64,000 nt of DNA. It comes from a virus. The position numbers and the translations under genes are program-made. The notes beneath the pieces were generated by a model. That model did no database searches. It saw nothing but the letters and a program-made list of their open reading frames with translations, and had not been told where the DNA came from. Of this stretch, positions 1 through 64,000 are shown piece by piece. Each line of letters begins with the position of its first letter. Position 1 is the first letter of the stretch. The DNA lies in the IMG/VR virus record IMGVR_UViG_3300037264_001719, positions 18,332 through 82,331 of that record; one strand, written 5' to 3'.

Positions 1-159
1 TGGGACCTGCGCGACGCCATCGCCGCGTTCGTCGAGATGCACAACGGGGTGAAGGGTGCGCTTGCGGGCGCGGCGGATTTCGCCGCGTTCAAGGCGGCAG
101 TTGCGCTGCTCCCGAATCTCGTCCAGTTCATTGACGAGCGCGGACCTTCGTCTTTCTAG
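1..159 (+). CDS. 3' end of a hypothetical protein (truncated by window edge)
   Basis: Frame 1 is open from base 1 to TAG at 157-159 (WDLRDAIAAF...RGPSSF) with codon usage like neighbouring genes. Confidence 0.6.
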   Translation, partial: WDLRDAIAAFVEMHNGVKGALAGAADFAAFKAAVALLPNLVQFIDERGPSSF

Positions 160-183
160 CGATCCGAAGGGAAGTGAGCAGGG

Positions 184-699
184 ATGCCTGTACAGCCGTT
201 GCAACCGCCGCAGTTCTCGGTTGTGCAGCCCTGCCCACCTTCCAGCGCCGCCGTTCATTGTGTCGTCAGCATCCGGCGGAAGATCGCGTGCGAGGTCGGG
301 ATCAAGAAGGTCGATCCGTGTTGCACCGACTACTTGGCCCGGCTCTTTCGTGAACTGCGAAGGGAGAATGTGGTCGTTCAAGGAACCGTCCGAGTTGGCG
401 ATGCGGGCACGGTCATCGAGATGACCGTGTTCGACGAGAACGGCCCCGTCGATCTTGAATTCGCCAACACGAAGGAGTTCCTGTTCGGGAAGCCCATCAG
501 CGGGACGCTCGTCCGTCCGGCTCAACTCGTCACGGACGGGCACGATGGAAAGCTCAAGTACGTCACGGTCGCGGAGGATTTCGACCAGCCGGGAGAGTGG
601 CGAGTGCAGGCGCGTGTCGAGGTTCCGGGCGTCGGGATTTTCACGAGCGAGACGTGTAAATTCTTCGTGGAGCCCAACGTCGATACGCTCTTGTGTTAG
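184..699 (+). CDS. BppU N-terminal-like Ig-fold virion protein
   Basis: C-terminal VGDAGTVIEMTV...PVDL...GKLKYVTVAEDFDQPGEWRVQARV pattern typical of BppU_N-like domains. Confidence 0.55.
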   Translation: MPVQPLQPPQFSVVQPCPPSSAAVHCVVSIRRKIACEVGIKKVDPCCTDYLARLFRELRRENVVVQGTVRVGDAGTVIEMTVFDENGPVDLEFANTKEFLFGKPISGTLVRPAQLVTDGHDGKLKYVTVAEDFDQPGEWRVQARVEVPGVGIFTSETCKFFVEPNVDTLLC

Positions 700-702
700 G
701 GC

Positions 703-731
703 TGGACAAAAGGCAAAAAAGCGTGTAATGT
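703..731 (+). promoter_or_regulatory. putative sigma70-type promoter upstream of the head genes
   Basis: TGGACA-17 bp-TAATGT in an AT-rich intergenic gap. Confidence 0.4.
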
Positions 732-769
732 TTGGAAGTCAATCAGCGAAAGAGATAGGATAACGAGCC

Positions 770-1123
770 ATGTCGGGGTTGAGTGAAGGCGTCTTCCAGA
801 CGGAACACGATTACAAGGAAGGCGCGGACATCGACTTTCCCGTGGGTGCTCGCTATCACCCTTTCTCCGCGAGAACAGTTCTTTGGGAAGCATCCGCCGC
901 AGGTGCGGTCGATCTTTTCATCGAGGTTGTTGACGGGGATCGCGTGTACGAGATCGACAAAGTTGCTGGTTTCGCGGGGACGAAGTATTCGTGGCCCAAC
1001 CAGAGGTCTCCCGAGAAGATGGACCTCGTACCCGCGCAGCGGCTTCGCTTCCGCACCGTGGGGATCGCGGGCGGCGTGAAGCATTCGGTGGCGATAACTT
1101 GGGCGGAACTGGCGGCTCCATGA
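770..1123 (+). CDS. hypothetical beta-rich protein, probably virion-associated
   Basis: 117 aa ORF; its stop overlaps the portal ATG (ATGA at 1120-1123). Confidence 0.6.
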   Translation: MSGLSEGVFQTEHDYKEGADIDFPVGARYHPFSARTVLWEASAAGAVDLFIEVVDGDRVYEIDKVAGFAGTKYSWPNQRSPEKMDLVPAQRLRFRTVGIAGGVKHSVAITWAELAAP

Positions 1124-3030
1124 TCGATAAAAACGGAACGACATGGCCGGAGGAGGACGTGCGTAACGCCGTCCTTCTCAAGAAAGTCGATCCGTCCTCG
1201 ATGGAAGACCTCGTGAAGGTCATGCTCTTCGGAAAAAGTCACGAGGATGCCGAGAAGACCAGCGAAGCCGAGATCAAATCCCGCCAGCTTACCGAGGACC
1301 CTTTCGGCGCGTTGGCCGCAGGGGAATTCGTCCCCCCGAAGTACAAGCCCGATATTTGGGCGCAGGCTCCCGCACAGAACACCCGTCTCGCCCGGTGCAT
1401 CCGCTCTTTCGCTCGGAACACCGTGGGGCTCGGATGGCACATCGAACCGCTTCATCCGGTGACGCCGGACACTCCCGAGGAAGAGAAGCGGGAGATCGCG
1501 TGGCAGACGGAGGCGCTCCGCACCATCTTCAATTTCCCGAACGAGAAGATGCCCCTCACCGAAACCGCCTATCTCATGAAGTGGGATGAGGAGGCGACGG
1601 GGAACGGGTACTGGGAAGTGGTTCGGAACAACGCTGGAAAAATCACCCGCATCTATCATGCGCCTGCCGTCACCATGCGGAAGCGCGTCATGAAGGGTGA
1701 GGGGGACGGGCTGACGGCGATCTACGGGTTCATCCAGATTCGCGGAAACCAGAAGCGTTATTTCAAGGAGTTCGGTGACAAGCGCGTGATGAACGCGAAG
1801 ACGGGGAAGTGGCACGACGGAGAATCTTCGCTCCCCCCGGAGGATCGGGCAACGGAGATCGTCCCCTTCCTCATTTACGATCCGACCTCCTCCTACTATG
1901 GTGCGCCCCGCTACGTCCCGTCCTCGACGGCCATCGCGGGGAATCGTCAGTCGGCTCTCCGCAACGTGACCTTCTTCGAGAACGATGCGGTGCCGCGCAT
2001 GGCCCTCCTCGTCTCCGGCGGGCGTCTCACGCAGGAGTCCACTCAGCAGATCGAGGACTTCATGCGCGGGAAGGGGAAGGGCGGCGGGGATCAGGTCCAC
2101 CGGGTCATGATTATCCAAGTGGAGCCCTCGAAGATCGGCTTCCAGCAGCAGAACAAAACGATGGTGGAGTTGAAGCCGCTCACCGTGGGCGTCACCGAGG
2201 ACGCGAGCTTCCAGACCTACCGCGCAGCCAACGACGAAGAGGTGCGAGAGGTCTTCGGGCTTGCGCCCGTCTTCTTCTCGACGGAGAACGTCAACAAGGC
2301 TTCGGCGGCGGTCTCCCGCGAGATCACCAACGAGCAGGAGTTCGAGCCCGACCGTCTCGCCAAGGAATACATCATCAACCAGACCATTGTGTCGGACATC
2401 CTCTGCGCCCTGATGGGGAACAACCCCATGACCGAGGACGAGCCCGACGCTATGGTGGAATACCGGAAGAAGATCAGGGTGCAGTTCCGGTTCGCCCGGC
2501 TCACCCTCACCGATCCGCTCGATCAGGCGAGAATGGACCAGATTTACGCCTCGCTCGGGGCCATGACGCCGAACGAACTCCGCGAACGGATCGGGAAGCC
2601 CCCGTTCCCCAAGGATTTCTTCTTCGCGGACAAGCCGCTCCCGATTGCGATGGCGGAACTTTCAGCGAGCCTCGCCCTCGTCATCGAACTCAAGGACGAA
2701 CAGAAATTCCCGCCGCCGCCTGCCGCGCAAGGAGCGCCGGGGGCGGAAGGAATGCCCCTGCCGGACGGCATTGAGCCGATGGGCGGCGATGAACCTCCGC
2801 AGGGGGCGCAGGTCGAAGCGCCGTCTCCCGGGGAGTCGCCGGAGATGCCGAATCCGCAGGACAATCCGAGGCCCTCGGAACCCAAAACTGCGCGTGCGAA
2901 TTTTTCCAGAAGAAGCTCGAAAATGTCCCCGGGAGTTTTGTATGCTATCGCGTCGGACCTGATGGCAGACGCTCGGAGATTGGCGACTTCCTTCAACAGT
3001 ATCCGAGACGGAGGGAGAAACGATGAGTAG
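1120..3030 (+). CDS. phage portal protein
   Basis: TGNGYWEVVRN, YYGAPRY, FFENDAVP, MTPNELRERIG portal motifs; start set at ATG 1120 by translational coupling; Pro/acidic C-terminal tail. Confidence 0.9.
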   Translation: MIDKNGTTWPEEDVRNAVLLKKVDPSSMEDLVKVMLFGKSHEDAEKTSEAEIKSRQLTEDPFGALAAGEFVPPKYKPDIWAQAPAQNTRLARCIRSFARNTVGLGWHIEPLHPVTPDTPEEEKREIAWQTEALRTIFNFPNEKMPLTETAYLMKWDEEATGNGYWEVVRNNAGKITRIYHAPAVTMRKRVMKGEGDGLTAIYGFIQIRGNQKRYFKEFGDKRVMNAKTGKWHDGESSLPPEDRATEIVPFLIYDPTSSYYGAPRYVPSSTAIAGNRQSALRNVTFFENDAVPRMALLVSGGRLTQESTQQIEDFMRGKGKGGGDQVHRVMIIQVEPSKIGFQQQNKTMVELKPLTVGVTEDASFQTYRAANDEEVREVFGLAPVFFSTENVNKASAAVSREITNEQEFEPDRLAKEYIINQTIVSDILCALMGNNPMTEDEPDAMVEYRKKIRVQFRFARLTLTDPLDQARMDQIYASLGAMTPNELRERIGKPPFPKDFFFADKPLPIAMAELSASLALVIELKDEQKFPPPPAAQGAPGAEGMPLPDGIEPMGGDEPPQGAQVEAPSPGESPEMPNPQDNPRPSEPKTARANFSRRSSKMSPGVLYAIASDLMADARRLATSFNSIRDGGRNDE

Positions 3031-4660
3031 CCCCATCGAGGCAAGATTCGAGTTCGATGCCCTCTGCGAGAAGGCGTGGCAGGACGAAAAGGGAAAGATG
3101 TTCGTCCGCGCCGTCGCCAGCGATGACGGCCTCGATCTCCAGCGCGACCGGATGAGCACGAAGGCGCTTCAAAAGATGGCCGAGTCCGCCAAGATCGGCC
3201 TCCCCTTCTTGGAGACGCACCGCTCGGTCTTCGAGTTCGGGAAGACCACGGGCGGCGAGATCGTCGCCATGAAGGACAAGGACGGGAAGACCGTCAATCG
3301 GTTCGTCGTCGAACTCGAACTCGACGGCGACTATCCGCAGGCCCGGAAGCTGTTCAAGGAAGTCGCCTCGGGAAACTGCAAGCGACAGCTTTCCATCGGC
3401 GGCAAGCTCAACCTCAAGAACCGCGATGCGGTGTCCGTCGAGATGACGCCGAGCGGCCTCTCCCGCACGATCCACGACCTCGAACTCGATCACATCGCTT
3501 CGACCCGCGAGAAGCAGGCGGCGAATCCCCGGACTTCTTTCACGGAGGCGGTCGCCAAGGCCCTCGACGCCGCCGAGAAGGACGGATGGACAGGGATCGA
3601 GAAAGAGGGAGTGGTCACGACCAAGAGTGATGACGAGATCGGCAAGGACTTCCTTTCCCTGTTGGGGAAGACCGTCCGCAAGTTTGGAGGAAATCCGATG
3701 CTCACGAACACCCAGAAGCTCACGAAGGAAGGGGAAGGAATGCCGCCCGTGCCGCCTGCGGATGCCGCCGCGCCGGAGGAGACCACGCCTCCCGGCGAGG
3801 AGACCACGCCTGCGACGCCGGACGGGATGACCCCCCGGAACACCGACACCCCGAAGACGCCGAAGACGCCGCCCGAGGCGTTGGCGATGGCTCCGGGGGC
3901 CGAGAAGGGCAGGCTCCCCACGTCCGCGCAACTCGCGCAGGACATCGCCACGCTCCTCTCCAAGAGCAAATCGGCCCCGGGAAATCAGGTGTACAACTCG
4001 CTCTGGACCCTCCGCTATGTCGTGGCGAAGGACGCGGGCGAGGCCGGGGCGAAGATCACGGAGAGCGGAGTTTTCGCTCCGCGTGATCTTTCCGGCGCGA
4101 AGCCCGGAGTGCAGGACGACAAGACCAAGAAGGGCGATCCGGGCGACGTGGGGAACAGCGCGGTGACGGATCACCGCCGGAACATCCATGTCGGCGGCGA
4201 GGAAACCTCGAACGCGCCGACCGCCAAGGACGCCCTCTCCATGACCATGCAGAGCCTCTCGGAGCACTCCAAGTTGCCGCAGGTGGGCGAGGGCGACGGC
4301 TTCGGAAAGAGCTTGACGAACGAAGCTCTGGAGAAGACGATGGCGGGCTGGTTGGAGAAGTCCACAGAGGTTCAGAAGTCCCTCCTCATGGCGACGGTCG
4401 AGAGACTGACCGAGGACCGCGAGAAGGACATCGTGGAAGTGAAGAAGTCGGTGGATCAGGTCGGCGGGCTGGTGAACGACGCCGCCAAGCGCCTCTCGGA
4501 AATGGAAGCCCGGATCGTCCGGGTCGAAAAGTCCGGCGGGGTGAGCCAGAGCGGAGCACGGGGAGTGAAAGACTCCTCGATTCCTGCGCCCGAGCGGAAG
4601 GGCGGAACTTGGGGTGGCCTCTTCGGAAAGGCCGCAAGCGAAGCCTTGAGTCGTTACTAG
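3023..4660 (+). CDS. prohead maturation protease fused to scaffold-like C-terminal region
   Basis: VASDDGLDLQRDRM, LETH, QLSIGG, ELDHIAST..AANPRT motifs of HK97-type prohead proteases; low-complexity linker then coiled coil; lies between portal and capsid. Confidence 0.85.
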   Translation: MSSPIEARFEFDALCEKAWQDEKGKMFVRAVASDDGLDLQRDRMSTKALQKMAESAKIGLPFLETHRSVFEFGKTTGGEIVAMKDKDGKTVNRFVVELELDGDYPQARKLFKEVASGNCKRQLSIGGKLNLKNRDAVSVEMTPSGLSRTIHDLELDHIASTREKQAANPRTSFTEAVAKALDAAEKDGWTGIEKEGVVTTKSDDEIGKDFLSLLGKTVRKFGGNPMLTNTQKLTKEGEGMPPVPPADAAAPEETTPPGEETTPATPDGMTPRNTDTPKTPKTPPEALAMAPGAEKGRLPTSAQLAQDIATLLSKSKSAPGNQVYNSLWTLRYVVAKDAGEAGAKITESGVFAPRDLSGAKPGVQDDKTKKGDPGDVGNSAVTDHRRNIHVGGEETSNAPTAKDALSMTMQSLSEHSKLPQVGEGDGFGKSLTNEALEKTMAGWLEKSTEVQKSLLMATVERLTEDREKDIVEVKKSVDQVGGLVNDAAKRLSEMEARIVRVEKSGGVSQSGARGVKDSSIPAPERKGGTWGGLFGKAASEALSRY

Positions 4661-4705
4661 AACTTGATGGCCTGACTCTACTAAAATATTGAGGAGGAAG
4701 CTCAG

Positions 4706-6088
4706 ATGAACGCAGTCGCCAAGGGAACCCTGAACGAGGAACTCATCGAGAAGACCATCGCCACGAGCGATCTTCTCACGGGCGGGTTGCTGAACCCGGT
4801 TCAGCAGACGCAATTCGTCACGCTCGTCAAGAAGTTCTCGGTTCTGCTTCCGCAGAGCCGATTCATCCGTATGCCCCGTCCGCTCATGGACATCGACAAG
4901 CTCTGGATCGGTGAGCCTGTCACCGAGTCCGTGGACGAGGCGACCGACACGGGCAACCTGTCCCGCGCCAAGTTCCAGCGCATCGTCCTGCGGGCGCAGA
5001 AGCTCCGCAGCGCGTGGAACATCACGACCGAGGTGTTGCAGGGCAACATCGAGCAGAACGAGTTCGAGCAGACCATCATGAACACGATGGTCGAGCGCAT
5101 CTCGACCGACATGGAAGACCTCGCCATCAACGGCGACGTGACCACGGTCGGCACCTCGCCCCGCGACCGCCTCCTGCGCCGTCTCAACGGCTGGAACCTC
5201 CAGACCGAAGGGGCGCACCTCGTCGATGTCAAGGGCGCGTCGATCCAGAAGGGCATCTTCTCGGAGATGAAGCGCCGGATGCCCAAGCAGTACAAGAACG
5301 ACCCGGGCCTTCGCTGGATCGTGGGCGACGCCGTGGCGACGGACTGGGCGGATGTCGTGTCCGACCGGGGTACGATCCTCGGTGACGCGGCCCTGCAAGG
5401 CGCGGAGATGTCCCCCCTCGGGACGCCGCTCGTCCGCATCCCCCTCATCCCCGACGACGCCCCCATCACCATCACGCAGGCGACGAGCGCGGAGTTCCTC
5501 GGCTCCGAGTTCCAGCCCTACATCATCACGTCCTCCAACGACACCATCAAGCTCCGGGTGGACGGCCTTCCGGCGCTCGGCGTGACCATCGTGCTGTCGC
5601 ACGGCACGCTCAACGCGGTCGAGGTCGCCCGGCAGATCAACGCCGCGCTCAAGGCGGCGATCCCGACCCTGCTCGTGGACGTGGCGCGGGATGACCGCGA
5701 AGGGCGGCTCCTGCTCGTCAGCCCGACCATCGGCGCGGCTTCGAGCCTCCGGCTCATGCCCGTCGCGGCGGCGTCTCAGGCGTACACGACGCTCGGCCTG
5801 TTGGGTCCGAACTCGATCCCGGTGGACCCGTTCCCGGCGGCGGACGTGTTGAAGACGGGCGCGGCCTCCGGCACCCCGAACACGGTGTTCGAGGGGTCGT
5901 TCATGTGGCTCGTGAACCCGAAGAACTTCATCTGGGGCATCCTCGACGGAACCCGCATCTTCACGGAGTTCAACAAGAACACGGACCAGATCGAGACCAT
6001 CGTCTACAATCAGGTAGACGCGCAGGTGGAGAACGTGGACGCCATCGTGAAGTGCAAGAACATCCGTCGCCGCACGCTCATCCTGTAG
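4706..6088 (+). CDS. major capsid protein (HK97 fold) with an internal inserted domain
   Basis: GGLLNPVQQTQF, DMEDLAINGD, MPKQYK, LVNPKNFIWG; GAGGAGG RBS; very strong codon bias. Confidence 0.92.
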   Translation: MNAVAKGTLNEELIEKTIATSDLLTGGLLNPVQQTQFVTLVKKFSVLLPQSRFIRMPRPLMDIDKLWIGEPVTESVDEATDTGNLSRAKFQRIVLRAQKLRSAWNITTEVLQGNIEQNEFEQTIMNTMVERISTDMEDLAINGDVTTVGTSPRDRLLRRLNGWNLQTEGAHLVDVKGASIQKGIFSEMKRRMPKQYKNDPGLRWIVGDAVATDWADVVSDRGTILGDAALQGAEMSPLGTPLVRIPLIPDDAPITITQATSAEFLGSEFQPYIITSSNDTIKLRVDGLPALGVTIVLSHGTLNAVEVARQINAALKAAIPTLLVDVARDDREGRLLLVSPTIGAASSLRLMPVAAASQAYTTLGLLGPNSIPVDPFPAADVLKTGAASGTPNTVFEGSFMWLVNPKNFIWGILDGTRIFTEFNKNTDQIETIVYNQVDAQVENVDAIVKCKNIRRRTLIL

Positions 6089-6097
6089 TTCGAGCCT

Positions 6098-6113
6098 TCC
6101 CCCGAAAGGGGGA
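6098..6113 (+). terminator. GC stem-loop after capsid gene (stabiliser or weak terminator)
   Basis: TCCCCC-GAAA-GGGGGA, GNRA loop, no U tract. Confidence 0.45.
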
Positions 6114-6125
6114 GCGGGAGGGTAA

Positions 6126-6494
6126 GTGGCGACAAGGTTCTTCACTTACCGCTTTGGCGGGACGAGGCAGTTTCTCGGCCCGGCAAGCGGTCTGTCGTAC
6201 CACTTCACGAAGGGTGGCGTCACGCCCGTCGCAGACGAGCGCGACGCGGGGATTTTCCTTCTCATGGGAACTCCCGAGTCGGGAGTCTACCTCTTTCGGG
6301 AGGTAGACTCCCTCGGGAACCCAATCGGCACCTTCCCTCCCATCGACATGAGTCAGCGCCAGTCGATGATCGACCCCAAGACCTTTGCCTCCGATGGTCT
6401 GGATGTTACAGTACAGGAGTGGAGAACGATCACCGAGGACTTGGCGGACCCTTGGCTGTACTACCACTACTCTCGAAGGAAACTGATCCCATAA
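6126..6494 (+). CDS. hypothetical head-associated protein
   Basis: ORF with GGGAGG RBS directly after the capsid gene. Confidence 0.65.
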   Translation: MATRFFTYRFGGTRQFLGPASGLSYHFTKGGVTPVADERDAGIFLLMGTPESGVYLFREVDSLGNPIGTFPPIDMSQRQSMIDPKTFASDGLDVTVQEWRTITEDLADPWLYYHYSRRKLIP

Positions 6495-6502
6495 GGTAGA
6501 CG

Positions 6503-7459
6503 ATGCCGACAGGATTCGCAGACGGACTCCAGACCAACTTCCGCTATGTGACCGTGAAGCAGGTCCGAGCGGCGGGAATCCCTGAATCGGGCGAGTTCGG
6601 AATCGACGACGCCCGGCTCAACAGGCTCATCGTCGAGATGTGCCATTGGATCAACCGCCTCACCGACCAATGGTTCCTTCCGGTCAGGCTCCGCGAACGG
6701 GTTGACGGTTCCCGGGGAAGCGTCGCCCGGATGCCCAATCTCGTCCCGATCCTTGAACTCTTCTCGCTCGATCTGGAGAAGGAGGGGCTTTTCGCTTTTC
6801 AACTCCCCAGCGTCGCCTACCAGATCAAGCAACGGTATGTCATGATGCTCTCGCGGGGGGCTCGCCTGCCGGAACTTCCGCACTTCGTCGTCCTCAACGG
6901 GGTGTTTGGCTGGCTCGTGGACACGACCCGGATCGTCAAGACCCGGACGACTGCCCCCATCGTTGCCGGGGCTACGTCTATCCCCGCCACGAGCACGGCG
7001 CACATTCGACCCGGGGACACCATTCTCGTCGGGAGAGACCCGGAGCCCCGAGTCAGCATCATCCAAGACGACTCGGTGCTCCGGCTCAAGTCCGGCGGGA
7101 TCATCGTGGATGGGGTTCCCACGGCCACGACGATCCCGGTTGAGCCCGTAGAGTTCGACATCCCCGAGGTCGGCGTACCTATCGTCCGGTACGGGCGCGT
7201 CCCCGACATGATTCAGCGAGCCGCCCTCCTCATGATCCGCGACCGGGTGCAGAAGATCGGGGACATCGACACCGCCGAGAGCCCCTTCGGGATCGGAACC
7301 CGGCTCAACAGCGAATCGGTCGAAGGGTACTCGTACAGCTTGGGAGCCCTGCCCGCGATGAATGGGCACGCGGGAGGGTCGTGGACGACGGGCAACGTGG
7401 AGGTTGACGACATCCTCCAGCAGTTCTGCACCCCGGCCATGTATATCGGGAACGTCTGA
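6503..7459 (+). CDS. head-tail adaptor/connector with an inserted domain
   Basis: YVTVKQVR...WINRLTDQWF, GVFGW, VPDMIQRAAL, SESVEGYSYS, TGNVEVDDIL adaptor pattern. Confidence 0.75.
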   Translation: MPTGFADGLQTNFRYVTVKQVRAAGIPESGEFGIDDARLNRLIVEMCHWINRLTDQWFLPVRLRERVDGSRGSVARMPNLVPILELFSLDLEKEGLFAFQLPSVAYQIKQRYVMMLSRGARLPELPHFVVLNGVFGWLVDTTRIVKTRTTAPIVAGATSIPATSTAHIRPGDTILVGRDPEPRVSIIQDDSVLRLKSGGIIVDGVPTATTIPVEPVEFDIPEVGVPIVRYGRVPDMIQRAALLMIRDRVQKIGDIDTAESPFGIGTRLNSESVEGYSYSLGALPAMNGHAGGSWTTGNVEVDDILQQFCTPAMYIGNV

Positions 7460-7902
7460 TGCCGCTCAAAGCCTCGATCCGTCCTGTTCGCATCAACCGG
7501 ATCAAGGTGAAAATTCGGACGCTCTCCCTCAACAACACCGTGCTCGACATGGACTTTCGGGAGACCAAGGAGAATCGGGTCTACTCCCAATCCGTCGAAG
7601 TGATCGGGCAGATTGTCGGACTGGAGCCCACCTTCAGGCTCGAACGGTCGAACACGGGGGATGCGCTCCCGTCGCTTGTTCACTTCGTTTTCCGGTTCAG
7701 CGATCTCGATAAAATCACCCCGGGATTCCTCCCCAAGAAAGGCGACCGGATCGTAGAGATCAATGGAGTCCCGAGCGATTTCAATATCATCAAGGCGTCG
7801 AAGGCGTCCCCGTTCGGGGGGAATCGACAGAAGGCATTCGCCAAGCCGATCCTTCTCCATGTGGACGCGGAGCAACAGAGAAAGCAACTCGGGTCGATCT
7901 GA
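7459..7902 (+). CDS. head closure/stopper protein
   Basis: Position; KKGDRIVEI beta-rich motif. Confidence 0.6.
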   Translation: MPLKASIRPVRINRIKVKIRTLSLNNTVLDMDFRETKENRVYSQSVEVIGQIVGLEPTFRLERSNTGDALPSLVHFVFRFSDLDKITPGFLPKKGDRIVEINGVPSDFNIIKASKASPFGGNRQKAFAKPILLHVDAEQQRKQLGSI

Positions 7903-8453
7903 TGGCAAAACTTTCCGCAAATATGACTGTGGCCGCAGAATTCCGGCGGATGGTGACGCGCCTCAGCGGAGCCAGCCGGGTGTTCCGTGGCAAGAAGGTC
8001 GAGCAGTCCCAACAGAAGCTCGCCAACGCTGCGAAGAGTTTCATCGTCGATGGGATCGACCGTCAGCGGCCCGGGTGGAAGAAACTCAGCGAGATCACCA
8101 AGACCGTCAAAGGGAACTCGACGATTCTCCAAGAGACCGGGAATTTCCGCCGGGCCATGAAAGCATGGAAGGAAGGCTCGGATTGGTTTGCCGGACTCTA
8201 CCCGGGGGTTAAGGGGAAGAGGGGGCAAGACCTCGAAATGGTCGGGGCGGTCCATGAGGACGGGGCGATTGTCCCCGTGACTGCCGGGATCAGGAGATGG
8301 TTCGCCGCGATGGGCTTCCCTCTTCGCGCCGACACCAAGTTCATCACCGTTCCGTCCCGCAAGTGGTTTGAGCCTGCCGTTGCGGAGCTTGAGGCATTTG
8401 CTCCCGAGGTGCTCGATCCTCTCCTCGATGAGATCATGAAGGGGATCGCCTGA
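7902..8453 (+). CDS. neck/virion morphogenesis protein (Mu gpG / HK97 gp10-like)
   Basis: WKKLSEIT..KG..ILQETG, VHEDGA, VPSRKWFEPA. Confidence 0.7.
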   Translation: MAKLSANMTVAAEFRRMVTRLSGASRVFRGKKVEQSQQKLANAAKSFIVDGIDRQRPGWKKLSEITKTVKGNSTILQETGNFRRAMKAWKEGSDWFAGLYPGVKGKRGQDLEMVGAVHEDGAIVPVTAGIRRWFAAMGFPLRADTKFITVPSRKWFEPAVAELEAFAPEVLDPLLDEIMKGIA

Positions 8454-9826
8454 TGCCGACGCGGGTGGACGCTTTGGGAACCGATGAGTTCCTCGAATTC
8501 GAGGAGCCTATTGCTCCGGCGACGGTTCACCGGGCGGTCCTTCTTTCGCCTTACGGTCTCACCCTTCGTCGGGTCAATCAGGAGGAGACCGAGTTCGATC
8601 CTGCCGGACGCTACAAGGAAACCACCGTTATCCTCGAAAACTGGAGAGCCGAGGGCCTTACGCACCTCTTCGGATTCGAGCCGACGTTTGTTATTGATCC
8701 AGAGCTTGCCGATCAGGAAGAGTCTGACAAGGCGACCGTCCTCTTCCAGCTTTCCAATGACGGCGGGACGACGTGGTATATCTGGCAGGACGGCCCGGAC
8801 AAATGGGTTCCTGCGGTGGGTCTTCTCGAAGACGAATTCAACAGCGTCGAGATGGTGGACAGGCGCATTCCCCTCTTCCCGCTTTGCGCCCCGAATCAAG
8901 TCCGCCTCAAGGCCAAGTTCATTCCCGGGCGCGGCGGGCTCCAGCGGGCCGTCCTTTGCAATACGATCATCTACTACGACTGCGAAAAGGACTTGATGGA
9001 GGACGTGTCCCGGTCCCTCAAGAGGTATCTCGACAGCGAATTCTGTATGCCGATGTTCTACAACGCGGAACTCGGCATTCCCTCTCAGACGGTGTGCATC
9101 GAGAGAGATGCGGGGCTCGATGTCCAGATCAAGGAGCCGATCAAGGTCTTCAACACCAAGAGCGACCCCTGCAAGCAGATCAACCTCTTCTCCGGCATCG
9201 AGCCCGATGGCCGAACGATCCGAATGCTCGAACAGCAGACGGGGCACGTCGAGGTGAGGTTCACCGGGAAGCCGGAGGTCTTCATCGGAGCGGAGGACTT
9301 CTTCGAGATCAGCAAGATTCCCTCTCTCGTGGTGTTCGTGGACCGCATGAACGCATACACGGACATCCGCGTATGGGCTCCCGAGTTCCAACGGTCGATC
9401 TCCCGTAGCGTCGGGAAGATCGAACTGGCTCGAATCTTCTATTTCATCTTCATCACCATCAGGGCGCAGTCCTCCCTCCGGCGGGAGGCGCTCATGATGA
9501 TCGACAAGGTTTCCGAACTCATCGACTACGGATCGACGTTCGATTCCGTAGCCTGCGGGGACCACTATTGCGTCATGGAACAACAGCAACACGTCACGGA
9601 GCACCGGGTTGAACAGGGCCTTTACGTCACCGCGCTCTCCGCGAAGCTCATGGGGCACATCTACTTGAGGCCGGGAGACGACGAGGCCAACGTCCTCATC
9701 GAGCAGGGTGTCACCCCTCTCGTCAGGGAGGTCAATCTTCGGGTGGGTGCGGAATTTTCATGCAACTTGAATCTTCCCAAACACCTCAGAAGAAGGTATC
9801 GTGAGCGGACTACCCTGAGACCTTAG
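8453..9826 (+). CDS. large tail terminator/completion-like protein
   Basis: Between neck and sheath; C-terminal half has a terminator-like pattern (KIPSLVV...ITIRAQS...REAL); long N-terminal extension. Confidence 0.5.
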   Translation: MPTRVDALGTDEFLEFEEPIAPATVHRAVLLSPYGLTLRRVNQEETEFDPAGRYKETTVILENWRAEGLTHLFGFEPTFVIDPELADQEESDKATVLFQLSNDGGTTWYIWQDGPDKWVPAVGLLEDEFNSVEMVDRRIPLFPLCAPNQVRLKAKFIPGRGGLQRAVLCNTIIYYDCEKDLMEDVSRSLKRYLDSEFCMPMFYNAELGIPSQTVCIERDAGLDVQIKEPIKVFNTKSDPCKQINLFSGIEPDGRTIRMLEQQTGHVEVRFTGKPEVFIGAEDFFEISKIPSLVVFVDRMNAYTDIRVWAPEFQRSISRSVGKIELARIFYFIFITIRAQSSLRREALMMIDKVSELIDYGSTFDSVACGDHYCVMEQQQHVTEHRVEQGLYVTALSAKLMGHIYLRPGDDEANVLIEQGVTPLVREVNLRVGAEFSCNLNLPKHLRRRYRERTTLRP

Positions 9827-9845
9827 TAAGTAGAAGGAGACGCCG

Positions 9846-10118
9846 ATGGCGGAAGTCAAGAAGCGTCGCGTGGCCGTTCCGGGCCATATGATGCAGTCGA
9901 TCAATCTCGACACCGCAGACAAGCTGGGCCGGAGGGAGAGCCTCGTTCTCGCCCCTCGTGCCCCCGTCGAGATCACGGAGGCGCAGTACCGGAGCCGGGA
10001 GTTCCAGAAGCTCCTTGCCCGAGGATACGTCGTGGACCTCACGGCGGCAGACGAGCGGCGGAAAGAGATCGAGGCACGGCAGGCGGGGGCGAAAGCCTCC
10101 GTGATCCCCGCCCCCTAG
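9846..10118 (+). CDS. small hypothetical protein preceding sheath
   Basis: AAGGAG RBS, 90 aa, typical pre-sheath position. Confidence 0.7.
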   Translation: MAEVKKRRVAVPGHMMQSINLDTADKLGRRESLVLAPRAPVEITEAQYRSREFQKLLARGYVVDLTAADERRKEIEARQAGAKASVIPAP

Positions 10119-10151
10119 TCAGGTAGTGCTCGGGCGAGTGATGCCCCGAGG

Positions 10152-10179
10152 TTGAAGTTCCGGCACGGTGAGGTATGAT
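10152..10179 (+). promoter_or_regulatory. putative promoter for sheath/tube genes
   Basis: TTGAAG-16 bp-TATGAT, preceded by a CTCGGG...CCCGAG hairpin (10129-10150). Confidence 0.4.
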
Positions 10180-10230
10180 ATGGAGGAAAAGCGAATCCCT
10201 CCTAATGAGATGAGCAAGGGGAGTTAAAAA

Positions 10231-12243
10231 ATGGCCCTCGCTGGAATCGAAACTCTACACCCCGACGTTTTCATCATCGAGGAGCGCGGCATTCCGCGCA
10301 TCATCGGCGTCGGAGTCAACACGGGAGGCTTCGTCGGTGCGGCCCAAAAAGGCCCCATCGACCGCGCCGACCTCGTGACGAACACCACGCAGTTCGCGGA
10401 GAAGTACGGTACTTTCTTCCAAGGCTCCTACCTCGAACCGTCCGTTCGTGCCTTCTTCCAGCAGGGCGGGACGAGGTGCTTCATCTCCCGAGTGATCGGG
10501 CTCGGTGCGACCGAGGCGGATTCGGCCCTTGCCAACCACGAAGGGACGCCCGCCATCGACGTGAACGCCATCTCGCCGGGGGCGTGGGGTAACGACCTCA
10601 CGCTCACGACCGAGCGTTGGCGGACCACCATCGCCCCGCCCCCGCCCTCCTCGGGCATTCCTGCCGTGGGCAACGGGTCCATCGACATCCCGGTCTTCTC
10701 CCTCCGCAACGTGAAGATCGGGGACCTCATCCGCATCGTCGATTCGGTCTCACTCAACGAGATCACGGCGTTCATCTACGCAATCAGCGTCGGCCTGCGG
10801 ACCCTTCGCGTCCGGGCCATCGGGGGCCTGCCTTCCGGGTTCACCTTCCCGGTCGGAAGCCTCGTCCATTCCGCGACGGATCACCGCCTCAATACGCTTC
10901 TCGACGAAGACCTCGTGAACGGGGCGATCAGCGTTCTTCTCAAGAGCACGTCCAACCTCGGGATCGGCGCAAGGGTCTACTTCGACAACGGCCTCAATTT
11001 CGCCACGGTGCTCGTTGAGGGCATCGACGGGCGGCGCATCAAGTTCTCCCCCGTCTCGATCACGGCAGCGGCGACGCTCCCCGAGGACACGACCATCGCC
11101 GTGTCGCAGGAGTTCAACCTCAAAGTTTTCGAGAGGGGCAAGTTCAGGGAGGGCTTCGACGGTCTCTCGATGGAGTTCACCAACACCCGGGACTACCTCG
11201 TGACCCGGCTGTCCGGTGAATCCAACGAATCCAAGGTCATCGAGGTCGTGGACCTTCTCGCGCCCGTGCTGGACACTCTTCTCGCCATCCCCCTGCCCGT
11301 CTCGGGGCAGGTCTTCAACGGAGGGACCGAGGGCGCTCCCATCACGGATGCCGACTTCATCGGCTCCGAGGAGGAGCCCAAGAGCGGAATGTTCCTTCTC
11401 GACGAGCAGCCCGAACTCAACTTCTTCTCGATCCCCGGAGTCACGTCGGTCGTGGTGGAGAAGGAGGCGGCGGACTTCGCGGATCGCAAGGGGAACATCA
11501 TCGCGGTGCTCGATGCTCCGTTGGCGGACGACGAACCTCTCGAAGTGCTCAACTTCCGCAACATCGAACTCAACGTGGACACGTCGTTCGCGGCCCTCTA
11601 CTACCCGTGGGTCATCGTCCGCGACCCCTTGCAGGGGGATCAGCGGGTCGCCATGCCCCCGTCCGGTCACGTTCAGGGCAAGTACGCCGAGACGGGGATC
11701 ACCCGGGGCGTCCACTTCGCCCCGGCCAACGTCCCCCTCCGTGGTGTGCTCGATCTGACGCACAACACGTCGGACGGGGAGCACGACCTCCTCAACCCGG
11801 CGGGCGTCAACGTCATCCGTTCCTTCCTCGGGGAAGGCATCCGCATCTTCGGGGCGCGGACCCTCTCCTCCTTCAAGGACGGGCGGCACTACGTCAACGT
11901 CCGGCGACTCCTCAACTTCGTGAAGGAGTCGCTCCGGCGCGGGCTCCGGTTCGCCATCTTCGAGTTGAACGAGCCTCGGACGTGGACGACGATCACGCTG
12001 TCGGTCGAGGAGTTCCTCCGTTCGATGTTCCTCCGGGGGCAGTTGTTCTCCCCGGACGGCGATCCTCGCCGGGCGTTCTTCGTCAAGTGCGACGCGGAAA
12101 CGAACCCGACCAGCGAGATCAGGGAAGGTCGTCTCAACGTCGAAGTCGGAGTCAATCCGCCCTTCCCCGCCGAGTTCATCGTTGTCAGGCTCGGCGTCTT
12201 CGACGGCGGCTCCACCATCGAAGAGGAACTGGCGAGAAGGTAG
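10231..12243 (+). CDS. contractile tail sheath protein
   Basis: HPDVFIIE, GFVGAAQKGP, AFFQQGGTRCFI, AALYYPWV, PPSGHV, APAN, LNPAGVNVIR, GARTL, YVNVRR, FELN, FFVKCD, PAEFIV. Confidence 0.97.
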   Translation: MALAGIETLHPDVFIIEERGIPRIIGVGVNTGGFVGAAQKGPIDRADLVTNTTQFAEKYGTFFQGSYLEPSVRAFFQQGGTRCFISRVIGLGATEADSALANHEGTPAIDVNAISPGAWGNDLTLTTERWRTTIAPPPPSSGIPAVGNGSIDIPVFSLRNVKIGDLIRIVDSVSLNEITAFIYAISVGLRTLRVRAIGGLPSGFTFPVGSLVHSATDHRLNTLLDEDLVNGAISVLLKSTSNLGIGARVYFDNGLNFATVLVEGIDGRRIKFSPVSITAAATLPEDTTIAVSQEFNLKVFERGKFREGFDGLSMEFTNTRDYLVTRLSGESNESKVIEVVDLLAPVLDTLLAIPLPVSGQVFNGGTEGAPITDADFIGSEEEPKSGMFLLDEQPELNFFSIPGVTSVVVEKEAADFADRKGNIIAVLDAPLADDEPLEVLNFRNIELNVDTSFAALYYPWVIVRDPLQGDQRVAMPPSGHVQGKYAETGITRGVHFAPANVPLRGVLDLTHNTSDGEHDLLNPAGVNVIRSFLGEGIRIFGARTLSSFKDGRHYVNVRRLLNFVKESLRRGLRFAIFELNEPRTWTTITLSVEEFLRSMFLRGQLFSPDGDPRRAFFVKCDAETNPTSEIREGRLNVEVGVNPPFPAEFIVVRLGVFDGGSTIEEELARR

Positions 12244-12255
12244 CGGCGAGAAGCG

Positions 12256-12744
12256 ATGCCTGAGACTTATCCTGTCACCAGTTTCCGGTTCGAGGTTATC
12301 GCCCGGGATTTCGAGGCATCTTTCTCGAAGGTCAGCGGTCTCAGGGAAGAGATCGAAGTTGTCGAAATGCGGGACGGGACGGACCCGTTCCAAGTCAGGA
12401 AAATCCCGGGTATGCGAGGGGGCGGCGAGGTTACGTTCTCCAAGGGAATCACTTCTACGTCGGACAAACTTTATAAGTGGTTCCGTCATACGAAGAAACT
12501 CAGCACGGAATTCCGGCGGGATATGATCGTGGATATTCGGGGGTGCGAAGGGTCGAGGGTTTTCGATCCCGAGAAGCACGCTACCTCCCAACGTCCGTCC
12601 TACGAGAACAACCCCGTCGCTAAGACCATCTTGCTTCAGGCTACATGGCCCCGCGCTTTCGAGGTCGGTGATCTCGACGCCCAAGCGTCCGAGGTCGCCC
12701 TGCACACGCTCGGGGTGGTGTTCGAGGACATGATTTTGGTATGA
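12256..12744 (+). CDS. tail tube protein 1 (T4 gp19/Afp1-like)
   Basis: FRFEV, FSKVSGL, RKIPG, TFSKG, WP, LDA, LGVVFE. Confidence 0.9.
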   Translation: MPETYPVTSFRFEVIARDFEASFSKVSGLREEIEVVEMRDGTDPFQVRKIPGMRGGGEVTFSKGITSTSDKLYKWFRHTKKLSTEFRRDMIVDIRGCEGSRVFDPEKHATSQRPSYENNPVAKTILLQATWPRAFEVGDLDAQASEVALHTLGVVFEDMILV

Positions 12745-12769
12745 TGGCGCTTTAGGGAAGGAGTGAACC

Positions 12770-13225
12770 ATGCCCGAAGCACGGGTACTTGATCCCGCCG
12801 TTGCGTTCCGTTTCGAGGTGAACGCTCGGGATGCCAACATGGGTTTCTCGAAGGTCAGCGGTCTCCGCGAGGAGAGCGAGGTCATCGAGTACCGTGAGGG
12901 GACGGATGCGATCCAGCACCGGAAACTTCCGGGTCTGCGGACGTTCCCCAACCTCGTCCTCGAACGGGGCGTCGGCCCGGGATTCGTCCTTGTCCAATGG
13001 AGGGACGACGTGATCCGGTGCCAGAACTTCCGAACCCAAGTGCAGGTGGTCGTCAAGAATTGCGACGGGACGCCCTCCCGCACTTACACCTTCGAGAAGG
13101 CGTGGCCCGTGGCGCTGGAGTTCTCGGACCTCGACGCGGGCGCGTCCGAAGTCCAGATCGAAACGGTCGAACTGGCCCACGAGGGACGTGTCGGCATCTC
13201 CATCGCCACTCCCGGCAACCAATAA
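12770..13225 (+). CDS. tail tube protein 2 (T4 gp19/Afp5-like)
   Basis: FRFEV, FSKVSGL, YREG, KLPG, LERG, AWP, IETVELAHEG. Confidence 0.92.
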   Translation: MPEARVLDPAVAFRFEVNARDANMGFSKVSGLREESEVIEYREGTDAIQHRKLPGLRTFPNLVLERGVGPGFVLVQWRDDVIRCQNFRTQVQVVVKNCDGTPSRTYTFEKAWPVALEFSDLDAGASEVQIETVELAHEGRVGISIATPGNQ

Positions 13226-13283
13226 CGAGTCCGGTGTACGGGCTCTAGGGTGATTTAATGGGCGGTGCCCAAGGAGACAGACC

Positions 13284-14081
13284 ATGCCGGAAGAAACTGT
13301 CGGCGCTTCCGAGGTGAAGGAAGCGCCGGGGAAGATCGTACAACTTCCCTGCGGGATCATCGGGAAAGACGGGAAGATTCAGCGAGAGGCTGAGATCACC
13401 CCCATGCTCGGGCTGACCCGAAAGGCCATCGCCCGAGACGACATCCGAAACAACCCCGCCAAGGTCACGGATGTCATCTTGATCCAATGTCTCAGACGGG
13501 TCGGGGATGTTCGGCCCATCACCAATGCCCTTATCGGCGGGATGCTGGTGGCCGACCGCGACTTCCTCCTCATCGAGATTCGCCGTATTTCGATGAGCGA
13601 CACCATCAACGTCTCCACCCAATGCGGGAAGTGCAACGAGAAAATCGCAATCAAGTTCGGGCTCGACGAAATCCCCATTCGCACGCTCAAGGACGGGGCC
13701 TTCGAGATCAAGGACGGTCGCCGCTGCTTCCGAATCCAGAACGACAACCCCAAGCTGGATGCGGTCTTCCGGTTCCCCGAGGGGAAGGACCAGAGTCTCA
13801 TCATCCCCTATCTCGAAAAGAATCCCGTCGAGGGGAACTACCGAATCTACGCGGCGTGCCTCCTGTCGTGGGACGACAAGCCGGGGCCTTTCTCCCCCAA
13901 CTTCTTCGACGGCGTTCCGGTGAACGTCCTCGATTTGATCGACGAGCATTTCAACGAGAACCAACCCGGTCCCGAGTTCACGCAGACCGTACCTTGCCCG
14001 GTTTGCACCGCAGACATCGACATGACGTTGCAGGGTAGCGATTTTTTGTTCCGACTCCCGAATCGTGGCAAGATGTCCTAA
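13284..14081 (+). CDS. tail assembly chaperone / T4-like baseplate hub assembly protein (short form)
   Basis: LPCG, DRDFLLIEIRR, CGKC and CPVC motifs; immediately upstream of tape measure. Confidence 0.75.
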   Translation: MPEETVGASEVKEAPGKIVQLPCGIIGKDGKIQREAEITPMLGLTRKAIARDDIRNNPAKVTDVILIQCLRRVGDVRPITNALIGGMLVADRDFLLIEIRRISMSDTINVSTQCGKCNEKIAIKFGLDEIPIRTLKDGAFEIKDGRRCFRIQNDNPKLDAVFRFPEGKDQSLIIPYLEKNPVEGNYRIYAACLLSWDDKPGPFSPNFFDGVPVNVLDLIDEHFNENQPGPEFTQTVPCPVCTADIDMTLQGSDFLFRLPNRGKMS

Positions 14082-14227
14082 ATCAGACGTGGTACATCGC
14101 TATGACCACGCAAGGGGGGATCGGCTACCACACGCTCATGGGGATGGACGACAAGGAACGGATGTGGTGGTATCAGAAGTGCGTGGACTATAATGAGGAG
14201 ATGGAAGAGAAGACGAGGACTCGATAG
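14042..14227 (+). CDS. -1 frameshift extension of tail chaperone (gpGT-like)
   Basis: Slippery T TTT TTG at 14042-14048; the -1 frame reads FVPTPESWQDVLNQTWYIAMTTQGGIGYHTLMGMDDKERMWWYQKC...RTR to TAG 14227, which overlaps the tape measure GTG. Confidence 0.75.
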   Translation, partial: FFVPTPESWQDVLNQTWYIAMTTQGGIGYHTLMGMDDKERMWWYQKCVDYNEEMEEKTRTR

Positions 14228-16680
14228 TGGCGAACGCTGGACAGAGACGATTCCTGATTCAGTTCATCGTGGACGCGGACGATGCGGTCCAGAACAGCAC
14301 CCGTCTCTCCAAAGCTCTCAACGGCGTCGGCGCGAAGATGAACGTGGCGGCGGCGAACCTCAAGGGGGCCGTCCCTGCCGTCAACCAAGTCTCCAAGGGG
14401 CTTGGCAAGGGCACCACTAAGCTCAAGGCGACGACGAAGGCTACCGGAGGACTTGCCGAGCAACTCACCACGACGAATAAGAGGGCGATGACCTCGACGC
14501 GGAGGTTCCTCGAACTCATTCGTCTTTCCACCGGACTCGGCTTTGCCTTCCGAGGTCTTGCACGCGGGAACCCGGTTGCCGCCCTCTTGGGCCTCAGCGC
14601 GGCGATGGTTCGCGTCGAGCGCCTCTTCTTCCGAGGGAAAAAGAAAGCGGATGAACTAACTGGGGCGCAGGCGAAACTCGGGAAGGGTGCGAAGAAGCAC
14701 GGGCTGATTTACAACCACACCCTCAAGCCCCTCAAGAAATGGGCCAAGGGGCTCGGGATGGTGAAGTCGCTCAACACCAAGATACTCGCCCCCATGAAGG
14801 CATTCAGGCTCGGGATGTCGAAACAGGGGAGCGCGGTCATGGCCTTCCGGGGAATGCTCGGAGGACGCCTTCACGGGAAGGGTGTCATCAGCGGCGCTTT
14901 GCAGAAGAACATCGGTATGCTCAAGAAGTTCAATGCCGCAGGAGCGCGTGTCGGGAAGGGGTTCCGGGCTATGGGAGCCCCCGCGAGTAAAGTTCTCGGA
15001 GTTTTCGGGAGACTCCTGTTCCCCCTCAGCGGACTCTTCATCAAGGTCGCGCTCATCGCAGCCGTACTCCTGCCGCTTATTGCGATCTTCTCCGGGCTCA
15101 TGTCGGCCCTGAAGCCCGTCATCGCAATCTTCAAGCTGATTGCCAGCGTCCTCAGCGTATTCGGGAAGGTGGTTTTCCTTCCGCTCACTTTGATGTTCAC
15201 CGAGTTGCTCATGGTCGTGGCCGAACTGCTTCAACCGATCATGGAGCTTACCGAATCGCTGATGCCTGTTGCGATGATCTTCGGGAAGCTGCTCGTCGAA
15301 CCGATCAAGCTCCTCGGAAAGCTCCTCATCCCGTTCGCCAAGGAACTCTTCAATGCGATGGGGGGGATGGACGGGCTTGCGTCGGTCCTCGTGGACGTGG
15401 CGGGATTCATGAGGGAATTGTCCGGGGTGATGAGCGAGACCGTCATCATCGTCTTCGACACCCTCCGCGACATGATGCCCGAGATCGTCATGTTCATGAA
15501 AGCCTCGCTCAAGATCATCGGACTCGTCATCAAAGGATTCGCCTACCTCTTCCTTCTCAGCATCAAGCTGTTCGGTTATTGGGTCAAGTACATCGGGGGG
15601 CCTGTCTATAAGGTCATGTACTGGACGCTCGGGAAAGCTCTTGAATTCGTTCTCGACCTTTTCGCAGACATCCAAAGTGGAATCGAAAGCATCGTGTATT
15701 GGAGCATCATCGTGGGGAAGGCACTCTGGAAAGGAATTGTTTGGCCTTTCGAGAAGATCGCGGAAGTGGCGAAGAGTGTCTGGAACTGGCTTTTCGGGTC
15801 CAGTCTCTTTCACATCGCGGAAGGAATCTCCCAAATCCTGTCCCCCATGAGCCTCCTCACCTCGGCTTTCGGCGGCATTCAAAAAATTATTGAGCTTGTG
15901 AGCATTGGCTTCGATGCCTTGAAGTCCGTGGGCGTGGCCGCGTGGGAGGGCATTAAGTCCGTATGGTCGGGGGCCAAGGGAGTTTTCTCGAAGGCTTGGG
16001 GCTGGATTACCGGAGCGAAGGAGAAAGCTGCCGCCCCTAAGACCCTCACCGTCACGCAACAAGCCATGCGGGACAATCTCAGGGGCCTCGACGAGACGAG
16101 GAAGGCGGGCGAGGAGTATCGAAAGAAGATTGCTGGGAAGATTGCCGCAGGGCTTCCGCTGACGGACATGGAGAGAATGGCGGCGAGCAACGCCAAGATG
16201 CTCCCTATTCTCAGCCACCAGAATTCGGAACTTGCCAAGGCGCAGGCGGGAACAGCCGCAGGACTCCCGCTCACCGTCACGCAAAAAGCTATGCGGGACA
16301 ATCTCCGGGGGCTCGGAGAACTGCGTGCGGCGGGGGCGGAATATCGGAAGTCCGTTGCCGCCAAGCAATCCGCCGGAATCCATCTCACCCCGATGGAGAA
16401 AATGGCGGCACACAACGCGACCATCGCTGATCCGACGTTGGCTTCGCGCTCTCTTCAGGCGCGACACGCGCCTGCCCCAAGTCCCGAACCGGGAGCCCGC
16501 CCCGTTCCGCACACGAGCGCCGCCGCCGCGAGCGCCGCCGTGCCCATCAAGATCACCGTGCCCGTTACGGTGCAACTCGATGGGTTTGTGCTGGCGAGAG
16601 CCGTCGCGGAGTACCTGACCGAGATCGGCAGGGATAGATTCCAGAACGAACCTCAGACCCCGATGAGAGGGGTGATTTAG
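14227..16680 (+). CDS. tape measure protein
   Basis: 817 aa, Ala/Gly/Lys-rich helical with hydrophobic segments, periodic Trp, C-terminal VTVQLDG..LARAV. Confidence 0.88.
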   Translation: MANAGQRRFLIQFIVDADDAVQNSTRLSKALNGVGAKMNVAAANLKGAVPAVNQVSKGLGKGTTKLKATTKATGGLAEQLTTTNKRAMTSTRRFLELIRLSTGLGFAFRGLARGNPVAALLGLSAAMVRVERLFFRGKKKADELTGAQAKLGKGAKKHGLIYNHTLKPLKKWAKGLGMVKSLNTKILAPMKAFRLGMSKQGSAVMAFRGMLGGRLHGKGVISGALQKNIGMLKKFNAAGARVGKGFRAMGAPASKVLGVFGRLLFPLSGLFIKVALIAAVLLPLIAIFSGLMSALKPVIAIFKLIASVLSVFGKVVFLPLTLMFTELLMVVAELLQPIMELTESLMPVAMIFGKLLVEPIKLLGKLLIPFAKELFNAMGGMDGLASVLVDVAGFMRELSGVMSETVIIVFDTLRDMMPEIVMFMKASLKIIGLVIKGFAYLFLLSIKLFGYWVKYIGGPVYKVMYWTLGKALEFVLDLFADIQSGIESIVYWSIIVGKALWKGIVWPFEKIAEVAKSVWNWLFGSSLFHIAEGISQILSPMSLLTSAFGGIQKIIELVSIGFDALKSVGVAAWEGIKSVWSGAKGVFSKAWGWITGAKEKAAAPKTLTVTQQAMRDNLRGLDETRKAGEEYRKKIAGKIAAGLPLTDMERMAASNAKMLPILSHQNSELAKAQAGTAAGLPLTVTQKAMRDNLRGLGELRAAGAEYRKSVAAKQSAGIHLTPMEKMAAHNATIADPTLASRSLQARHAPAPSPEPGARPVPHTSAAAASAAVPIKITVPVTVQLDGFVLARAVAEYLTEIGRDRFQNEPQTPMRGVI
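16045..16420 (+). repeat. tandem duplication within tape measure (225 bp period)
   Basis: CTCACCGTCACGCAA...ATGCGGGACAATCTC at 16045 and 16270; LTVTQ(Q/K)AMRDNLRGL...MAA twice. Confidence 0.9.
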
Positions 16681-17289
16681 ATGCCGTTTTGGGCCATCGG
16701 CCCCATTCGGGGGCAGTACCAACCCGAAGACCTGACTGAGACCCAGACAGCCGATTTCGAGAGCCAGCACGTCATCGGCGGGACGTTCATCCTCACCTTC
16801 AAGGAGTGGACTCCCCGAGAGGTGTCGCTCTCGTTTGTGGTTGATGGTGCGGCGAATTTGCTCGTCGATCCCGAGGACGTGTGGCAGAAGATTCTCGACA
16901 TCATGCGCCCCCGGAACGGACTCTTCCCGATCCCGATTCTCGTCAATCTCCCCGGGTGGGGTGGGGCGGGGCGGAACGTCCCGAGGAAGGCGCTCATCAC
17001 CAATGCCTCCATCAACAGGACCCATGTTCAGGGACAAACGGCCAACGATCTCACGCGATTCCGCGCCGCGCCCGAACCGCAGGGGGGCTCAAGACTCACT
17101 CAGGAGCAGGTTGCTGCCGTCGCCAGAGCTTCCGGGCTCTCGCCGGAGGCGCGACGGGAAATAGAGGCGGGCGGAATAGCCGGGGGCGTCGTTACTCCCG
17201 TGCTCGGCGGCGAGTCCCAACCCATCCGGGCTATTCGTGCGACTATCACGGTGCAGTTGAAGGAAGCCACCATTTTCATCCCCGGATAG
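16681..17289 (+). CDS. tail tube initiator / CIS tube-like protein
   Basis: QYQPEDLT, PREVSLSF, PIRAIRATITVQLKE; position after tape measure. Confidence 0.65.
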   Translation: MPFWAIGPIRGQYQPEDLTETQTADFESQHVIGGTFILTFKEWTPREVSLSFVVDGAANLLVDPEDVWQKILDIMRPRNGLFPIPILVNLPGWGGAGRNVPRKALITNASINRTHVQGQTANDLTRFRAAPEPQGGSRLTQEQVAAVARASGLSPEARREIEAGGIAGGVVTPVLGGESQPIRAIRATITVQLKEATIFIPG

Positions 17290-17299
17290 GAGAGAAGTT

Positions 17300-17611
17300 G
17301 TGCCTGTTTTCAAAGGCTCTCGTTACGAAGGTGTCAAGTTTACGGGCATCTTGGGAAAAGACGGGAAGGTTCGGAAGTACCTCCATCCCCGGGAACCTCT
17401 CAAGCTCTCGGACGTTCGGGAGCCCGTCATCATCCACCAGTTCCAGAAGGGGGAGGTCATCGACGAACTGGCTTCCCGTGCGGCGGGGAAGCCCCGTCTC
17501 TGGTGGGTGATCGCGGACGTGAGCGATGTTCTCTTTCCGCTCCAGATCGAACCCGGGACGGAACTCGTGATTCCCAAGCAAGACCTCTTGGAGAGGCCGG
17601 AGATCGGATAG
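17300..17611 (+). CDS. LysM/tail X-like baseplate protein
   Basis: GSRYE, GEVIDELA..AGKPRLWWVIAD, PGTELVIP. Confidence 0.8.
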   Translation: MPVFKGSRYEGVKFTGILGKDGKVRKYLHPREPLKLSDVREPVIIHQFQKGEVIDELASRAAGKPRLWWVIADVSDVLFPLQIEPGTELVIPKQDLLERPEIG

Positions 17612-18898
17612 ATGGGAAGAGGAACACCATGCTTCCCCATTGGGGGGTCGGGACTTGGGAGTATCATTGTCCCGATCATTCCGGGGGTCGGCTTCGTCAA
17701 TAGCCCGCCCATCGCAGGGAGCGAGATTCTCGGGAATTTCTCCCCGCCGTCTCCGGTGTCCCCCAGCGAAATAAATCCTCCGAGGGTGAACCCCAACTTC
17801 AATGTGATGGGGCTTACCCCGGAGAACAACATCGTGAGGGAAATCTACGTCGAGGAGACGGTGGGGTTCGAGCTTCCTCTCGCCCGGATTATCCTCAACA
17901 ACGTGGACAAGACCTTGAAGTCCACCATCATCGCCAAGGAGCAAACCAGCTTCAAGGTCATGCTCGGGTGGAGGAACCCCGGAATCCAGAATCACGGAAC
18001 CTTCATCGTTCAACGTCCCAAGTTCAAGTACATGGATGGGCAAGGGTCGCTCACCGTCGAGATCATCGCTTACGGAGAGGCGGTCAAACTCGGTGCAACC
18101 GAACGTCGAGAGACCTACAAGAAGCAGAAGGACAGCGACATCGCCCGGAAGATCGCCTCTCGGAATGGTTTCGGGGCGGACGTGGAGACCACGGAGCCCG
18201 CCCATGAGCAGGTGATCCAAGCGAACGAGAGCGACTACAAGTTCCTTGCCCGGAGAGCCAAGCTCTACGGGTTCTTCCTCTATGTGGAGGACGGCATCCT
18301 TCACTTCCACCGCCCCCGTCCTCGGGAGAGCGGGATCAAGCTCACGGCTCTTGAGCCGGGGCAGGGGAACCTCACGAATTTCGCGGTCCATTCTCGGACC
18401 TTCATGCGCGGTCTTAGTCTCCGGCTTTCCCAAGTCGATCCGGTCACGAAGGAGGAGTTCGAGGAGCGTTCGAGCGAGGAGCCCGATCCTGTTCAGGGCT
18501 TCTTCGAGCACAAAAACTGGAGGGACCTCGTGACCATCCCCGGGGTTGGACAGCCGGAGAAGTTCATTACGAACGAAGGTCACGAGCAGAATCGCCCCCT
18601 CCTCAAACGGCAGATCGACCGGATGGCCCAATCGACCCGGTACGTCATCTCCGGGCGCGGAACTTCCATCGGGCTCGAAACCCTCCGGGCCAACGACTTC
18701 ATCCGAATCGAGGGGATCGGGCGGTCGAGCGGGAGATATTTTGTCGTCAAAGCGATCCACCAGCTTTCCGGCAAGGATGGACACAGCGTACAATTCGAGG
18801 TGGTTCGGTCGGGGGCAGGGGAGAACTCCGGGCTTGATCCCCGGACACAGGAATTGACGGCAACGAGTCCCGAGAGCGCAGGGACAGTCGCCCTGTAG
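17612..18898 (+). CDS. baseplate hub (P2 gpD / Afp8-like)
   Basis: DSDIARKIA, QANESDYKFLARRA, DGILHF, GIGRSSGRYFV; Pro-rich N-terminal extension. Confidence 0.85.
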   Translation: MGRGTPCFPIGGSGLGSIIVPIIPGVGFVNSPPIAGSEILGNFSPPSPVSPSEINPPRVNPNFNVMGLTPENNIVREIYVEETVGFELPLARIILNNVDKTLKSTIIAKEQTSFKVMLGWRNPGIQNHGTFIVQRPKFKYMDGQGSLTVEIIAYGEAVKLGATERRETYKKQKDSDIARKIASRNGFGADVETTEPAHEQVIQANESDYKFLARRAKLYGFFLYVEDGILHFHRPRPRESGIKLTALEPGQGNLTNFAVHSRTFMRGLSLRLSQVDPVTKEEFEERSSEEPDPVQGFFEHKNWRDLVTIPGVGQPEKFITNEGHEQNRPLLKRQIDRMAQSTRYVISGRGTSIGLETLRANDFIRIEGIGRSSGRYFVVKAIHQLSGKDGHSVQFEVVRSGAGENSGLDPRTQELTATSPESAGTVAL

Positions 18899-18906
18899 GA
18901 GCCTCT

Positions 18907-19194
18907 ATGTGTTGCGGAAAACGAGTCAGAACCAGCGATGAGCCCAAGCTGCCCTCTCGGGGGATCAATGCGCCCATTTTCGGTCGTGCCTCGGTCATTC
19001 CGGCTCCCCCCACTCCAAGGTCTATCAAGCCGCCCACGGTTCCGGTGAAGCCCTCCACGGTCTTCTCCATCAAGGAGATCGACGAGGTTTGCCCCAAGTG
19101 TGCCTGCAAGCTGGCGGTGCAACTGAGGTTCAGCGACCGCTTGCGGAGGTACTACGAGACCAAGTGGTGTCCCAAGTGCAAGGAGGGTCGTTGA
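18907..19194 (+). CDS. small Cys-rich protein (MCCGK, CPKC x2)
   Basis: AGGAG RBS; two CxxC pairs. Confidence 0.65.
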   Translation: MCCGKRVRTSDEPKLPSRGINAPIFGRASVIPAPPTPRSIKPPTVPVKPSTVFSIKEIDEVCPKCACKLAVQLRFSDRLRRYYETKWCPKCKEGR

Positions 19195-19195
19195 C

Positions 19196-19600
19196 GTGCT
19201 GGAGATCGTCGTACTCAAGCTGGCCGTCGCCACTATCGTCGTCGAGGCGGTGACGGAGGTCTTCGTCGATAGCGCCCTCTTCGAGAGCTTCCGCAAATGG
19301 ATCGGAGGCGAGAGGGAAGAAGGTCTCGCCCGCAAGTACGGGCTCAAGGGAGTGCTCGTGTGGTGCGGCTACTGTGTGTCCGTTTCCATCGGGATCGGCA
19401 CGGCCTATCTCCTCTGGATCGACGGGATTCACCATCTCGATCCCCGGCTTGCGCGGCTCGCGCCATTTGAGCCTGCCCTGTGGGGGCTCGTCGTCCATCG
19501 GCTCTCGAACCTGTGGCATGAGACGGTCCTTCGCTACCTCAAGCAGATTCCGTTCTCCCTTTTCCTGCGGGTGTGGAAGCAGGAGGACAAGGACAAGTGA
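19196..19600 (+). CDS. DUF1360-like membrane protein with CxxC
   Basis: Hydrophobic helices, EAVTEV..DS.LFE..R and WCGYCVSV motifs. Confidence 0.65.
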   Translation: MLEIVVLKLAVATIVVEAVTEVFVDSALFESFRKWIGGEREEGLARKYGLKGVLVWCGYCVSVSIGIGTAYLLWIDGIHHLDPRLARLAPFEPALWGLVVHRLSNLWHETVLRYLKQIPFSLFLRVWKQEDKDK

Positions 19601-20610
19601 ACCCGACTCAGGGGAGCGATCACCAAGAGCGCCGCTACTGGGGAAAGTATCGGGGCGTCGTGACGGACAATCAGGACCCCGAGCGCCTCGGTCGCGTGAA
19701 GTGCCGCGTGCCGGAGTTGCTCGGGCAGGCCATTGTCACGGATTGGGCGTTTCCGACTGATCTTTCTTATGGGGGAGGTCAGGACTACGGGAAATTCGTC
19801 GTGCCTCCGGTCGGTTCCGGCGTCTACGTCGAGTTCGAGTCGGGGGAGGTAAATCGTCCGCTTTATGGGGGCGTGTGGTACGGCCATCCGAAGGGGAAGC
19901 CCGCCGATCCTCCGAAACTCACTCGGCAGGACGGTCAGACCAAGTTCAGCGACGACGACAGCACCAAGTCCCCGAAGGGGGACGACACGCTCACGGCGGC
20001 GGACTGCTCGGTACACAACCAGCCCAAGTCGCCTGCCGCCCCGGTCTATCCCCACAACCAAGTGCTTCGCACCAAGGAGAACGGGATCATCGTGGAGATC
20101 GACGACACGCCCGGAAAGAGCCGGGTCCATGTCTTTCACGGACCCTCGAAGTCGTGGCTCGAACTCGACCACGCGGGGGAGCTTTCCATCCGAATTGCGG
20201 ACAAAGCCTACACGCTCATCGAGAAGGACAGTCGCGTTCACGTCAAGGGGGACCGCCACGTCTCCGTGGACGGGAATCTGACCCATTTCGCCAAGGGGGA
20301 TCGCTGGATGCGGGTCAACGGGAAGGAGACCAAGATCGTCAACGGGGAACATGATGCGTTCGCCATCGGCCCGGAGACGAAGGTGAGTCAGGGCGGATTC
20401 AAGCATTTCGTTCTCGGGGATCGCGTGGATGTGATTATCGGGAACTACACCCAGTACGTCATCGGAAGGTACGAGACCAACGTGTACGGGTTCTATTCTC
20501 GTATGGCGATGTCCGCCATCGAAGATGCGGCTCCGGGGATTCTCCATCGCGGAGGGGCACCGACCGGAACGCCGCCGGGATTTCCCGCCCCTCCTCCTGT
20601 GTGTGGGTAG
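19597..20610 (+). CDS. baseplate spike (gpV/gp5/VgrG OB-fold plus beta-helix)
   Basis: YWGKYRGVVTDNQDPERLGRVK, PPVGSGVYVEFESG, YPHN, EIDDTPG, repeated VxG strands. Confidence 0.92.
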   Translation: MNPTQGSDHQERRYWGKYRGVVTDNQDPERLGRVKCRVPELLGQAIVTDWAFPTDLSYGGGQDYGKFVVPPVGSGVYVEFESGEVNRPLYGGVWYGHPKGKPADPPKLTRQDGQTKFSDDDSTKSPKGDDTLTAADCSVHNQPKSPAAPVYPHNQVLRTKENGIIVEIDDTPGKSRVHVFHGPSKSWLELDHAGELSIRIADKAYTLIEKDSRVHVKGDRHVSVDGNLTHFAKGDRWMRVNGKETKIVNGEHDAFAIGPETKVSQGGFKHFVLGDRVDVIIGNYTQYVIGRYETNVYGFYSRMAMSAIEDAAPGILHRGGAPTGTPPGFPAPPPVCG

Positions 20611-20613
20611 GCT

Positions 20614-21054
20614 ATGGCCTGTACTCTCCAGACCGACTCCGACCAATGGCTCGCCCTCTTCGGGGCCGATGAAGCTCTCCGTCAATGTGTCGCTGAAGTA
20701 TTCGGCGTCATCGACGTGCAGATCACGGACAACACCCTCACGGAGATCAGTCTTTTCATCGGACTCCTCCAATCGGAACTCGCCCGGCTTCTCGTGGTCA
20801 TCGACATCACCTTGGCGCACGATGCGTGCATTCAAGTCATCATCAACGCGCTCGCCGCACTCGGAGCCCCCACCTCGGAAACGAATGCGCTGTTGGCGGA
20901 TATGCAGGCGAGGGCGCTCGCGGTACAGGAACAGCTTATTGAACTCCAGACGGCGGCGACTCTTATGCCGCTCCAGATTCTCCAGCAGGAGCTTCTCAAG
21001 CTCGAACTCGAATGCCAGAAGGCAAACTCGGAGTTCTTCAATAACGTCACCTGA
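20614..21054 (+). CDS. helical coiled-coil hypothetical protein
   Basis: Leu/Gln/Ala-rich 146 aa ORF in operon. Confidence 0.65.
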   Translation: MACTLQTDSDQWLALFGADEALRQCVAEVFGVIDVQITDNTLTEISLFIGLLQSELARLLVVIDITLAHDACIQVIINALAALGAPTSETNALLADMQARALAVQEQLIELQTAATLMPLQILQQELLKLELECQKANSEFFNNVT

Positions 21055-21072
21055 TAGGATGCCGAGAGACCT

Positions 21073-21435
21073 ATGAGTGTTCCTGTTGTGGGTCCGGGCG
21101 ACATCGAGCACGCCCATTGTGGTTCGCCTACGTCCCATTTTGTAGCTCCGGGTATTCCCGCCCGGATCATCACTTGCGATCCTGTCGCATCGGGAGGGGG
21201 CACGGGGCTCCCCGGCCCCGGGTGCGGGCTGTCTCGGATCGGAGATTTGGTGGAGCCCCATCCTCACGGAGATGACTTCCATCCCGCCAATCAGATTCAA
21301 GGGCCGGGTTCGTTCCTTACGTTTCTCTCCGGGCAACGGGCGTCAATCGTGGGCGATGTGTGTCAATGCGGGGCGGTGGTACTGCCCGATGACGGCCAGT
21401 TCTGCGGAGCCTTCAAAGTGTTCACGGGGGTTTAG
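21073..21435 (+). CDS. PAAR-like spike tip protein
   Basis: GD..HAHC, RIGDLVEPHPH, GQRASIVGDVCQCGA. Confidence 0.8.
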   Translation: MSVPVVGPGDIEHAHCGSPTSHFVAPGIPARIITCDPVASGGGTGLPGPGCGLSRIGDLVEPHPHGDDFHPANQIQGPGSFLTFLSGQRASIVGDVCQCGAVVLPDDGQFCGAFKVFTGV

Positions 21436-21436
21436 C

Positions 21437-21910
21437 ATGGCGGGAATCCGAGATTTCCTCAAGGTGCTTCCCGATACGAGATTGGATTTCGTCGTGAATG
21501 TCATCACCGATCTCCAAGACAGCACTTCCGGGGCGAGGATCGAAAAGCTCCGTCAGTTTCTTTCGGCACTCACCTTCGAGATCGACGGGATCAACCGGAA
21601 GCGGGATGCTCTCGGTCAGAAGGTCGCCAACATCGACACGCTCCTTCCGATCCTCGACGAGAACCTCAAGTCGAGTCCCGATCTTGAGATGGAGCTTCTC
21701 AGGAACACCCTTCTCGGGTGGCGAGCCTCCCTCAAGGGGGAGATTGCCGAACTTCGACCCAACGGGAAGCTCGAAAAGAAGTATGATACGGAGAGGAAGA
21801 GGGACCTCCTGATCCAGCTTCAAAGCGTTGCATCTCAACTCAATGAGCAGATGCAACGGGCTCGGGGTGCAATCGGATTGCACCCTGACGAAATCTCGGA
21901 AGGGAAGTAG
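21437..21910 (+). CDS. coiled-coil hypothetical protein
   Basis: ATG 21437 just after PAAR stop; heptad-rich. Confidence 0.65.
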   Translation: MAGIRDFLKVLPDTRLDFVVNVITDLQDSTSGARIEKLRQFLSALTFEIDGINRKRDALGQKVANIDTLLPILDENLKSSPDLEMELLRNTLLGWRASLKGEIAELRPNGKLEKKYDTERKRDLLIQLQSVASQLNEQMQRARGAIGLHPDEISEGK

Positions 21911-22357
21911 ATGGCGGTAAAACCGGACATCGTTGGTCGTGGGTGGTCTTTCCCCTTCCGATTCACGGGAATCGGAAGGGTGAACAAGATCGTCGGTGTC
22001 GAGAAGGCATTCGGTATCGAGAAGATCAACATGGCGATCCGCCAGATTCTCGGGACCAAGCTCGGAAGCAGGGTCATCGACCGTGATTTCGGGAGTGATC
22101 TTCGGGGGATCATCTTCGAGCCCATCGACCAGCTTTCGGCCACACGGCTCCAGCTTGCGGTCTCGGAGGCGATCCAAACGTGGGAGAAGAGGGTGGAGCT
22201 TCTCAACGTCGAGGTCAGTTTGCTCCGATCTCGGGAGGGCGTTCTCGAAACTCGCGTGGAGTATCAGGTCATCACCACGCAACAGATCGGGAATCTCGTG
22301 TACCCCTTCTACCTCACCCCGGAGATGAGGGTGCAGGGGCAGATCACGATTGGTTAG
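21911..22357 (+). CDS. baseplate gp25/GPW-like sheath initiator
   Basis: GRGWSFPF, ILGTKLGSRV..RDFGS, WEKRV, NLVYPFYL. Confidence 0.93.
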   Translation: MAVKPDIVGRGWSFPFRFTGIGRVNKIVGVEKAFGIEKINMAIRQILGTKLGSRVIDRDFGSDLRGIIFEPIDQLSATRLQLAVSEAIQTWEKRVELLNVEVSLLRSREGVLETRVEYQVITTQQIGNLVYPFYLTPEMRVQGQITIG

Positions 22358-22364
22358 GTGAACG

Positions 22365-24143
22365 ATGGCAAACGGAACGACTACCAGTTCTTTTACGAAA
22401 CTCTCTCAGCGCATCCCGCCCATCGACTATACCTCGCGGGATTTCGAGTCGATCTCGCAGGACATGGTGCGGACCATTCCGTTCTTCGCGCCGGAGTGGA
22501 CCGACCACAACCTGTCGGACTTCGGCATCGTCCTCCAGCGGCTTCTCGCCTTCGTGTCGGACGTTCTCCACTTCTACATCGACCGTGGCGTGAACGAGGC
22601 GTTCCTTCCGACCGCGATCACTCGGCGTTCGGTCATCAACCTGCTCAAGCTCATCGACTTCGAGCTTCGGGGTTCGGTGCCTGCGAGCGTGGACGTGGAG
22701 TTCTCCATTCAGGAGGCTCTCCCCGGAGACCTTCTCATTCCCGCAGGGACGGAACTCCAGACTACGACGGATGTGACGGGTCAGCCCATCTTCTTCGAGA
22801 CCGTGGAGGATGTTGTGATCCCGGCGGGGCAACTCACCGCCGTCGTGTCCGCCGTCGAGGGTCAGACCAAGAGCGAGGACGTGGGCGTGAGCACGGGGCT
22901 TTCCCGCCAGAGGTTCGACCTCGTTGGGATTCCGGTCATTGACGGGTCGCTCCAAATCCTCATCGACGAGGGCGTGGGCGAACAACTCTGGATCGAAGTG
23001 GACACTTTCATTCTCAGCGAGGACACGGACAGGCACTTCACGTCCCAAAAGGACGAGAACAACAAGGCGACGATCTTCTTCGGGGACAATGCACAGGGGA
23101 AGATTCCCGATCCGGGCTCTCTCATTCGAGCGGTCTACCGGGTGGGCGGTGGGCTTGAAGGGAACGTCCCCGCCGAGTCGATCACCGTCATCAATCGGAC
23201 TTTCACGTTCAACGCCCAGCCCGTCAACGTCGAAGTCACGAACCCGAGCAACGCCTCCGGCGGTGAAAATGAAATGTCCATCGACGAGGCCAAGGTGCTC
23301 GGGCCTCAGAGTCTTCGCGCCCTTTATCGCGCAGTCACGGAAGAGGACTACATCGCCCTCTCGGAGAACTTCCCCGGAATCGCCAAGGCGTCTGTCTCGG
23401 TGGGGGGTTCTCCGGTGGACCCGATCACGGGCTGTTGCTGTTGCGTGACGGTCTTCATCGCGCCCCGGGGCGGCGGGCCTCCCTCCACCCAACTCAAGGA
23501 AGACCTGCTCGCCTACCTCGATGAGCGGAAGATGGTCGGGACGTGCCTCAAGATTGGAAACCCCGAGTACGCCAAGGTGGACATGAAGGGGACCGTCTTC
23601 ATCGGGTCCAACTTCGCAACCAATCAACTCGTCCTTTCCGTGGATGAGGCGATTGCGAAGTTCTTCGATCCTGTCGGGGATTTCACCCGGTTCGGGACGC
23701 CCATCTTCCTCTCGGACCTCTATCATCTGCTCGATGCGATCCCGGGGGTGGATCACGTCGATTTGCCCGAAGTGACCAAGCAGCCGAACCCGGTGAACGA
23801 AGTCGGATCGACTTGCACGCTCCAAGACTTCATCGTCGGGGAGGAGTCCAAGGAGGAGAAGTGGACGCTCATTTTTGTCTCCCCCACGACCTTCACTCTC
23901 CGGGGGACCGTAAGTGGGTTGCAGGTTAATGCCGGGACGGTCGGAGTGCCCTACAGTTCCGACAAGAGTGAAATCTCCTTCAAGGTTGTCTGCACCGCGC
24001 CCCCCAGCATCGGGGACAGGATCGGTTTCACGACGAGCAAGAAGGCGGCGAATGTCCCGATGGGTCCGAACCAGATCGCGCAACAGGGAAATACCCAATT
24101 CACCTTCGTCGGTGGAGCCCGCCCGTTGACGGAGTGCCCATGA
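22365..24143 (+). CDS. baseplate wedge J/gp6-like protein
   Basis: IDYTSRDFES, PEWTD, FGDNAQGKIP, YRVGGGLEGNV, RAVTEEDY. Confidence 0.93.
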   Translation: MANGTTTSSFTKLSQRIPPIDYTSRDFESISQDMVRTIPFFAPEWTDHNLSDFGIVLQRLLAFVSDVLHFYIDRGVNEAFLPTAITRRSVINLLKLIDFELRGSVPASVDVEFSIQEALPGDLLIPAGTELQTTTDVTGQPIFFETVEDVVIPAGQLTAVVSAVEGQTKSEDVGVSTGLSRQRFDLVGIPVIDGSLQILIDEGVGEQLWIEVDTFILSEDTDRHFTSQKDENNKATIFFGDNAQGKIPDPGSLIRAVYRVGGGLEGNVPAESITVINRTFTFNAQPVNVEVTNPSNASGGENEMSIDEAKVLGPQSLRALYRAVTEEDYIALSENFPGIAKASVSVGGSPVDPITGCCCCVTVFIAPRGGGPPSTQLKEDLLAYLDERKMVGTCLKIGNPEYAKVDMKGTVFIGSNFATNQLVLSVDEAIAKFFDPVGDFTRFGTPIFLSDLYHLLDAIPGVDHVDLPEVTKQPNPVNEVGSTCTLQDFIVGEESKEEKWTLIFVSPTTFTLRGTVSGLQVNAGTVGVPYSSDKSEISFKVVCTAPPSIGDRIGFTTSKKAANVPMGPNQIAQQGNTQFTFVGGARPLTECP

Positions 24144-24379
24144 CCGAAAAATTTGCCAACGTCGATTGGGACAAGCTCTCCCCCGAGGAGAAACTGCGGG
24201 TCCGGCAGGCCGAAGTATGGACCAGCCGGGTCAAGCTCACGGAGGCGACCGCCCGAGCTTTCGACTCCCTCATGCGGCAGGCGGGGCTTACGGAAGAGGA
24301 GATCACGAAGTACCGGAAGTATCTGGAGGAAATCGTCACTTCCATCCATCGGAAGCATGACGAATCGGTGAATGTCTGA
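24140..24379 (+). CDS. small helical hypothetical protein
   Basis: ATGA overlap with J stop; overlaps next start. Confidence 0.6.
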   Translation: MTEKFANVDWDKLSPEEKLRVRQAEVWTSRVKLTEATARAFDSLMRQAGLTEEEITKYRKYLEEIVTSIHRKHDESVNV

Positions 24380-26153
24380 CCCCAACTGCCCCCCTCTCGG
24401 GGATGACATCCTCCCGTTCCCTGAATGTACTGATCCCATCTCCGGGCCGCAGGGAGGATTCGACGCCTTCGGGAGCCCGAAGCTCGTCAAGAACGTGCGA
24501 ATCCGGCGCGGCCTTGAAGGTCCGCAACTCATTCTCGAATGGGACGCCCCCAATGAAGTTCCAGAGTTCGGGGGCGGACTCACCCGCGTCATGCGGAAGC
24601 TCTACGACTTCTCCCGTAGCCCGGACGATGGGATGCTCGTTTTCGAGAAACCCACCGAAGACGACAACCGATTCGTAGCGGACATCGACCTCGATCCCTG
24701 CAAGTGCTACTACTACACGATCTTCACCTTCGATCCCGTAGACGGGCGGTGGAGGTACTCCCTCGATACGCAGGCCGAGGAGATCGCCATTCCCACGGGG
24801 TTCTTCACCACAGAACTCTTCAAGCTCCTGCCGGAACTCTACGTCTTCGGGGACAAGCATCTCGACGAGGACATCGATAGCAAGGAATCCAACGTCTTCG
24901 CTCTCGAAAAGACGTTCAGCCCCGAGGAGCGTGAGTGGTTCAACCTCTACGAAAACACCGATCCCACGAAGGAGCCCATCAAGAAGGGGCCTCTCCAGAG
25001 GTTCATGAGGACCCTCGCCATCGAGCCCGACATCGTGAAGGGCTTGATCGACTGTATGCCTATCCTGTGGGACGTGGACGAGACCTGTTGCGAAGTCCTT
25101 CCCGCACTCGGGGCGCTCATCGGGCTCGAAGTCAATCAGGAATTCGATTGCGCCAAGCAACGGCAGGAGATCAAGCAGCAAGTCGCCATCTACAAGATCA
25201 AGGGAACCAAGGCGGGACTCCGCGCCCGAGCCCTCTCCGTCGCAGGGCTTTCCGGCGACATCCATGAGTGGTCGAACAACATCCTCATCGCCAACAGGAT
25301 CGACCGGACGAGTCTCGCTTTCCCGAATGCGGGATTCTCCTCTAAGTTCATGCTTCCCGGGGACGATACCTCGTACACCCCGGGAGGGGTGATCGGGTTC
25401 GTCCGGTTCTGCATCTTCCTCAATCTCGACTGCGACGACTGCCTCGCCCAGCAAGTCGTGGAGAAACTCATCAGGGAGTTGGGCCGAGAGATTCCGGTCT
25501 GCCGGATCGGGCACGTCATTTTCGTCGATTGCAAGTGGGTCGAGTGCTACGACACCCTCCGGCGGGTTCAGGAGACCTCGAAGGACATCATCAAAGATTA
25601 CATCATCGAGGACTTCCGCACCCATTGTTGGCTCATCACGAATCGGCTCACGGACACCAACTCCCCGCCGCCGCTCGGCCCGGACCTCAACCTGCCGTTC
25701 GAGCATCACTACACGAACAGCATCCACGCGCTCACGGCCAACCCGTTCCGGGTCTGTCAGGAAATCTGGTACGACGACATTGAGCAGGCATCCAAGGACA
25801 TCGAAGACCTTTCCGACTGCTGGCTCATCTCCAATCGGATCGAGCGGATCACCAACACGTTCCGCTGGCGGACGCCGCCCGTGGACGAATCCCGGTGCAT
25901 CCCCCTCGACGATTGGTACGACGAAGTGCAGGTGGGCGAGTTTGTCGAGCCCGTCAACTGCGAGACTCTCGGCCTCCTCTTCATCTCGAACCGTCCGGCG
26001 GGGCACCCGGACCTCCCGCCGAGCCTTACGAACACCCTCCAGTCGCTCGTCGGGCCGTGCTTCGTGGCGGGGGAGTTCTGGTACGACGAGATCATCTGCG
26101 CTGGACGAATCAACCGTGGCAGGATAAACTGTGCAAGAATCAATCAGCCGTAG
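24372..26153 (+). CDS. baseplate wedge gpI/gp7-like protein, Cys-rich
   Basis: LFKLLPELY, LPALGALIG, RQEIK..AIYKIKGTKAG (P2 gpI-like core); FN3-like N-terminus. Confidence 0.8.
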   Translation: MSDPNCPPLGDDILPFPECTDPISGPQGGFDAFGSPKLVKNVRIRRGLEGPQLILEWDAPNEVPEFGGGLTRVMRKLYDFSRSPDDGMLVFEKPTEDDNRFVADIDLDPCKCYYYTIFTFDPVDGRWRYSLDTQAEEIAIPTGFFTTELFKLLPELYVFGDKHLDEDIDSKESNVFALEKTFSPEEREWFNLYENTDPTKEPIKKGPLQRFMRTLAIEPDIVKGLIDCMPILWDVDETCCEVLPALGALIGLEVNQEFDCAKQRQEIKQQVAIYKIKGTKAGLRARALSVAGLSGDIHEWSNNILIANRIDRTSLAFPNAGFSSKFMLPGDDTSYTPGGVIGFVRFCIFLNLDCDDCLAQQVVEKLIRELGREIPVCRIGHVIFVDCKWVECYDTLRRVQETSKDIIKDYIIEDFRTHCWLITNRLTDTNSPPPLGPDLNLPFEHHYTNSIHALTANPFRVCQEIWYDDIEQASKDIEDLSDCWLISNRIERITNTFRWRTPPVDESRCIPLDDWYDEVQVGEFVEPVNCETLGLLFISNRPAGHPDLPPSLTNTLQSLVGPCFVAGEFWYDEIICAGRINRGRINCARINQP

Positions 26154-26165
26154 TGAGGGGATGTA

Positions 26166-28769
26166 ATGGGCATCGAATCCGGCTGGGACGAGTGGGGCGA
26201 CCAACACCTCATTCTCGACGAACGGGCGTCTGCCTTCTGCCGCTACGTCAAGAACTTCATCCTCAAAGGATTCGGGCTTGCCCCGGGTATCGGGTTGCAG
26301 ACCATCGTCGGGGACCTCGGCCTCAACGTGGCCTACGTCAACGGCTACGAGGTCAAGCAACAGAACGCCGTGGCGCTCGGGCTCACCGCATCGGCCACGA
26401 ACCACATCTTCCTCAAGTTCACTCGGACGCCCGACATCGTGGCGGGGGTCTCGGCCATCTCAATTTCGTACACGGTCAATACCTCGGGCACCCAGCCCGC
26501 CGACTCCATCAAGCTCGGGACCGTCACAACGGACGGTGTGGGCGTGACGGCGATCACCCCGCAGAACAACAAGTTCAAGATTCACGACGCCCAACTTGAG
26601 ACCGACATCGACGGGAATCTCAATCGGATCACCCGCCTCGTCATCAACGGGGGACCAGCTTTTCCGACCGTTCCCGCCCCCCTCGCTGGGGAGCTTTTCG
26701 TCCGAACCGATCTGCCCGGAGACCCCCTTTTCCGGTTCGATGGGGACGCGGTGGCTTGGGTTTCGGCGGGTGCCGGGGGCGGGGGAGTCACCAAGATTCG
26801 GGAAGACGGGACGCTCATCGAATCCGCCGCCACGGAGATCGACTTCCAAGACGGACTCATCGCGGATTTGATCGCCGCAGGAGTCGTCAAGGTCAATCTG
26901 GATTACGGCGTCACCCCCTCGACCATCCTTCCCGACGACGTTGCGGCTCCCGGCATCTCCCCCTCGGTTGCCCGAGAGGATCACGTTCACGCCATCGGAG
27001 CGGACACTCCGGTTGACATCGCGCAGGCCAACGCCGAGGGCACGGACGCCACCTTCGCCCGGTCGGACCACGAACACTCCCACGGAGACCAACCTCTCGG
27101 GGACGGACTCGACCATGCGCTTGTGACCCCGGACCCCGGCGGCGTGGCCGGGTTCATGTCGCCTGCGGACAAGGAAAAGCTGGACGACTCTGGAATCCTG
27201 ACCAGCACGGCACCCCCGCAAATCGACATCGGAGATGCCGCCGTTGTCGGAGTCTCCGGTGAAGCCGCCCGAGCGGACCACCAACACGCGCTTCCGATTC
27301 CGACCTTTGTTTCAACGATTGACCCGGACGATGCTCCATCTCTCGGGGTCTCCACGATTCCGGCGAGGGAAGATCACCAACACGCCATTGTGACGGACGC
27401 CCCCGTTGACGTGGCTCAAGCCAACGTGGAGGGCGTGTCGGGAGCCTTCTCCCGCGCCGACCACGTTCACAGCCACGGAGATCAGCCCATCGGAGACGGG
27501 CTGGATCACGCTATCGTGACGGCCCTGTTCGCCGGGTTCATGTCCCCCTCGATGCTCTCCACCCTCACGGGATCGGCCCTGTGGGGGAAAATGATCTTCG
27601 TGGATGACGTGTACGGGGACGACGCAACGGCTCTCAGGGAGCGAAAGGACAAGCCGTTCAAGACCCTCGCGGCGGCGGCTGTGGCGACGGGGATCGCGTC
27701 GGGGGATGTCATCCTGCTCCTGCCCGGAACCTACGACATGGCGGCGGACTTCACCATTCCGGTAGGCGTGGCTATCCGGGGTGTGGAAAGGGGGACAGTT
27801 ATCATCCAAAGACTCCTCACCGTCGTAAGTGCCACGCTCATCACGATGGGGAGTGGTTCCAGCTTGGGCGACGTGACGCTCCGGCTGACTTCCGCCGTGA
27901 ACACGGCGACCCTGCTTCGGGGGGTGAGCTTCCCCGGTGCAACCACCACGACGGCCAAGCTCCGAAACGTCCGCGTCGAAGTCGAGAACGTGGCGGTTTC
28001 CGTGGCCGATTCGACCGACGTGATCGGCGTTCGAGTTGGTTCGACGGGAACGCCCGGAAAGTACCACTCGAATCTCGAAGACGTGGAAATTCTCGTCCAG
28101 ACGAAGGGGAACGGGAAGAAGCGTTGCCTCTTGCTTGACACCTCGGGCGGCGTGGCGAACTGCCGGAACGTGAACTCCCTTCTGGAACGGCAGGGCGGGG
28201 CTCCGGGTGCGCCGAACTACATCGCGGTCGAGATCGACCAAGTGGGCGCGACCTTGTATATGCAGGACGGCTCCTCGGAAATCTCCCCTGTCACCGCCGG
28301 GGCGGATGCGTCTCAGACGACCGGATCGCTCCAACTCTCGAACCATGTCCTTGTCACGAACAACGCCAACGCCAAGGGGCTCACCGCCTACGACTCCAAC
28401 CATGAAGAGTGGTCGGTCGAGGGCGCGGTCACGAACGGTGCGGTGACGCGGTTCATGCGTCCCGGCTCTGCGCCCGAGTCCACGCTCGAAATCCAGAGGA
28501 GAATCACCCGTCCCATCATCCTTTTCGGGATCGCGCTTCTGGCCCGGCTGAACCCCGGCGTTCCGGGGGCTCAGACGACGACGGTGACGGTTCGGAAGAA
28601 CGGCGTGGATACGCTGGTCTTGGTCGCGCTTCCTGACGGGACGACGACTATCGCGTTCACGGCCAACGTCTCCGTGTCGTTCGCGGAGGGCGATCTGCTC
28701 TCCCTGAAGATCGTCTCGACGGGGACGAGCACGGCGACGGACGTACAGGCGACGTTGAGGCACTACTAG
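26166..28769 (+). CDS. tail fibre/spike with ARxDHxH repeats and C-terminal beta-helix
   Basis: AREDHVH, ARSDHEH, ARADHQH, AREDHQH, SRADHVH; GFMSPADKEKLD; KPFKTLAAA..GDVILLLPGTY beta-helix cap. Confidence 0.8.
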   Translation: MGIESGWDEWGDQHLILDERASAFCRYVKNFILKGFGLAPGIGLQTIVGDLGLNVAYVNGYEVKQQNAVALGLTASATNHIFLKFTRTPDIVAGVSAISISYTVNTSGTQPADSIKLGTVTTDGVGVTAITPQNNKFKIHDAQLETDIDGNLNRITRLVINGGPAFPTVPAPLAGELFVRTDLPGDPLFRFDGDAVAWVSAGAGGGGVTKIREDGTLIESAATEIDFQDGLIADLIAAGVVKVNLDYGVTPSTILPDDVAAPGISPSVAREDHVHAIGADTPVDIAQANAEGTDATFARSDHEHSHGDQPLGDGLDHALVTPDPGGVAGFMSPADKEKLDDSGILTSTAPPQIDIGDAAVVGVSGEAARADHQHALPIPTFVSTIDPDDAPSLGVSTIPAREDHQHAIVTDAPVDVAQANVEGVSGAFSRADHVHSHGDQPIGDGLDHAIVTALFAGFMSPSMLSTLTGSALWGKMIFVDDVYGDDATALRERKDKPFKTLAAAAVATGIASGDVILLLPGTYDMAADFTIPVGVAIRGVERGTVIIQRLLTVVSATLITMGSGSSLGDVTLRLTSAVNTATLLRGVSFPGATTTTAKLRNVRVEVENVAVSVADSTDVIGVRVGSTGTPGKYHSNLEDVEILVQTKGNGKKRCLLLDTSGGVANCRNVNSLLERQGGAPGAPNYIAVEIDQVGATLYMQDGSSEISPVTAGADASQTTGSLQLSNHVLVTNNANAKGLTAYDSNHEEWSVEGAVTNGAVTRFMRPGSAPESTLEIQRRITRPIILFGIALLARLNPGVPGAQTTTVTVRKNGVDTLVLVALPDGTTTIAFTANVSVSFAEGDLLSLKIVSTGTSTATDVQATLRHY

Positions 28770-28777
28770 AGGGCTGT

Positions 28778-29305
28778 ATGGCAACGGTGTTCAATCGGAC
28801 AACGCTGGAGCGCAGGGAAGGAGTTCCCGTCTCCGGTTACGACCCGGCAGAATGGCTCCTCGACCCCGACCTTGCGCCAGTCGCCGGAGTTTCCGATGAC
28901 TACTGGAAGATCGTCGGGGATTCGGTAGTCGAGATGACCGTGGCCGAAAAAGCCGCGAAGGACGCCCAGATTCTCGCGGTAGAAAAGAAGAGCAAGCTGT
29001 ACGAGTTCGAGATCGCGGTGGACTCGTACACGCAGGAGCACTATGACCTCCCCGCCCAGAGGATGCTCCTCGCCCTTCTGGACGAGTCGCGGCGGCTGGC
29101 GGTGCCCCTCTTGAACCGAGAGGCGTACATTCAGGGTGCCCTCAACTGGATCAAAACTGTCATTGGGTACTATATGCAACAGGGCGGGGCGGTCATGGCC
29201 CAGACGACCCCTGCCGGGGTTTCGGCGGTCCCCCTCAACTTGGCCCAATTCGACGCCGCAGACCCCCATGTAAGCGTTCCGGGGGCCATGATGACCACGA
29301 CGTAG
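28778..29305 (+). CDS. putative tail fibre assembly chaperone
   Basis: Follows fibre; YWKIVGDSVVEMT.AEK motif then helical C-terminus. Confidence 0.55.
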   Translation: MATVFNRTTLERREGVPVSGYDPAEWLLDPDLAPVAGVSDDYWKIVGDSVVEMTVAEKAAKDAQILAVEKKSKLYEFEIAVDSYTQEHYDLPAQRMLLALLDESRRLAVPLLNREAYIQGALNWIKTVIGYYMQQGGAVMAQTTPAGVSAVPLNLAQFDAADPHVSVPGAMMTTT

Positions 29306-29313
29306 GAGATCGG

Positions 29314-30138
29314 ATGCCAGCGGTACGTTTCGTTGCGAGCGGAGGCTCTGCGAAGGGGCTTCTCGAAATCACCGGGGCGCTCTCAGCCCTCATCGAACAA
29401 GGAAACAGCATCGAGATCGGGGCTGGAACTTCGGCGGGAGGGGTGATCCTTGGAGCACTTGCCTCCGGGCGGTCGCCTTCGGAGATCAAGGACACCCTCA
29501 TGGGGATGGACTTCACCCGGTTCATTTCGACCGGGCTCTGGTCGAAGCTCCGGCTTCTCTCCTCCGGCAATCTCTCGAACGGAAAAGCCCTCCTCAAGTT
29601 CTTCGAGGAGTTCACTAAGGGGAAGACCTTCGGGGACTCCGGTTTCGATATCAGGATCACCGGGGCGGATTACAGCTTCGGACAGCCGCAGGTTTTCGCC
29701 AAGCAGACCCACAAGCAAATGCCTCTCGCGCTTGCCATGCGGATCACTTCGGCCATGCCTCTCGCTTTCGACGCCGTGGAGTACGACGCCCGCTGGTTTA
29801 AAGACGGCGGGGTGTACGCGCATATCCCCGTGGAGGCATCCCGGGAGCCGTTTCGGACAGTCATCTTTGCTCTCGCCCAAGACCCTGCCAGCATCAAGCG
29901 GGAAGCATGGGGGGCCGAACCCGGAATCATCCGCGAGATCGGTAGGACGGTAGATTTGCTCGTAGATGCGAATGTGAAAGCTGAACTGGACAAAGCACCG
30001 CCAGATGCTATAAAGGTGTTCTCGGATGGCCTTGGGTTTTCGGCCTTCAAGTTCGATTTCACGAGGGCCGAGAAGGAGCGTCTTTTCGCCCACGGGCATG
30101 AACTCATGGGCGCGGCGCTAAAGGTCGCCGGGCTGTAG
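29314..30138 (+). CDS. patatin-like phospholipase
   Basis: SGGSAKG oxyanion loop, GTSAG nucleophile, DGG catalytic Asp. Confidence 0.9.
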   Translation: MPAVRFVASGGSAKGLLEITGALSALIEQGNSIEIGAGTSAGGVILGALASGRSPSEIKDTLMGMDFTRFISTGLWSKLRLLSSGNLSNGKALLKFFEEFTKGKTFGDSGFDIRITGADYSFGQPQVFAKQTHKQMPLALAMRITSAMPLAFDAVEYDARWFKDGGVYAHIPVEASREPFRTVIFALAQDPASIKREAWGAEPGIIREIGRTVDLLVDANVKAELDKAPPDAIKVFSDGLGFSAFKFDFTRAEKERLFAHGHELMGAALKVAGL

Positions 30139-30151
30139 CGGAGGTGAAACC

Positions 30152-30754
30152 GTGGCAGAGCAGGGGAAAGGATCGGAGATGAAGGGTCTTCCTCCGGGGA
30201 AACCGGGCGTCGTGCGTGAAAGCTACGACGTTCGCTCGAAGTCGAAAGGCATCTGGCGCGACGAGGTTTACAAGGTCCTTCACGGGAAGGAAGTCCTCGT
30301 CGAGAATCTCGGCTGGCAATCGAATCTCATTGTCGTCGGGATGACCAAGCTCCTCGCCGGGCTCATGAAGAACGAGCCCAGCTTCACGGGCGGCATCCTC
30401 CAGCACGCGCAGGGACGCGGGCTTCCTTCCTTCGACACGGTTCTCCCCGTCCCTAGCTTCAACAGCGTCCAACTCACGGACGAATACTTCCGCAAGGCCC
30501 CGGATTCGATCTCCTATGTGGACAACGCCGGGAACCCTTCCATCCCCATCACGAACTCCATCCTCATCCGAACGACCCTCGATTTCAACGAGGCCAACGG
30601 GGTGAGCGGAGAGTTCATCCGCGAGCAGGGAATCTACGGGGGCGATGCGACCGGAGTAACGAATTCCGGGCTCCTCGCCAACCTGATCTTCCACAAGGCG
30701 CGGTTCAAGGATGCCAGCGTGAAGATCATCAGATTTATTCAGTTCATCTTCTAG
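30152..30754 (+). CDS. tail collar/fibre-attachment-like protein
   Basis: NLIV, LTDEYFRK, EANG..IREQGIYGGDAT. Confidence 0.7.
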   Translation: MAEQGKGSEMKGLPPGKPGVVRESYDVRSKSKGIWRDEVYKVLHGKEVLVENLGWQSNLIVVGMTKLLAGLMKNEPSFTGGILQHAQGRGLPSFDTVLPVPSFNSVQLTDEYFRKAPDSISYVDNAGNPSIPITNSILIRTTLDFNEANGVSGEFIREQGIYGGDATGVTNSGLLANLIFHKARFKDASVKIIRFIQFIF

Positions 30755-30758
30755 CCCT

Positions 30759-30786
30759 TTGGAAGAAAGCGACTTAACGGTATAAT
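30759..30786 (+). promoter_or_regulatory. putative promoter
   Basis: TTGGAA-16 bp-TATAAT in intergenic gap. Confidence 0.45.
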
Positions 30787-30814
30787 TCCCGGGAGTCGGT
30801 GAGGAGGTTCTGAG

Positions 30815-32770
30815 ATGGGCGCATCCTCGGCGGTGATTTCGAGGGATATGTACGACGAGGCGAAGCGGTACGTCCTCACCGTGCTTCAAGCTGGAGTTCC
30901 TCTGGTCGATGCGGATTACAACGACCAGATGGTGTCCTTCTTCACGCAAATCCGTCGATTCGTCTCGAACTCCATCGGAGACGGCGCTCGCGGGGTCGCC
31001 TTCAAGATCGAGCAGAACCCCGGCGATCTCGTCAACAACTTCAAGATCAGGGGCGGCGACCTCGGGGACGAGGGGCCGGAGCAACTCTACATCAAGGGCC
31101 ATCAGGCCCAGCTTTTCTCGGACGAGACCTACCTCGGGGGCGGCGAGACGGCTCCCGTCTCCACCGGGATCGCGGGGAGCATCCTCACCGATTCGGCGTC
31201 GAACTTCACGCCCGGGGCGCTGGTCGGTCTGACGCTCGTTCCGAATCTCGCCAACCCGACGCAGAGCTTCGTCATCACGGCCAACACGCAGAACTCGATC
31301 ACCTGTGCCGCCGCGATCAACGCGGTTTCGGCGGTGGGGGACCAGTACCGGGTCAAGCTCTCCACGCCCGTCGCGCCCCGGAACGATCTTGTGCTCCTCG
31401 ACGTGTACCTCGACGAGATCGACAAGTTCGAGGACTCGGACCTCGAACACAACATCGACTCCATCTTGATCGAAGCGATGCGCCGGAAGAAACTCATCCA
31501 GCGCATCTTCGTCATCGAGGGAGTGACGCTGCCCGTCATCCTTGCGCCGGGCTTCGTGGACGCGGACGGGAACCGTCACGTTCAGCTTCCTATCGCCCTT
31601 ATCTCCCGCCCCGCCGGAGACCCGAACATCACGGACCCCATGATTACGGACCTCCGGCGGAAGATTTTCACGCTGGATGCGGTGAACGACCTCTTCGTCA
31701 ACACGACCGGGGACACCATGACGGGGCCGCTCGTCATGGATGCCGACATCCAGATGCTTCCGGGCCGCAGGGTCACGGGCGTCTGTGTCATCGACGGCGA
31801 TGCGCTCTGCAACGAAGTCGTTGAGCAGAGGCATTTCCGCAGGGACAGCCACCTTCTCGGAGATGGAGACTCCGTTCCGAGTTTCGAGCAAGTCAACGAT
31901 CCGCTCAATCCCAACCATTTCAAGGTCCACGACAACCGCTACTACACGAAGTCTCAGGTGGACGAACTCATCGGGTCGAACCTCATCGCCAACGGAGGTT
32001 TCGAGAAGGGCCTCGACTGCTGGGATCATGCGTCCCCGGGCGTCCTCATCGGAGCCCCCATGTCGGAGGCGGCGGTGAATGTCCACGCCTCAATCGATCT
32101 CTGTGGCGCGGGTTGCAGCGAGGCCGCTTGTCAATGTCGCACGCTCCGAATCTGCGTGCGCCGGGGTAGCCGCCTTTGCTTCATCTGCCCCGTCCGTCAG
32201 GAAGTGGACTGTTTCGGATGCGGCGGGGAGTTCCTTCTCCTCCAGACCGTTTGCGTGTCGAAGGGGGACGACTTCATCATCCCCTTCGTCGTGCTCGACC
32301 TCTACTCCTCTTGCCAGTACGTCGGGACCAAGAAGTTCCGCCTTTTCGATCCGACTCCAGAGAAGCCCGGAATCGGGATCGACGACGGGTTCCTCCGGCT
32401 GGAGAAGAGAGTCTCGCTCCCGGGGTGTATCGACAAGGTGGTCTACACCCTTTGCTACGAGATCATCCCGAGGTCCGATCTCCCCGACGAGGAGGAGTAC
32501 GGCTACTTCTTCTACCAGCCCGAGGGCGAGTCCGACCTCAACCCGAAGTGCGAGGTGGGGGAGGAAGGGCTCGTGTGGGGGGTTTGCGGAACTCAGTTCC
32601 GCAGGATCAGCGGCCTCGAAGGGGCGTCCGATACGAAGACCGGGTGCGACCTCAATACGATTCCGATGATCGAGGTGTGCCATAGCGACGGGCGCGTGGA
32701 ATTCACGCCCGGTGTGGCGCAGGAATCGGTCATCATCGAACGGTTGGAGGAGAAGTGCCTGCCCCTCTAA
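30815..32770 (+). CDS. DUF6519-like tail protein with fibre motifs and a Cys-rich carbohydrate-binding-like C-terminus
   Basis: SRDMYDEAKRY..LQAGVPLVDADYND; VNTTGDTMTGPL; HDNRYYTKSQVD; NLIANGGFE. Confidence 0.7.
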   Translation: MGASSAVISRDMYDEAKRYVLTVLQAGVPLVDADYNDQMVSFFTQIRRFVSNSIGDGARGVAFKIEQNPGDLVNNFKIRGGDLGDEGPEQLYIKGHQAQLFSDETYLGGGETAPVSTGIAGSILTDSASNFTPGALVGLTLVPNLANPTQSFVITANTQNSITCAAAINAVSAVGDQYRVKLSTPVAPRNDLVLLDVYLDEIDKFEDSDLEHNIDSILIEAMRRKKLIQRIFVIEGVTLPVILAPGFVDADGNRHVQLPIALISRPAGDPNITDPMITDLRRKIFTLDAVNDLFVNTTGDTMTGPLVMDADIQMLPGRRVTGVCVIDGDALCNEVVEQRHFRRDSHLLGDGDSVPSFEQVNDPLNPNHFKVHDNRYYTKSQVDELIGSNLIANGGFEKGLDCWDHASPGVLIGAPMSEAAVNVHASIDLCGAGCSEAACQCRTLRICVRRGSRLCFICPVRQEVDCFGCGGEFLLLQTVCVSKGDDFIIPFVVLDLYSSCQYVGTKKFRLFDPTPEKPGIGIDDGFLRLEKRVSLPGCIDKVVYTLCYEIIPRSDLPDEEEYGYFFYQPEGESDLNPKCEVGEEGLVWGVCGTQFRRISGLEGASDTKTGCDLNTIPMIEVCHSDGRVEFTPGVAQESVIIERLEEKCLPL

Positions 32771-32797
32771 CTCGTGAAACCGTGAGGAGAGAAGTCT

Positions 32798-35641
32798 ATG
32801 GCTGGTGAACTTCCTACGGGAATTCTCCCACTCGATTTCCCCGGAGTCCAAATCAACCCGGGTTTGGGCTGTTGTGTGGATGAGGTCGAGGTTTCCATCC
32901 TTCCGATCCGCGCCTGCGAATGCTTCGATGAGTGCTTCGACATCGGGTACACCTATCAGGATCAATGCCCCTCCGTCGAACTCAACAAGCGTCTCGACAA
33001 GTGCATCCTTCCGCTCGTCGCTCTCGACCGGGACAAGACCAAGAAGATCGCCTATTGGGGGCAGAGCGAAGAAACGATCCGTGCTGCCGAGATTGTGATG
33101 GTCCCGGCGAAGTACAAGGACGATCCCATCGTCGGTCAGAACGGGAACGGGGGCTTCGATCCAGCGGGAGACCCCCTCCCCGGCGTCCTTGAGACGCTGG
33201 CCCGGGACACGCACACGCGGTATGGACACGTCGCTTTCAAGGTCCCGCCCTCGGTCGGATGCCGGAACATCTGGTGCGATCTCGTCTATCTCGACGAGGC
33301 CCTCTGCCTCGGGGTCCATCTTGAGAGCGAGGAGTACGAATTCTTCGACTCCGAATGCGCCTGCCTCGTGGTCGAGGTCACGGAGGAGATTTCCTCCTTC
33401 GTGACGGACAAGTGCCTGCCGCGCATCCTGCCGGATGACCAGTTCCAAGCCGCCGGGTGCCCTCCCCTCCCGGGCGGATACCCGGAGGCCGCGTCGTTCG
33501 AGTATTGCGCCCTTCCCCGGGTGGATCGCTTCGAGGAATCGGAGAACGCCTTCTTCAAGTTCCGCAGGGAGACGCCCGCGTGCGCCCGGGATGGGCAGGG
33601 CTACTTCGTCCGGGTGGAGATCACGTCCAAACAACTTCCGCTCTCGGTTCAATGGACGGATGTGCTTCCGCTCGGGAACAATCACACCCTCCTCTCAGGG
33701 TTGCCCACGGGCACTCTCGTCTTCACGGGCATCGGGGAAACCATCGTTCGGGAGTACGTCGTCAAGACGGGGCCGGGCGCGACGGATGCCGCGATCAACG
33801 GGTCCGCGCAGGTCGTGGCCCAGCCCTTGACGATCATCAACCTCCCCTCCGACACCATCGTCATCGACCCCAACTGCCCGACGCTTTGCTTCGTCCAGTT
33901 CGGGAGCCAGAATCCCAACGTCTTCGGCAAGGTCTTTTGGGCGGGCGGCGGTCGGTTCGATCCGGTCATTCCTCCCGACATCGGCCTGTGGGTGAAGATG
34001 TGGGCAGGGTCGGGATCGGTGGGCAAGTCGGTGAGGGAGCATCTTCTCTCCGCATCCACCACCGTCCCCAACGCGGCGGCGTCCCATGTTTTCGGAGTCG
34101 GCCCCGCCGCGTTTTCGGGATTCGCCATCGGTCTTCCGGTGTGGGTCTTCAACGGCTGCTTCGAGGACAACCCCCGACGCAGGATCGTTCTTCTCGACAT
34201 CGAGGCCGAGGAAGCCAAGCCCGATCCTGATGAGGCGATCACCGGGCTCTACGGGACCATCACGGCGCTCGACCCCATCCTTGCAACGGTGACGGTCACG
34301 TTCAACACGCCGCCGAATCAGGCTGTCGATTTCCTCACGACGGCGAAGGCGACCATGATGGTCTCCCCCGATCAAGCCAAGGGTTTCTACTGGGAGGCCA
34401 GCCCGCAACTTGTCGGACTCTGCGGTGATCCGGTGGGGCCGGGCGGGAATCTCTGCATTCTCCGCTGGAACTATCGCTTCTGGAATTCCACGCAGAACCC
34501 CTGCCCGACCACGCTCGGCGCGGGATACATCTGCGACGGAAACGGCGAGAGCTTCCAGTACGAGTTCCACGGCGATCTCGTCAAGGACATCCTCAACCCT
34601 GTGGACTGGATCGACCTGTGGGCGAGCCCCATGATCGAGGTGACGCTCTCGGAGGACGCAGACATCACGGATGTAGAGATCACGGTCTGCGACATCTGCA
34701 TCTTCGAGCCGTGCGACATCATCCAGATCGTAGACCTCAATTGCTCGGGGCGCGAGGGTAACGGGCCGGGCTTCGTGACCTCGGTTGTCTCGACATCCTC
34801 CGACGAGGAAGGGGATTGCGACGATTTTGGTGCCGCCAAGGGCGACATCCTTCTCGGAGACCCGATCCCGAGCACCATCGAAGGATGCGGAGATTTCGAC
34901 GGATTCAAGACCACTCGGAAGGCGAGGGCCTTCAAGAAGCCCGACGTGTGCCGCCATGCGTTCAGCGTCACGACCGATGCGGACGAGGACGGATGCCCCT
35001 CGATCTGCGGAGAACCTGCTCCCGAGTCGGTCCATGTGGACTTCGAGACCGGGAGGTTCACGTTTGACGAAAGCGTCTTCCTCCGCAACCCCCTCATTTG
35101 CTATCGGACGCTCGACATCACGGTGGACATTCCGTTGACGGACGGAATCTACTTCCTGCGCGGGATCGACAAGTGCGGATGCAAGAGCCCGCCCTCGAAA
35201 CCCATTCGGATGCTCGGTGCGGGAGGCCCGCCCCCGGCCCCGTTCGTTCGGGACACGACGAGCGGTTCGTTCTTCTTCGCGGCAGGCGCGTTCCTGCCCG
35301 TCGCGGGTATGTTCATCGGGCCGATCTCTCTGCCCGGCCCGTTCATCACCGTCGAACTGAATCTCGGGCAGGACAACTTCTCCGAAGTCGCCGTCCTTGT
35401 GGATGGTTCCGTCCTCGTCCCGCTTTCGGGCATGGTGTTCTACACCTTCGCGGATGATGTCGGATCGTTCGTCACGATGGTTCATGGATCGTGCGTCATT
35501 CCGGTTTCGCCCGGACTTCACACGTTTCAATTGATGGCCCGGGGAGCGACGGTGCTTCCGGGGTCAATCGGCTTCGGAACGACGATCTATGCCAACCCCT
35601 CCCTCCCGCTGGAGATGCGGTTGGACAAGCTGGGAGTCTAG
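32798..35641 (+). CDS. large Cys-rich acidic putative virion protein
   Basis: 947 aa, about 36 Cys, beta-rich, in tail operon with GAGGAG RBS. Confidence 0.7.
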   Translation: MAGELPTGILPLDFPGVQINPGLGCCVDEVEVSILPIRACECFDECFDIGYTYQDQCPSVELNKRLDKCILPLVALDRDKTKKIAYWGQSEETIRAAEIVMVPAKYKDDPIVGQNGNGGFDPAGDPLPGVLETLARDTHTRYGHVAFKVPPSVGCRNIWCDLVYLDEALCLGVHLESEEYEFFDSECACLVVEVTEEISSFVTDKCLPRILPDDQFQAAGCPPLPGGYPEAASFEYCALPRVDRFEESENAFFKFRRETPACARDGQGYFVRVEITSKQLPLSVQWTDVLPLGNNHTLLSGLPTGTLVFTGIGETIVREYVVKTGPGATDAAINGSAQVVAQPLTIINLPSDTIVIDPNCPTLCFVQFGSQNPNVFGKVFWAGGGRFDPVIPPDIGLWVKMWAGSGSVGKSVREHLLSASTTVPNAAASHVFGVGPAAFSGFAIGLPVWVFNGCFEDNPRRRIVLLDIEAEEAKPDPDEAITGLYGTITALDPILATVTVTFNTPPNQAVDFLTTAKATMMVSPDQAKGFYWEASPQLVGLCGDPVGPGGNLCILRWNYRFWNSTQNPCPTTLGAGYICDGNGESFQYEFHGDLVKDILNPVDWIDLWASPMIEVTLSEDADITDVEITVCDICIFEPCDIIQIVDLNCSGREGNGPGFVTSVVSTSSDEEGDCDDFGAAKGDILLGDPIPSTIEGCGDFDGFKTTRKARAFKKPDVCRHAFSVTTDADEDGCPSICGEPAPESVHVDFETGRFTFDESVFLRNPLICYRTLDITVDIPLTDGIYFLRGIDKCGCKSPPSKPIRMLGAGGPPPAPFVRDTTSGSFFFAAGAFLPVAGMFIGPISLPGPFITVELNLGQDNFSEVAVLVDGSVLVPLSGMVFYTFADDVGSFVTMVHGSCVIPVSPGLHTFQLMARGATVLPGSIGFGTTIYANPSLPLEMRLDKLGV

Positions 35642-35650
35642 GAGGAACTG

Positions 35651-36151
35651 ATGAAGACCGTGGAGGTCCCGAACAAACTGGTTTACGAGCCGGGGCGGGT
35701 GAAGAACGCGCTGGTTGCAGCGAATTTTGCCGTGGACGGAGTTGTGTCTCGGCAGACCCCTCCGACCGTCTTCGTCTACCTCCAAGACGCGGAGATGAAA
35801 GACCCCACGGCTATCGTGAACGCCTACCAGAACCCGGCCAAGCTGGAAGTGACCTCGAACAAGTCCCCCGGCGTGGGCGGGGTTCCCGAGGCGCAGGCCA
35901 ACGGGTCCGACATTCACACCCTCACCATCAAGAAGATCAACCGGGAGACGGGACAGGTCATGCCGGGCTCGGAGCAGGTGCAGATCATCCCGTCTCAGCT
36001 TGTGGCCGTTTCCCCGTCGAAACCCAATCTGAATGCGGGACAGGCAACAGCGGCGGTCGGCCCGACGAACATGGTGGGCGAAATCATCGTCAAGGTTTGC
36101 GACCCTGCGGGGGCGCTGGTCGGAGGAAGTCTCCGGCTCCGATTCGCGTAG
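35651..36151 (+). CDS. Ig-like (Big_1/invasin-type) virion protein
   Basis: AQANGSDIHTLTI...GQATA; AGGAGG RBS. Confidence 0.55.
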   Translation: MKTVEVPNKLVYEPGRVKNALVAANFAVDGVVSRQTPPTVFVYLQDAEMKDPTAIVNAYQNPAKLEVTSNKSPGVGGVPEAQANGSDIHTLTIKKINRETGQVMPGSEQVQIIPSQLVAVSPSKPNLNAGQATAAVGPTNMVGEIIVKVCDPAGALVGGSLRLRFA

Positions 36152-36161
36152 GAGGATTTCA

Positions 36162-36416
36162 ATGGCCGACACTCCGATCCCGGTCGTCATCGAGGACATC
36201 CCCAAGGGCCAACGGCTCGTGTGGGTGTTCTACCGGAAGGACACGGGCTCCGTCGTCAAGCTCATGTTCCGAGAGCCGGACAAGGGCGATGAGACTACGA
36301 ACAAGAAGGTCGGCCTCTTCAAGACGTATCTCAGCCCCCGGGCGCTTGAGAAGCCCCACCAACTCCAAGTGAGGAACGGAAAAGTCATCATCGCTTCCGC
36401 CCTTGGCGGGCTGTAA
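36162..36416 (+). CDS. hypothetical protein
   Basis: AGGAGG RBS before ATG 36162. Confidence 0.6.
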   Translation: MADTPIPVVIEDIPKGQRLVWVFYRKDTGSVVKLMFREPDKGDETTNKKVGLFKTYLSPRALEKPHQLQVRNGKVIIASALGGL

Positions 36417-36449
36417 CCCGATTCTGACAACGGGTGAGAGGTGTCATGA

Positions 36450-36785
36450 ATGGCGTCACTTGAGGCGAAATTCCATGAGCTTCTCGCGGAAACTCGGAAT
36501 CTGCGAGAGGACATCAAAACCGAACAGCAGGAGCGAAAGCTCGATCACGATACGCTGACCCGTCTCGACGAGCAGGCCAAGACTCTTTTCAAGATCAAGG
36601 AAGCACGGGAAAAAGAGATCGATGGACTGACGCGGCGAGTGGGCGAACTGGAGCGTGCTCCGGGCAACGCGGCTCTCGGAAGTATCACGGAAGGGAAGTC
36701 TCGGAAATGGGCGATAGGGCTGGAAATTGTCGGGGCGCTTGCCGCCGCCATTGTTGGTGGACTTGCTACGAAATACCTCTTCTAG
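36450..36785 (+). CDS. coiled-coil protein with C-terminal TM helix (holin/XhlA-like)
   Basis: Heptads then WAIGLEIVGALAAAIVGGLATKYLF; end of tail operon. Confidence 0.55.
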   Translation: MASLEAKFHELLAETRNLREDIKTEQQERKLDHDTLTRLDEQAKTLFKIKEAREKEIDGLTRRVGELERAPGNAALGSITEGKSRKWAIGLEIVGALAAAIVGGLATKYLF

Positions 36786-36793
36786 GGTGAACC

Positions 36794-37288
36794 ATGAGTT
36801 ACCGGATCATGGTCATCGAGGACGACCTCAGCCAGCGAATGCAACTTGTGAAGTCCCTCGGCAGGCACGGATTCAACGTGGGAGCAGTCGGTTCCGGGGA
36901 ACAGGCGGTCAACGAATTTATTTCCGGGGTGTTCCATTGTATCCTCGTGGACTACACGCTCCCGGGGATAAACGGGATCGAGACCATCCGAAGGCTTCGG
37001 GGGCTTGATCCGAAAGTGGGGTTCGTTGTCCTCACCGGACACGACCCTGAGAAGGTCGAGAGGGAGATCGAGGGCCTCGACGTGTGGGCTGTCTGCCGGA
37101 AGCCCGCCTCGGCAGAGGTACTCATCGCCAAGATCGAGAACGCTTCCGAACTTGCGGCCATGTCGCCTGAACGGGAGGAGCAGATTTTTCACGCTTTCGA
37201 GCAGGAGACGACAGCCCTGCGCGAGTGTTGCCGGGAGGCCCCTAAGACGGGGACCAAATTCCCGCCTCCGAAGTTGAACGGGAAATAG
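36794..37288 (+). CDS. single-domain response regulator (CheY-like receiver)
   Basis: IMVIEDD, ILVDYTLPGINGIE (phospho-Asp), VLTG, RKP. Confidence 0.9.
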   Translation: MSYRIMVIEDDLSQRMQLVKSLGRHGFNVGAVGSGEQAVNEFISGVFHCILVDYTLPGINGIETIRRLRGLDPKVGFVVLTGHDPEKVEREIEGLDVWAVCRKPASAEVLIAKIENASELAAMSPEREEQIFHAFEQETTALRECCREAPKTGTKFPPPKLNGK

Positions 37289-37301
37289 TCTAAAGTGGTG
37301 A

Positions 37302-39557
37302 ATGCTTCGATTTGTTCAACTTCGTCGTATCGAGTCCGATCTCTATAAGGCCGAGGCGATTTTCTTCGCCACGGGGATCGGGGACTCGGACGTGTCCGAC
37401 AACCGCGACACGCTCAACGTCCAAGCCCCCGATCACTTCTCCGGGGGAGACCTCCTCAAGATGATGTACCGGAGGGGGAAATGGATTGAGACCCGGGTTT
37501 ACGAACATCCCAAGCGAGCGAAGGAAGTCCTTTCGGGGGAATCGGAGGAGCCGAAGGCGTCGGAGGAGTCCGAGACCTTCGTTCCCATCATTGTTTCCGG
37601 GCCTCTAAATTACAAACCGGAGTGGGCGGACTTCCCTCCGGTTGAACGCCTCCGGGCATGGATCGCGGCTTCCGACCGCCCGACCATCTCCATCCTCATC
37701 CCCTCACAGGATCGTATTCCCCTGCTTATGGCCTGCCTCCTCTCGATTGAAGAAACGACGCGGGGATACGCAGTCGAAGTCGTGATCGGGGATTCGGGGA
37801 GCAAGTCGGATACTTTTAATTTCTACAGGAGCATTGGAATCCGGGTCGTTCACTTCAGCCAGCCTTTCAACTTCTCCGTGGTCTGTAATGGACTCGCCGC
37901 CGTAGCGAAGGGGGAGCACCTTCTTTTCCTCAACAACGACACCAAGGCGCTCACCCCCGGATGGCCGAAAGTTCTTATCGGGAGACGGAATGAGGTGATC
38001 GGGGCCGTCCTTGTTCACGACAAAGACCCGCAACTGATTCACCATGCCGGGCTCGAAATCGGACCCCATCCGAATTCAGGCAACGTGGTCCCCTTCTATT
38101 CCGGGCACACCGGATACCGGACGCCCATTCACGAGATCGACCAACTCGACACGAAGAAGCCCATCGCCGTGACGGGGGCCTTCCTCGCTGTCTCCAAGAA
38201 GGTATTTTTTCGGCTCGGGGGGTTCGACGTTGCCTTCCGGCTCGACCTGCAAGATGCCGACTTCTGCATTCGGGCGAGGGAGATCGGAGTCAAAGTGTCA
38301 GTTTCGACTTCGGTCGTCTTCTCCCATGTCTCAAGCGGTAGCCGGGAAGGGGGTCAACTGGACTTCCCTGAGAACAACTGGAAGTTCTTCTCCGGCAGGC
38401 GCGGAAAGTCGATCTACCAATGGGATGCCGTGGGGAATGTTTCTCCCCGTAAGGAACAAGGGCGAGTGCTCATCATCGACGATCACGCCCCTGATCCGAA
38501 CGTGGGGCTTCATGTCCCCCGGGCCAAAAGTATCCTTGAGTTCATGGCGGCGCTCGATTACCGGGTGTCTGTGTTTCAGACGCTCAATCAGAACGTAAGC
38601 CGGGAATGGCTCGACCGGATGCTCTATCTCGGTATCGATGTGGTCACGGATTCCCCGGATTTCAACGCCTTCTCTCGGGAACGAGCGGGGTTTTACGACA
38701 CGGTGTACATCTCCCGGCCCCACAATCTCCGGCGCTTCTTCAACCTCGCCCGATCCCGATTCCCGAAAGCGCAGATCATCTACGACGCCGAGGCCCTCTT
38801 CTATGTTCGGGAGAAACTCAAGGCCGCACTTTTCGGGCTCAACCCCGAACGATCCAACGCGGAGGAGCGTCTCGAACTTGACATGATGGGGCCTGCGGAC
38901 AAGATCGTTTCTGTTTCTGAGGCCGAGAAGAAGATCATCGAAGCGTCCCGTCCTGCCCTTCGGGGAAAGGTCCATGTGTGGGGGCACTCTCTCCCCCTCC
39001 GGCCCACGTCGGGCGGATTCAGGGATCGCCGGGGAATCCTTTTCACGGGGAATCTCAATGCGGATAATCCCAACGAGGATTCCATCATGTACTTCGCGCA
39101 GGAAATCCTGCCGGAAGTCCGCTCGAAGATCGAATGCTCCCTCGCCATCACGGGGTCCAATCCTACCGAGAGGGTGCGGAATCTTGCGGACGGTTCAATT
39201 CGTGTGACGGGATACCTCACCGAGAGCCAGCTTCTTGATTACTACAAGAGCTATCGAGTCTTCATCGTCCCCACGAGATTTGCCGCCGGAATCCCGTGGA
39301 AGCTCCATGAGGCCATGAGTTACGGAATTCCTGCCGTGGTGACAGACCTCATCGCCGCGCAACTCGGACTCAAGGATGGACAGGGAGTTCTCGTCGCCCG
39401 AACCCCCAAGGAGTTTGCCCACAAAGTCATCCGGCTTTACACCGAGGAGACGCTCTGGAACTATGTCCGAATGACCTGTCTTGATACCATCCGTGCCACT
39501 TGCGATCCTGAAACCATGAAGAAGGAACTCGGGAAGATATTGTCGAGGAAGGAATGA
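37302..39557 (+). CDS. bifunctional GT2 + GT4 glycosyltransferase
   Basis: ISILIP, FNFS..CN, LFLNNDT, VTGAFL, GGFD, DADFC (GT2); IIYDAEAL, FAAGIPWKLHEAMSYGIPAVVT (GT4). Confidence 0.9.
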   Translation: MLRFVQLRRIESDLYKAEAIFFATGIGDSDVSDNRDTLNVQAPDHFSGGDLLKMMYRRGKWIETRVYEHPKRAKEVLSGESEEPKASEESETFVPIIVSGPLNYKPEWADFPPVERLRAWIAASDRPTISILIPSQDRIPLLMACLLSIEETTRGYAVEVVIGDSGSKSDTFNFYRSIGIRVVHFSQPFNFSVVCNGLAAVAKGEHLLFLNNDTKALTPGWPKVLIGRRNEVIGAVLVHDKDPQLIHHAGLEIGPHPNSGNVVPFYSGHTGYRTPIHEIDQLDTKKPIAVTGAFLAVSKKVFFRLGGFDVAFRLDLQDADFCIRAREIGVKVSVSTSVVFSHVSSGSREGGQLDFPENNWKFFSGRRGKSIYQWDAVGNVSPRKEQGRVLIIDDHAPDPNVGLHVPRAKSILEFMAALDYRVSVFQTLNQNVSREWLDRMLYLGIDVVTDSPDFNAFSRERAGFYDTVYISRPHNLRRFFNLARSRFPKAQIIYDAEALFYVREKLKAALFGLNPERSNAEERLELDMMGPADKIVSVSEAEKKIIEASRPALRGKVHVWGHSLPLRPTSGGFRDRRGILFTGNLNADNPNEDSIMYFAQEILPEVRSKIECSLAITGSNPTERVRNLADGSIRVTGYLTESQLLDYYKSYRVFIVPTRFAAGIPWKLHEAMSYGIPAVVTDLIAAQLGLKDGQGVLVARTPKEFAHKVIRLYTEETLWNYVRMTCLDTIRATCDPETMKKELGKILSRKE

Positions 39558-40297
39558 AGATTCACGTTTACATGATTTTCTACAACGAGGAAGTGATCCT
39601 TCCTTACTTTCTTCGGCACTACGGGGCGTTTGCTGAGAAGATCGTGTGCTTCGACAACCGGAGCACCGACCGATCCGCCGCCATCGTGGACGCCCATCCC
39701 AAGACGGAGAGGATCGTTTTCGACACGGGCGAAGGGATGTTCGACCGGATTCATCTCGATCTCAAGTCCGAGTATCGGAAGTCCCGGGGGAAGGCGGATT
39801 GGGTCATCTGCGTGGATTGCGATGAGTTCATCTACCATCCCGATATTGTCGGTCTTTTGACGAAGTATAAAAAGGAAGGGATCACCTACCCCAAGGTGCA
39901 GGGATTCGAGATGGTCTCCGAGCACACGCCTGTCGGGAACAAGCAAATCTTCGAGGAGGTTCGGAACGGATTCCCGAACGAAGGCTACGCCAAGCGCATC
40001 CTTTTCGCCCCTGAACTGGAAATCCAATTCGCCCCGGGATGTCACACCGCAAATGTCTCGGGCTGCGTCGTTGAAAGTCCGCAGGCCGATCTCAAGCTCC
40101 TCCATTACCGATTCTTGGGGAGGGACTTCTTCATCAACAGGTCCATCGAGCGGAGGGCGAGACTCAGCGAGGAGAACAAAAAGTGCGGATGGGGAACCCA
40201 CTACCTCAACCCGGATGCGTACTTCTTGAACTTGTTCAACGAAGTGAGTGCTATCTCGAAGCCCGTCGTTACGGAACTTCCAGTCCAAAGGTCTTGA
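39554..40297 (+). CDS. GT2-family glycosyltransferase
   Basis: YNEEVILPYFLRHY, DNRSTDRS, DWVICVDCDEF, LLHYRF. Confidence 0.88.
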   Translation: MKIHVYMIFYNEEVILPYFLRHYGAFAEKIVCFDNRSTDRSAAIVDAHPKTERIVFDTGEGMFDRIHLDLKSEYRKSRGKADWVICVDCDEFIYHPDIVGLLTKYKKEGITYPKVQGFEMVSEHTPVGNKQIFEEVRNGFPNEGYAKRILFAPELEIQFAPGCHTANVSGCVVESPQADLKLLHYRFLGRDFFINRSIERRARLSEENKKCGWGTHYLNPDAYFLNLFNEVSAISKPVVTELPVQRS

Positions 40298-41555
40298 GGA
40301 AGGGCAGAAGTTCAGCGATCTTGTCCTGCCACTTCCAGCGGGCGTGTGCGTTTGCGCTCGCGGCGATTCCTCGATCCCTTGCCATTTCCCGGCTTGACGC
40401 GCAGAGTTCCATCAGGTGAACGAGGTGGTCAAGGTCGGGCTCGGCCTGATCCCCTGCATCGCAGGAAGAGGGAATCCACTTCGCCACTTTTAGAGGGAGC
40501 GTTCCGTTCGGGATCGAAGTGTCCTTGTAACCGAAAGCGTCGGTGGCGATACAGGGGAGCCCCGTTGCTTCGCATTCCAGCTTCGGGAGTCCGAAGCCCT
40601 CGGCACGGCTCGGGAACACCCCGCAGTCCATTTCCGCGAGAAGCCCCTTGAGTTCCATCGGGGGGTAGCTCTTGAAGTCCCACACGATGCGGGGATCGGT
40701 TGCCGTCTTCTTCCGGTACTCCTTCGACTCGGGGTTCTCCCATTGGGCCTTCATGTAGAGCCGGATGTCCTGCCGCTTGATTCGGCGCATCGCCTCTAGC
40801 AGAAGATCGGTCCCCTTCCGAGCTTGCACGTCCGCAAAGTGAAAGAACGTAAACGGCTTCCGGTCAAGCGGTCGGTCAATGCGCGGGAATTGTTCGGGGT
40901 CGATGCCGTGCCCGAAGACGTGAACTGGGCAGGTGAGACCGGAGTCGATGATCGCTTTTTTCGTTGCTTCGGATGTCGCCAGCATCGCATCGAAATGTTT
41001 GAAGAAGTCCATGAGCCAACGGGCGGGGAGCGTTCCTTCGCATTGAAAGTAGCCCATGAGGGCGTGCGACAGGCGCTCGGCCTTGTGAAACGGTTCTGGC
41101 GGAACACGCCTCCGAGCATTGAGGATCGTGATTGTTCTGTCGATGTCCTCGGTCATGTGGGCTCTTGGGAACGTCACGTCCCCGTCCACCTTGCCCCACG
41201 AAAGCATCTTCACGGGAATCTTGGCGGCGAGAAGCTCCCGAACGACGGCATAGTTGAACCACTTGAAAGAGCCGCCGTATCCGAATCCAAGTCCGCCCCA
41301 CGTCAGACCCCGAACCTTCTGCGTGAGTCGTCTCGCCGCCCGAACTTCCTTCATGAGCGGGGCCTTGAGTTCGATCTTCCCTTCCCGGTAGCAGTAGTCG
41401 TTGACGAGGTTCCTCAGCCCTGCGTAGGTTCCTTTCAGGAAAACGAAATCCCCTCGGAGGTCCGAAGAATCGGGCATGACCCGCCAACGATGGGTTGATT
41501 GGATTTCCCGAATTCCGGGGCTGATTTCGGGGCCGAGTTGAATGACCTGTTTCAT
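40269..41555 (-). CDS. GT4-family glycosyltransferase
   Basis: HGIDPEQF, RKGTDLL, VFPSRAEGFGLPKLECEATGLPCIAT; the only clear minus-strand gene. Confidence 0.9.
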   Translation of the reverse strand: MKQVIQLGPEISPGIREIQSTHRWRVMPDSSDLRGDFVFLKGTYAGLRNLVNDYCYREGKIELKAPLMKEVRAARRLTQKVRGLTWGGLGFGYGGSFKWFNYAVVRELLAAKIPVKMLSWGKVDGDVTFPRAHMTEDIDRTITILNARRRVPPEPFHKAERLSHALMGYFQCEGTLPARWLMDFFKHFDAMLATSEATKKAIIDSGLTCPVHVFGHGIDPEQFPRIDRPLDRKPFTFFHFADVQARKGTDLLLEAMRRIKRQDIRLYMKAQWENPESKEYRKKTATDPRIVWDFKSYPPMELKGLLAEMDCGVFPSRAEGFGLPKLECEATGLPCIATDAFGYKDTSIPNGTLPLKVAKWIPSSCDAGDQAEPDLDHLVHLMELCASSREMARDRGIAASANAHARWKWQDKIAELLPFLKTFGLEVP

Positions 41556-41563
41556 CTGGAGCC

Positions 41564-41592
41564 TTGACGAACGAGAGAGTATAGCATAGAGT
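41564..41592. promoter_or_regulatory. overlapping divergent promoters
   Basis: + strand TTGACG-17-TAGAGT; - strand extended -10 TGcTATACT (complement of 41578-41586). Confidence 0.5.
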
Positions 41593-41630
41593 TTAAGGGT
41601 CTACTACAAACGTGTTTGAGGAGGTGAGAT

Positions 41631-41903
41631 ATGCCCGGTCCCATCATCACGGACGACATCGTTTTCCAGAAGATCAGTTCGCCCCTCGGCCAGTCCAACG
41701 GGAGCCCCTTCGACAAGGCGCTCGCCAACCGGGACAAGATTCTCACGGGCTACATCAAGAAGATCAACCGCAGGCAGGTCACGCTCGCTCCGTCGCAGAC
41801 GGTCCTCCTGTCCGACTCGTGGGGCAACGAGGTGCAGAGCAACATCGCCGCGATCTTCCCCGGGCTGGGCGATTTCGGGCCGGGCGGCGGGCCGCTGTCG
41901 TAG
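41631..41903 (+). CDS. small hypothetical protein with strong expression signals
   Basis: GAGGAGGTG RBS; capsid-like codon bias. Confidence 0.75.
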   Translation: MPGPIITDDIVFQKISSPLGQSNGSPFDKALANRDKILTGYIKKINRRQVTLAPSQTVLLSDSWGNEVQSNIAAIFPGLGDFGPGGGPLS

Positions 41904-41951
41904 TCGCAGTCGCGGCCTAGTTCCACCGAAGAACGGGGAGATGGTTCGCCT

Positions 41952-42887
41952 ATGAAGAAGGCCCTGCTAGTCGGCATCAACGCCTACCCGACCTCCCCGC
42001 TTCGCGGCTGTCTCAACGACGTGGAGGACTGGCACCGCCTCATCACCACGGTCGGACAATACAGCCCGGACAACGTGCGAGCCCTGTGCGACAGCCGGGC
42101 GACCACGCAGGCCATCAAGGACAGGCTGACGTGGCTCCGCGAGGGTATCCGGCCCGGCGATGAGGTGCTCTTTCAGTTCAGCGGTCACGGATCACAGGTC
42201 CGTGACCGTGGTGTTCTGGATGAACTCGCGGACCACATGGACGAGATCATCTGCCCGGTCGATCTCGACTGGGACCAGAAGCTCATCACCGACGACGATC
42301 TTTCGGACTGGATCGCCGGATTCCCCAAGGGCGTCCGGGTCATCGTCGTTCTCGACTCCTGCCACTCGGGGACGGGGACGCGAGACTTCCGTCCTCCGAT
42401 GGAGAACCCCCACTACAAGGCCGACCGATACCTCCCGCCTCCGCTGGACATCGAGCTTCGCGGAAGATCGGTCGAGGGGAGCCGCGCCCCCATGAAGCGT
42501 TCGCGGATCGGCTACGGGAACAAGTCCGGGTTTGCCCGGAAGATGAAGGCCAAGAGCCGAGGCTGGGTTCCGTGGTGGTTCCGTTTCCGCATTCGTCCGA
42601 AGCCGAAGCCCGTGATCGTTGCGCCTGTCGCTCCGGCTGTTCCGGGCGGGAATCACGTCCTCATCTCCGGGTGCCGGAGCGATCAGACCAGCGCCGATGC
42701 CTTCATCAACAATCGGTACAACGGGGCGCTGACCCGGTACTTCGTGAACGAAGTGACGCAGAGCCCGGGGAGGAAACTCGCGGAGGTTCATGCGGCGGCG
42801 AAGGCTGCGATTCTCTCCGGCGGGTTCACTCAGGAATCCCAGCTTGAGGGGCCACCTTCTTACATGGACATCCCCTTTTTCGGGTAG
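41952..42887 (+). CDS. metacaspase (peptidase C14)
   Basis: KKALLVGINAY, LRGCLNDV, FSGHG (His), DSCHSG (Cys), ISGCRSDQTSADA, NGALT. Confidence 0.95.
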   Translation: MKKALLVGINAYPTSPLRGCLNDVEDWHRLITTVGQYSPDNVRALCDSRATTQAIKDRLTWLREGIRPGDEVLFQFSGHGSQVRDRGVLDELADHMDEIICPVDLDWDQKLITDDDLSDWIAGFPKGVRVIVVLDSCHSGTGTRDFRPPMENPHYKADRYLPPPLDIELRGRSVEGSRAPMKRSRIGYGNKSGFARKMKAKSRGWVPWWFRFRIRPKPKPVIVAPVAPAVPGGNHVLISGCRSDQTSADAFINNRYNGALTRYFVNEVTQSPGRKLAEVHAAAKAAILSGGFTQESQLEGPPSYMDIPFFG

Positions 42888-42890
42888 TCC

Positions 42891-43403
42891 ATGTCTGAAG
42901 ATACGAAGACCCACGGGAAGCCTTCGGCATGGGGCCTCAAGAGTCTCATGGCGGTCATCGGGGGCGGACTCCTCAGTACGTTCGCCACGATCATCTGGAC
43001 CGGATTTGAGAAGACCCACGAAGCCATCGGCCAGTTGACCTCCAAGGTCAAGGAACTCGAAGACGAACGGAGCAAGTGGGGCCTTCTGACGGAACTCCAC
43101 AACCACATGATCGCGCTCGACAAGAAGGCGACGATCAATGAGGTCAATCACGAATGGGTGAAATGGACCATCGGGGTCGGGCGAATTGAAGTTCCTGTCT
43201 CCGTAATCCCCGCGCCGGAGCCGAAACCGGAGCCGGGGCCGAAACCTGTACCTGTCGTACCTCCCGATCCGCCGCCGCAAAAAACGGAACCGCCCAAGAA
43301 GTTGCCTTTCGATCAGCAAAAGAAGCCCCTCGACCCCGACGACTTGAGGCGACTGTACGAACAGAAGTACCCGAACGAATTCTTCAAGAAGGGCGAAAAA
43401 TAG
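42891..43403 (+). CDS. membrane-anchored coiled-coil, Pro-rich protein
   Basis: N-terminal TM (LMAVIGGGLLSTFATIIW), coiled coil, PEPKPEPGPKP. Confidence 0.7.
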   Translation: MSEDTKTHGKPSAWGLKSLMAVIGGGLLSTFATIIWTGFEKTHEAIGQLTSKVKELEDERSKWGLLTELHNHMIALDKKATINEVNHEWVKWTIGVGRIEVPVSVIPAPEPKPEPGPKPVPVVPPDPPPQKTEPPKKLPFDQQKKPLDPDDLRRLYEQKYPNEFFKKGEK

Positions 43404-44086
43404 TGCAGAACGTCCTTGCCTCCATCGTCGGGTCTATGCGGGAAGTCCCTGAATGTCTTGCCACGGATGTCCAATCCCAATCGACGGCGAAAGTGAGGAT
43501 GCTTCTCAACAGACTCGTTGCGGAGCTTCCTTCCAACGAGTCATACTTCGAGGTCGGGTGCCTCAAGGGGGGAACGCTCATCAGCGCCCTCCTCAACAAC
43601 CTCAACGCCACGGCTTACGCCTGCGACAACTGGACCGAGTACCTCAACGAGAACCCCGAGCAAATCTTCTGGAACAACCTCAAGAAGTACAAGGGGCGGA
43701 TGGCCGAGCCCAAGGTCATCAAGGACAGTTGTTGGAACCTTGTGACCACGCCCCCGTTCGAGAAGCCTATCGGGGTTTACTTCTACGACGGGGACCACAC
43801 CTTCGAGTCTCAGAAGAAGGCGCTCACCCACTTCTACAAGTTTTTCGCGGAGCGAGTCGTTGTCATCGTGGACGATTGGAATTGGGACGCTGTGAAAACC
43901 GGGACGTGGGCGGGAATCGCGGAGATCAAGCCCAAGCACGTCTTCTACCTTGAACTTCCGTCTCGGAGGAACGGGGACCTCGAAAACTACCACAACGGAA
44001 TCGGGGCGTTCTATCTGGAGTTCGGGGAGAACAAGTTCTATACCCCGTCAACCGCGCCCGGCAAAATACCTGCGGCTGTAAAATAG
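43403..44086 (+). CDS. class I SAM methyltransferase (Methyltransf_24-like)
   Basis: FEVGCLKGGT, FYDGDH, IVDDWNW. Confidence 0.85.
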   Translation: MQNVLASIVGSMREVPECLATDVQSQSTAKVRMLLNRLVAELPSNESYFEVGCLKGGTLISALLNNLNATAYACDNWTEYLNENPEQIFWNNLKKYKGRMAEPKVIKDSCWNLVTTPPFEKPIGVYFYDGDHTFESQKKALTHFYKFFAERVVVIVDDWNWDAVKTGTWAGIAEIKPKHVFYLELPSRRNGDLENYHNGIGAFYLEFGENKFYTPSTAPGKIPAAVK

Positions 44087-44176
44087 GGGCGATAACAAAC
44101 CATGTCAGAACAGCCCTACTATGTCCGAGGCGATAAGGTGATTCAGGATGATCTTGTTCCTTAAAGGAGGTGGGCT

Positions 44177-44740
44177 ATGAGGCGGTGCCTCTTCGTGCGT
44201 CTGATGACGCTGGCGGTTGTTTCCCTGATGCTCCCCGGATGCGGTTCAACTGGAGGACTCCAGATCGACCCGCAGGACGCGGCGAAGTACGTCCAGATCG
44301 GCGCGGAGAAGGCGGTGGACCTCGGCCTCAAGGCCCTCTCCAAGGACGCGGCGAGCTTCACCAACGTCAAGAAGTGGAGCGGCGAAGCCAAGGACGCCAT
44401 CGACAAGGCGGTTCTCCCCCTGTTCACCGGAGCAGGCGTCGGAGACGTGACGCTGGCGACGGCGAATCAGGCTCTCCAGATTCTCGACGAGAAGATCAAC
44501 CCTGTATTGAAGGGCGTGATCCAACTCGGCGTGAACACCGCGCTCGCTTACATCAAAATGCCCGCCAACCCCACGGACAAGCTCTCGCCTGATGCGAAGG
44601 CGATCATCGTCGCCCTCTTCAACGGGATGAGTGCGGGGGCCGGGAACTTCGCCAAGTGGGATGGTCCTGCCAGCCGCGATCCCAGCCCCGTGCCGCCCGT
44701 CGTCTCCCTCGGGTGGAACTGGGGAGGCAAAGGCCCGTAG
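44177..44740 (+). CDS. predicted lipoprotein
   Basis: Basic N-terminus, hydrophobic core, lipobox LPGC; AAGGAGG RBS. Confidence 0.75.
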   Translation: MRRCLFVRLMTLAVVSLMLPGCGSTGGLQIDPQDAAKYVQIGAEKAVDLGLKALSKDAASFTNVKKWSGEAKDAIDKAVLPLFTGAGVGDVTLATANQALQILDEKINPVLKGVIQLGVNTALAYIKMPANPTDKLSPDAKAIIVALFNGMSAGAGNFAKWDGPASRDPSPVPPVVSLGWNWGGKGP

Positions 44741-46038
44741 TGTCGGCAGAGGTTCTCCCCGGAGCCGTCCGAATCCCGGTCAAGCCCAAGCGTAACGAAG
44801 GCGAGTTCCGCGTCCTCGCCATGCGGAGGTCCGGGCACCACGGGTTCATTCGGTGGTTGCTCGGGCATTTCTCCGGCGAGGTCGTTTTCCAAAATGATGT
44901 CTCCGTCCTTCGAGCCGAGAACACCTCCACTTTCTGCCCCTCTGCGAACGGGACTCGGCAGGCGTTCGTATTCAACGTCGAGAACCCCGACATCCCGAAC
45001 GTCATGAGCCAAATCTCCTCGGATTGCTGGAGAACGAACAAGGGGCCGAGCGACAAGACGCACACCCTTGTCCTCCTGCGAGACCCGTACAACTGGATTG
45101 CCAGCCGGATCAAGGCATGGGGAGCCCGGGAGCAGTACGGAGGCACCTCCATCCTTTCGGAAGTCGCGCTCTGGAAGCAACAAGCCCGGGAGTTTCTCGG
45201 GGAGACGGAGTATCTCCCGAAGGATACGCTGTTCGTCTCCTACGTTGAATGGTTTCGGAGCGCGGATTACCGCCGGGGGATTTCCGAGAAGCTCGGGCTT
45301 TCCTTCACCGACAAAAACCTCGGGATCAACATGAGGCTCGGGGGGAGCAGTTTCGATTCTATCGACAGCGACCCCCAAACGCTCAATGTCCTTGGCCGAT
45401 GGAAGAACTTCCTCCAGCACAAGGGCTACCTGTCCCTTTTTGACCGGGAACTTCTCGATCTTGCGGACAGAATCTTCGGAGATTTCTCCAAAGACATTCG
45501 AGCAAAACTTCCCCGCGCCCGTGGGGTCACGGTTTGGCTTACAGGGCTCCCCGGGGCAGGAAAGACCTCCATCGCCCGGGAGCTTGAGACCCGTCTCGGG
45601 GAAAAGAATTTCCTCGAAGTGCTTGACGGGGATCAAATGCGTCGCCTGCTCTGTTCCGACCTCGGGTTCTCCAAAGAGGATCGGGATGAGAACGCCCGGA
45701 GGATCGGCTATGCGGCGAGCATCCTGACGCGGAGGGGGGCAGTTGCCGTTGTATCGGTCATTTCCCCCTATCGGCAATCTCGGAGGGAAGCCCGCGAGAT
45801 GTCGAGCGACTTTGTGGAGGTTTACGTTCGTTGCTCCGTGACCGAGTGCCGCCGAAGAGACCCCAAAGGTCTTTACCTCAAGTCTCAGCAGGGGAATCTC
45901 AAGGGATTGACCGGGGTCGATGCGCCTTACGAAGTCCCTGAATCCCCGGAGATCGTCGTGGACACCGAGGCTCAGTCCCTTGAAGCCTGCGTCGTGCAGA
46001 TCATCAAGTATCTGCGGGACAAGGCCCTCGTGAAGTAA
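44740..46038 (+). CDS. cysC: sulfotransferase-like domain fused to adenylyl-sulfate (APS) kinase
   Basis: N-terminal MRRSGHH and LLRDPYNWIASR; C-terminal TGLPGAGKTS, LDGD, DLGFSKEDR.EN, ISPY, RDPKGLY, TGVDAPYE. Confidence 0.88.
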   Translation: MSAEVLPGAVRIPVKPKRNEGEFRVLAMRRSGHHGFIRWLLGHFSGEVVFQNDVSVLRAENTSTFCPSANGTRQAFVFNVENPDIPNVMSQISSDCWRTNKGPSDKTHTLVLLRDPYNWIASRIKAWGAREQYGGTSILSEVALWKQQAREFLGETEYLPKDTLFVSYVEWFRSADYRRGISEKLGLSFTDKNLGINMRLGGSSFDSIDSDPQTLNVLGRWKNFLQHKGYLSLFDRELLDLADRIFGDFSKDIRAKLPRARGVTVWLTGLPGAGKTSIARELETRLGEKNFLEVLDGDQMRRLLCSDLGFSKEDRDENARRIGYAASILTRRGAVAVVSVISPYRQSRREAREMSSDFVEVYVRCSVTECRRRDPKGLYLKSQQGNLKGLTGVDAPYEVPESPEIVVDTEAQSLEACVVQIIKYLRDKALVK

Positions 46039-46041
46039 CTC

Positions 46042-47373
46042 ATGGCGTCCTATTTCATCGACCTTGACGGGACGTTCTTCCTCTTCCCATCTCAGACCCC
46101 TGCGGAGAACGCCGTCGAGACCGTCCGAAGGCTCGCCTCCGAGGGGCACAGCATCATTTTCACCACGCTTCGGACCCGAAGTGATCCGAGGCTCGGGGAG
46201 ACGGCCACTCTTCGGAAACTCGCGGAACTCGGCGTCCCCTACAAGAGCATCGTGTGGCACGTCAAGTCTCCGCGCATCGTCGTGAACGACGACGGGGCCT
46301 TCGCATTCAATCACCCCCGGGATTCTGCGCTCACCTATGACCGCCTCCGGGTCAAGGACGTGATCCGCAGGAAGGTGGAAGCCGCGCTCGGAATGCTCGC
46401 GTGGGTCGGACTCCGCTACTACATCATCAACCCCGAGTTCATCGACGCGGACGATTACATCCAGACGATGCTTATTCTGGAGTCTCTTCTCGATCATGAT
46501 GGAGTTCACCACTTTGATCTGGTCCAGCGGTATCGCCAAGGTCGGAAGACTTCGATCAACGGAAACGACATCCCCATGAACGGCGCACTCCACCTCGGCC
46601 AGCTTCACAAGCTCCGGCAGAGCAACGACCCGGGGTACTTCGATCAAGGCGGGATCACCACCGGGGCGTGCATGAAAGTCTTCGGGATAGCGGCGTACTA
46701 CCCGAAGTTCCACGACCTCGTGTGGGCGGTGAATCAAGTCACTCGGATCACCCACGGATCGGCGGAAGCCCGTCTCGCGGCGATCCTCACGGCCCTCCGG
46801 TTCCGCCACGCACTTGAGGACATTGATGACCCGGACCTTCTCCTTCTGGACTTCTCCCGTGCGGCCCATGCGGTCGGACTATTTGGAACTCCTGCGTTTG
46901 ATGTAGTGTTTCGCGCCGCGAACAAGGCCCGGAACATTATTCGGACGGGGCGGGCGTTTGAGCAACTGGTCGAGCAGGTCGGTCTTATGTATCTGTGCTG
47001 GAGTTGCCCGGTGTCGGCGGTGTTCTGGTCTTACGTCCTCGACGATCACTACAAGGGATCGTTCGAGACCATCGGCTCTGACAAGCAATTCAAGCCGGAC
47101 GGAAAGCTCATCCTCGTGGACGAGGCGGTGAAGAAGGAGTACCTCGACTACCTCATCCAGACCAACCAGAGGGAGTTTGTTCAGCCCTACGTTTGGGAGT
47201 ACAACGAGCAGGGCAGGCAGGACTCCGACACGTTCTTCTCCATCGCGTTCTCCATTCGCGCCTGCCGTCACCCCGAGTTCCTCGCGCCCAAGGAACTTGA
47301 GGAAGCGAGAGCGGCGTTCGGAGACGACTGGACTCCTGCGATCAAACGGCTCATCGCCCGCCTGTACTGGTAG
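46042..47373 (+). CDS. HAD-like phosphatase fused to ADP-ribosylglycohydrolase-like domain
   Basis: N-terminal FIDLDGT, FTT, VNDD; C-terminal DADD, TGACMK, THGS, DSDT. Confidence 0.7.
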   Translation: MASYFIDLDGTFFLFPSQTPAENAVETVRRLASEGHSIIFTTLRTRSDPRLGETATLRKLAELGVPYKSIVWHVKSPRIVVNDDGAFAFNHPRDSALTYDRLRVKDVIRRKVEAALGMLAWVGLRYYIINPEFIDADDYIQTMLILESLLDHDGVHHFDLVQRYRQGRKTSINGNDIPMNGALHLGQLHKLRQSNDPGYFDQGGITTGACMKVFGIAAYYPKFHDLVWAVNQVTRITHGSAEARLAAILTALRFRHALEDIDDPDLLLLDFSRAAHAVGLFGTPAFDVVFRAANKARNIIRTGRAFEQLVEQVGLMYLCWSCPVSAVFWSYVLDDHYKGSFETIGSDKQFKPDGKLILVDEAVKKEYLDYLIQTNQREFVQPYVWEYNEQGRQDSDTFFSIAFSIRACRHPEFLAPKELEEARAAFGDDWTPAIKRLIARLYW

Positions 47374-47428
47374 GGGTACGAGCCCCCGCCTGCCCCGAAA
47401 ACAACATCCCCCCGCCTGTCGATTTCTT

Positions 47429-47457
47429 TTGCATTTGAAGTTGTTTCGTGGTATGAT
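47429..47457 (+). promoter_or_regulatory. sigma70-type promoter
   Basis: TTGCAT-17-TATGAT with extended TG. Confidence 0.7.
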
Positions 47458-47492
47458 GTTTTTCGTCAATGAGGAATTTAAGGAGGCGAAAC

Positions 47493-47828
47493 ATGGGTGC
47501 GGTGACTCTCGACGAGCGGCGCGAGCAGATGCGTCGAAACCTCAAGATCGCCTTCATGATGGGCGACAACGACCCGGAGATCAAAAATCTTCTCGACAAA
47601 GTTCTCCCGCTCCGTCACGAGTTCCGTGAGGGGAAGCTCTATGTCGGGAGCGCACTTCCGGCTAAGTGGGAACTCCGCGAGTCGAAGACCGGGACGAAGT
47701 ATTGCAAGTGCCCGGCGTTCGCTTTTCGTTCACGCCCCGGGCGCGGGGACGGACTCTGCAAGCACCTGATCTACGCTCTCGCGTCGGGGCTCGACATTCC
47801 GAAAACCGAAGACCTCGTTGCAAAATAA
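47493..47828 (+). CDS. SWIM zinc-finger protein
   Basis: YCKCPAF...CKH; AAGGAGG RBS. Confidence 0.8.
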   Translation: MGAVTLDERREQMRRNLKIAFMMGDNDPEIKNLLDKVLPLRHEFREGKLYVGSALPAKWELRESKTGTKYCKCPAFAFRSRPGRGDGLCKHLIYALASGLDIPKTEDLVAK

Positions 47829-47831
47829 CCC

Positions 47832-47860
47832 TTGACAAATACAGAATAACATGGTATGAT
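47832..47860 (+). promoter_or_regulatory. strong sigma70 promoter
   Basis: TTGACA-17-TATGAT with extended TG. Confidence 0.85.
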
Positions 47861-47898
47861 GTATTCAGTTAAGTAGGAAACTTTTAGGGAGGCGACCC

Positions 47899-49008
47899 AT
47901 GAGGTTCGGACTGGTGAACGATCTGATTCGCGCCCACGAGGAGGCGGAAAATCCGGTCATGCTCTGGAGTCCCCCGGGGGTGGGGAAGTCGAGTCTCGTC
48001 AAGCAGTTGTGCGACGATGACGGGATCAAGAACATCGACATCCGGCTGTCGTTGTTGAACCCAGTTGACCTTCGAGGTATCCCTGTCGTGCAAGGCGACA
48101 AGGTGGTGTGGGTTCCCCCCGTCTTTCTGGTCAAGCAGGGACCTTGCCGTTTCTTCTGCGACGAAATCAACGTCGCGCCGCCTGCAACGCAGGCGTGCGC
48201 CTATCAATGGTTCCTCGACAAAAAGATCGGGGAGTGGGCGATGGACTTGACGCCCATGAAGACCAAGGCGGGGAACACTCGTCCGGCGCAGACCATCCTC
48301 GGCGCAGGGAACCGGGCGACCGATCAAGCGTTTGTTCACCAGATGCCTGCCCCTCTCCGCAACCGGGTGGCGCACATCGAGGTCGAGCCGAACTTCGAGG
48401 ACTGGCGGGAGTGGGCGTACAAGGCGGGCATCCACCGCTACGTCATCAACTATCTGACTTACACGGCCCGGGTGGGCGTCGATATCAAGGGCGTCTCGGC
48501 CTCGGAGACGGGCCTCCTCTTCTTCTTCGACCCCAAGCAACACGCGGCAGGCTCGTTCCCCACGCCCCGTTCGTGGGAGATGGTGAGTCGTTTCATCACG
48601 CGGAGCCCGAAGTACCGGACCAACACCGAAGCGGTCGCGGGCATGGTCAGCGCGTCGGTCGCTTCGAGTTTCACGGCGTTCGTCAAGGTCGCGGACGAGC
48701 TTCCGAACGCGGAGGAAGTTCTCGCCGGGAAGGACGCCAAGCCGCCCACCGAGCCTTCCGCGAAGTACGCTTTCTGCGGGGCTCTGGCGGCATCGCTCAT
48801 TCGGGCGAAGAAGGAAGACCGCGTGAAGGCGACGCAGAATGTCGCGGCCTACTGCGTGAATCGGTGGGGCGACGATGCCGAGTTCGCGGTCCTCACGATG
48901 AAGGATTTCGGAAGAACGCCCGAGTACAAAGAAATCTACCGTTCGGTCATCGTGTCGAAGGAGTGGACCCAGTTCACGAAGACCTTCGGGGACCTGCTCG
49001 AAAGCTAA
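47899..49008 (+). CDS. MoxR-type AAA+ ATPase
   Basis: SPPGVGKS Walker A, FFCDEIN Walker B, GAGNR, PLRNR, PTPRSWE. Confidence 0.92.
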   Translation: MRFGLVNDLIRAHEEAENPVMLWSPPGVGKSSLVKQLCDDDGIKNIDIRLSLLNPVDLRGIPVVQGDKVVWVPPVFLVKQGPCRFFCDEINVAPPATQACAYQWFLDKKIGEWAMDLTPMKTKAGNTRPAQTILGAGNRATDQAFVHQMPAPLRNRVAHIEVEPNFEDWREWAYKAGIHRYVINYLTYTARVGVDIKGVSASETGLLFFFDPKQHAAGSFPTPRSWEMVSRFITRSPKYRTNTEAVAGMVSASVASSFTAFVKVADELPNAEEVLAGKDAKPPTEPSAKYAFCGALAASLIRAKKEDRVKATQNVAAYCVNRWGDDAEFAVLTMKDFGRTPEYKEIYRSVIVSKEWTQFTKTFGDLLES

Positions 49009-49019
49009 GAGAGGAAGCT

Positions 49020-50732
49020 ATGCTCATTAGCCCAGTCAAGATCGAGGGTAGGGGACCTTTCGCCAAGGCAAAGGTCCAGCTTGTCCTCAATCACCAGTTC
49101 TTCGGGGTTCTCGCCTGTCACCTCCCGACCGTTCCGGTGTCCCCTGCCGTCTTCGCGGCGGTGGGGGCACCTCCTACGGCGATGGTGGACGGGAAGAAGA
49201 TTTACTACAACCCGAAGTGGGTCGAGACGCTGACCGACAGGCAGAGGCTCGGACTTCTCGCGCACGAGGTTCTCCATCCGGCCCTGCAACACCTGTGGCG
49301 GCGCGGGAACCGGAAGCACCACCTTTGGCTCATGGCGACGGATTACGCCGTCAACGACATCATCATGCGGACGATGGACTCCAAGGGGCATCCGGCATTC
49401 GAGTTGCCTCCCGGGGGTCTCTACGACACGAAGTTCACGGGGATGGCCGCAGAGCAAATCTACGCCGTCCTCCTCAAAGAGGAGCAGGAGCAGGAGGAGG
49501 AGGCGAAGAAGAACGGGAATCAGGGACAGCCCAAACCCGGACAGGGGAGGGGTCAGGCGCTCGACGGCCAGTTGGAGAGGCCGCTCGAAGGCGGCGATGC
49601 CAAGCCGAAGAAAGGGAAGAAGGGGAAACCCCAGCCCAAGAAGGACAAGGCCGAGGGCGGGGAAGGTGCGGGCAAGGACAAGCCCGAAGCAGAGCAGGAC
49701 AAGAAGGACAATGGCGGCAAGGACGGAGAGAAGGCCCCTCAGCAGGACTCCGAGGATGAGCCCGGCCTGCGCGACGAGATCGGGGAGGTCCCCCCGGGCG
49801 ATCTGGAAGACAAGCCCGAGGACGGGAAGGACGGCGAAGGGGCGGGGGAAGATGGTGACGAGTCCGAAGATACGGAGGGTGAGGGAGATGATGGTGAAAC
49901 CGATGCTGAGGGTGAAGGCGACGGAGAGGGAGACGCTGGGGATGCTGGTGATTCTGACAATGGGGGCGATGCAGAAGCTCCCGAGGATCAGACTCACGGC
50001 GAGGGCGGTAAATTCGATCATGCGTGCGGTGACATCGAGGAGGCCGACGCGGAGCTAGAGGAGCATTGGCGCGGGGTTCTGAATCAGGCGGCGATGGTCG
50101 CCAAGGCCCGGGGCAATCTCCCCGCCGCTCTCGCCCGACTTGTCGAGGATGTCTCCGCGCCCAAGGTTCCGTGGCAACAAGTAATCGAGCAGTACGTCAA
50201 CGAAGTCGTGCGCGACGATTACGACATGATGAAGCAGGACCGCCGCTTCATGCAGAGCGGCATCTACTTTCCCGAACTCCAGTCCAACGCAACGTCGGTC
50301 GCCATCTTCGTCGATACGTCCGGCTCCATCGGGGAGAAGGAGATCAAGGCGTTCGTGTCCGAGATCGTGGGCATCCTTCGGTGCAGGGGAATCAAGTCGG
50401 CCCGGATCATCGCGTGCGACGACAAGATTCATGAGGGCGGGGATAACACGATCACTCCGACCGACACTCTCCCCGAGAACTACCCGGGGGGCGGCGGGAC
50501 GGATTTCCGTCCCCCCTTCAAGCGACTCCGTGACGATCCGCAGGGGGAGACGCCCGCGCTCATCGTGTACCTGACGGACATGATGGGCACGTTCCCCGAC
50601 AAAGACCCGCTCGGGACGCCGACGATCTGGCTTGCGTCCTGCCCGCCTTGGATGAAGGAGGCGGATATTCCCCAGCCTCCGTTCGGGACGGTGATCCCTT
50701 ACGATCCGCTGACCGATGATGATGACGAATAG
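49020..50732 (+). CDS. DUF2201-type metallopeptidase-vWA protein
   Basis: TAMVDG, HEVLH, ATDYAVN, long acidic linker, VDTSGS MIDAS, GGGGTDFRP, YLTD. Confidence 0.9.
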   Translation: MLISPVKIEGRGPFAKAKVQLVLNHQFFGVLACHLPTVPVSPAVFAAVGAPPTAMVDGKKIYYNPKWVETLTDRQRLGLLAHEVLHPALQHLWRRGNRKHHLWLMATDYAVNDIIMRTMDSKGHPAFELPPGGLYDTKFTGMAAEQIYAVLLKEEQEQEEEAKKNGNQGQPKPGQGRGQALDGQLERPLEGGDAKPKKGKKGKPQPKKDKAEGGEGAGKDKPEAEQDKKDNGGKDGEKAPQQDSEDEPGLRDEIGEVPPGDLEDKPEDGKDGEGAGEDGDESEDTEGEGDDGETDAEGEGDGEGDAGDAGDSDNGGDAEAPEDQTHGEGGKFDHACGDIEEADAELEEHWRGVLNQAAMVAKARGNLPAALARLVEDVSAPKVPWQQVIEQYVNEVVRDDYDMMKQDRRFMQSGIYFPELQSNATSVAIFVDTSGSIGEKEIKAFVSEIVGILRCRGIKSARIIACDDKIHEGGDNTITPTDTLPENYPGGGGTDFRPPFKRLRDDPQGETPALIVYLTDMMGTFPDKDPLGTPTIWLASCPPWMKEADIPQPPFGTVIPYDPLTDDDDE

Positions 50733-50754
50733 ATGGCAGGCTTACGAATTACTC

Positions 50755-50783
50755 TTGACGAAAGCCGTATAATCAGATATACT
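50755..50783 (+). promoter_or_regulatory. sigma70 promoter
   Basis: TTGACG-17-TATACT. Confidence 0.8.
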
Positions 50784-50806
50784 TAACAATAGAAAGGAGA
50801 CCACAG

Positions 50807-51397
50807 ATGGGCGAAAATAGGGACTACCACCTCGGGTTCAACTTCGAGAGCGACGAGCCCACGGCCCGCTACTCCGCCTCGAAGGGCTACCGCGACACGG
50901 CGTACTTCTCCAAGATCACGGAGAATCTCTTCCTCGGGCCGGAGCCCACCGCGCAGGACGCGGACACCCTTCGCAATCTCGGGATCAAGAACATCCTCTC
51001 CGTGGCGAAGGAGTGCCACGACGAGTGGATCGGCTACGAGGGGAAGTTCAACCTCGTCTACGTCGGGATGCACGATCACAGCCCGCTTCCTCCGTGGCTG
51101 GCGAAGCAGGCCCTCACCACGCTCCGCGAGATGCTCAAGCGCGGGAAGACTCTCGTGCATTGTGGCATCGGGGTGTCTCGGTCCCCGACGACCATCGCGC
51201 TCTACTGGTACGCGATTGGTGAGACGGATTCGGTCGCGGAGGGCATCCAGCGCCTCCAGAAGATTCGGCCCTGCGTTGCTCCGAATCGGATCGTGGACGA
51301 CAATCTGATGCAGATGGTTTTCGCCCTCCGGCGTAGGTGGGCGAAGGGAACAACGGGGATTGACTCGACGCCCCGGGTTTCTACTGTCGTGAACTAA
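50807..51397 (+). CDS. dual-specificity protein phosphatase
   Basis: ITENLFLG, VHCGIGVSRS (HCx5R). Confidence 0.9.
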   Translation: MGENRDYHLGFNFESDEPTARYSASKGYRDTAYFSKITENLFLGPEPTAQDADTLRNLGIKNILSVAKECHDEWIGYEGKFNLVYVGMHDHSPLPPWLAKQALTTLREMLKRGKTLVHCGIGVSRSPTTIALYWYAIGETDSVAEGIQRLQKIRPCVAPNRIVDDNLMQMVFALRRRWAKGTTGIDSTPRVSTVVN

Positions 51398-51421
51398 GGT
51401 CGAGAAGAAAAGGAGCTTGCC

Positions 51422-51988
51422 ATGCCTCGCCTAGAAAACGTGGGGTTCGTTCACTTCGACATTCCCGACCGGATCAAGCGGTTCGCCAACTGGCTCCGCA
51501 AGAAGCTCCGCAAGGGCCGCGCCCTGCCCGCGTCCATGTCCTGCTACCTCGTCAACTGGTCCGACACTCCGATGATTCGACAGATCATCGACGAGGCGAA
51601 GGCGGCGTATATCAAGGAGTACCCGGATGACGAGGGCACGGTCAACGGGCTCGTCATGAACGTCCTCAAGGTGGACGACGCCTCGGCGGAAGAGGCCGCA
51701 CAGATGGCGGTCGAAGGGCTTGCCCGGCTCATCGGACAGGTTCAGTCCTCTCTCGTCAAGGCCCTCAAGAAGATCGAGAAGGACGGGGAGATCGACCTGC
51801 CCCGGCGGATTCAGGTCGGATTCGTCAGGAAGATGCAGGAGGCCATGAACCTCGCTATCGCCTTCCGACTCATGGAAGACGTGCAGGTGGCGCTCGATGC
51901 CATGCAGACGGCGATCACGGCGCAGATCGGGGCCAAGGTCGCCGCGAAGTACCTCCCCAAGACGGAGACGGCGGGGGCCACGAAGTAA
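51422..51988 (+). CDS. hypothetical protein
   Basis: AAGGAG RBS, good codon bias. Confidence 0.7.
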   Translation: MPRLENVGFVHFDIPDRIKRFANWLRKKLRKGRALPASMSCYLVNWSDTPMIRQIIDEAKAAYIKEYPDDEGTVNGLVMNVLKVDDASAEEAAQMAVEGLARLIGQVQSSLVKALKKIEKDGEIDLPRRIQVGFVRKMQEAMNLAIAFRLMEDVQVALDAMQTAITAQIGAKVAAKYLPKTETAGATK

Positions 51989-51992
51989 GAAC

Positions 51993-52541
51993 ATGGAGAC
52001 CAGCGTGATCGACAAAGAGCGCATCTACTCGGCGGTGAGGGGGCGGGTCGAGAACGACCCGTCCCTCATGTCGATGCCGTCCTCCGCTCGGTGCTTCTAC
52101 TACGGAATCTGGACGGTTGAAGCTATCCGAAAAGCGGGGCTCCGGGTTCTCCTGCAAGCAGGGTCTTGTCGCTGGCCCCGAATCCGCCACGAGCAGGACG
52201 ATGGGGTGTGCGCCACCCACTTCGGCTACGTTTGGTCTCCGAACGAGGCTCCCAGTCAGCGAGCCTTGCGTCTTGGGGTCATGCCGGAGATGCACGTTTG
52301 GGCGGCAGACCCGGAGGCCAACGAGATCATCGACTTCTCCGCAGGGTTCTTCCCCGAACAGGCCAAAGCCCTTGTCGGAATGGATTGGCCCGGCGATCCT
52401 CCCCCGCCGTACCTGTGGTCAGGGCCGACCACCATGCCCCGGGGAGCCCAGTACGAACCCAGCCTCGACGCGATCAAGTTCGCCCTCCTCGCGGCGATGA
52501 AACTCTACGGCGGGAAATACGTTAAGGAGAACCTTCTGTGA
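51993..52541 (+). CDS. putative transglutaminase/papain-like Cys-His-Asp protein
   Basis: RCFYY, MHVW, IIDFS. Confidence 0.55.
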   Translation: METSVIDKERIYSAVRGRVENDPSLMSMPSSARCFYYGIWTVEAIRKAGLRVLLQAGSCRWPRIRHEQDDGVCATHFGYVWSPNEAPSQRALRLGVMPEMHVWAADPEANEIIDFSAGFFPEQAKALVGMDWPGDPPPPYLWSGPTTMPRGAQYEPSLDAIKFALLAAMKLYGGKYVKENLL

Positions 52542-52957
52542 AGACCGCGTTCAGCGCCAATCAGTTCACGCCGACACAATGGGACACCGCCGAGGACAAG
52601 GCGAAGTTCGCCAACCATTTCCTCAACTTTGTTGAGAGCGGATTTGCGGAGTCCAAGTTCCCGAAGTGGTTCTACAAGAGGCTGTCGATGACGTTCGGGC
52701 ACATCGCCCACTTCGACCAGAGCGGGTTCTTCGCGGAGTTCTTCACGACCACGAGGGGCCGGGTGGACTTCATCCGGCAGACCCTCCAGTACCCGGGTTA
52801 CGGAGACCCGGGGTACACCTACTGCGACGTTGAGAAGGTGTTGCAGGTCGCGCTTCTGGAAATGAACGTGCTGGAGAAGGTTCGGCGCGACCACGAGCAG
52901 GCTGTCGAGACTTCCGAGCGCGGGGAGCTTTCCCGGCTCAAGGCCAAATACCAGTAA
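52538..52957 (+). CDS. hypothetical protein
   Basis: Coupled GTGA start; Phe-rich (YKRLSMTFGHIAHF). Confidence 0.7.
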   Translation: MKTAFSANQFTPTQWDTAEDKAKFANHFLNFVESGFAESKFPKWFYKRLSMTFGHIAHFDQSGFFAEFFTTTRGRVDFIRQTLQYPGYGDPGYTYCDVEKVLQVALLEMNVLEKVRRDHEQAVETSERGELSRLKAKYQ

Positions 52958-52968
52958 GGGAGGAAATC

Positions 52969-53196
52969 ATGGGTAGACCGAGGACCAACTTCAAGTGCGC
53001 CATCTGCAAGAAGAACGGCTTCCCGGCCTTGCGGAACCTTCGGACGCACGAGCGGAATATGCACGGGATTTTCCAGCGGAAGGACAAGGCTCCAGAGGCT
53101 CCGGGCCTCGCCACGGAGACCATCGTTCGGGAGTCGATCTGTTTCTGCCCGTTCTGCGGGAAGCAGTTGCCGAACGCGACCATCATCAAGAACTAG
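52969..53196 (+). CDS. C2H2/zinc-ribbon microprotein
   Basis: CAIC..H...H, FCPFCG; GGAGG RBS. Confidence 0.7.
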   Translation: MGRPRTNFKCAICKKNGFPALRNLRTHERNMHGIFQRKDKAPEAPGLATETIVRESICFCPFCGKQLPNATIIKN

Positions 53197-53204
53197 GAGG
53201 GTGC

Positions 53205-53420
53205 ATGAACGTGGACGAAGGACTAACGAAGGGCGACGTTGTGCAGATTGACCCCGCCCACGACGAGCGGTTCGGTGGATGTTTCATGGTCGTCACGGAG
53301 CCCAAGAGCTTCGGTGCCCAAGGCTACGTCTCTACGCCCGGAGTGAAGGGCCTCGCGTACTACCGCTGTCCTTGGGCCGGGATGCACAAGATCGGCAAGG
53401 CTGAATGGGTTTCGGAATAG
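53205..53420 (+). CDS. small hypothetical protein
   Basis: AGGAGG RBS; GDVVQI..GGCFMVVTEPKSFGAQGY. Confidence 0.7.
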   Translation: MNVDEGLTKGDVVQIDPAHDERFGGCFMVVTEPKSFGAQGYVSTPGVKGLAYYRCPWAGMHKIGKAEWVSE

Positions 53421-53438
53421 CTCAAACTAGGAGGATAC

Positions 53439-53747
53439 ATGAAGACGAAGGACTTGGTGCCCCGGCATCCGATTCGGATGTTCGCCACGATGGAGAAGAA
53501 GGCGAGGAACTCCCTTCTCAACACGGTGATCTACCTCGGTGAGCGGGGATTCCACGCGAAGACCATCGCCAAGGTCGCAGGGATCACGCCCTCGCAGGTG
53601 TACGCGATCTGCAACAAGTTCCAAGTGAAGCTCCGGGCGTACCGGGACGGACAGACGGAGCCCGCCGAGCGGATCATCCGCAAGTCCCCCACCATCACGG
53701 TGCGGATGGTCTCGTGGGAGAAGGTTAAAGCCGCTTTGGAGGAATAG
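53439..53747 (+). CDS. HTH-like DNA-binding protein
   Basis: AKTIAKVAGITPSQVY. Confidence 0.6.
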   Translation: MKTKDLVPRHPIRMFATMEKKARNSLLNTVIYLGERGFHAKTIAKVAGITPSQVYAICNKFQVKLRAYRDGQTEPAERIIRKSPTITVRMVSWEKVKAALEE

Positions 53748-53751
53748 TATT

Positions 53752-54072
53752 ATGCCGCCCGTTGGATTCCCCCGGTCCATCTTCGCCTACTGGAACGAGA
53801 GCGCGGCCAAGGTCATCGAAGCCGCCCTCCCGATCATGAAGCACTACAAGCGGAAGGGGCAAATGTTCGGGAAGTTCGACAGGGAGAAGCCGTGGTTCTG
53901 CCAGCTTTGGGGCGTGGTCGCTCCGGGCGAGAGCGGAGACCAGATCGGCGTCGCGGCCACGATGATGAACGAGCCGCTGGTCGAACTGCTGGCTTACGTC
54001 GAAGCGAGCATGGACAGCTACCCGCTCCTCATGACCAAGAGCCAGTTCGACCGTGAGTACGAATTGGATTGA
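53752..54072 (+). CDS. hypothetical protein
   Basis: GGAGG RBS, operon continuity. Confidence 0.65.
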   Translation: MPPVGFPRSIFAYWNESAAKVIEAALPIMKHYKRKGQMFGKFDREKPWFCQLWGVVAPGESGDQIGVAATMMNEPLVELLAYVEASMDSYPLLMTKSQFDREYELD

Positions 54073-54344
54073 TGGGAGAAGCGATGCAAGACGAAACGGA
54101 AGGCAAGCGGCGAGAACTGATCGAGGAGATCAACGTCAATCCGCTCAACCGGAAACAGCTTGAGTTCAGATGCGGCAAGGAAAACGTGTGGGACACGGAG
54201 GAATTGGGCCGGGACTTCGAGGTCGATTCCTTTCTCGCCCCGTTCGTTATCGTGATCCGAAAGAGCGACCGCAAGCGGGGGGCTCTGATGTTCCAGCACC
54301 TTCCCCGGTTCTACTTCCAGTTCAAGGAGCTTGGGGGAGGGTAG
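54072..54344 (+). CDS. hypothetical protein
   Basis: WDTEEL..DFEV..FLAPFV...FQHLPRFYF; TGATG coupling. Confidence 0.7.
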   Translation: MGEAMQDETEGKRRELIEEINVNPLNRKQLEFRCGKENVWDTEELGRDFEVDSFLAPFVIVIRKSDRKRGALMFQHLPRFYFQFKELGGG

Positions 54345-54377
54345 CTCAATCGAAGGTTCAATTCCCTCCCCTCACTC

Positions 54378-54406
54378 TTGACAAAGAACTAATAACCGGG
54401 TATAAT
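54378..54406 (+). promoter_or_regulatory. perfect consensus sigma70 promoter
   Basis: TTGACA-17-TATAAT. Confidence 0.9.
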
Positions 54407-54412
54407 AACAAA

Positions 54413-55162
54413 ATGCTAAACGCATACGAAGACCTGATCGGAACGCCGCGCTACCCGCTCGGGCATTCCGGGCTCAAGCGAGTCTTCACCAACCCCTCCA
54501 CGCGAATCGAAGACGAGGGGCTGGCGGCGCTCATTCGGAAGGTTCACGCCAGCCGCCCGTTCCAGTTCGGACAATGTTATTCCAACGTCGAGCGGGCAGT
54601 CGCCAACGCGAAAGGGAACGGATGGAAGAACGTCCTCCCGTTTGCGGGCTGGCTGATGATTAAGGATCAGGAGCCAATTCACCATGCGTGGTTCGTCTTG
54701 ACGGTCGGCGGCGAGTCCAAGCCCATCGACCTCTCCTCTTTCACCGTCCCGGCCCCCGAACTCAAGGCGCTCGATGAGGCACTTGCGAAGGAGAGCGCGG
54801 AACGTCTTCGGGACGCCAAGAAGAAGACCGAGGGCCTGCCCGCCGCCGAAGCCAATCAGATCGTGAAACAGGCGTGGCTCGATTGGCAGATCGAATGCCG
54901 CCAGAGATCGAGCGCGGTCTTTCGTCCCTACGAGACGGGCGACATCGTTTCGTGTCGCGTGTGGGGAGACGTTCCGGTCGGGCACGTCTACATCGGCTGT
55001 CCTTGTCTCCCGAACGAGGCTCGGAACATTTTCCTGAGATGGCATCCGAGGTACGGGAAGCAGAGCAACCATGCAGGAGCCGCCGAGCCGACTGTCATGC
55101 AGTTGGTCGAACAGGGCCGGGTGGCGGATGCCCGAGCGAAGCTCTCGAAGGAGACTGAGTGA
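54413..55162 (+). CDS. putative Cys-His-Asp papain/transglutaminase-like protein, likely leaderless
   Basis: GQCYSN, HHAWF, IDLS; the A of ATG is 7 nt after the end of the -10 box. Confidence 0.65.
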   Translation: MLNAYEDLIGTPRYPLGHSGLKRVFTNPSTRIEDEGLAALIRKVHASRPFQFGQCYSNVERAVANAKGNGWKNVLPFAGWLMIKDQEPIHHAWFVLTVGGESKPIDLSSFTVPAPELKALDEALAKESAERLRDAKKKTEGLPAAEANQIVKQAWLDWQIECRQRSSAVFRPYETGDIVSCRVWGDVPVGHVYIGCPCLPNEARNIFLRWHPRYGKQSNHAGAAEPTVMQLVEQGRVADARAKLSKETE

Positions 55163-55800
55163 TGAAGATTCCAGAGAAGCTGACCGTCGAGGAAGTCCAG
55201 AAGGCCATCAAGATTCCTGCGAAGAAGTGGCATGGACGGTGCTACGAGATCGCCTGTGCCATCGTCAGCGCCAAGCTCGTCAAGGGGCGTGCGGTGTATG
55301 GGCACTACTTGGGTCCGGTCGCCAAGACGGGATATTGGGCCGAACGCCGGGGACAGGGGTTCCAGCGTCACGGCTGGATTCTCCTCTCCGATGGTCGCGT
55401 CCTCGATCCGACGCGCTGGAGCTTTGAGGACAAGGAGCCGTACCTCGCACTCGTCGAGCGGAGCACTCTCAGGGACTACGACGAAGGGGGGAACGCCTTC
55501 CGTGCCGCGATGATGGGACCGCCGCCCGCCTTCCAGAAGACCGAGAAGGGGATGGACGTGTACGCGAAGCGGAGGCTCAAGATCATCAAGCTCAAGATCG
55601 GGGTCCTCGCTCGGCAGGAGATCATGCGACTCCTCAATCATCCTCCCGCGACGACGTGGCAGATGGTCCATTGGGTCGCCAATCTCCCGCCTGCGACTCT
55701 TGGCCCTGCCGCCCCGGAAGTCTTCCGGGCCATCGTCAAAGCGGGCCTGTCAACTTCGATCCCCTACGACAACCGGGTGGCGGTGCTCGGTGATAAGTGA
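55159..55800 (+). CDS. putative Cys-His-Asp papain/transglutaminase-like protein
   Basis: GRCYEIA, RHGWI, VLDPT. Confidence 0.65.
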   Translation: MMKIPEKLTVEEVQKAIKIPAKKWHGRCYEIACAIVSAKLVKGRAVYGHYLGPVAKTGYWAERRGQGFQRHGWILLSDGRVLDPTRWSFEDKEPYLALVERSTLRDYDEGGNAFRAAMMGPPPAFQKTEKGMDVYAKRRLKIIKLKIGVLARQEIMRLLNHPPATTWQMVHWVANLPPATLGPAAPEVFRAIVKAGLSTSIPYDNRVAVLGDK

Positions 55801-55807
55801 TCTCAAA

Positions 55808-56458
55808 ATGTCTGAGTCCGAAATCTCCAAGGATCAGGTCATCGAGCACCTGCGTCGGGCGCTGGCCGACCTGCAACGGAAGGCCGATGTTTTGAGCAAC
55901 GCCCTTGTTACGATTGACCGCGCCGTGGACAAGGCGGCGATGAGATACCTCTCATCTACGGTCCCCCACGGGAATTTGAGGTTTTCCGAGTTCCTCGAAC
56001 TTCTCGTGTGCGAGATCAAGAGGGCGCTCAACAAAAAATGGGGGAGTCGCGCCGAAATTCGTGGTTGGGTGAAGACGGCCATCAAGGAGGATATTGAGGA
56101 GCGGATCGAGAAGAGAATTGACTCGTTGATGCCTTCGATAAAGAAGAAGCTCTCGGAGTACGTTACGATCCCGGTCCTCATCCGGCCCGCAAAGCCGAGG
56201 ATGGGGCAAGAGATTCCGCCGTTCGCCGCGATGTCCGTCCGGGGAAAGATCAAGCATGGAAGAGGGCAGACCCCGGAGGATGCTTACGCCTCTCTCCGAG
56301 AGCGCCTCATCCTCGAACTCAGCGTCGCAGGCTATCGGATTCTCCAGAGTCAGGACGGGAATCTCGTCCCCATCTTCCAGAAATCCGAGCCCTATCTCAC
56401 CGAGGAGATCGAGGGCTTCAAGATCATAGCTCGAATCCAAAAGGAGGGAGCCCCGTGA
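55808..56458 (+). CDS. hypothetical protein
   Basis: ORF filling operon; coiled-coil N-terminus. Confidence 0.55.
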   Translation: MSESEISKDQVIEHLRRALADLQRKADVLSNALVTIDRAVDKAAMRYLSSTVPHGNLRFSEFLELLVCEIKRALNKKWGSRAEIRGWVKTAIKEDIEERIEKRIDSLMPSIKKKLSEYVTIPVLIRPAKPRMGQEIPPFAAMSVRGKIKHGRGQTPEDAYASLRERLILELSVAGYRILQSQDGNLVPIFQKSEPYLTEEIEGFKIIARIQKEGAP

Positions 56459-56727
56459 AGACGTTTGGACAGACCATCCATGATCGCCGCAAGGAGAAGG
56501 GCCTCTCGCTCGAAGTCGTCGCCCGGATGTGCGGAACGCACAAAGGGTACATCAGCGGGATCGAGGGCCGGAAGGTCAATCCGTGTTCGGCCAAAATCAC
56601 CGAGCGACTCTGCAAGGCGCTCGATCTCGATGCCGAGCGGATGATCGCTCTCGGCTGGATCGAGAAGTCCCCCGCCAAGATCAGGGGGTTGATGGAACGC
56701 TGGTACAAGGCTGAATTCGGAGAGTAG
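56455..56727 (+). CDS. XRE-family HTH regulator
   Basis: FGQTIHDRRKEKGLSLEVVA..GTHKGYISGIEG. Confidence 0.88.
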   Translation: MKTFGQTIHDRRKEKGLSLEVVARMCGTHKGYISGIEGRKVNPCSAKITERLCKALDLDAERMIALGWIEKSPAKIRGLMERWYKAEFGE

Positions 56728-56729
56728 CC

Positions 56730-56897
56730 ATGCCGACCAAGAAAGACGGCCCTCCAGCCTGTGCGTTCTGCGGGATCGAACTCAAGGATGGCAAGTGCCA
56801 AGAATGCGGCGGATGGACCGACAGTTACGGCCTCTTCCACAGACGGGAGTGCGGCGGCGGGTTCCACGAGAAGTGTGAGGAGAAACTCAAGTCGTGA
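56730..56897 (+). CDS. zinc-finger microprotein (55 aa, not in ORF track)
   Basis: MPTKKDGPPACAFCG...KCQECGG...ECGGGFHEKC; coupled to next gene. Confidence 0.6.
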   Translation: MPTKKDGPPACAFCGIELKDGKCQECGGWTDSYGLFHRRECGGGFHEKCEEKLKS

Positions 56898-57943
56898 GAA
56901 AACTGATCCCCGCGTCCGAACCGACCAAGACGGAACTCATCCGAGAGGCCCAAGAGTTCTTCTCCTCCCTCGTCTCACAACTCTTCGAGAAGGAGAAGGT
57001 CGTGCCCACTTGCGGGCGCGGGTGCGCGGCGTGCTGTTACGAGCCCGTGTACGTTGAGAGGACGGAGGCGGGAATCGCCATCCACGCCTTGAAGCAACTG
57101 CCGCACGCCCGGCAGAGGGAGATCAAGCACAGGCTCCGCGAGGTGGTCGAGAAGTTCCGGGCGTCCGAAGTCTTCAAGGCCCGGATGCCCCGGGCGGTCG
57201 AGTATCGGAAGCTCGGGCTCGCCTGTCCCTTCCTCGACCTCAAGACCCGGGACTGCATGATCTACAACAGCCGCCCCTTCGGGTGCCGTGCCCACTTCGC
57301 GGTCTCCCCTCGGGTGAACTGCGAAGACCTCACCAAGCACGACGACATCATGCTTGTCAAGCCCGGACCCGAAGTGGACCTCCTCATGGGGAAGGCGATG
57401 TTCGACTCCGGGCATGGGGAGATGGATCACTTCGTCCTCCTTCTCGCGGAGGAACTTTTCGGGGAACAGATCGAGAGCGGCTCCCGGGAAATCTACGGGA
57501 ACACCGACGACGAAGCGGAACTCTGGAGGCGAGCCATGAGCGCACTCGTGATCGACGAGCAGGCCAAGGCGCAGGTCAAGGAAGTCCTCGACTTCGCCTC
57601 GAAGCGGGAGAACTGGCGGACGTTCGGAGAGGGGGCTCCCCCGGGCGAGAGGCCGGGATACGTCACACAACTCACTCGCTTCCGGTGCGTCTACTCCGTG
57701 ACCATCATGAACGGCCTGCCCTTCCGCCATTTCTCCCTCTCCGTCCCTCAGAATCTCCCCCACCCCATCGTGACGTTCACCATCGCCAAGATGTTCGGGT
57801 TCACCGGGGGAGAGGAGCAGGGAACGGGCGAGGACGCCACGGTGGTTGGTCCCGGCCCGGACTGGCAGATGGGGCCGCATCAGGACGAGCGGGCCATCGT
57901 CATCGTTCAACGACTGCCGGAGGAAACGAGCCATGCCTCGTAA
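56894..57943 (+). CDS. YkgJ/CxxCxxCC Cys-cluster protein fused to a second domain
   Basis: CGRGCAACC, ACPFL, CMIYNSRPFGCR. Confidence 0.8.
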   Translation: MRKLIPASEPTKTELIREAQEFFSSLVSQLFEKEKVVPTCGRGCAACCYEPVYVERTEAGIAIHALKQLPHARQREIKHRLREVVEKFRASEVFKARMPRAVEYRKLGLACPFLDLKTRDCMIYNSRPFGCRAHFAVSPRVNCEDLTKHDDIMLVKPGPEVDLLMGKAMFDSGHGEMDHFVLLLAEELFGEQIESGSREIYGNTDDEAELWRRAMSALVIDEQAKAQVKEVLDFASKRENWRTFGEGAPPGERPGYVTQLTRFRCVYSVTIMNGLPFRHFSLSVPQNLPHPIVTFTIAKMFGFTGGEEQGTGEDATVVGPGPDWQMGPHQDERAIVIVQRLPEETSHAS

Positions 57944-58112
57944 GAAGAAAGACGTGCGGCGGGGGCCTCGCCGTTCCGACGAGTGCGCGTGGTGCGCCTA
58001 CAAGTTGAGGAAAGGCTGGCGTTGGTACTCGGACTACATGGGGGGCAAACACCGGATGCACGCGGCCTGTCTGATACGCCAGAGGGTTTCGGAGATGATG
58101 AATTTGGAGTGA
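57933..58112 (+). CDS. basic zinc-finger microprotein
   Basis: CAWC...H..C; GGAGG RBS. Confidence 0.55.
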   Translation: MPRKKKDVRRGPRRSDECAWCAYKLRKGWRWYSDYMGGKHRMHAACLIRQRVSEMMNLE

Positions 58113-58114
58113 CG

Positions 58115-58606
58115 ATGACCTTCGACGAACTACGCAACGAGATAGCCGAGATCAACTCGGGGGCTCTGCTCGCTGACGGCTACGAGGCCGCGCTCATCGG
58201 GTATGTCGAGCGGTTCGGACAGCCGCCGCTCGCCCTCTACGACCGGAGGAAGTGCATCGAGATTCTGATGAAGCGCGACGGCATGACGGACGAGGAAGCC
58301 AATGAGTTCTTCGAGTTCAACACCATCGGGGCGTGGATGGGTGAGAGCACCCCGGCCTTTGCGACGATCCTCTCCGCTGGCAAGAAGGGTCGGTTCACGG
58401 GGCTCCTCGACAACTGCTGCCTTCGGATCAACGAGGGCGACTTGATCCGGGTCGGGATGCGGCGTAAGGACGACAGGGGATGGACGATTCATCGCGTCGT
58501 TTGGCTGGCGAGCGACCGGGAATGGGGACTTGAGGACCCCAAGACGGGGGAGCGTGAGGGGATGCAATTGGATCAGGAACTACGGGCGAAGGTGGTCAAG
58601 CGATGA
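58115..58606 (+). CDS. phage hypothetical protein with YopX-like C-terminus
   Basis: ADGYEAALIG..YD..KC..ILM..DGM..EEA.EFFEFN, then FTGLLD...INEGDLI. Confidence 0.65.
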   Translation: MTFDELRNEIAEINSGALLADGYEAALIGYVERFGQPPLALYDRRKCIEILMKRDGMTDEEANEFFEFNTIGAWMGESTPAFATILSAGKKGRFTGLLDNCCLRINEGDLIRVGMRRKDDRGWTIHRVVWLASDREWGLEDPKTGEREGMQLDQELRAKVVKR

Positions 58607-58935
58607 CTCCCGAGAAGATTCACGCCACCGAGCAGGTGCTCCTCGTCAACTCGGACCTCTGCGACCTCTACGAGAAGCGCGGAGTCCCCCGGGATGATCT
58701 TCTGGAAGTCTTTCGGCTGGCGACGAAGGCCAGCGCCCCTCCAGAAGACGAGGCGCTGAACGCCCTCTTCGACGAGATCAAGGTCAAGGCCAAGGCCGCG
58801 TGGACTGAAAGCCAGCGCGGGCGGCGGGACTTCCCGAAGATGCTCCACGACGGACTCAACGTGGTCGTGGAGTCCGTCTTCAAGGAGACGATCAAGGCGC
58901 TCTACCCGCAGGAGGCCCCCGATGTCAAAGCGTGA
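58603..58935 (+). CDS. hypothetical protein
   Basis: ATGA coupling. Confidence 0.6.
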   Translation: MTPEKIHATEQVLLVNSDLCDLYEKRGVPRDDLLEVFRLATKASAPPEDEALNALFDEIKVKAKAAWTESQRGRRDFPKMLHDGLNVVVESVFKETIKALYPQEAPDVKA

Positions 58936-59428
58936 GTGCGGTCCCTGCTCGGTGTGTTGCACCCTCATGCGCGTTCCCGAGATCGACAAGGCGACGATGG
59001 TGCCGTGTCCGCAGGTTTGTAAAGGCGGCGGGTGCGGCATCTACGAGACCCGTCCGGGTTCCTGCAAATCGTTCGAGTGTATCTGGCTGCAAGACACGCG
59101 GGACATTCTCCAAGAGGACGACCGCCCCGACAGTCTCGGCCTCATGTTCTCCGTAATGTTCAAGACCGCCTTCGGGGACGTGCTGACCGCATGGAATGTC
59201 CACCCCGGCCAGCCGCTCACGGAGCGTGCGACACGAATCATCGAGAGGGTTGCGGAGAAGCAAGTGCTCCTCATCATCGACGGGAACCGCAGGTCCGTTG
59301 TCGGACCTCCCCGCGAGTTGCCCCGTATTCGCGCCATCATGGACGAGCGAAAGGCGTGGGCGAGCAAGCAGCCGGGAGGCGAGCGGCGATCCGGCGGGAA
59401 GGAACTATTTCCGAAAAAAAGGTCTTGA
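58922..59428 (+). CDS. YkgJ-like Cys-cluster protein
   Basis: CGPCSVCC, CGIYETRPGSC..FEC.WL, RPD. Confidence 0.78.
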   Translation: MSKRECGPCSVCCTLMRVPEIDKATMVPCPQVCKGGGCGIYETRPGSCKSFECIWLQDTRDILQEDDRPDSLGLMFSVMFKTAFGDVLTAWNVHPGQPLTERATRIIERVAEKQVLLIIDGNRRSVVGPPRELPRIRAIMDERKAWASKQPGGERRSGGKELFPKKRS

Positions 59429-59453
59429 CGAATATACGCATTTATGATATGAT
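59425..59453 (+). promoter_or_regulatory. sigma70 promoter
   Basis: A-tract, TTGACG-17-TATGAT with extended TG. Confidence 0.8.
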
Positions 59454-59479
59454 GCTCTCTGCAAATGAGGGATAGGCAG

Positions 59480-60196
59480 ATGAAAGCAAAGCGAATCAAG
59501 ACCGACGAGAAGTGCCAGCGATGCAACGAGCGCGTCGCACAGTACGTCGTCGAAATTTTCGGGGAGACACTCTGCCTCCCCTGCTACCAACTCCTCCAGA
59601 TCGAGAACGACCGGAAGCCCACGGGGAAAGGCGAGGTGCTGGTCTACGACCACGCTGGCACGGACGCGACCAAGTTGGTTCAGAAGTGGGCTGAGGAGAC
59701 GCTCGCTCCGTTCAAGCTCGGGAACACGACTCTCTACGTCACGCTCAAGACTTCGCGGATCAAGGAGGGCGACGTGTGCCTCAAGTTCCGCGAGCCGAGG
59801 AGACCCAAGCACAAGCGGAACTGGCATCGGTGGATCGAGGGCCGTGTGCTCGTGCGCGAAGACCTTGCGTACCCGCACGAGAAGAAGATCGCAGTCTCGA
59901 CTTGCAAGATCATCGATCCTGTTGCGAAAGCGTTCCTGCCCCCCGGGGACAAGGGCTGGTTTTACGAGTACGATACGGTGACGTTCAGCGACGCCGCCGA
60001 AGCCTTCGCGTGGGGCGCGGGTTACGTTATGTTCAAGTTGCTCCGGCTCGTCAAGGCCGTGCCCGGTCTCGCCACCAAAGTCGGATGTCAGCGCGAGGCC
60101 GGGGTCTTCCTCAAGAAGTTCAGGGAGTGGCGAGGCAAGAAGCATCAGACCTCCAGCCGGAAGAAGACCGATCAGCCGCTTGCGTTCGTGGGGTAA
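59480..60196 (+). CDS. hypothetical protein with N-terminal Zn finger
   Basis: CQRC...LCLPC. Confidence 0.65.
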   Translation: MKAKRIKTDEKCQRCNERVAQYVVEIFGETLCLPCYQLLQIENDRKPTGKGEVLVYDHAGTDATKLVQKWAEETLAPFKLGNTTLYVTLKTSRIKEGDVCLKFREPRRPKHKRNWHRWIEGRVLVREDLAYPHEKKIAVSTCKIIDPVAKAFLPPGDKGWFYEYDTVTFSDAAEAFAWGAGYVMFKLLRLVKAVPGLATKVGCQREAGVFLKKFREWRGKKHQTSSRKKTDQPLAFVG

Positions 60197-60198
60197 CA

Positions 60199-60927
60199 AT
60201 GCGCGAAGATAAGACCTGCGTCATCGAGAAGTACGAGACCTCGATCAGCCACTACCCGAACCGGAAGTTCGGGAAGGCCGAGATTCGCAGGTATCGGTCA
60301 ACCTCCCGGGCGACGTACTTTGCCGAGGGGGTCCGGGGCTACCTGTACTATGAGTACCGGAAGCCCGCCACCCTCATCGAACTCAGGATCGGCAGGAAGA
60401 CGTGGATGACTGACGATCCTCAATTTTTCTGGAGCCTCGAACATTTCGCGTCGCAGGCCAAGGGCCGCGTGCTTGTGGCGGGTCTTGGGTTGGGGATCGT
60501 CGTCCACCTGCTCGTCAAGAATCCCGCCGTCACGCAGATCGACGTGGTGGACCGCGAACTCGATGTCATCCGGCTCGTTCAGCCGCTCCTTCCCGACGAT
60601 CCGCGCATTCATGTTCACCATCAGGACTTCTACGAGTGGTGCGACCACGCTTCCATGAACACCGACTACTTTCCCGACACCGTGATTTGGGACTTAGCGG
60701 TGGGCACGGACGGGAAGATCAGCGAGGGCGGGGAGATCGTGGTCGCCGTGCCGCTCGTCGCCGCCCGGTTCATGCCGCTCAAGTGGGATGGCAAGAACTG
60801 GGTCGAGCGGAAAGACTTCAGGCCCTTCGAGATGTTCGTCCACGGTGTTGACCGTGATCCGGTCGGGGAGGCGTTCGTCAGGACGCCGGAGTTCAAGAGG
60901 GTGCGGGCCTGCATCATCGGGAGGTAA
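60199..60927 (+). CDS. spermidine-synthase-like SAM methyltransferase
   Basis: WMTDDP, GRVLVAGLGLG, IDVVD, DVIRLV, WD. Confidence 0.8.
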   Translation: MREDKTCVIEKYETSISHYPNRKFGKAEIRRYRSTSRATYFAEGVRGYLYYEYRKPATLIELRIGRKTWMTDDPQFFWSLEHFASQAKGRVLVAGLGLGIVVHLLVKNPAVTQIDVVDRELDVIRLVQPLLPDDPRIHVHHQDFYEWCDHASMNTDYFPDTVIWDLAVGTDGKISEGGEIVVAVPLVAARFMPLKWDGKNWVERKDFRPFEMFVHGVDRDPVGEAFVRTPEFKRVRACIIGR

Positions 60928-60960
60928 CTCAAAGATGGAACGAATCGAGAAGGAGATCGT

Positions 60961-61281
60961 GTGCCCGAAGTAAGACTTGCGCTCAACGAGGAGGACTTCC
61001 GAAAGCTGGCCTCGGGCCGCATCATCGAGACTGAGATCAGGTTTCGGGACGAGATCATCTGGCTCCAGATCGGCCTCCGCAATATCGGGAACGCGGCATT
61101 GGTAAGGGCGGTGGAAGATGTCCTCAGACAAAGACCGGGAGAACTTCGTCCTGCGGATCGCCTCTTTGAAGAACTCCCCGAAGGAGGGGGAGAAGATGAC
61201 CCGGAAGCGGGGGGAGAGGAAGAAGTGGGTTGCGACATTGAGCCCCCTCCGCAAGCAGGTGCGCCGCCATCAGGGTCGTGA
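60961..61281 (+). CDS. hypothetical protein
   Basis: AAGGAG RBS; acidic tail. Confidence 0.5.
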   Translation: MPEVRLALNEEDFRKLASGRIIETEIRFRDEIIWLQIGLRNIGNAALVRAVEDVLRQRPGELRPADRLFEELPEGGGEDDPEAGGEEEVGCDIEPPPQAGAPPSGS

Positions 61282-61305
61282 AGAAGAACCGATAGAAAGG
61301 AGAAC

Positions 61306-61779
61306 ATGATGCGCCAACTCAAGATCGAACTGCCGACGTTCCAAAACGGGGTTGCCCGGCAGGTCAAGGACTCCAAGGGCCGGAACTGGGAAGTCGTGAG
61401 GGAACTCATGGATGCCGCCGCGCCCGCCGCCGATCAGACGGAGTTCCTTACCCTCAGAGAGGTTCCTCGATGGGACATCCAGATCGAGGGATTCCAGATC
61501 GGGACGGCGGATCACGGTGAGGCGGGAGAGGCGATGCGGCTGGCGTTCAAGGCCGCAGGGCTCACTTCCCTCCCCGAAGCCGTGCTCGTGAAAGCCGTTA
61601 CCCCGGAGGAGCAGTACGCCGTGTTCACGTTGGGCGGGAAGGCGTACTCCGTCCCGCTCAAGCAGTTCTCGGAGGAAGTCGAGAAGTCGGGGGCGTGGAT
61701 CACCGCTCGGCAGGCACGCCGCCCGGAGATCGACGCACTCATGATCGAACTCAGGAAGCTCCAGCAGAGGCGGGCATGA
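61306..61779 (+). CDS. hypothetical protein
   Basis: GAAAGGAG RBS. Confidence 0.7.
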   Translation: MMRQLKIELPTFQNGVARQVKDSKGRNWEVVRELMDAAAPAADQTEFLTLREVPRWDIQIEGFQIGTADHGEAGEAMRLAFKAAGLTSLPEAVLVKAVTPEEQYAVFTLGGKAYSVPLKQFSEEVEKSGAWITARQARRPEIDALMIELRKLQQRRA

Positions 61780-62066
61780 CGAAGCCGAAGACCGGACAGT
61801 CCAAGTCCCCTCCTTCCGAAGAGACGGAGGCGATCCAGATTCGCAGGGATTCCCGGCTCGGGAAGAAGGCCCGGTTCATCCGGGCGGTTGCCGAGTACCT
61901 CGCCGGGAACCAAGCGGGAAAGAGCATCGCCCTCGAAATCGAATCGGGGGGCGGCGGTCCTATGAAGTGGGCGAGCGAGTGGGCGAAGGTCCGTGGGGAG
62001 TCGGGACTGTTCGGCTATCCCACGAGGGAAGAAGCCGAGGCGCAGTTGTGGGAGCTTCTCGGATGA
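61776..62066 (+). CDS. hypothetical protein
   Basis: ATGA coupling at both ends. Confidence 0.6.
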   Translation: MTKPKTGQSKSPPSEETEAIQIRRDSRLGKKARFIRAVAEYLAGNQAGKSIALEIESGGGGPMKWASEWAKVRGESGLFGYPTREEAEAQLWELLG

Positions 62067-62500
62067 ACTCTGTCAGCCTCCCGATCAAGGACCCGTCCCT
62101 CTTCTTCATCTGCCGCCTTTGCACGAAGATGGCCGAGCAAATAGGTCGAGGGGAGACCGTCTGCCATCACCCATGCGGCGGGCCGCGCAAGGGCCGGGCG
62201 TTTCCGTTGTATACCGGGCCGATGGCGAACGCGACCATCGAGACCCATTGTTTCGTCTGCGGTGTGGATGCCGAGAAGAAGCTCAAGATCGGGAACGGTC
62301 TGCGGGAACTCGGGGTGTGCATCAAGCACCTCATCTTCGCAGGGATCGACCCCAAGACCTTGCCCCCTCCCAAGACGGAGGATCGGGGCGTCGTGCAGAA
62401 GCGTGAAGTCCGGCGGGTCAGCATCTACGAGATGCTCAATATCGACCCGGTGAAGGACTTGGGATTCAAGGAGCCGGAACCGCCGGAGGAGAAGAAATGA
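62063..62500 (+). CDS. Cys/His-rich zinc-binding protein
   Basis: CRLC, CHHPC, CFVC, CIKH. Confidence 0.65.
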   Translation: MNSVSLPIKDPSLFFICRLCTKMAEQIGRGETVCHHPCGGPRKGRAFPLYTGPMANATIETHCFVCGVDAEKKLKIGNGLRELGVCIKHLIFAGIDPKTLPPPKTEDRGVVQKREVRRVSIYEMLNIDPVKDLGFKEPEPPEEKK

Positions 62501-62730
62501 GCCCAATCAAATGCCGGAAGTGCGGGAAGAACTTCAAGGGCCGGGAGAACGCCAAGACGCTCGTTCTGCCGATGCACCACGGATGGGTGGACCCGAAGAC
62601 TGCGAAGATGATCTTCTGCGGGACGGCCACGTCCGAGCAGGTCGTCATGTACAAGAAAGCCATCGAGGTGCTCAAGCGGAGGAAGCTCAACCCGGAGGGC
62701 TTCACCAAGATCGAGGGCGGAAAGGCGTAA
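62497..62730 (+). CDS. zinc-finger microprotein
   Basis: CRKC..H..C; GGAGG RBS. Confidence 0.6.
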   Translation: MSPIKCRKCGKNFKGRENAKTLVLPMHHGWVDPKTAKMIFCGTATSEQVVMYKKAIEVLKRRKLNPEGFTKIEGGKA

Positions 62731-62733
62731 GGG

Positions 62734-62964
62734 ATGAGATGGACCTGCCTGCTCTGCAAGAAGCCGCTCAAGCGGATCAACTTCCACAACGTCGAATGCC
62801 GAAACCACGACTTCCCGAAGCAACATCGACTGTGTGGGGTCTGCGTCCCGGTCCTTGTAGACGCCGAGGTCATCCGCTGGCACAACCCGCAGGTAGGGCA
62901 CGTCATGTCGCAGGATGACTCTTGCCCGTCGAGGGAACTCCTGACGGCGGTGAGGTTGATGTAG
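62734..62964 (+). CDS. zinc-finger microprotein
   Basis: CLLC, CRNH, CGVC, H..C. Confidence 0.6.
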   Translation: MRWTCLLCKKPLKRINFHNVECRNHDFPKQHRLCGVCVPVLVDAEVIRWHNPQVGHVMSQDDSCPSRELLTAVRLM

Positions 62965-62975
62965 CGGGCGGTGGA

Positions 62976-63004
62976 TAGACAAAGTAAATTATAGGAGATA
63001 TACT
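62976..63004 (+). promoter_or_regulatory. sigma70 promoter heading the microprotein array
   Basis: TAGACA-17-TATACT with AT-rich spacer. Confidence 0.75.
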
Positions 63005-63040
63005 TCACAACCTTGCGGCGGTGCTGAACGGAGGGAGAAC

Positions 63041-63172
63041 TTGACGGATAAGTGGCGGTGGTTCACGCACAACTGTCTCGCGCATCCCATAGCGGGAGTA
63101 TGCTGGTTGATCGGTCTCGTTCGGCTGGGTGACTGGTTGCACAACGTATCGACTCCGAGGCGTGACTCGTAA
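63041..63172 (+). CDS. 43 aa microprotein (not in ORF track)
   Basis: GGAGGGAG RBS, TTG start, MTDKWRWFTHNCLAHPIAG...DWLHNVSTPRRDS. Confidence 0.6.
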   Translation: MTDKWRWFTHNCLAHPIAGVCWLIGLVRLGDWLHNVSTPRRDS

Positions 63173-63182
63173 GGAGCAAGTG

Positions 63183-63398
63183 ATGGACGGCCCAGTTTCA
63201 TACCCTCAAGACGTGAAAGTGATCCGCGTGAAGCGCGGAGAGAAGGTCGCTATCCAATGGGAGTACACCTCCGCAGATGGTGTCCATGTGCCCCATGTCC
63301 GAGAAGTGTGGGTCTCTGAGGAAGAGGCGGAACTGATCTCGGTGATGGGTGGCCTTCGTCGTTGGTTTCACCAATCCCAAGAAGGGAAGAAGGTCTGA
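63183..63398 (+). CDS. microprotein ending SQEGKKV
   Basis: AAGGAG RBS; C-terminus encoded by repeat copy 1. Confidence 0.6.
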   Translation: MDGPVSYPQDVKVIRVKRGEKVAIQWEYTSADGVHVPHVREVWVSEEEAELISVMGGLRRWFHQSQEGKKV

Positions 63399-63399
63399 C

Positions 63400-63498
63400 A
63401 TGACTTGCGTGTACTGCCGATCCGAAATGATCCTGTATGGGTGGGGACTTGCTATCTGCCCGAAATGTGCGGGACACGAAACCCAAGAAGGGAAGTAG
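63400..63498 (+). CDS. 32 aa zinc-ribbon microprotein (not in ORF track)
   Basis: MTCVYCRSEMILYGWGLAICPKCAGHETQEGK*; bounded by two repeats. Confidence 0.6.
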   Translation: MTCVYCRSEMILYGWGLAICPKCAGHETQEGK

Positions 63499-63505
63499 AC
63501 CAACC

Positions 63506-63670
63506 ATGACGTTGACACGTCGCATTTGGTTGTGGTTCAAGCGCGAGTGGTGCCGCATTGGGCCGGGGCACGATTGGTGCGGGTACGGTGCGCCCCGTGA
63601 CCCGGACGAGCCGATGGTGACATTCTGCCGACGCTGTTTCATGGCCGATACTCCCCAAGAAGGGAAGTAG
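63506..63670 (+). CDS. 54 aa Cys/His microprotein
   Basis: MTLTRRIWLWFKREWC..GHDW...CRRC..TPQEGK*. Confidence 0.62.
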   Translation: MTLTRRIWLWFKREWCRIGPGHDWCGYGAPRDPDEPMVTFCRRCFMADTPQEGK

Positions 63671-63677
63671 ACCAACC

Positions 63678-63911
63678 ATGACTTCAGCGAAGACCGCCTT
63701 CGATGGAGAATGGGTTAAAACGGCCCCGTTGCTCTCTACTCGCTTTGGGGTAGGGGCTGATCCAAGATGTGAAGTATGCAAGCGTATGTCCTGCGCTCCC
63801 CATTGGTACTCGATCAAACGGAAGATTTTCAGATGTACCAAGTGCTTTACGCCAGAATCTTTAGGGGGTCGCAAAACCCAAGAAAGGCACGATGCGAAAC
63901 CCGCTGTTTAA
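63678..63911 (+). CDS. zinc-ribbon microprotein
   Basis: CEVC...CTKC; starts in repeat copy 3. Confidence 0.6.
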   Translation: MTSAKTAFDGEWVKTAPLLSTRFGVGADPRCEVCKRMSCAPHWYSIKRKIFRCTKCFTPESLGGRKTQERHDAKPAV

Positions 63912-64000
63912 TCTCATGTGGGGCCGAGAGGAGTGAAGACCAAGAGCAAACCGAAAAGCTGGGACGGGGAGAGCCGGATATGCACCTCGCCCTACAGGGT

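Follow-up and report, generated by a model that had tools for sequence, protein, structure and literature searches.

Conserved, pairwise-evolving cysteines most likely staple the baseplate and distal tail of an uncultivated contractile-tailed phage carrying a widespread two-gene module

We found that the tail-end proteins of an uncultivated myovirus carry cysteines which are conserved throughout its clade and evolve in pairs, and, as judged from the alignments, this is most likely explained by disulfide staples like those of the phages Pam3 and Milano. The gpJ and gpI-like wedges, the spike and two large distal proteins (p651 and p947) would have gained many cysteines that were retained under selection, and most of them would work in pairs, as intra- and inter-subunit disulfides locking the baseplate and its appendages. 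Taken as a whole, our interpretation is that the region is the module for baseplate and distal tail in a clade of uncultivated phages with contractile tails, that most of its cysteines act as staples, and that the two small genes flanked by hub and spike belong to a separate, widespread module; we lean towards it, at slightly better than an even chance. The window, i.e. the whole stretch of DNA analysed, comprises 64 kb out of an 82-kb contig with an estimated completeness of 51%. The source of the phage, which is uncultured, is sediment. The genes of the region are the following:

17612..18898, + strand: baseplate hub, gpD-like, 428 aa, 1 Cys (Pfam Phage_GPD, E 4.9e-8)
18907..19194, + strand: small zinc-ribbon protein with a "Cys hook", 95 aa, 7 Cys (15 aligned homologues; sub-threshold Pfam zinc-binding matches)
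19196..19600, + strand: membrane protein of a divergent DUF1360 type, 134 aa, with three long helices (profile relatives matching PF07098; AF2 model)
19573..20610, + strand: central spike, gpV/gp5-like, 345 aa, 3 Cys (Pfam Phage_base_V, E 4e-18)
20614..21054, + strand: conserved 146-aa protein (MACTL...), 4 Cys (homologues in loci L001, L003 and L016)
21073..21435, + strand: PAAR-like tip of the spike, 120 aa, 6 Cys (phrog_281 E 2.4e-4; sub-threshold PAAR_motif match, E 0.0011)
21272..21910, + strand: conserved baseplate protein (homologues of 155-161 aa, aligning only with the C-terminal part)
21911..22357, + strand: gp25/gpW sheath-initiator-type wedge protein, 0 Cys (Pfam GPW_gp25, E 8e-16)
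22365..24143, + strand: Baseplate J (gpJ), wedge, 592 aa, 8 Cys (Pfam Baseplate_J, E 9e-10)
24134..24379, + strand: conserved 81-aa protein, 0 Cys (homologues in L001, L006, L016 and L017)
24372..26153, + strand: gpI-like wedge/fibre-attachment protein, 593 aa, 22 Cys (Pfam Tail_P2_I, E 2.6e-7)
26166..28769, + strand: fibre-like protein, 867 aa, Cys-poor with 3 Cys (N-terminal alignment, 10 homologues)
28778..29305, + strand: 175-aa protein, 0 Cys (no family match in Pfam)
29314..30138, + strand: patatin-like phospholipase, 0 Cys (Pfam Patatin, E 9e-24)
30152..30754, + strand: 200-aa protein, 0 Cys (homologues in L010 and L112; phrog_5417 E 0.0013)
30815..32770, + strand: p651, distal tail/fibre protein, 651 aa, 22 Cys (ingroup homologues)
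32798..35641, + strand: p947, distal tail/adhesin-like protein, 947 aa, 36 Cys (11 homologues at 50-73% identity)

Searches in Pfam and PHROG gave no family match for the 146-aa protein, the fibre-like protein or p651. The AF2 model of p947 was poor (pLDDT 56.9), with weak matches to beta-sandwich or C1q-like structures only. The open reading frame at 21272..21910 overlaps the PAAR gene with its 5' part, in a different frame; translation probably begins only at the ATG at 21437, which would give a protein of about 158 aa with no Cys. The patatin-like gene adjoins gpI in four other loci (L002, L003, L008 and L009), and the gene for the 200-aa protein always sits before p651.

The cysteine counts of the original prediction proved to be exact, with 22 Cys in the gpI-like protein, 22 in p651, of which 19 lie at residue 402 or later and thus towards the C-terminus as claimed, and 36 in p947. 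The GCCCC motif noted in gpJ corresponds to G356-C357-C358-C359-C360, and the remaining cysteines of this protein are C394, C484, C543 and C591. The cysteines described near protein termini were also recovered, namely in MCCGK (hook), MACTL (146-aa protein), MSDPNC (gpI), ...PPVCG (spike), ...TECP (gpJ) and ...KCLPL (p651), and so was the scarcity of Cys in the capsid (1/460), sheath (2/670), tape measure (0/817) and hub (1/428). Across the contig, Cys accounts for 364 of 24923 residues (1.46%), or for 1.25% when the three big proteins are left out; against this latter background the binomial tails for the three Cys-rich proteins are 9e-6, 4e-5 and 9e-9. The gpI-like protein, p651 and p947 occupy the first three Cys ranks among the 26 called proteins of at least 300 aa. 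In contrast, gpJ (8/592) is not enriched relative to the contig (P=0.46), but solely relative to its outgroup homologues, which have a median of 2 Cys.

Many of these cysteines are conserved across the clade. In gpJ, C357-359 (CCC), C394 and the terminal C591 are kept in 13/13 sequences, and gpI keeps eight Cys in 12/12 and two more (C354 and C387) in 11/12; both wedge proteins thus contain the conserved cysteines that mark baseplates of the Pam3/Milano type. Thirteen Cys are kept in 13/13 sequences of p947 and 14 in all six ingroup sequences of p651, while the p651 homologue of the outgroup locus L112 (5/737 Cys) has none of these 14 and lacks the insert at 455-480. In the spike, C344 is located two residues from the C-terminal end, and C-terminal Cys columns recur in its 14 homologues. 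Identity was higher at Cys than at other positions (0.72 vs 0.55, 0.76 vs 0.52 and 0.85 vs 0.61), in alignments that consist of only 12-14 sequences, some of them near-identical.

Cysteines are also gained and lost together. As a null, we used phylogeny-matched patterns of non-Cys residues with the same counts (5000 draws). In p947, 11 Cys columns had a Cys partner with an identical pattern while 3.5 were expected (0/5000 draws), and in gpJ there were 10 such columns vs 4.55 expected (P=0.006). Against the same null, the covariation was borderline and not significant in gpI (P=0.063) and not significant in the spike (P=0.22). Co-varying conserved cysteines are C160/C718 and C206/C454 in p947 and C357/C377 in gpI. 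Moreover, gpJ C484 and C543 were lost jointly in one sequence (L019), and gpI C354 and C387 were lost jointly in L007, in which C357 and C377 stay. Five pairs of Cys columns co-vary in gpJ, and four of them are antiparallel in register (568/671, 574/666, 578/661 and 581/652). Together with the conservation across the clade, this pairwise gain and loss beyond the null supports the earlier proposal of a baseplate and distal tail held together by cysteine staples.

The same proposal had considered metal cross-linking, and we therefore have to ask whether most conserved cysteines could be metal ligands, for Zn or for an Fe-S cluster. Fe-S clusters are known in tail-tip proteins of the lambda gpL type and would suit a phage of anoxic sediment. 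This possibility gains from several arrangements, such as C455xxC458...C466xxC469 and C430x3Cx4CxC in p651, CxC and CC in gpI, CCC in gpJ and two CxxC pairs in a T4_baseplate-like protein, and from the Cys totals per protein, which are frequently odd. However, the cysteines change in twos and not in threes or fours. The position of the gpJ pair slides along two antiparallel segments, which points to a strand-to-strand staple and not to a fixed metal site, and the loss of C354/C387 from gpI of L007 with retention of C357/C377 fits two nested disulfides, whereas a site made of four Cys would be wrecked by it. We thus regard metal binding as an unlikely explanation for the majority of the conserved cysteines, even if several of the clusters (CxC, CCC, CxxC...CxxC) could be read equally well as metal sites. 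A minority with the CxxC...CxxC layout, in the p651 insert, the PAAR protein and the small zinc-ribbon protein, would more likely be zinc sites. The disulfide interpretation has a difficulty of its own: should the host inhabit anoxic sediment, released virions might be surrounded by a reducing medium in which disulfides do not easily persist.

Disulfide staples have precedents in two baseplates. The Pam3 report describes wedge proteins gp22 and gp23 and fibres linked by disulfides, fibres freed by DTT and a baseplate that falls apart on reduction (PMC9942802). Like the phage described here, Pam3 has a contractile tail and gpJ/gp6-type wedges (gp22/gp23) with Cys-rich regions, which in Pam3 make disulfides both within and between subunits and attach the fibres. 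On the other hand, Pam3 is not among the 30 matches listed of 568 obtained with gpJ in tblastn, and no close sequence relation emerged from these. The fibre Cys of the Pam3 type has no conserved counterpart, C25 of the fibre in the window being unique among 10 homologues. Compared with Pam3, the Cys load encoded here is larger and reaches two big distal proteins. For Milano, disulfides are reported that link wedge, hub and receptor-binding proteins, several of them via a near-terminal Cys3 or Cys22 (PMC10811340). These near-terminal bonds of Milano and phage 7-7-1 match the terminal cysteines found here, e.g. C591 of gpJ (13/13). Sheath and tube of Milano are cross-linked too, whereas here the sheath (2/670) and the tubes are Cys-poor.

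The two small genes lie between hub and spike, where the original prediction had placed a soluble protein with two CxxC motifs (95 aa) and a hydrophobic WCGYC protein (134 aa, W56-C-G-Y-C60). The first of them, the hook, has the N-terminus M-C-C-G-K, a Pro-rich linker and then C62xxC65...C88xxC91. Six residues never vary in its 15 aligned sequences (M1, C2, C62, C65, C88 and C91), and conservation of C3 and G4 reaches at least 90%. With two conserved CxxC knuckles about 20-25 residues apart, this protein reads as an ordinary zinc ribbon, although its best Pfam matches are sub-threshold (Phage_zn_bind_2, E 0.023; Cys_rich_KTR, E 0.16). Its stop codon is 1 nt ahead of the start of the DUF1360-type gene.

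For the latter, the earlier label "DUF1360-like" turned out to be right through transitive homology, that is, through intermediate sequences and the common motifs C-G-Y-C-x-S and H-R-x-S-N-x-x-H. The window protein itself has no direct PF07098 match: the family was not listed in a Pfam search at E up to 10, and a PF07098 scan of the contig gave nothing at E<=1. A profile built from six close homologues retrieved 428 representatives at E<=1e-3, and 52 of 79 aligned profile relatives matched PF07098 at E<=0.01. The window protein also matches phrog_781 (E 0.0011), and it shares its length and three-helix layout with PF07098/PHROG 781, a family of unknown function. In the Atlas, PF07098 is annotated on 14% of the members of the first neighbour cluster, and the second cluster is named DUF1360. 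DUF1360 is rarely mentioned in the full-text literature searched, and a published passage on the family gives no function. As anticipated, the CxxC is conserved, namely in 155/155 sequences. Invariant are E17 and the motif C57-G-Y-C60-x-S62 (with a CPYC variant in 11/155), and near-invariant are E21, R33, the position of W64 and H101-R102-x-S104-N105-x-x-H108. The AF2 model (pLDDT 95.4) consists of three long helices, one of which starts with the CxxC. Over the 155 sequences, K+R amounts to 4.15 in loop 26-53 vs 0.41 in loop 76-92, so that by the positive-inside rule loop 26-53 is probably inside and the CxxC, two His and two Glu probably sit in the membrane half that faces the cytoplasm. They may form a metal- or thiol-binding site, at which the Cys-Cys end of the partner could dock.

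The original prediction had seen in these genes a dedicated redox pair for the baseplate. Such a pair could work if the DUF1360 protein were a quinone-coupled membrane thiol oxidase with a cytoplasmic CxxC, from which the Cys-Cys of the zinc ribbon would shuttle oxidising equivalents to the baseplate during assembly; a disulfide-rich baseplate would then have been affordable only after acquisition of the pair. The idea of a virus-encoded oxidation of virion proteins in the reducing cytoplasm is embodied in the E10R-A2.5L-G4L relay of poxviruses. A thiol oxidase would agree with the strictly conserved CxxC at a helix start, including its CPYC variant, with the conserved polar residues, all in the predicted cytoplasmic membrane half, where phage proteins fold, with a partner that has an N-terminal Cys-Cys and no signal peptide, and with the spacing of 1 nt between the genes. 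According to the Jabs preprint, where virion disulfides come from is an open question.

Genomic distribution speaks at first sight for this oxidase. The pair is located between hub and spike, with hub homologues directly 5' of it, in all 12 Cys-rich ingroup loci and in none of the 12 Cys-poor outgroup loci; in L112, which belongs to the latter, the hub is followed directly by the spike, and the Cys-poor phages BRock and BCD7 lack the pair as well. Such perfect co-occurrence would be expected of a dedicated helper. However, the contrast represents one evolutionary event, which weakens it as support for an oxidase, and we treat it as a coincidence of descent. Beyond the clade, the pair was also present in three independent jumbo phages whose Baseplate_J is free of Cys (0/548, 0/531 and 0/557; 3/3 found), and DUF1360 also occurs after a major head protein or among genes for SSB, exonuclease, PDDEXK and HNH proteins. 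Conversely, Milano and 7-7-1, unlike the phage in the window, have neither DUF1360 nor the hook gene (0/2; DUF1360 positive control 4/4). Since both make baseplate disulfides that were mapped by experiment, DUF1360 is not needed for them.

The proposed likeness to VKOR/DsbB was limited as well. It is true that we are dealing with a small helical membrane protein in which a CxxC starts a transmembrane helix, with conserved Arg and His nearby, but DsbB and VKOR have four helices, two Cys pairs and a periplasmic CxxC, while the window protein has three, one and a predicted cytoplasmic location. Its two Cys are all it has, and 60/155 family members have exactly two. Foldseek gave a best E of 2.8 for the model, with VKOR at rank 22 (TM 0.19), and in the wide VIA search the best Z was 6.0, with DsbB/VKOR absent from the top 50. 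A Pfam search with 38 proteins of the window brought up no Erv/ALR flavoenzyme such as that of the poxvirus relay, no thioredoxin-fold or Erv partner and no second shuttle pair. A membrane thiol oxidase serving the baseplate therefore appears quite improbable to us, and the two genes find no support as its own disulfide or metal relay. In the staple model that we prefer, the bonds would not require a dedicated enzyme and would probably arise at a late stage, once the particle is assembled, during lysis or thereafter.

The hook and DUF1360 could instead serve a membrane function unrelated to the virion cysteines, such as a metal-bridged tether, S-acylation of the Cys-Cys, lysis timing or superinfection exclusion, and their place in the tail operon would then be incidental. 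The varied genomic contexts and the presence of the pair in phages with Cys-free gpJ are in line with this. The set of two Cys, two His and two Glu resembles a metal or catalytic site, and in one protein (P0067) DUF1360 is fused to a Cys/His-rich C-terminal domain. Further, M-G-C-C-G-K/R is reminiscent of eukaryotic N-termini with dual palmitoylation. All 12 ingroup loci nevertheless have the pair at the same place, between hub and spike, and Pfam and PHROG gave no match to a family of acyltransferases, holins or exclusion proteins. Such a function is conceivable, but we consider it doubtful.

What the distribution does tell is that the two genes travel together, as 23 of 61 distinct DUF1360 genes, distant phages included, are immediately preceded by a match to the zinc-ribbon HMM. 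The Cys-Cys hook/zinc ribbon and DUF1360 are thus one copy of a widespread, tightly coupled phage two-gene module, which has no specific link to Cys-rich baseplates. Pam3 and Milano already provide examples of baseplates stapled by disulfides, and the probably Cys-stapled baseplate described here would join them.

The window corresponds to bases 18332-82331 of a single virus contig of 82,331 bases, which has a G+C content of approximately 60% and an estimated completeness of 51% (CheckV). A complete contractile-tail virion module is located on the plus strand of the window.

Genes of the tail module (window positions where given)
Plus strand: portal
Plus strand: capsid
Plus strand: sheath
Plus strand: two gp19-type tube proteins
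13284-14081, plus strand: T4_baseplate-like protein
Plus strand: tape measure
17612-18898, plus strand: hub (Phage_GPD)
19573-20610, plus strand: spike (Phage_base_V)
Plus strand: PAAR protein (weak match)
Plus strand: gp25
22365-24143, plus strand: Baseplate_J protein (gpJ)
24372-26153, plus strand: Tail_P2_I-like protein (gpI)
26166-28769, plus strand: fibre
29314-30138, plus strand: patatin
30815-32770, plus strand: large orphan p651
32798-35641, plus strand: large orphan p947

Translation revealed 22 cysteines in gpI, 22 in p651 and 36 in p947, while capsid, sheath, tape measure and hub have 0-2 each. All these counts, as well as the GCCCC motif in gpJ and the cysteines near protein termini, had been claimed in the original prediction and were reproduced in the translations, the hub being added here. 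With 3.4-3.8% Cys, gpI, p651 and p947 occupy ranks 1-3 among the 26 proteins of at least 300 aa; the contig-wide value is 1.46% (100 called ORFs). The binomial tails against a background of 1.25% Cys are 9e-6, 4e-5 and 9e-9, respectively. The Cys content of gpJ is not above the contig background (P=0.46), and is enriched only in comparison to its homologues in more distantly related loci (the outgroup).

Related loci were collected from viral, metagenome and genome collections and by protein search. Eight cysteines of gpI are present in 12/12 sequences and two further ones in 11/12. All 13 gpJ sequences retain C357-359, C394 and the penultimate C591, and 13 cysteines of p947 are likewise kept throughout (13/13). 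Fourteen cysteines of p651 were found in each of the six sequences from the closer clade (the ingroup) and none of these 14 in the outgroup homologue. These cysteines are under selection: identity at cysteines was higher than at the remaining positions (0.72 vs 0.55, 0.76 vs 0.52 and 0.85 vs 0.61).

Further, we counted the variable Cys columns whose presence pattern matches that of another Cys column, and compared them to frequency-matched patterns of non-Cys residues, a null which preserves phylogeny. Eleven such columns were detected in p947 (3.5 expected; 0/5000 draws) and ten in gpJ (4.55 expected; P=0.006). The numbers for gpI (4 vs 0.89 expected, P=0.063) and the spike (4 vs 2.0 expected, P=0.22) did not reach significance. 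Four column pairs of gpJ are in antiparallel register (568/671, 574/666, 578/661 and 581/652), which is how a staple between two adjacent segments would be expected to look if it had shifted between lineages. Moreover, C354 and C387 of gpI are jointly absent in the related locus L007, and C484 and C543 of gpJ in L019. At the sequence level, the conservation together with the paired pattern points to disulfide pairs, and the predicted bonds are C484-C543 and the sliding set of pairs in gpJ, C354-C387 and C357-C377 in gpI, and C160-C718 and C206-C454 in p947. Some clusters look more like zinc sites, for example C455xxC458...C466xxC469 in the p651 insert. A Pam3-style bond between a conserved N-terminal Cys of the fibre and the gpJ CCC was also considered and rejected: C25 of the Cys-poor fibre is unique among 10 homologues.

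Cysteine-stapled tails have precedents. In Pam3, wedge proteins and fibres are reported to be disulfide-linked, and the fibres are stripped by DTT (PMC9942802). For Milano, cross-links are described in all tail parts including wedges, hub and receptor-binding proteins, with Cys3 or Cys22 used by several bonds (PMC10811340). Further cases are a siphovirus tube (PMC13576161) and phage Jabs (preprint). Thus, a Cys-stapled baseplate is already known, and the clade described here is a new member. When cultured phages are compared by gpJ, Bacillus phage BCD7 and Streptomyces phage BRock come nearest among the matches listed (approximately 30% identity); the baseplates of these two phages are Cys-poor.

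The large orphans p651 and p947 gave no match in Pfam, as did their relatives of 1.9 kaa and the homologues in the outgroup locus L112, and neither p651 nor p947 matched PHROGs. A pattern scan of viral contigs yielded no p947 relatives; protein search yielded 11. The p947 model is poor (pLDDT 56.9, pTM 0.28), and Foldseek returned only weak matches, to beta-sandwich, C1q-like, CBM and tail-tip entries, at a TM of about 0.1 on the query, so that p947 may be called adhesin-like, with no further reading. In three relatives the p947 homologues have approximately 1950-1984 aa and 44-50 Cys (L092 4514-10465, L094 8576-14407, L095 8546-14455), and are around 1000 residues longer than p947.

Several other genes of the window deserve mention. 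The patatin-like phospholipase is conserved as part of this module, and in several relatives its gene directly follows that of gpI (L002 12091-12978, L003 11394-12224, L008 1072-1974, L009 1306-1986). The T4_baseplate-like protein, encoded upstream of the tape measure, contains eight cysteines including C114xxC117 and C238xxC241, which probably form a zinc site; its counterparts in BRock and BCD7 have 5 and 6 Cys, respectively. The longest ORF at 21272-21910 shares 164 nt with the PAAR-like gene; judging from its homologues, which have 155-161 aa, translation probably starts at the ATG at 21437. A BppU_N domain protein of 171 aa with 7 Cys is encoded upstream of the portal gene (184-699), and a 349-aa protein at 56894-57943 carries the CxxCxxCC domain PF03692 (putative zinc-/iron-chelating, E 3e-8). 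Two near-identical relatives of approximately 110 kb, L010 and L011, share gene order and protein ends and are found in MAGs labelled Methanomicrobiales and Bathyarchaeia, two different archaeal orders, while one p947 relative carries the label Actinomycetes. These conflicting labels are probably due to viral contigs mis-binned into unrelated genomes, and therefore the host cannot be read from MAG labels.

Two small genes lie between hub and spike. The first (18907-19194) encodes a 95-aa protein, here called the hook protein, from a family whose members all share an N-terminal M-x-C-C-G and a putative zinc ribbon (15/15 sequences). The second (19196-19600) encodes a membrane protein of 134 aa. 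Pfam DUF1360 (PF07098) is matched by 52 of its 79 aligned relatives but not by the protein itself, either in the search against Pfam or when the contig was scanned with PF07098. Close homologues of the protein are few, but the profile built from them detects 428 representative clusters, so that the two genes belong to a large uncharacterised phage gene family. In every ingroup locus the hook gene immediately precedes DUF1360, and according to an HMM search it does so for 23/61 distinct DUF1360 genes, distant phages included. Because of this adjacency and of the natural fusion P0067, a 305-aa protein in which DUF1360 is joined to a C-terminal Cys/His-rich domain with CxxCxGxG-like motifs, we consider the pair real and widespread. 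P0067 could also serve to model the docking of Cys-rich partners. Some clade members (L013, L014, L015, L029: 9044-9676 and 10001-10411) harbor two tandem DUF1360 paralogues after the hook gene.

The predicted conservation of the CxxC in the membrane protein was borne out, since C57 and C60, like S62, are present in all 155 family sequences; E17 is found in 154, and H101, R102, N105 and H108 in 150-152. AF2 confidently predicts three helices (pLDDT 95.4). Comparison of this model with the PDB by Foldseek (95 rows, best E 2.8) and with 48,161 chains by VIA-align gave no meaningful match, the best Z of 6.0 being too low for helical bundles, which require far higher values. Family-wide loop charges place the loop preceding the CxxC helix in the cytoplasm, and the conserved polar site is probably oriented inward. 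No function is given for DUF1360 in the passage retrieved by full-text search. Among 50,697 phage records, tblastn with the window protein, the L052 member, P0115 and P0152 gave no match, a result that may reflect low-complexity filtering and the use of short, hydrophobic queries.

Is this pair the redox system of the baseplate? The original prediction combined a stapled baseplate with a dedicated relay. In its boldest form, the idea is that DUF1360 and its partner are an unrecognised phage machine which oxidises or metal-loads Cys-rich virion proteins from the cytoplasmic side of the host membrane, and which, once gained between hub and spike, enabled the Cys-stapled baseplate of the clade. 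The distribution within the collected loci fits: both genes are present in 12/12 ingroup loci with enough upstream DNA, where gpJ has 7-12 Cys, and either gene in 0/12 outgroup loci, where gpJ has 0-6 (median 2) and where, in L112, the spike directly follows the hub; however, this contrast represents one evolutionary event. The co-occurrence does not extend to three independent jumbo phages, which carry the pair together with a Baseplate_J of 0 Cys (Baseplate_J was matched in 3/5 records searched). Elsewhere, DUF1360 follows a major head protein or lies amid SSB, exonuclease, PDDEXK and HNH genes. Neither the family profile nor PF07098 matched the complete genomes of Milano and 7-7-1 in a search which recovered 4/4 known carriers at approximately 1e-39. 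Finally, the 134-aa protein has a single Cys pair, and a Pfam scan of 38 of the window proteins detected neither a thioredoxin-fold nor an Erv enzyme. Because of these observations, we regard a role of the pair as dedicated baseplate oxidase as unlikely.

Two further DUF1360 neighbourhoods were inspected. In loci of the L052 type, the gene lies beside a capsid with two invariant Cys; this candidate was dropped, since pairwise identity among the 16 capsids is 81-95%, which makes their Cys conservation uninformative. In a different phage group (L044, L051, L060, L074, L083 and L089), two Cys-rich proteins (16-21 Cys each) precede DUF1360; for L060 their matches are HNH (E 0.001, below cut-off) and Mom/GNAT. 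These proteins are not structural.

Thus, stapling of the baseplate by cysteines is supported in this clade by conserved, pairwise-varying residues and by the Pam3 and Milano precedent, while our comparisons lend no support to the dedicated-relay reading, and the link between the pair and Cys-rich virions is mostly loosened by the present evidence. How phage virion disulfides arise is stated as an open question in the Jabs preprint. If the pair were shown to serve virion proteins in thiol or metal handling, this gap would be filled, and an oxidising or metal-loading pair, if true, would answer the question. Disulfide-locked phage tails have been seen in structures only recently, namely in Pam3, Milano, Jabs and a siphovirus tube, and through them particle stability and triggering appear to be linked to redox state. 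With the present clade, an uncultivated and environmentally widespread case is added in which wedge and distal appendages bear the Cys load, and which supplies specific predicted bonded pairs open to testing.

Follow-up and report, generated by a model that had tools for sequence, protein, structure and literature searches.

A 29-nt junction repeat overlapping stop and start codons bounds variable small genes in an uncultivated sediment phage

The small genes at the end of an 82,331-base IMG/VR virus record are joined by a 29-nt repeat, here named J, which overlaps the end of one gene and the start of the next. Contigs from different studies show this one locus in three configurations in near-identical phages (99-100% identity in the flanks), and on a second contig (X3 record 20) J also bounds other cassettes. 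Since different genes lie between J copies in near-identical phages, J marks a gene-swapping hotspot. We consider it probable that J is a short conserved boundary sequence acting as a patch of homology for general recombination, through which small genes would be swapped in frame and ready for expression, a mechanism that we infer.

The stretch of DNA analysed, referred to below as the window, comprises 64,000 nucleotides and corresponds to bases 18332-82331 of the record, which is classed as linear with a CheckV completeness of 51%. The array occupies the last kilobase and is truncated, because the end of the window is also the end of the contig and of the record. Positions 62400-64000 gave no blastn match among cultured phages (50,697 records), and IMG/VR held no relatives of the neighbouring 157-aa and 383-aa gene products nor of the array protein O1. 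Positions 62976-64000 were partly present in nine run rows from 5 studies, all of them sediment metagenomes or metatranscriptomes; parts of the stretch occurred in four RNA libraries, although presence alone does not demonstrate transcription. The features of the array and of the region directly upstream are as follows.

62976..63004, plus strand: sigma-70-like promoter candidate TAGACA-17-TATACT, with 10/12 consensus matches, lying ahead of the array within an AT-rich patch
63041..63172, plus strand: O0, candidate 43-aa leader ORF with a TTG start, reading M-T-D..., preceded by a strong GGAGGGAG site; GC3 0.72
63183..63398, plus strand: O1, 71 aa, ending ..QSQEGKKV before the stop, the last 7-8 residues coded by J1; GC3 0.62
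63376..63404, plus strand: J1, diverged junction copy with a 23/29 match; stop TGA 1 nt before the ATG of O2
63400..63498, plus strand: O2, 32-aa CxxC...CxxC microprotein ending ..TQEGK before the stop; GC3 0.59
63482..63510, plus strand: J2, exact junction copy, made up of five terminal codons, TAG, 7 nt and ATGAC
63506..63670, plus strand: O3, 54-aa Cys-containing orphan ending ..TPQEGK before the stop, between two identical J copies; GC3 0.74
63654..63682, plus strand: J3, exact junction copy, identical to J2
63678..63911, plus strand: O4, 77-aa zinc-ribbon-like gene with a J-derived MT start and a 14-aa tail, ending ..KTQERHDAKPAV before the stop; GC3 0.51
63866..63887, plus strand: J4, degenerate terminal junction (left half), whose 11-nt core 63874-63884 equals 63479-63489
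63918..64000, plus strand: O5, start of the next gene, which leaves the contig end; contigs of the runs X2, X3 and X6 extend beyond 64000

The 29-mer CCCAAGAAGGGAAGTAGACCAACCATGAC is present exactly at 63482-63510 and 63654-63682, and any match to it was obtained in 0/100 shuffles. These exact copies, the 23/29 copy at 63376 and the partial copy near 63877 (63866-63887) are those reported in a first-pass annotation of the same DNA. J contains the last five codons of the upstream gene, the stop TAG, seven bases and the ATGAC of the next gene, and each ORF spans from the ATG of one J to the stop of the next. The stop lies 7 nt from the ATG in J2 and J3, and 1 nt in J1. Unit spacings of 106 and 172 nt agree with the lengths given previously, and the third (223) follows from the coordinates. 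The annotation had the units staying in frame, which is right for each ORF, intact from J to J; because 106 and 172 are both 1 mod 3, the reading frame shifts by +1 from one gene to the next. It likewise had three proteins ending in QEGK, which is correct for O2 and O3, whereas O1 contains QEGK but ends in QSQEGKKV; the three MT starts, common to O2, O3 and O4, were described correctly. Its single promoter corresponds to the one promoter-like site detected in 61000-64000, which is weak evidence, being a consensus match only with 1 found vs 0.5 expected; a consensus scan placed no such site in or beside J1-J4, or elsewhere within the array. A terminator-like site at 63507-63522 was found in a single unit only.

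The homologues of the array genes do not share the ends that J encodes. Eight homologues of O4 were retrieved, 5 in a collection of 5.8 billion proteins and 3 at IMG/VR loci (L003, L007 and L008); they are 57-78 aa long, the family having C31, C34, C53 and C56 as invariant residues, and 8/8 terminate 2-4 residues past a conserved CFTP, with no QEG tail. The six placed in alignment A2 begin with MK.. or MAK.. and not with MT, so that the MTS start and the 14-residue tail are unique to the window's O4. The QSQEGKKV tail was similarly absent from 4/4 homologues of O1, which share 75-77% identity with it. The exact O1 protein was found on 3 contigs in the protein collection, from which exact O2, O3 and O4 were absent. 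No homologue was found for O3, queried as a 77-aa extended ORF, and O2 gave 0 matches against 1.84 billion representatives, with a query (32 aa) too short for this to mean much. Searches of cultured phages by tblastn with O4 and O1 gave no match, the O1 alignment found nothing in IMG/VR or GTDB genomes, and the O4 alignment found nothing in GTDB genomes. The 14 nt of the coding half of J are identical in three copies, third codon positions included. This identity at synonymous sites, and the lack of the tail in 12/12 homologues, argue for conservation of J at the DNA rather than the protein level and make it unlikely that QEGK is a functional tag, as had been suggested. Judged from these sequences, J is a DNA module separate from the genes' own sequence.

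The composition of the array genes also differs from that of the native genes. GC3 of O1 to O4 ranges from 0.51 to 0.74 vs a mean of 0.82 for ten large genes, and the two genes directly upstream of the promoter-like site have values of 0.91 and 0.83. The lower GC described earlier is thus clear at third positions, whereas total GC is modestly reduced (0.54-0.57 vs 0.58-0.65). Because their GC3 is foreign and their homologues elsewhere lack the J-coded ends, the array genes look acquired, as the annotation had supposed; they look like captured genes whose ends were overwritten by J.

At L003, direct repeats of 56 nt, 91% identical, lie on either side of the O4 homologue and correspond to a duplication of the 5' end of the following gene. 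This arrangement hints at a related process. Junction repeats as a general property of the O4 family were rejected, with no flanking repeat at L007 or L008.

In BLASTP comparisons among O0 to O4 and two upstream genes, alignments were confined to the J-coded tails and the cores were dissimilar, in line with the description of the ORFs as unrelated; O0 had been considered as a paralogue of O3 and was rejected for lack of significant similarity. O2 to O4 are Cys-pair, zinc-ribbon-like proteins, with weak, sub-threshold Pfam hints, in which a CxxC lies 8-12 codons ahead of the tail. These paired Cys motifs would suit an origin of the array as tandem paralogues, with bodies that diverged and ends homogenised by gene conversion. 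Such an origin is, however, at odds with the dissimilar cores, with the lack of any Cys in O1, with the placement of O1 and O4 in distinct families whose other examined members are without the tail, and with a GC3 that varies from gene to gene, and we regard it as extremely unlikely.

J contains a purine-rich stretch, and its purine run is separated from the ATG by 10-13 nt, a long spacing relative to the Shine-Dalgarno optimum; the downstream genes therefore probably need termination-reinitiation. The purine-rich stretch and the short distance between stop and ATG would be expected if J were retained chiefly for its role in expression, as an element for termination-reinitiation or ribosome binding, its association with insertions and deletions being a side effect of selection that keeps gene boundaries intact. 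Start-associated sequences (SAS), which in the available text of the Cluster K study precede many start codons of these mycobacteriophages (PMC3203893), provide a precedent. Against a purely expression-related role, a fuzzy search with the whole repeat, both halves and the middle, covering 82,331 bases on both strands, found no further copy of J or of half of it at any gene start. The distance of the purine run from the ATG, the extension of conservation 14 nt into the upstream coding sequence with identical synonymous sites, and the replacements bounded by J, which would be left unexplained, also count against it. We consider this role unlikely as the main reason for the presence of J. The search for more copies that the annotation had proposed was negative in the rest of the 82-kb record; two further copies lie on a 10-kb contig described below. 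IMG/VR gave 0 matches to an exact 25-mer or to a degenerate J pattern. The degenerate pattern had 2 single matches in JGI metagenome contigs (L004 and L005), about the number expected by chance, which were rejected as unrelated sequence by eye.

The arrangement of the locus in other samples was examined in Logan contigs from four runs of four studies (X1, X2, X3 and X6), compared with 60000-64000 in a single comparison, the population data thus being assembled contigs and not reads. X1 is the probable source sample, hence not independent; X2 is an RNA library of a separate study, X3 derives from freshwater sediment and X6 from marine sediment. Stretches of the window with no cover in X2, X3 and X6 are no proof of absence. 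One contig of X3 (record 19, 2,557 nt) carries 62821-63404 with 0 differences, 406 other letters and then 63864-64000 with 3 differences, and continues past the window, the interval 63405-63863, which begins after J1 and stops short of J4, being replaced by the 406 letters. In X2 record 16 (depth 22), 16 letters identical to 63463-63478 are joined to 63874-64000, so that O2 runs straight into J4; the depth over O3 and O4 in this run was 0-4. A second X2 contig departs from the window after 63493, giving a third variant of the junction that again ends in ATGA. O2 was found in different flanks in X6, with loose ends at 63399 and 63489, and X6 record 28 links the 3' part of O4, J4 and O5 with 0 differences. 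The contig of X1 covering 61686-63489 had a depth of 96, and that restarting at 63654 (63654-63903) about half, 47.5. Contigs of both X1 and X2 end at 63489, the point where the J2 and J4 forms diverge. These arrangements amount to gain, loss and replacement of cassettes at the repeats across studies, at contig level, as the annotation had predicted, with breakpoints in and beside J (63404, 63489, 63493, 63864 and 63874) and no single fixed nucleotide. No back-joints indicating circles were listed among the contigs of the four runs.

The 10,340-nt contig X3 record 20 contains two J copies: an exact one, extended by five matching bases on its upstream side, and another with 2 differences. By their coordinates the spacing is 154 nt, again 1 mod 3 as for the units of the window, and the surrounding DNA is otherwise unmatched. 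By eye, a protein ending in ..ETQEGK and a stop precedes the first J, and an MT.. protein with two Cys follows the second. The depth of this contig was 55.8 vs about 8-10 for the phage contigs.

Part of the array, notably O3 between identical J copies, could in principle have been stitched together through the repeat from co-occurring genomes at a contig end. The array does lie at a contig end, depth in X1 drops from 96 to 11 across it, and J is carried by another, more abundant contig. O3 and the J2-O3-J3 linkage were also present at sizeable depth in X1 only, O3 having a depth of 66.6 there, compared with 3.8-13.8 (bin 63484-63617) and 0 (bin 63618-63751) in X2, X3 and X6. On the other hand, the O1-J1-O2 and O4-J4-O5 linkages were each recovered in independent runs, on the contigs X2 record 14, X3 record 19 and X6 record 28, and at 29 nt J falls short of the 31-letter words on which the run index is built, 31 letters being what we take to be the assembly word length of the Logan contigs. 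The J-flanked cassettes would moreover stay real even with a wrong exact order. Mis-assembly is therefore very unlikely to account for the array.

Under the favoured reading of J as a patch of homology, the repeat would belong to an early-type, variable part of the genome of this uncultivated sediment phage. Two copies within the same genome would recombine and delete the DNA that separates them, possibly releasing a circle, and exchange between copies in co-infecting relatives or excised circles would insert or replace cassettes. Translation of the downstream genes would be coupled to that of the upstream neighbour through termination-reinitiation; with the crossover inside the stop/start junction, the products would be both in frame and translationally coupled. 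Because the breakpoints are scattered, homologous exchange between variant copies fits better than a fixed site-specific cut. We infer from these patterns that recombination is homology-driven and not site-specific, and similarly the direction of the events, the circular intermediates and the translational coupling. The zinc-ribbon-like microproteins may be accessory early or host-interaction proteins. For homologous recombination to be efficient, 29 bp is a short length, the spread of J is documented in these runs only, and the presence of J at both gene ends has an origin that the homology-patch reading leaves unexplained. RecT, ERF, YqaJ and RecA had 0 matches in the 82-kb, 51%-complete record, and the recombination enzymes could be host-borne or encoded in the missing half of the genome.

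A dedicated recombinase encoded in that missing half, with J as its recognition site, would make the array a cassette-capture platform, integron-like in function. The placement of promoterless cassettes of foreign composition behind one promoter-like site, the occurrence of J with other cassettes on the second contig, and a record 51% complete that stops within the array are compatible with this possibility. Opposed to it, J contains neither an inverted repeat nor a common fold: no attC-like inverted-repeat pair was detected at the junctions, and the single-stranded DNA folds of three junctions had only a 3-bp CCC/GGG stem in common (z-scores -0.4 to -2.0). Phage_integrase (PF00589), whose control matched in 14/14 genomes, had 0 matches in the 82-kb record, 51% complete, as did Resolvase and RVT_1. 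The breakpoints are spread over and beside J, and J overlaps coding sequence on both sides, in which, to our knowledge, known att sites are unlike it. A recognition site of this kind is quite unlikely, and the description of the array as integron-like was not supported, with no attC-like fold in J and no tyrosine or serine recombinase or reverse transcriptase found in this 51%-complete record.

A bolder version would be a dedicated "expression slot" system, in which either a specific enzyme or a templated process, encoded in the missing genome half, would graft foreign ORFs in frame between a universal stop/start junction. It would entail a long array, of the order of the 10-kb contig of X3, and a pool of zinc-ribbon microprotein cassettes common to different sediment phages. 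We see it as quite improbable; if true, the system would be a phage counterpart of the integron that acts on translation units.

Short conserved boundary sequences were proposed decades ago and, according to the available text of one mycobacteriophage study, are rarely identifiable at mosaic joints (PMC3029335). How phages gain and lose small accessory genes with no damage to the neighbouring ones is a long-standing question. The locus shows such a boundary sequence repeated several times in tandem, with gene contents between the repeats that vary in natural populations, and J is built so that every exchange would give a translatable gene. If the proposed homologous exchange is confirmed, the array would provide a compact, testable model of in-frame shuffling of microprotein cassettes, and junction repeats overlapping a stop and a start could serve as a search key for variable accessory-gene arrays in uncultivated phages.

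A limited search of the open-access literature found no description of a stop-RBS-start junction repeat mediating cassette exchange. Integrons have the IntI tyrosine recombinase adjacent to the array, attC sites that are imperfect inverted repeats folding as single strands, and a promoter ahead of promoterless cassettes. The array resembles them in its ordered, promoterless, foreign small ORFs behind a promoter-like site, with a repeat at each boundary, and differs in that no attC-like palindrome is present, no integrase was found in the 51%-complete record and the boundary element is partly coding. SAS and ESAS, as far as described in the available text, precede the start codons of a subset of small non-structural Cluster K genes, in one orientation (Pope et al. 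2011, PMC3203893). They are genome-wide and conserved with gene families across genomes, with no role as indel boundaries mentioned in that text, whereas J belongs to one array and extends into upstream coding sequence; J as a signal of the SAS type was rejected, being confined to this array.

The closest mechanism by analogy appears to be that of the PeSLs of T4-type phages, regulatory motifs that recur among the orphan genes of hyperplastic regions and whose recombination, in the text available to us, yields indels, replacements and mini-circles (Arbiol et al. 2010, PMC2839356; Comeau et al. 2014, PMC4122927). In both cases short repeats separate the small orphan genes of a variable region, the motif bounds the insertions, deletions and replacements that distinguish close relatives (here with 0-3 differences in the flanks), and the motif carries expression signals, so that recombinants are ready for expression; for both, homologous recombination between copies is proposed, perhaps via mini-circles. 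As far as these sources describe them, PeSLs are ~100 bp long and intergenic, have a sigma-70 promoter and a stem-loop terminator, and number about 50 per genome. J, in contrast, has 29 nt and neither promoter nor stem-loop, for which reason its assignment as a PeSL was rejected, and is known from 3-4 copies in one array of an incomplete record; unlike a PeSL, it is a translational junction and overlaps both flanking reading frames, giving the cassettes a common C-terminal tail and an MT start.

The closest single example appears to be that of the Cluster I mycobacteriophage Island3, in which, according to the portion of the report available, 18 C-terminal residues and about 50 bp of the orphan gp68 recur in gp67, the unrelated gene upstream of it, and gp68 is absent from Brujita (Pope et al. 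2011, PMC3029335). Its authors read the case as general recombination at short boundary sequences, the first such in mycobacteriophages. As in the array, adjacent unrelated genes have 3'-terminal nucleotides and residues in common, and close relatives differ by the gene or genes between the repeats. Island3, from what that portion describes, has a single pair of repeats of about 50 bp, whereas J, a 29-nt unit that includes the stop, the spacer and the next start, is present in at least four tandem copies with the degenerate J4 counted, bounds several alternative contents in environmental populations and recurs on a second contig.

The array of small ORFs (O1 to O4) is preceded by the following genes and by a candidate ORF, O0:
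56894-57943, 349-aa protein matching PF03692 at E 3e-8 (CxxCxxCC zinc/iron-chelating domain)
59776-60927, 383-aa protein matching the PHROG methyltransferase family phrog_15480 (E 1e-13)
62497-62964, two small Cys-rich proteins of 77 and 76 aa, directly upstream of the promoter-like site
63041-63172, + strand, O0, candidate 43-aa ORF with a TTG start, reading MTD... and with GGAGGGAG in front

The two Cys-rich genes are native in codon composition (GC3 0.91 and 0.83), and their proteins gave weak zinc-finger Pfam hints only. Candidate O0, flanked by the promoter-like site on one side and by O1 on the other, has a GC3 of 0.72 and would encode a Trp-rich, hydrophobic protein with no similarity to O3 by BLASTP.

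Within the array, the frames of O2 and O3 remain open upstream across the 29-nt stop/RBS/start junction repeat, and the resulting longer ORFs may be the ones chosen by gene callers:
63349-63498, + strand, extended O2, 49 aa
63437-63670, + strand, extended O3, 77 aa

O1 and the upstream genes were found in a collection of 15 billion proteins; the exact O2, O3 and O4 proteins had no entry there. Parts of positions 60000-64000 of the window were detected in four metatranscriptomic libraries of a single study (X2, X5, X7 and X8; shares 0.56-0.16), and the phage may thus be active in those sediments, DNA carry-over into the libraries being a possible source of the same signal.

Homologues of O4, the zinc-ribbon-like gene, include those in two other viral records:
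L003:9935-10312 (IMGVR_UViG_3300028331_000003), O4 homologue and flanking repeat
L008:1985-3650 (IMGVR_UViG_3300027881_000034), 57-aa O4 homologue

In L008 the homologue lies between a 338-aa and a 160-aa ORF, with overlapping stop and start codons; by eye, these neighbors look like a putative RecA/KaiC-type ATPase and a putative RuvC-like resolvase, respectively. The L003 contig belongs to a temperate phage of lower GC, unrelated to the window phage, in which a 56-nt direct repeat (91% identical) borders the homologue on both sides. This repeat is a second copy of the beginning of the gene that follows; by eye, that gene is a small xis-like ORF and precedes an integrase-like one. The L003 homologue looks like an insertion with duplication of its own target boundary.
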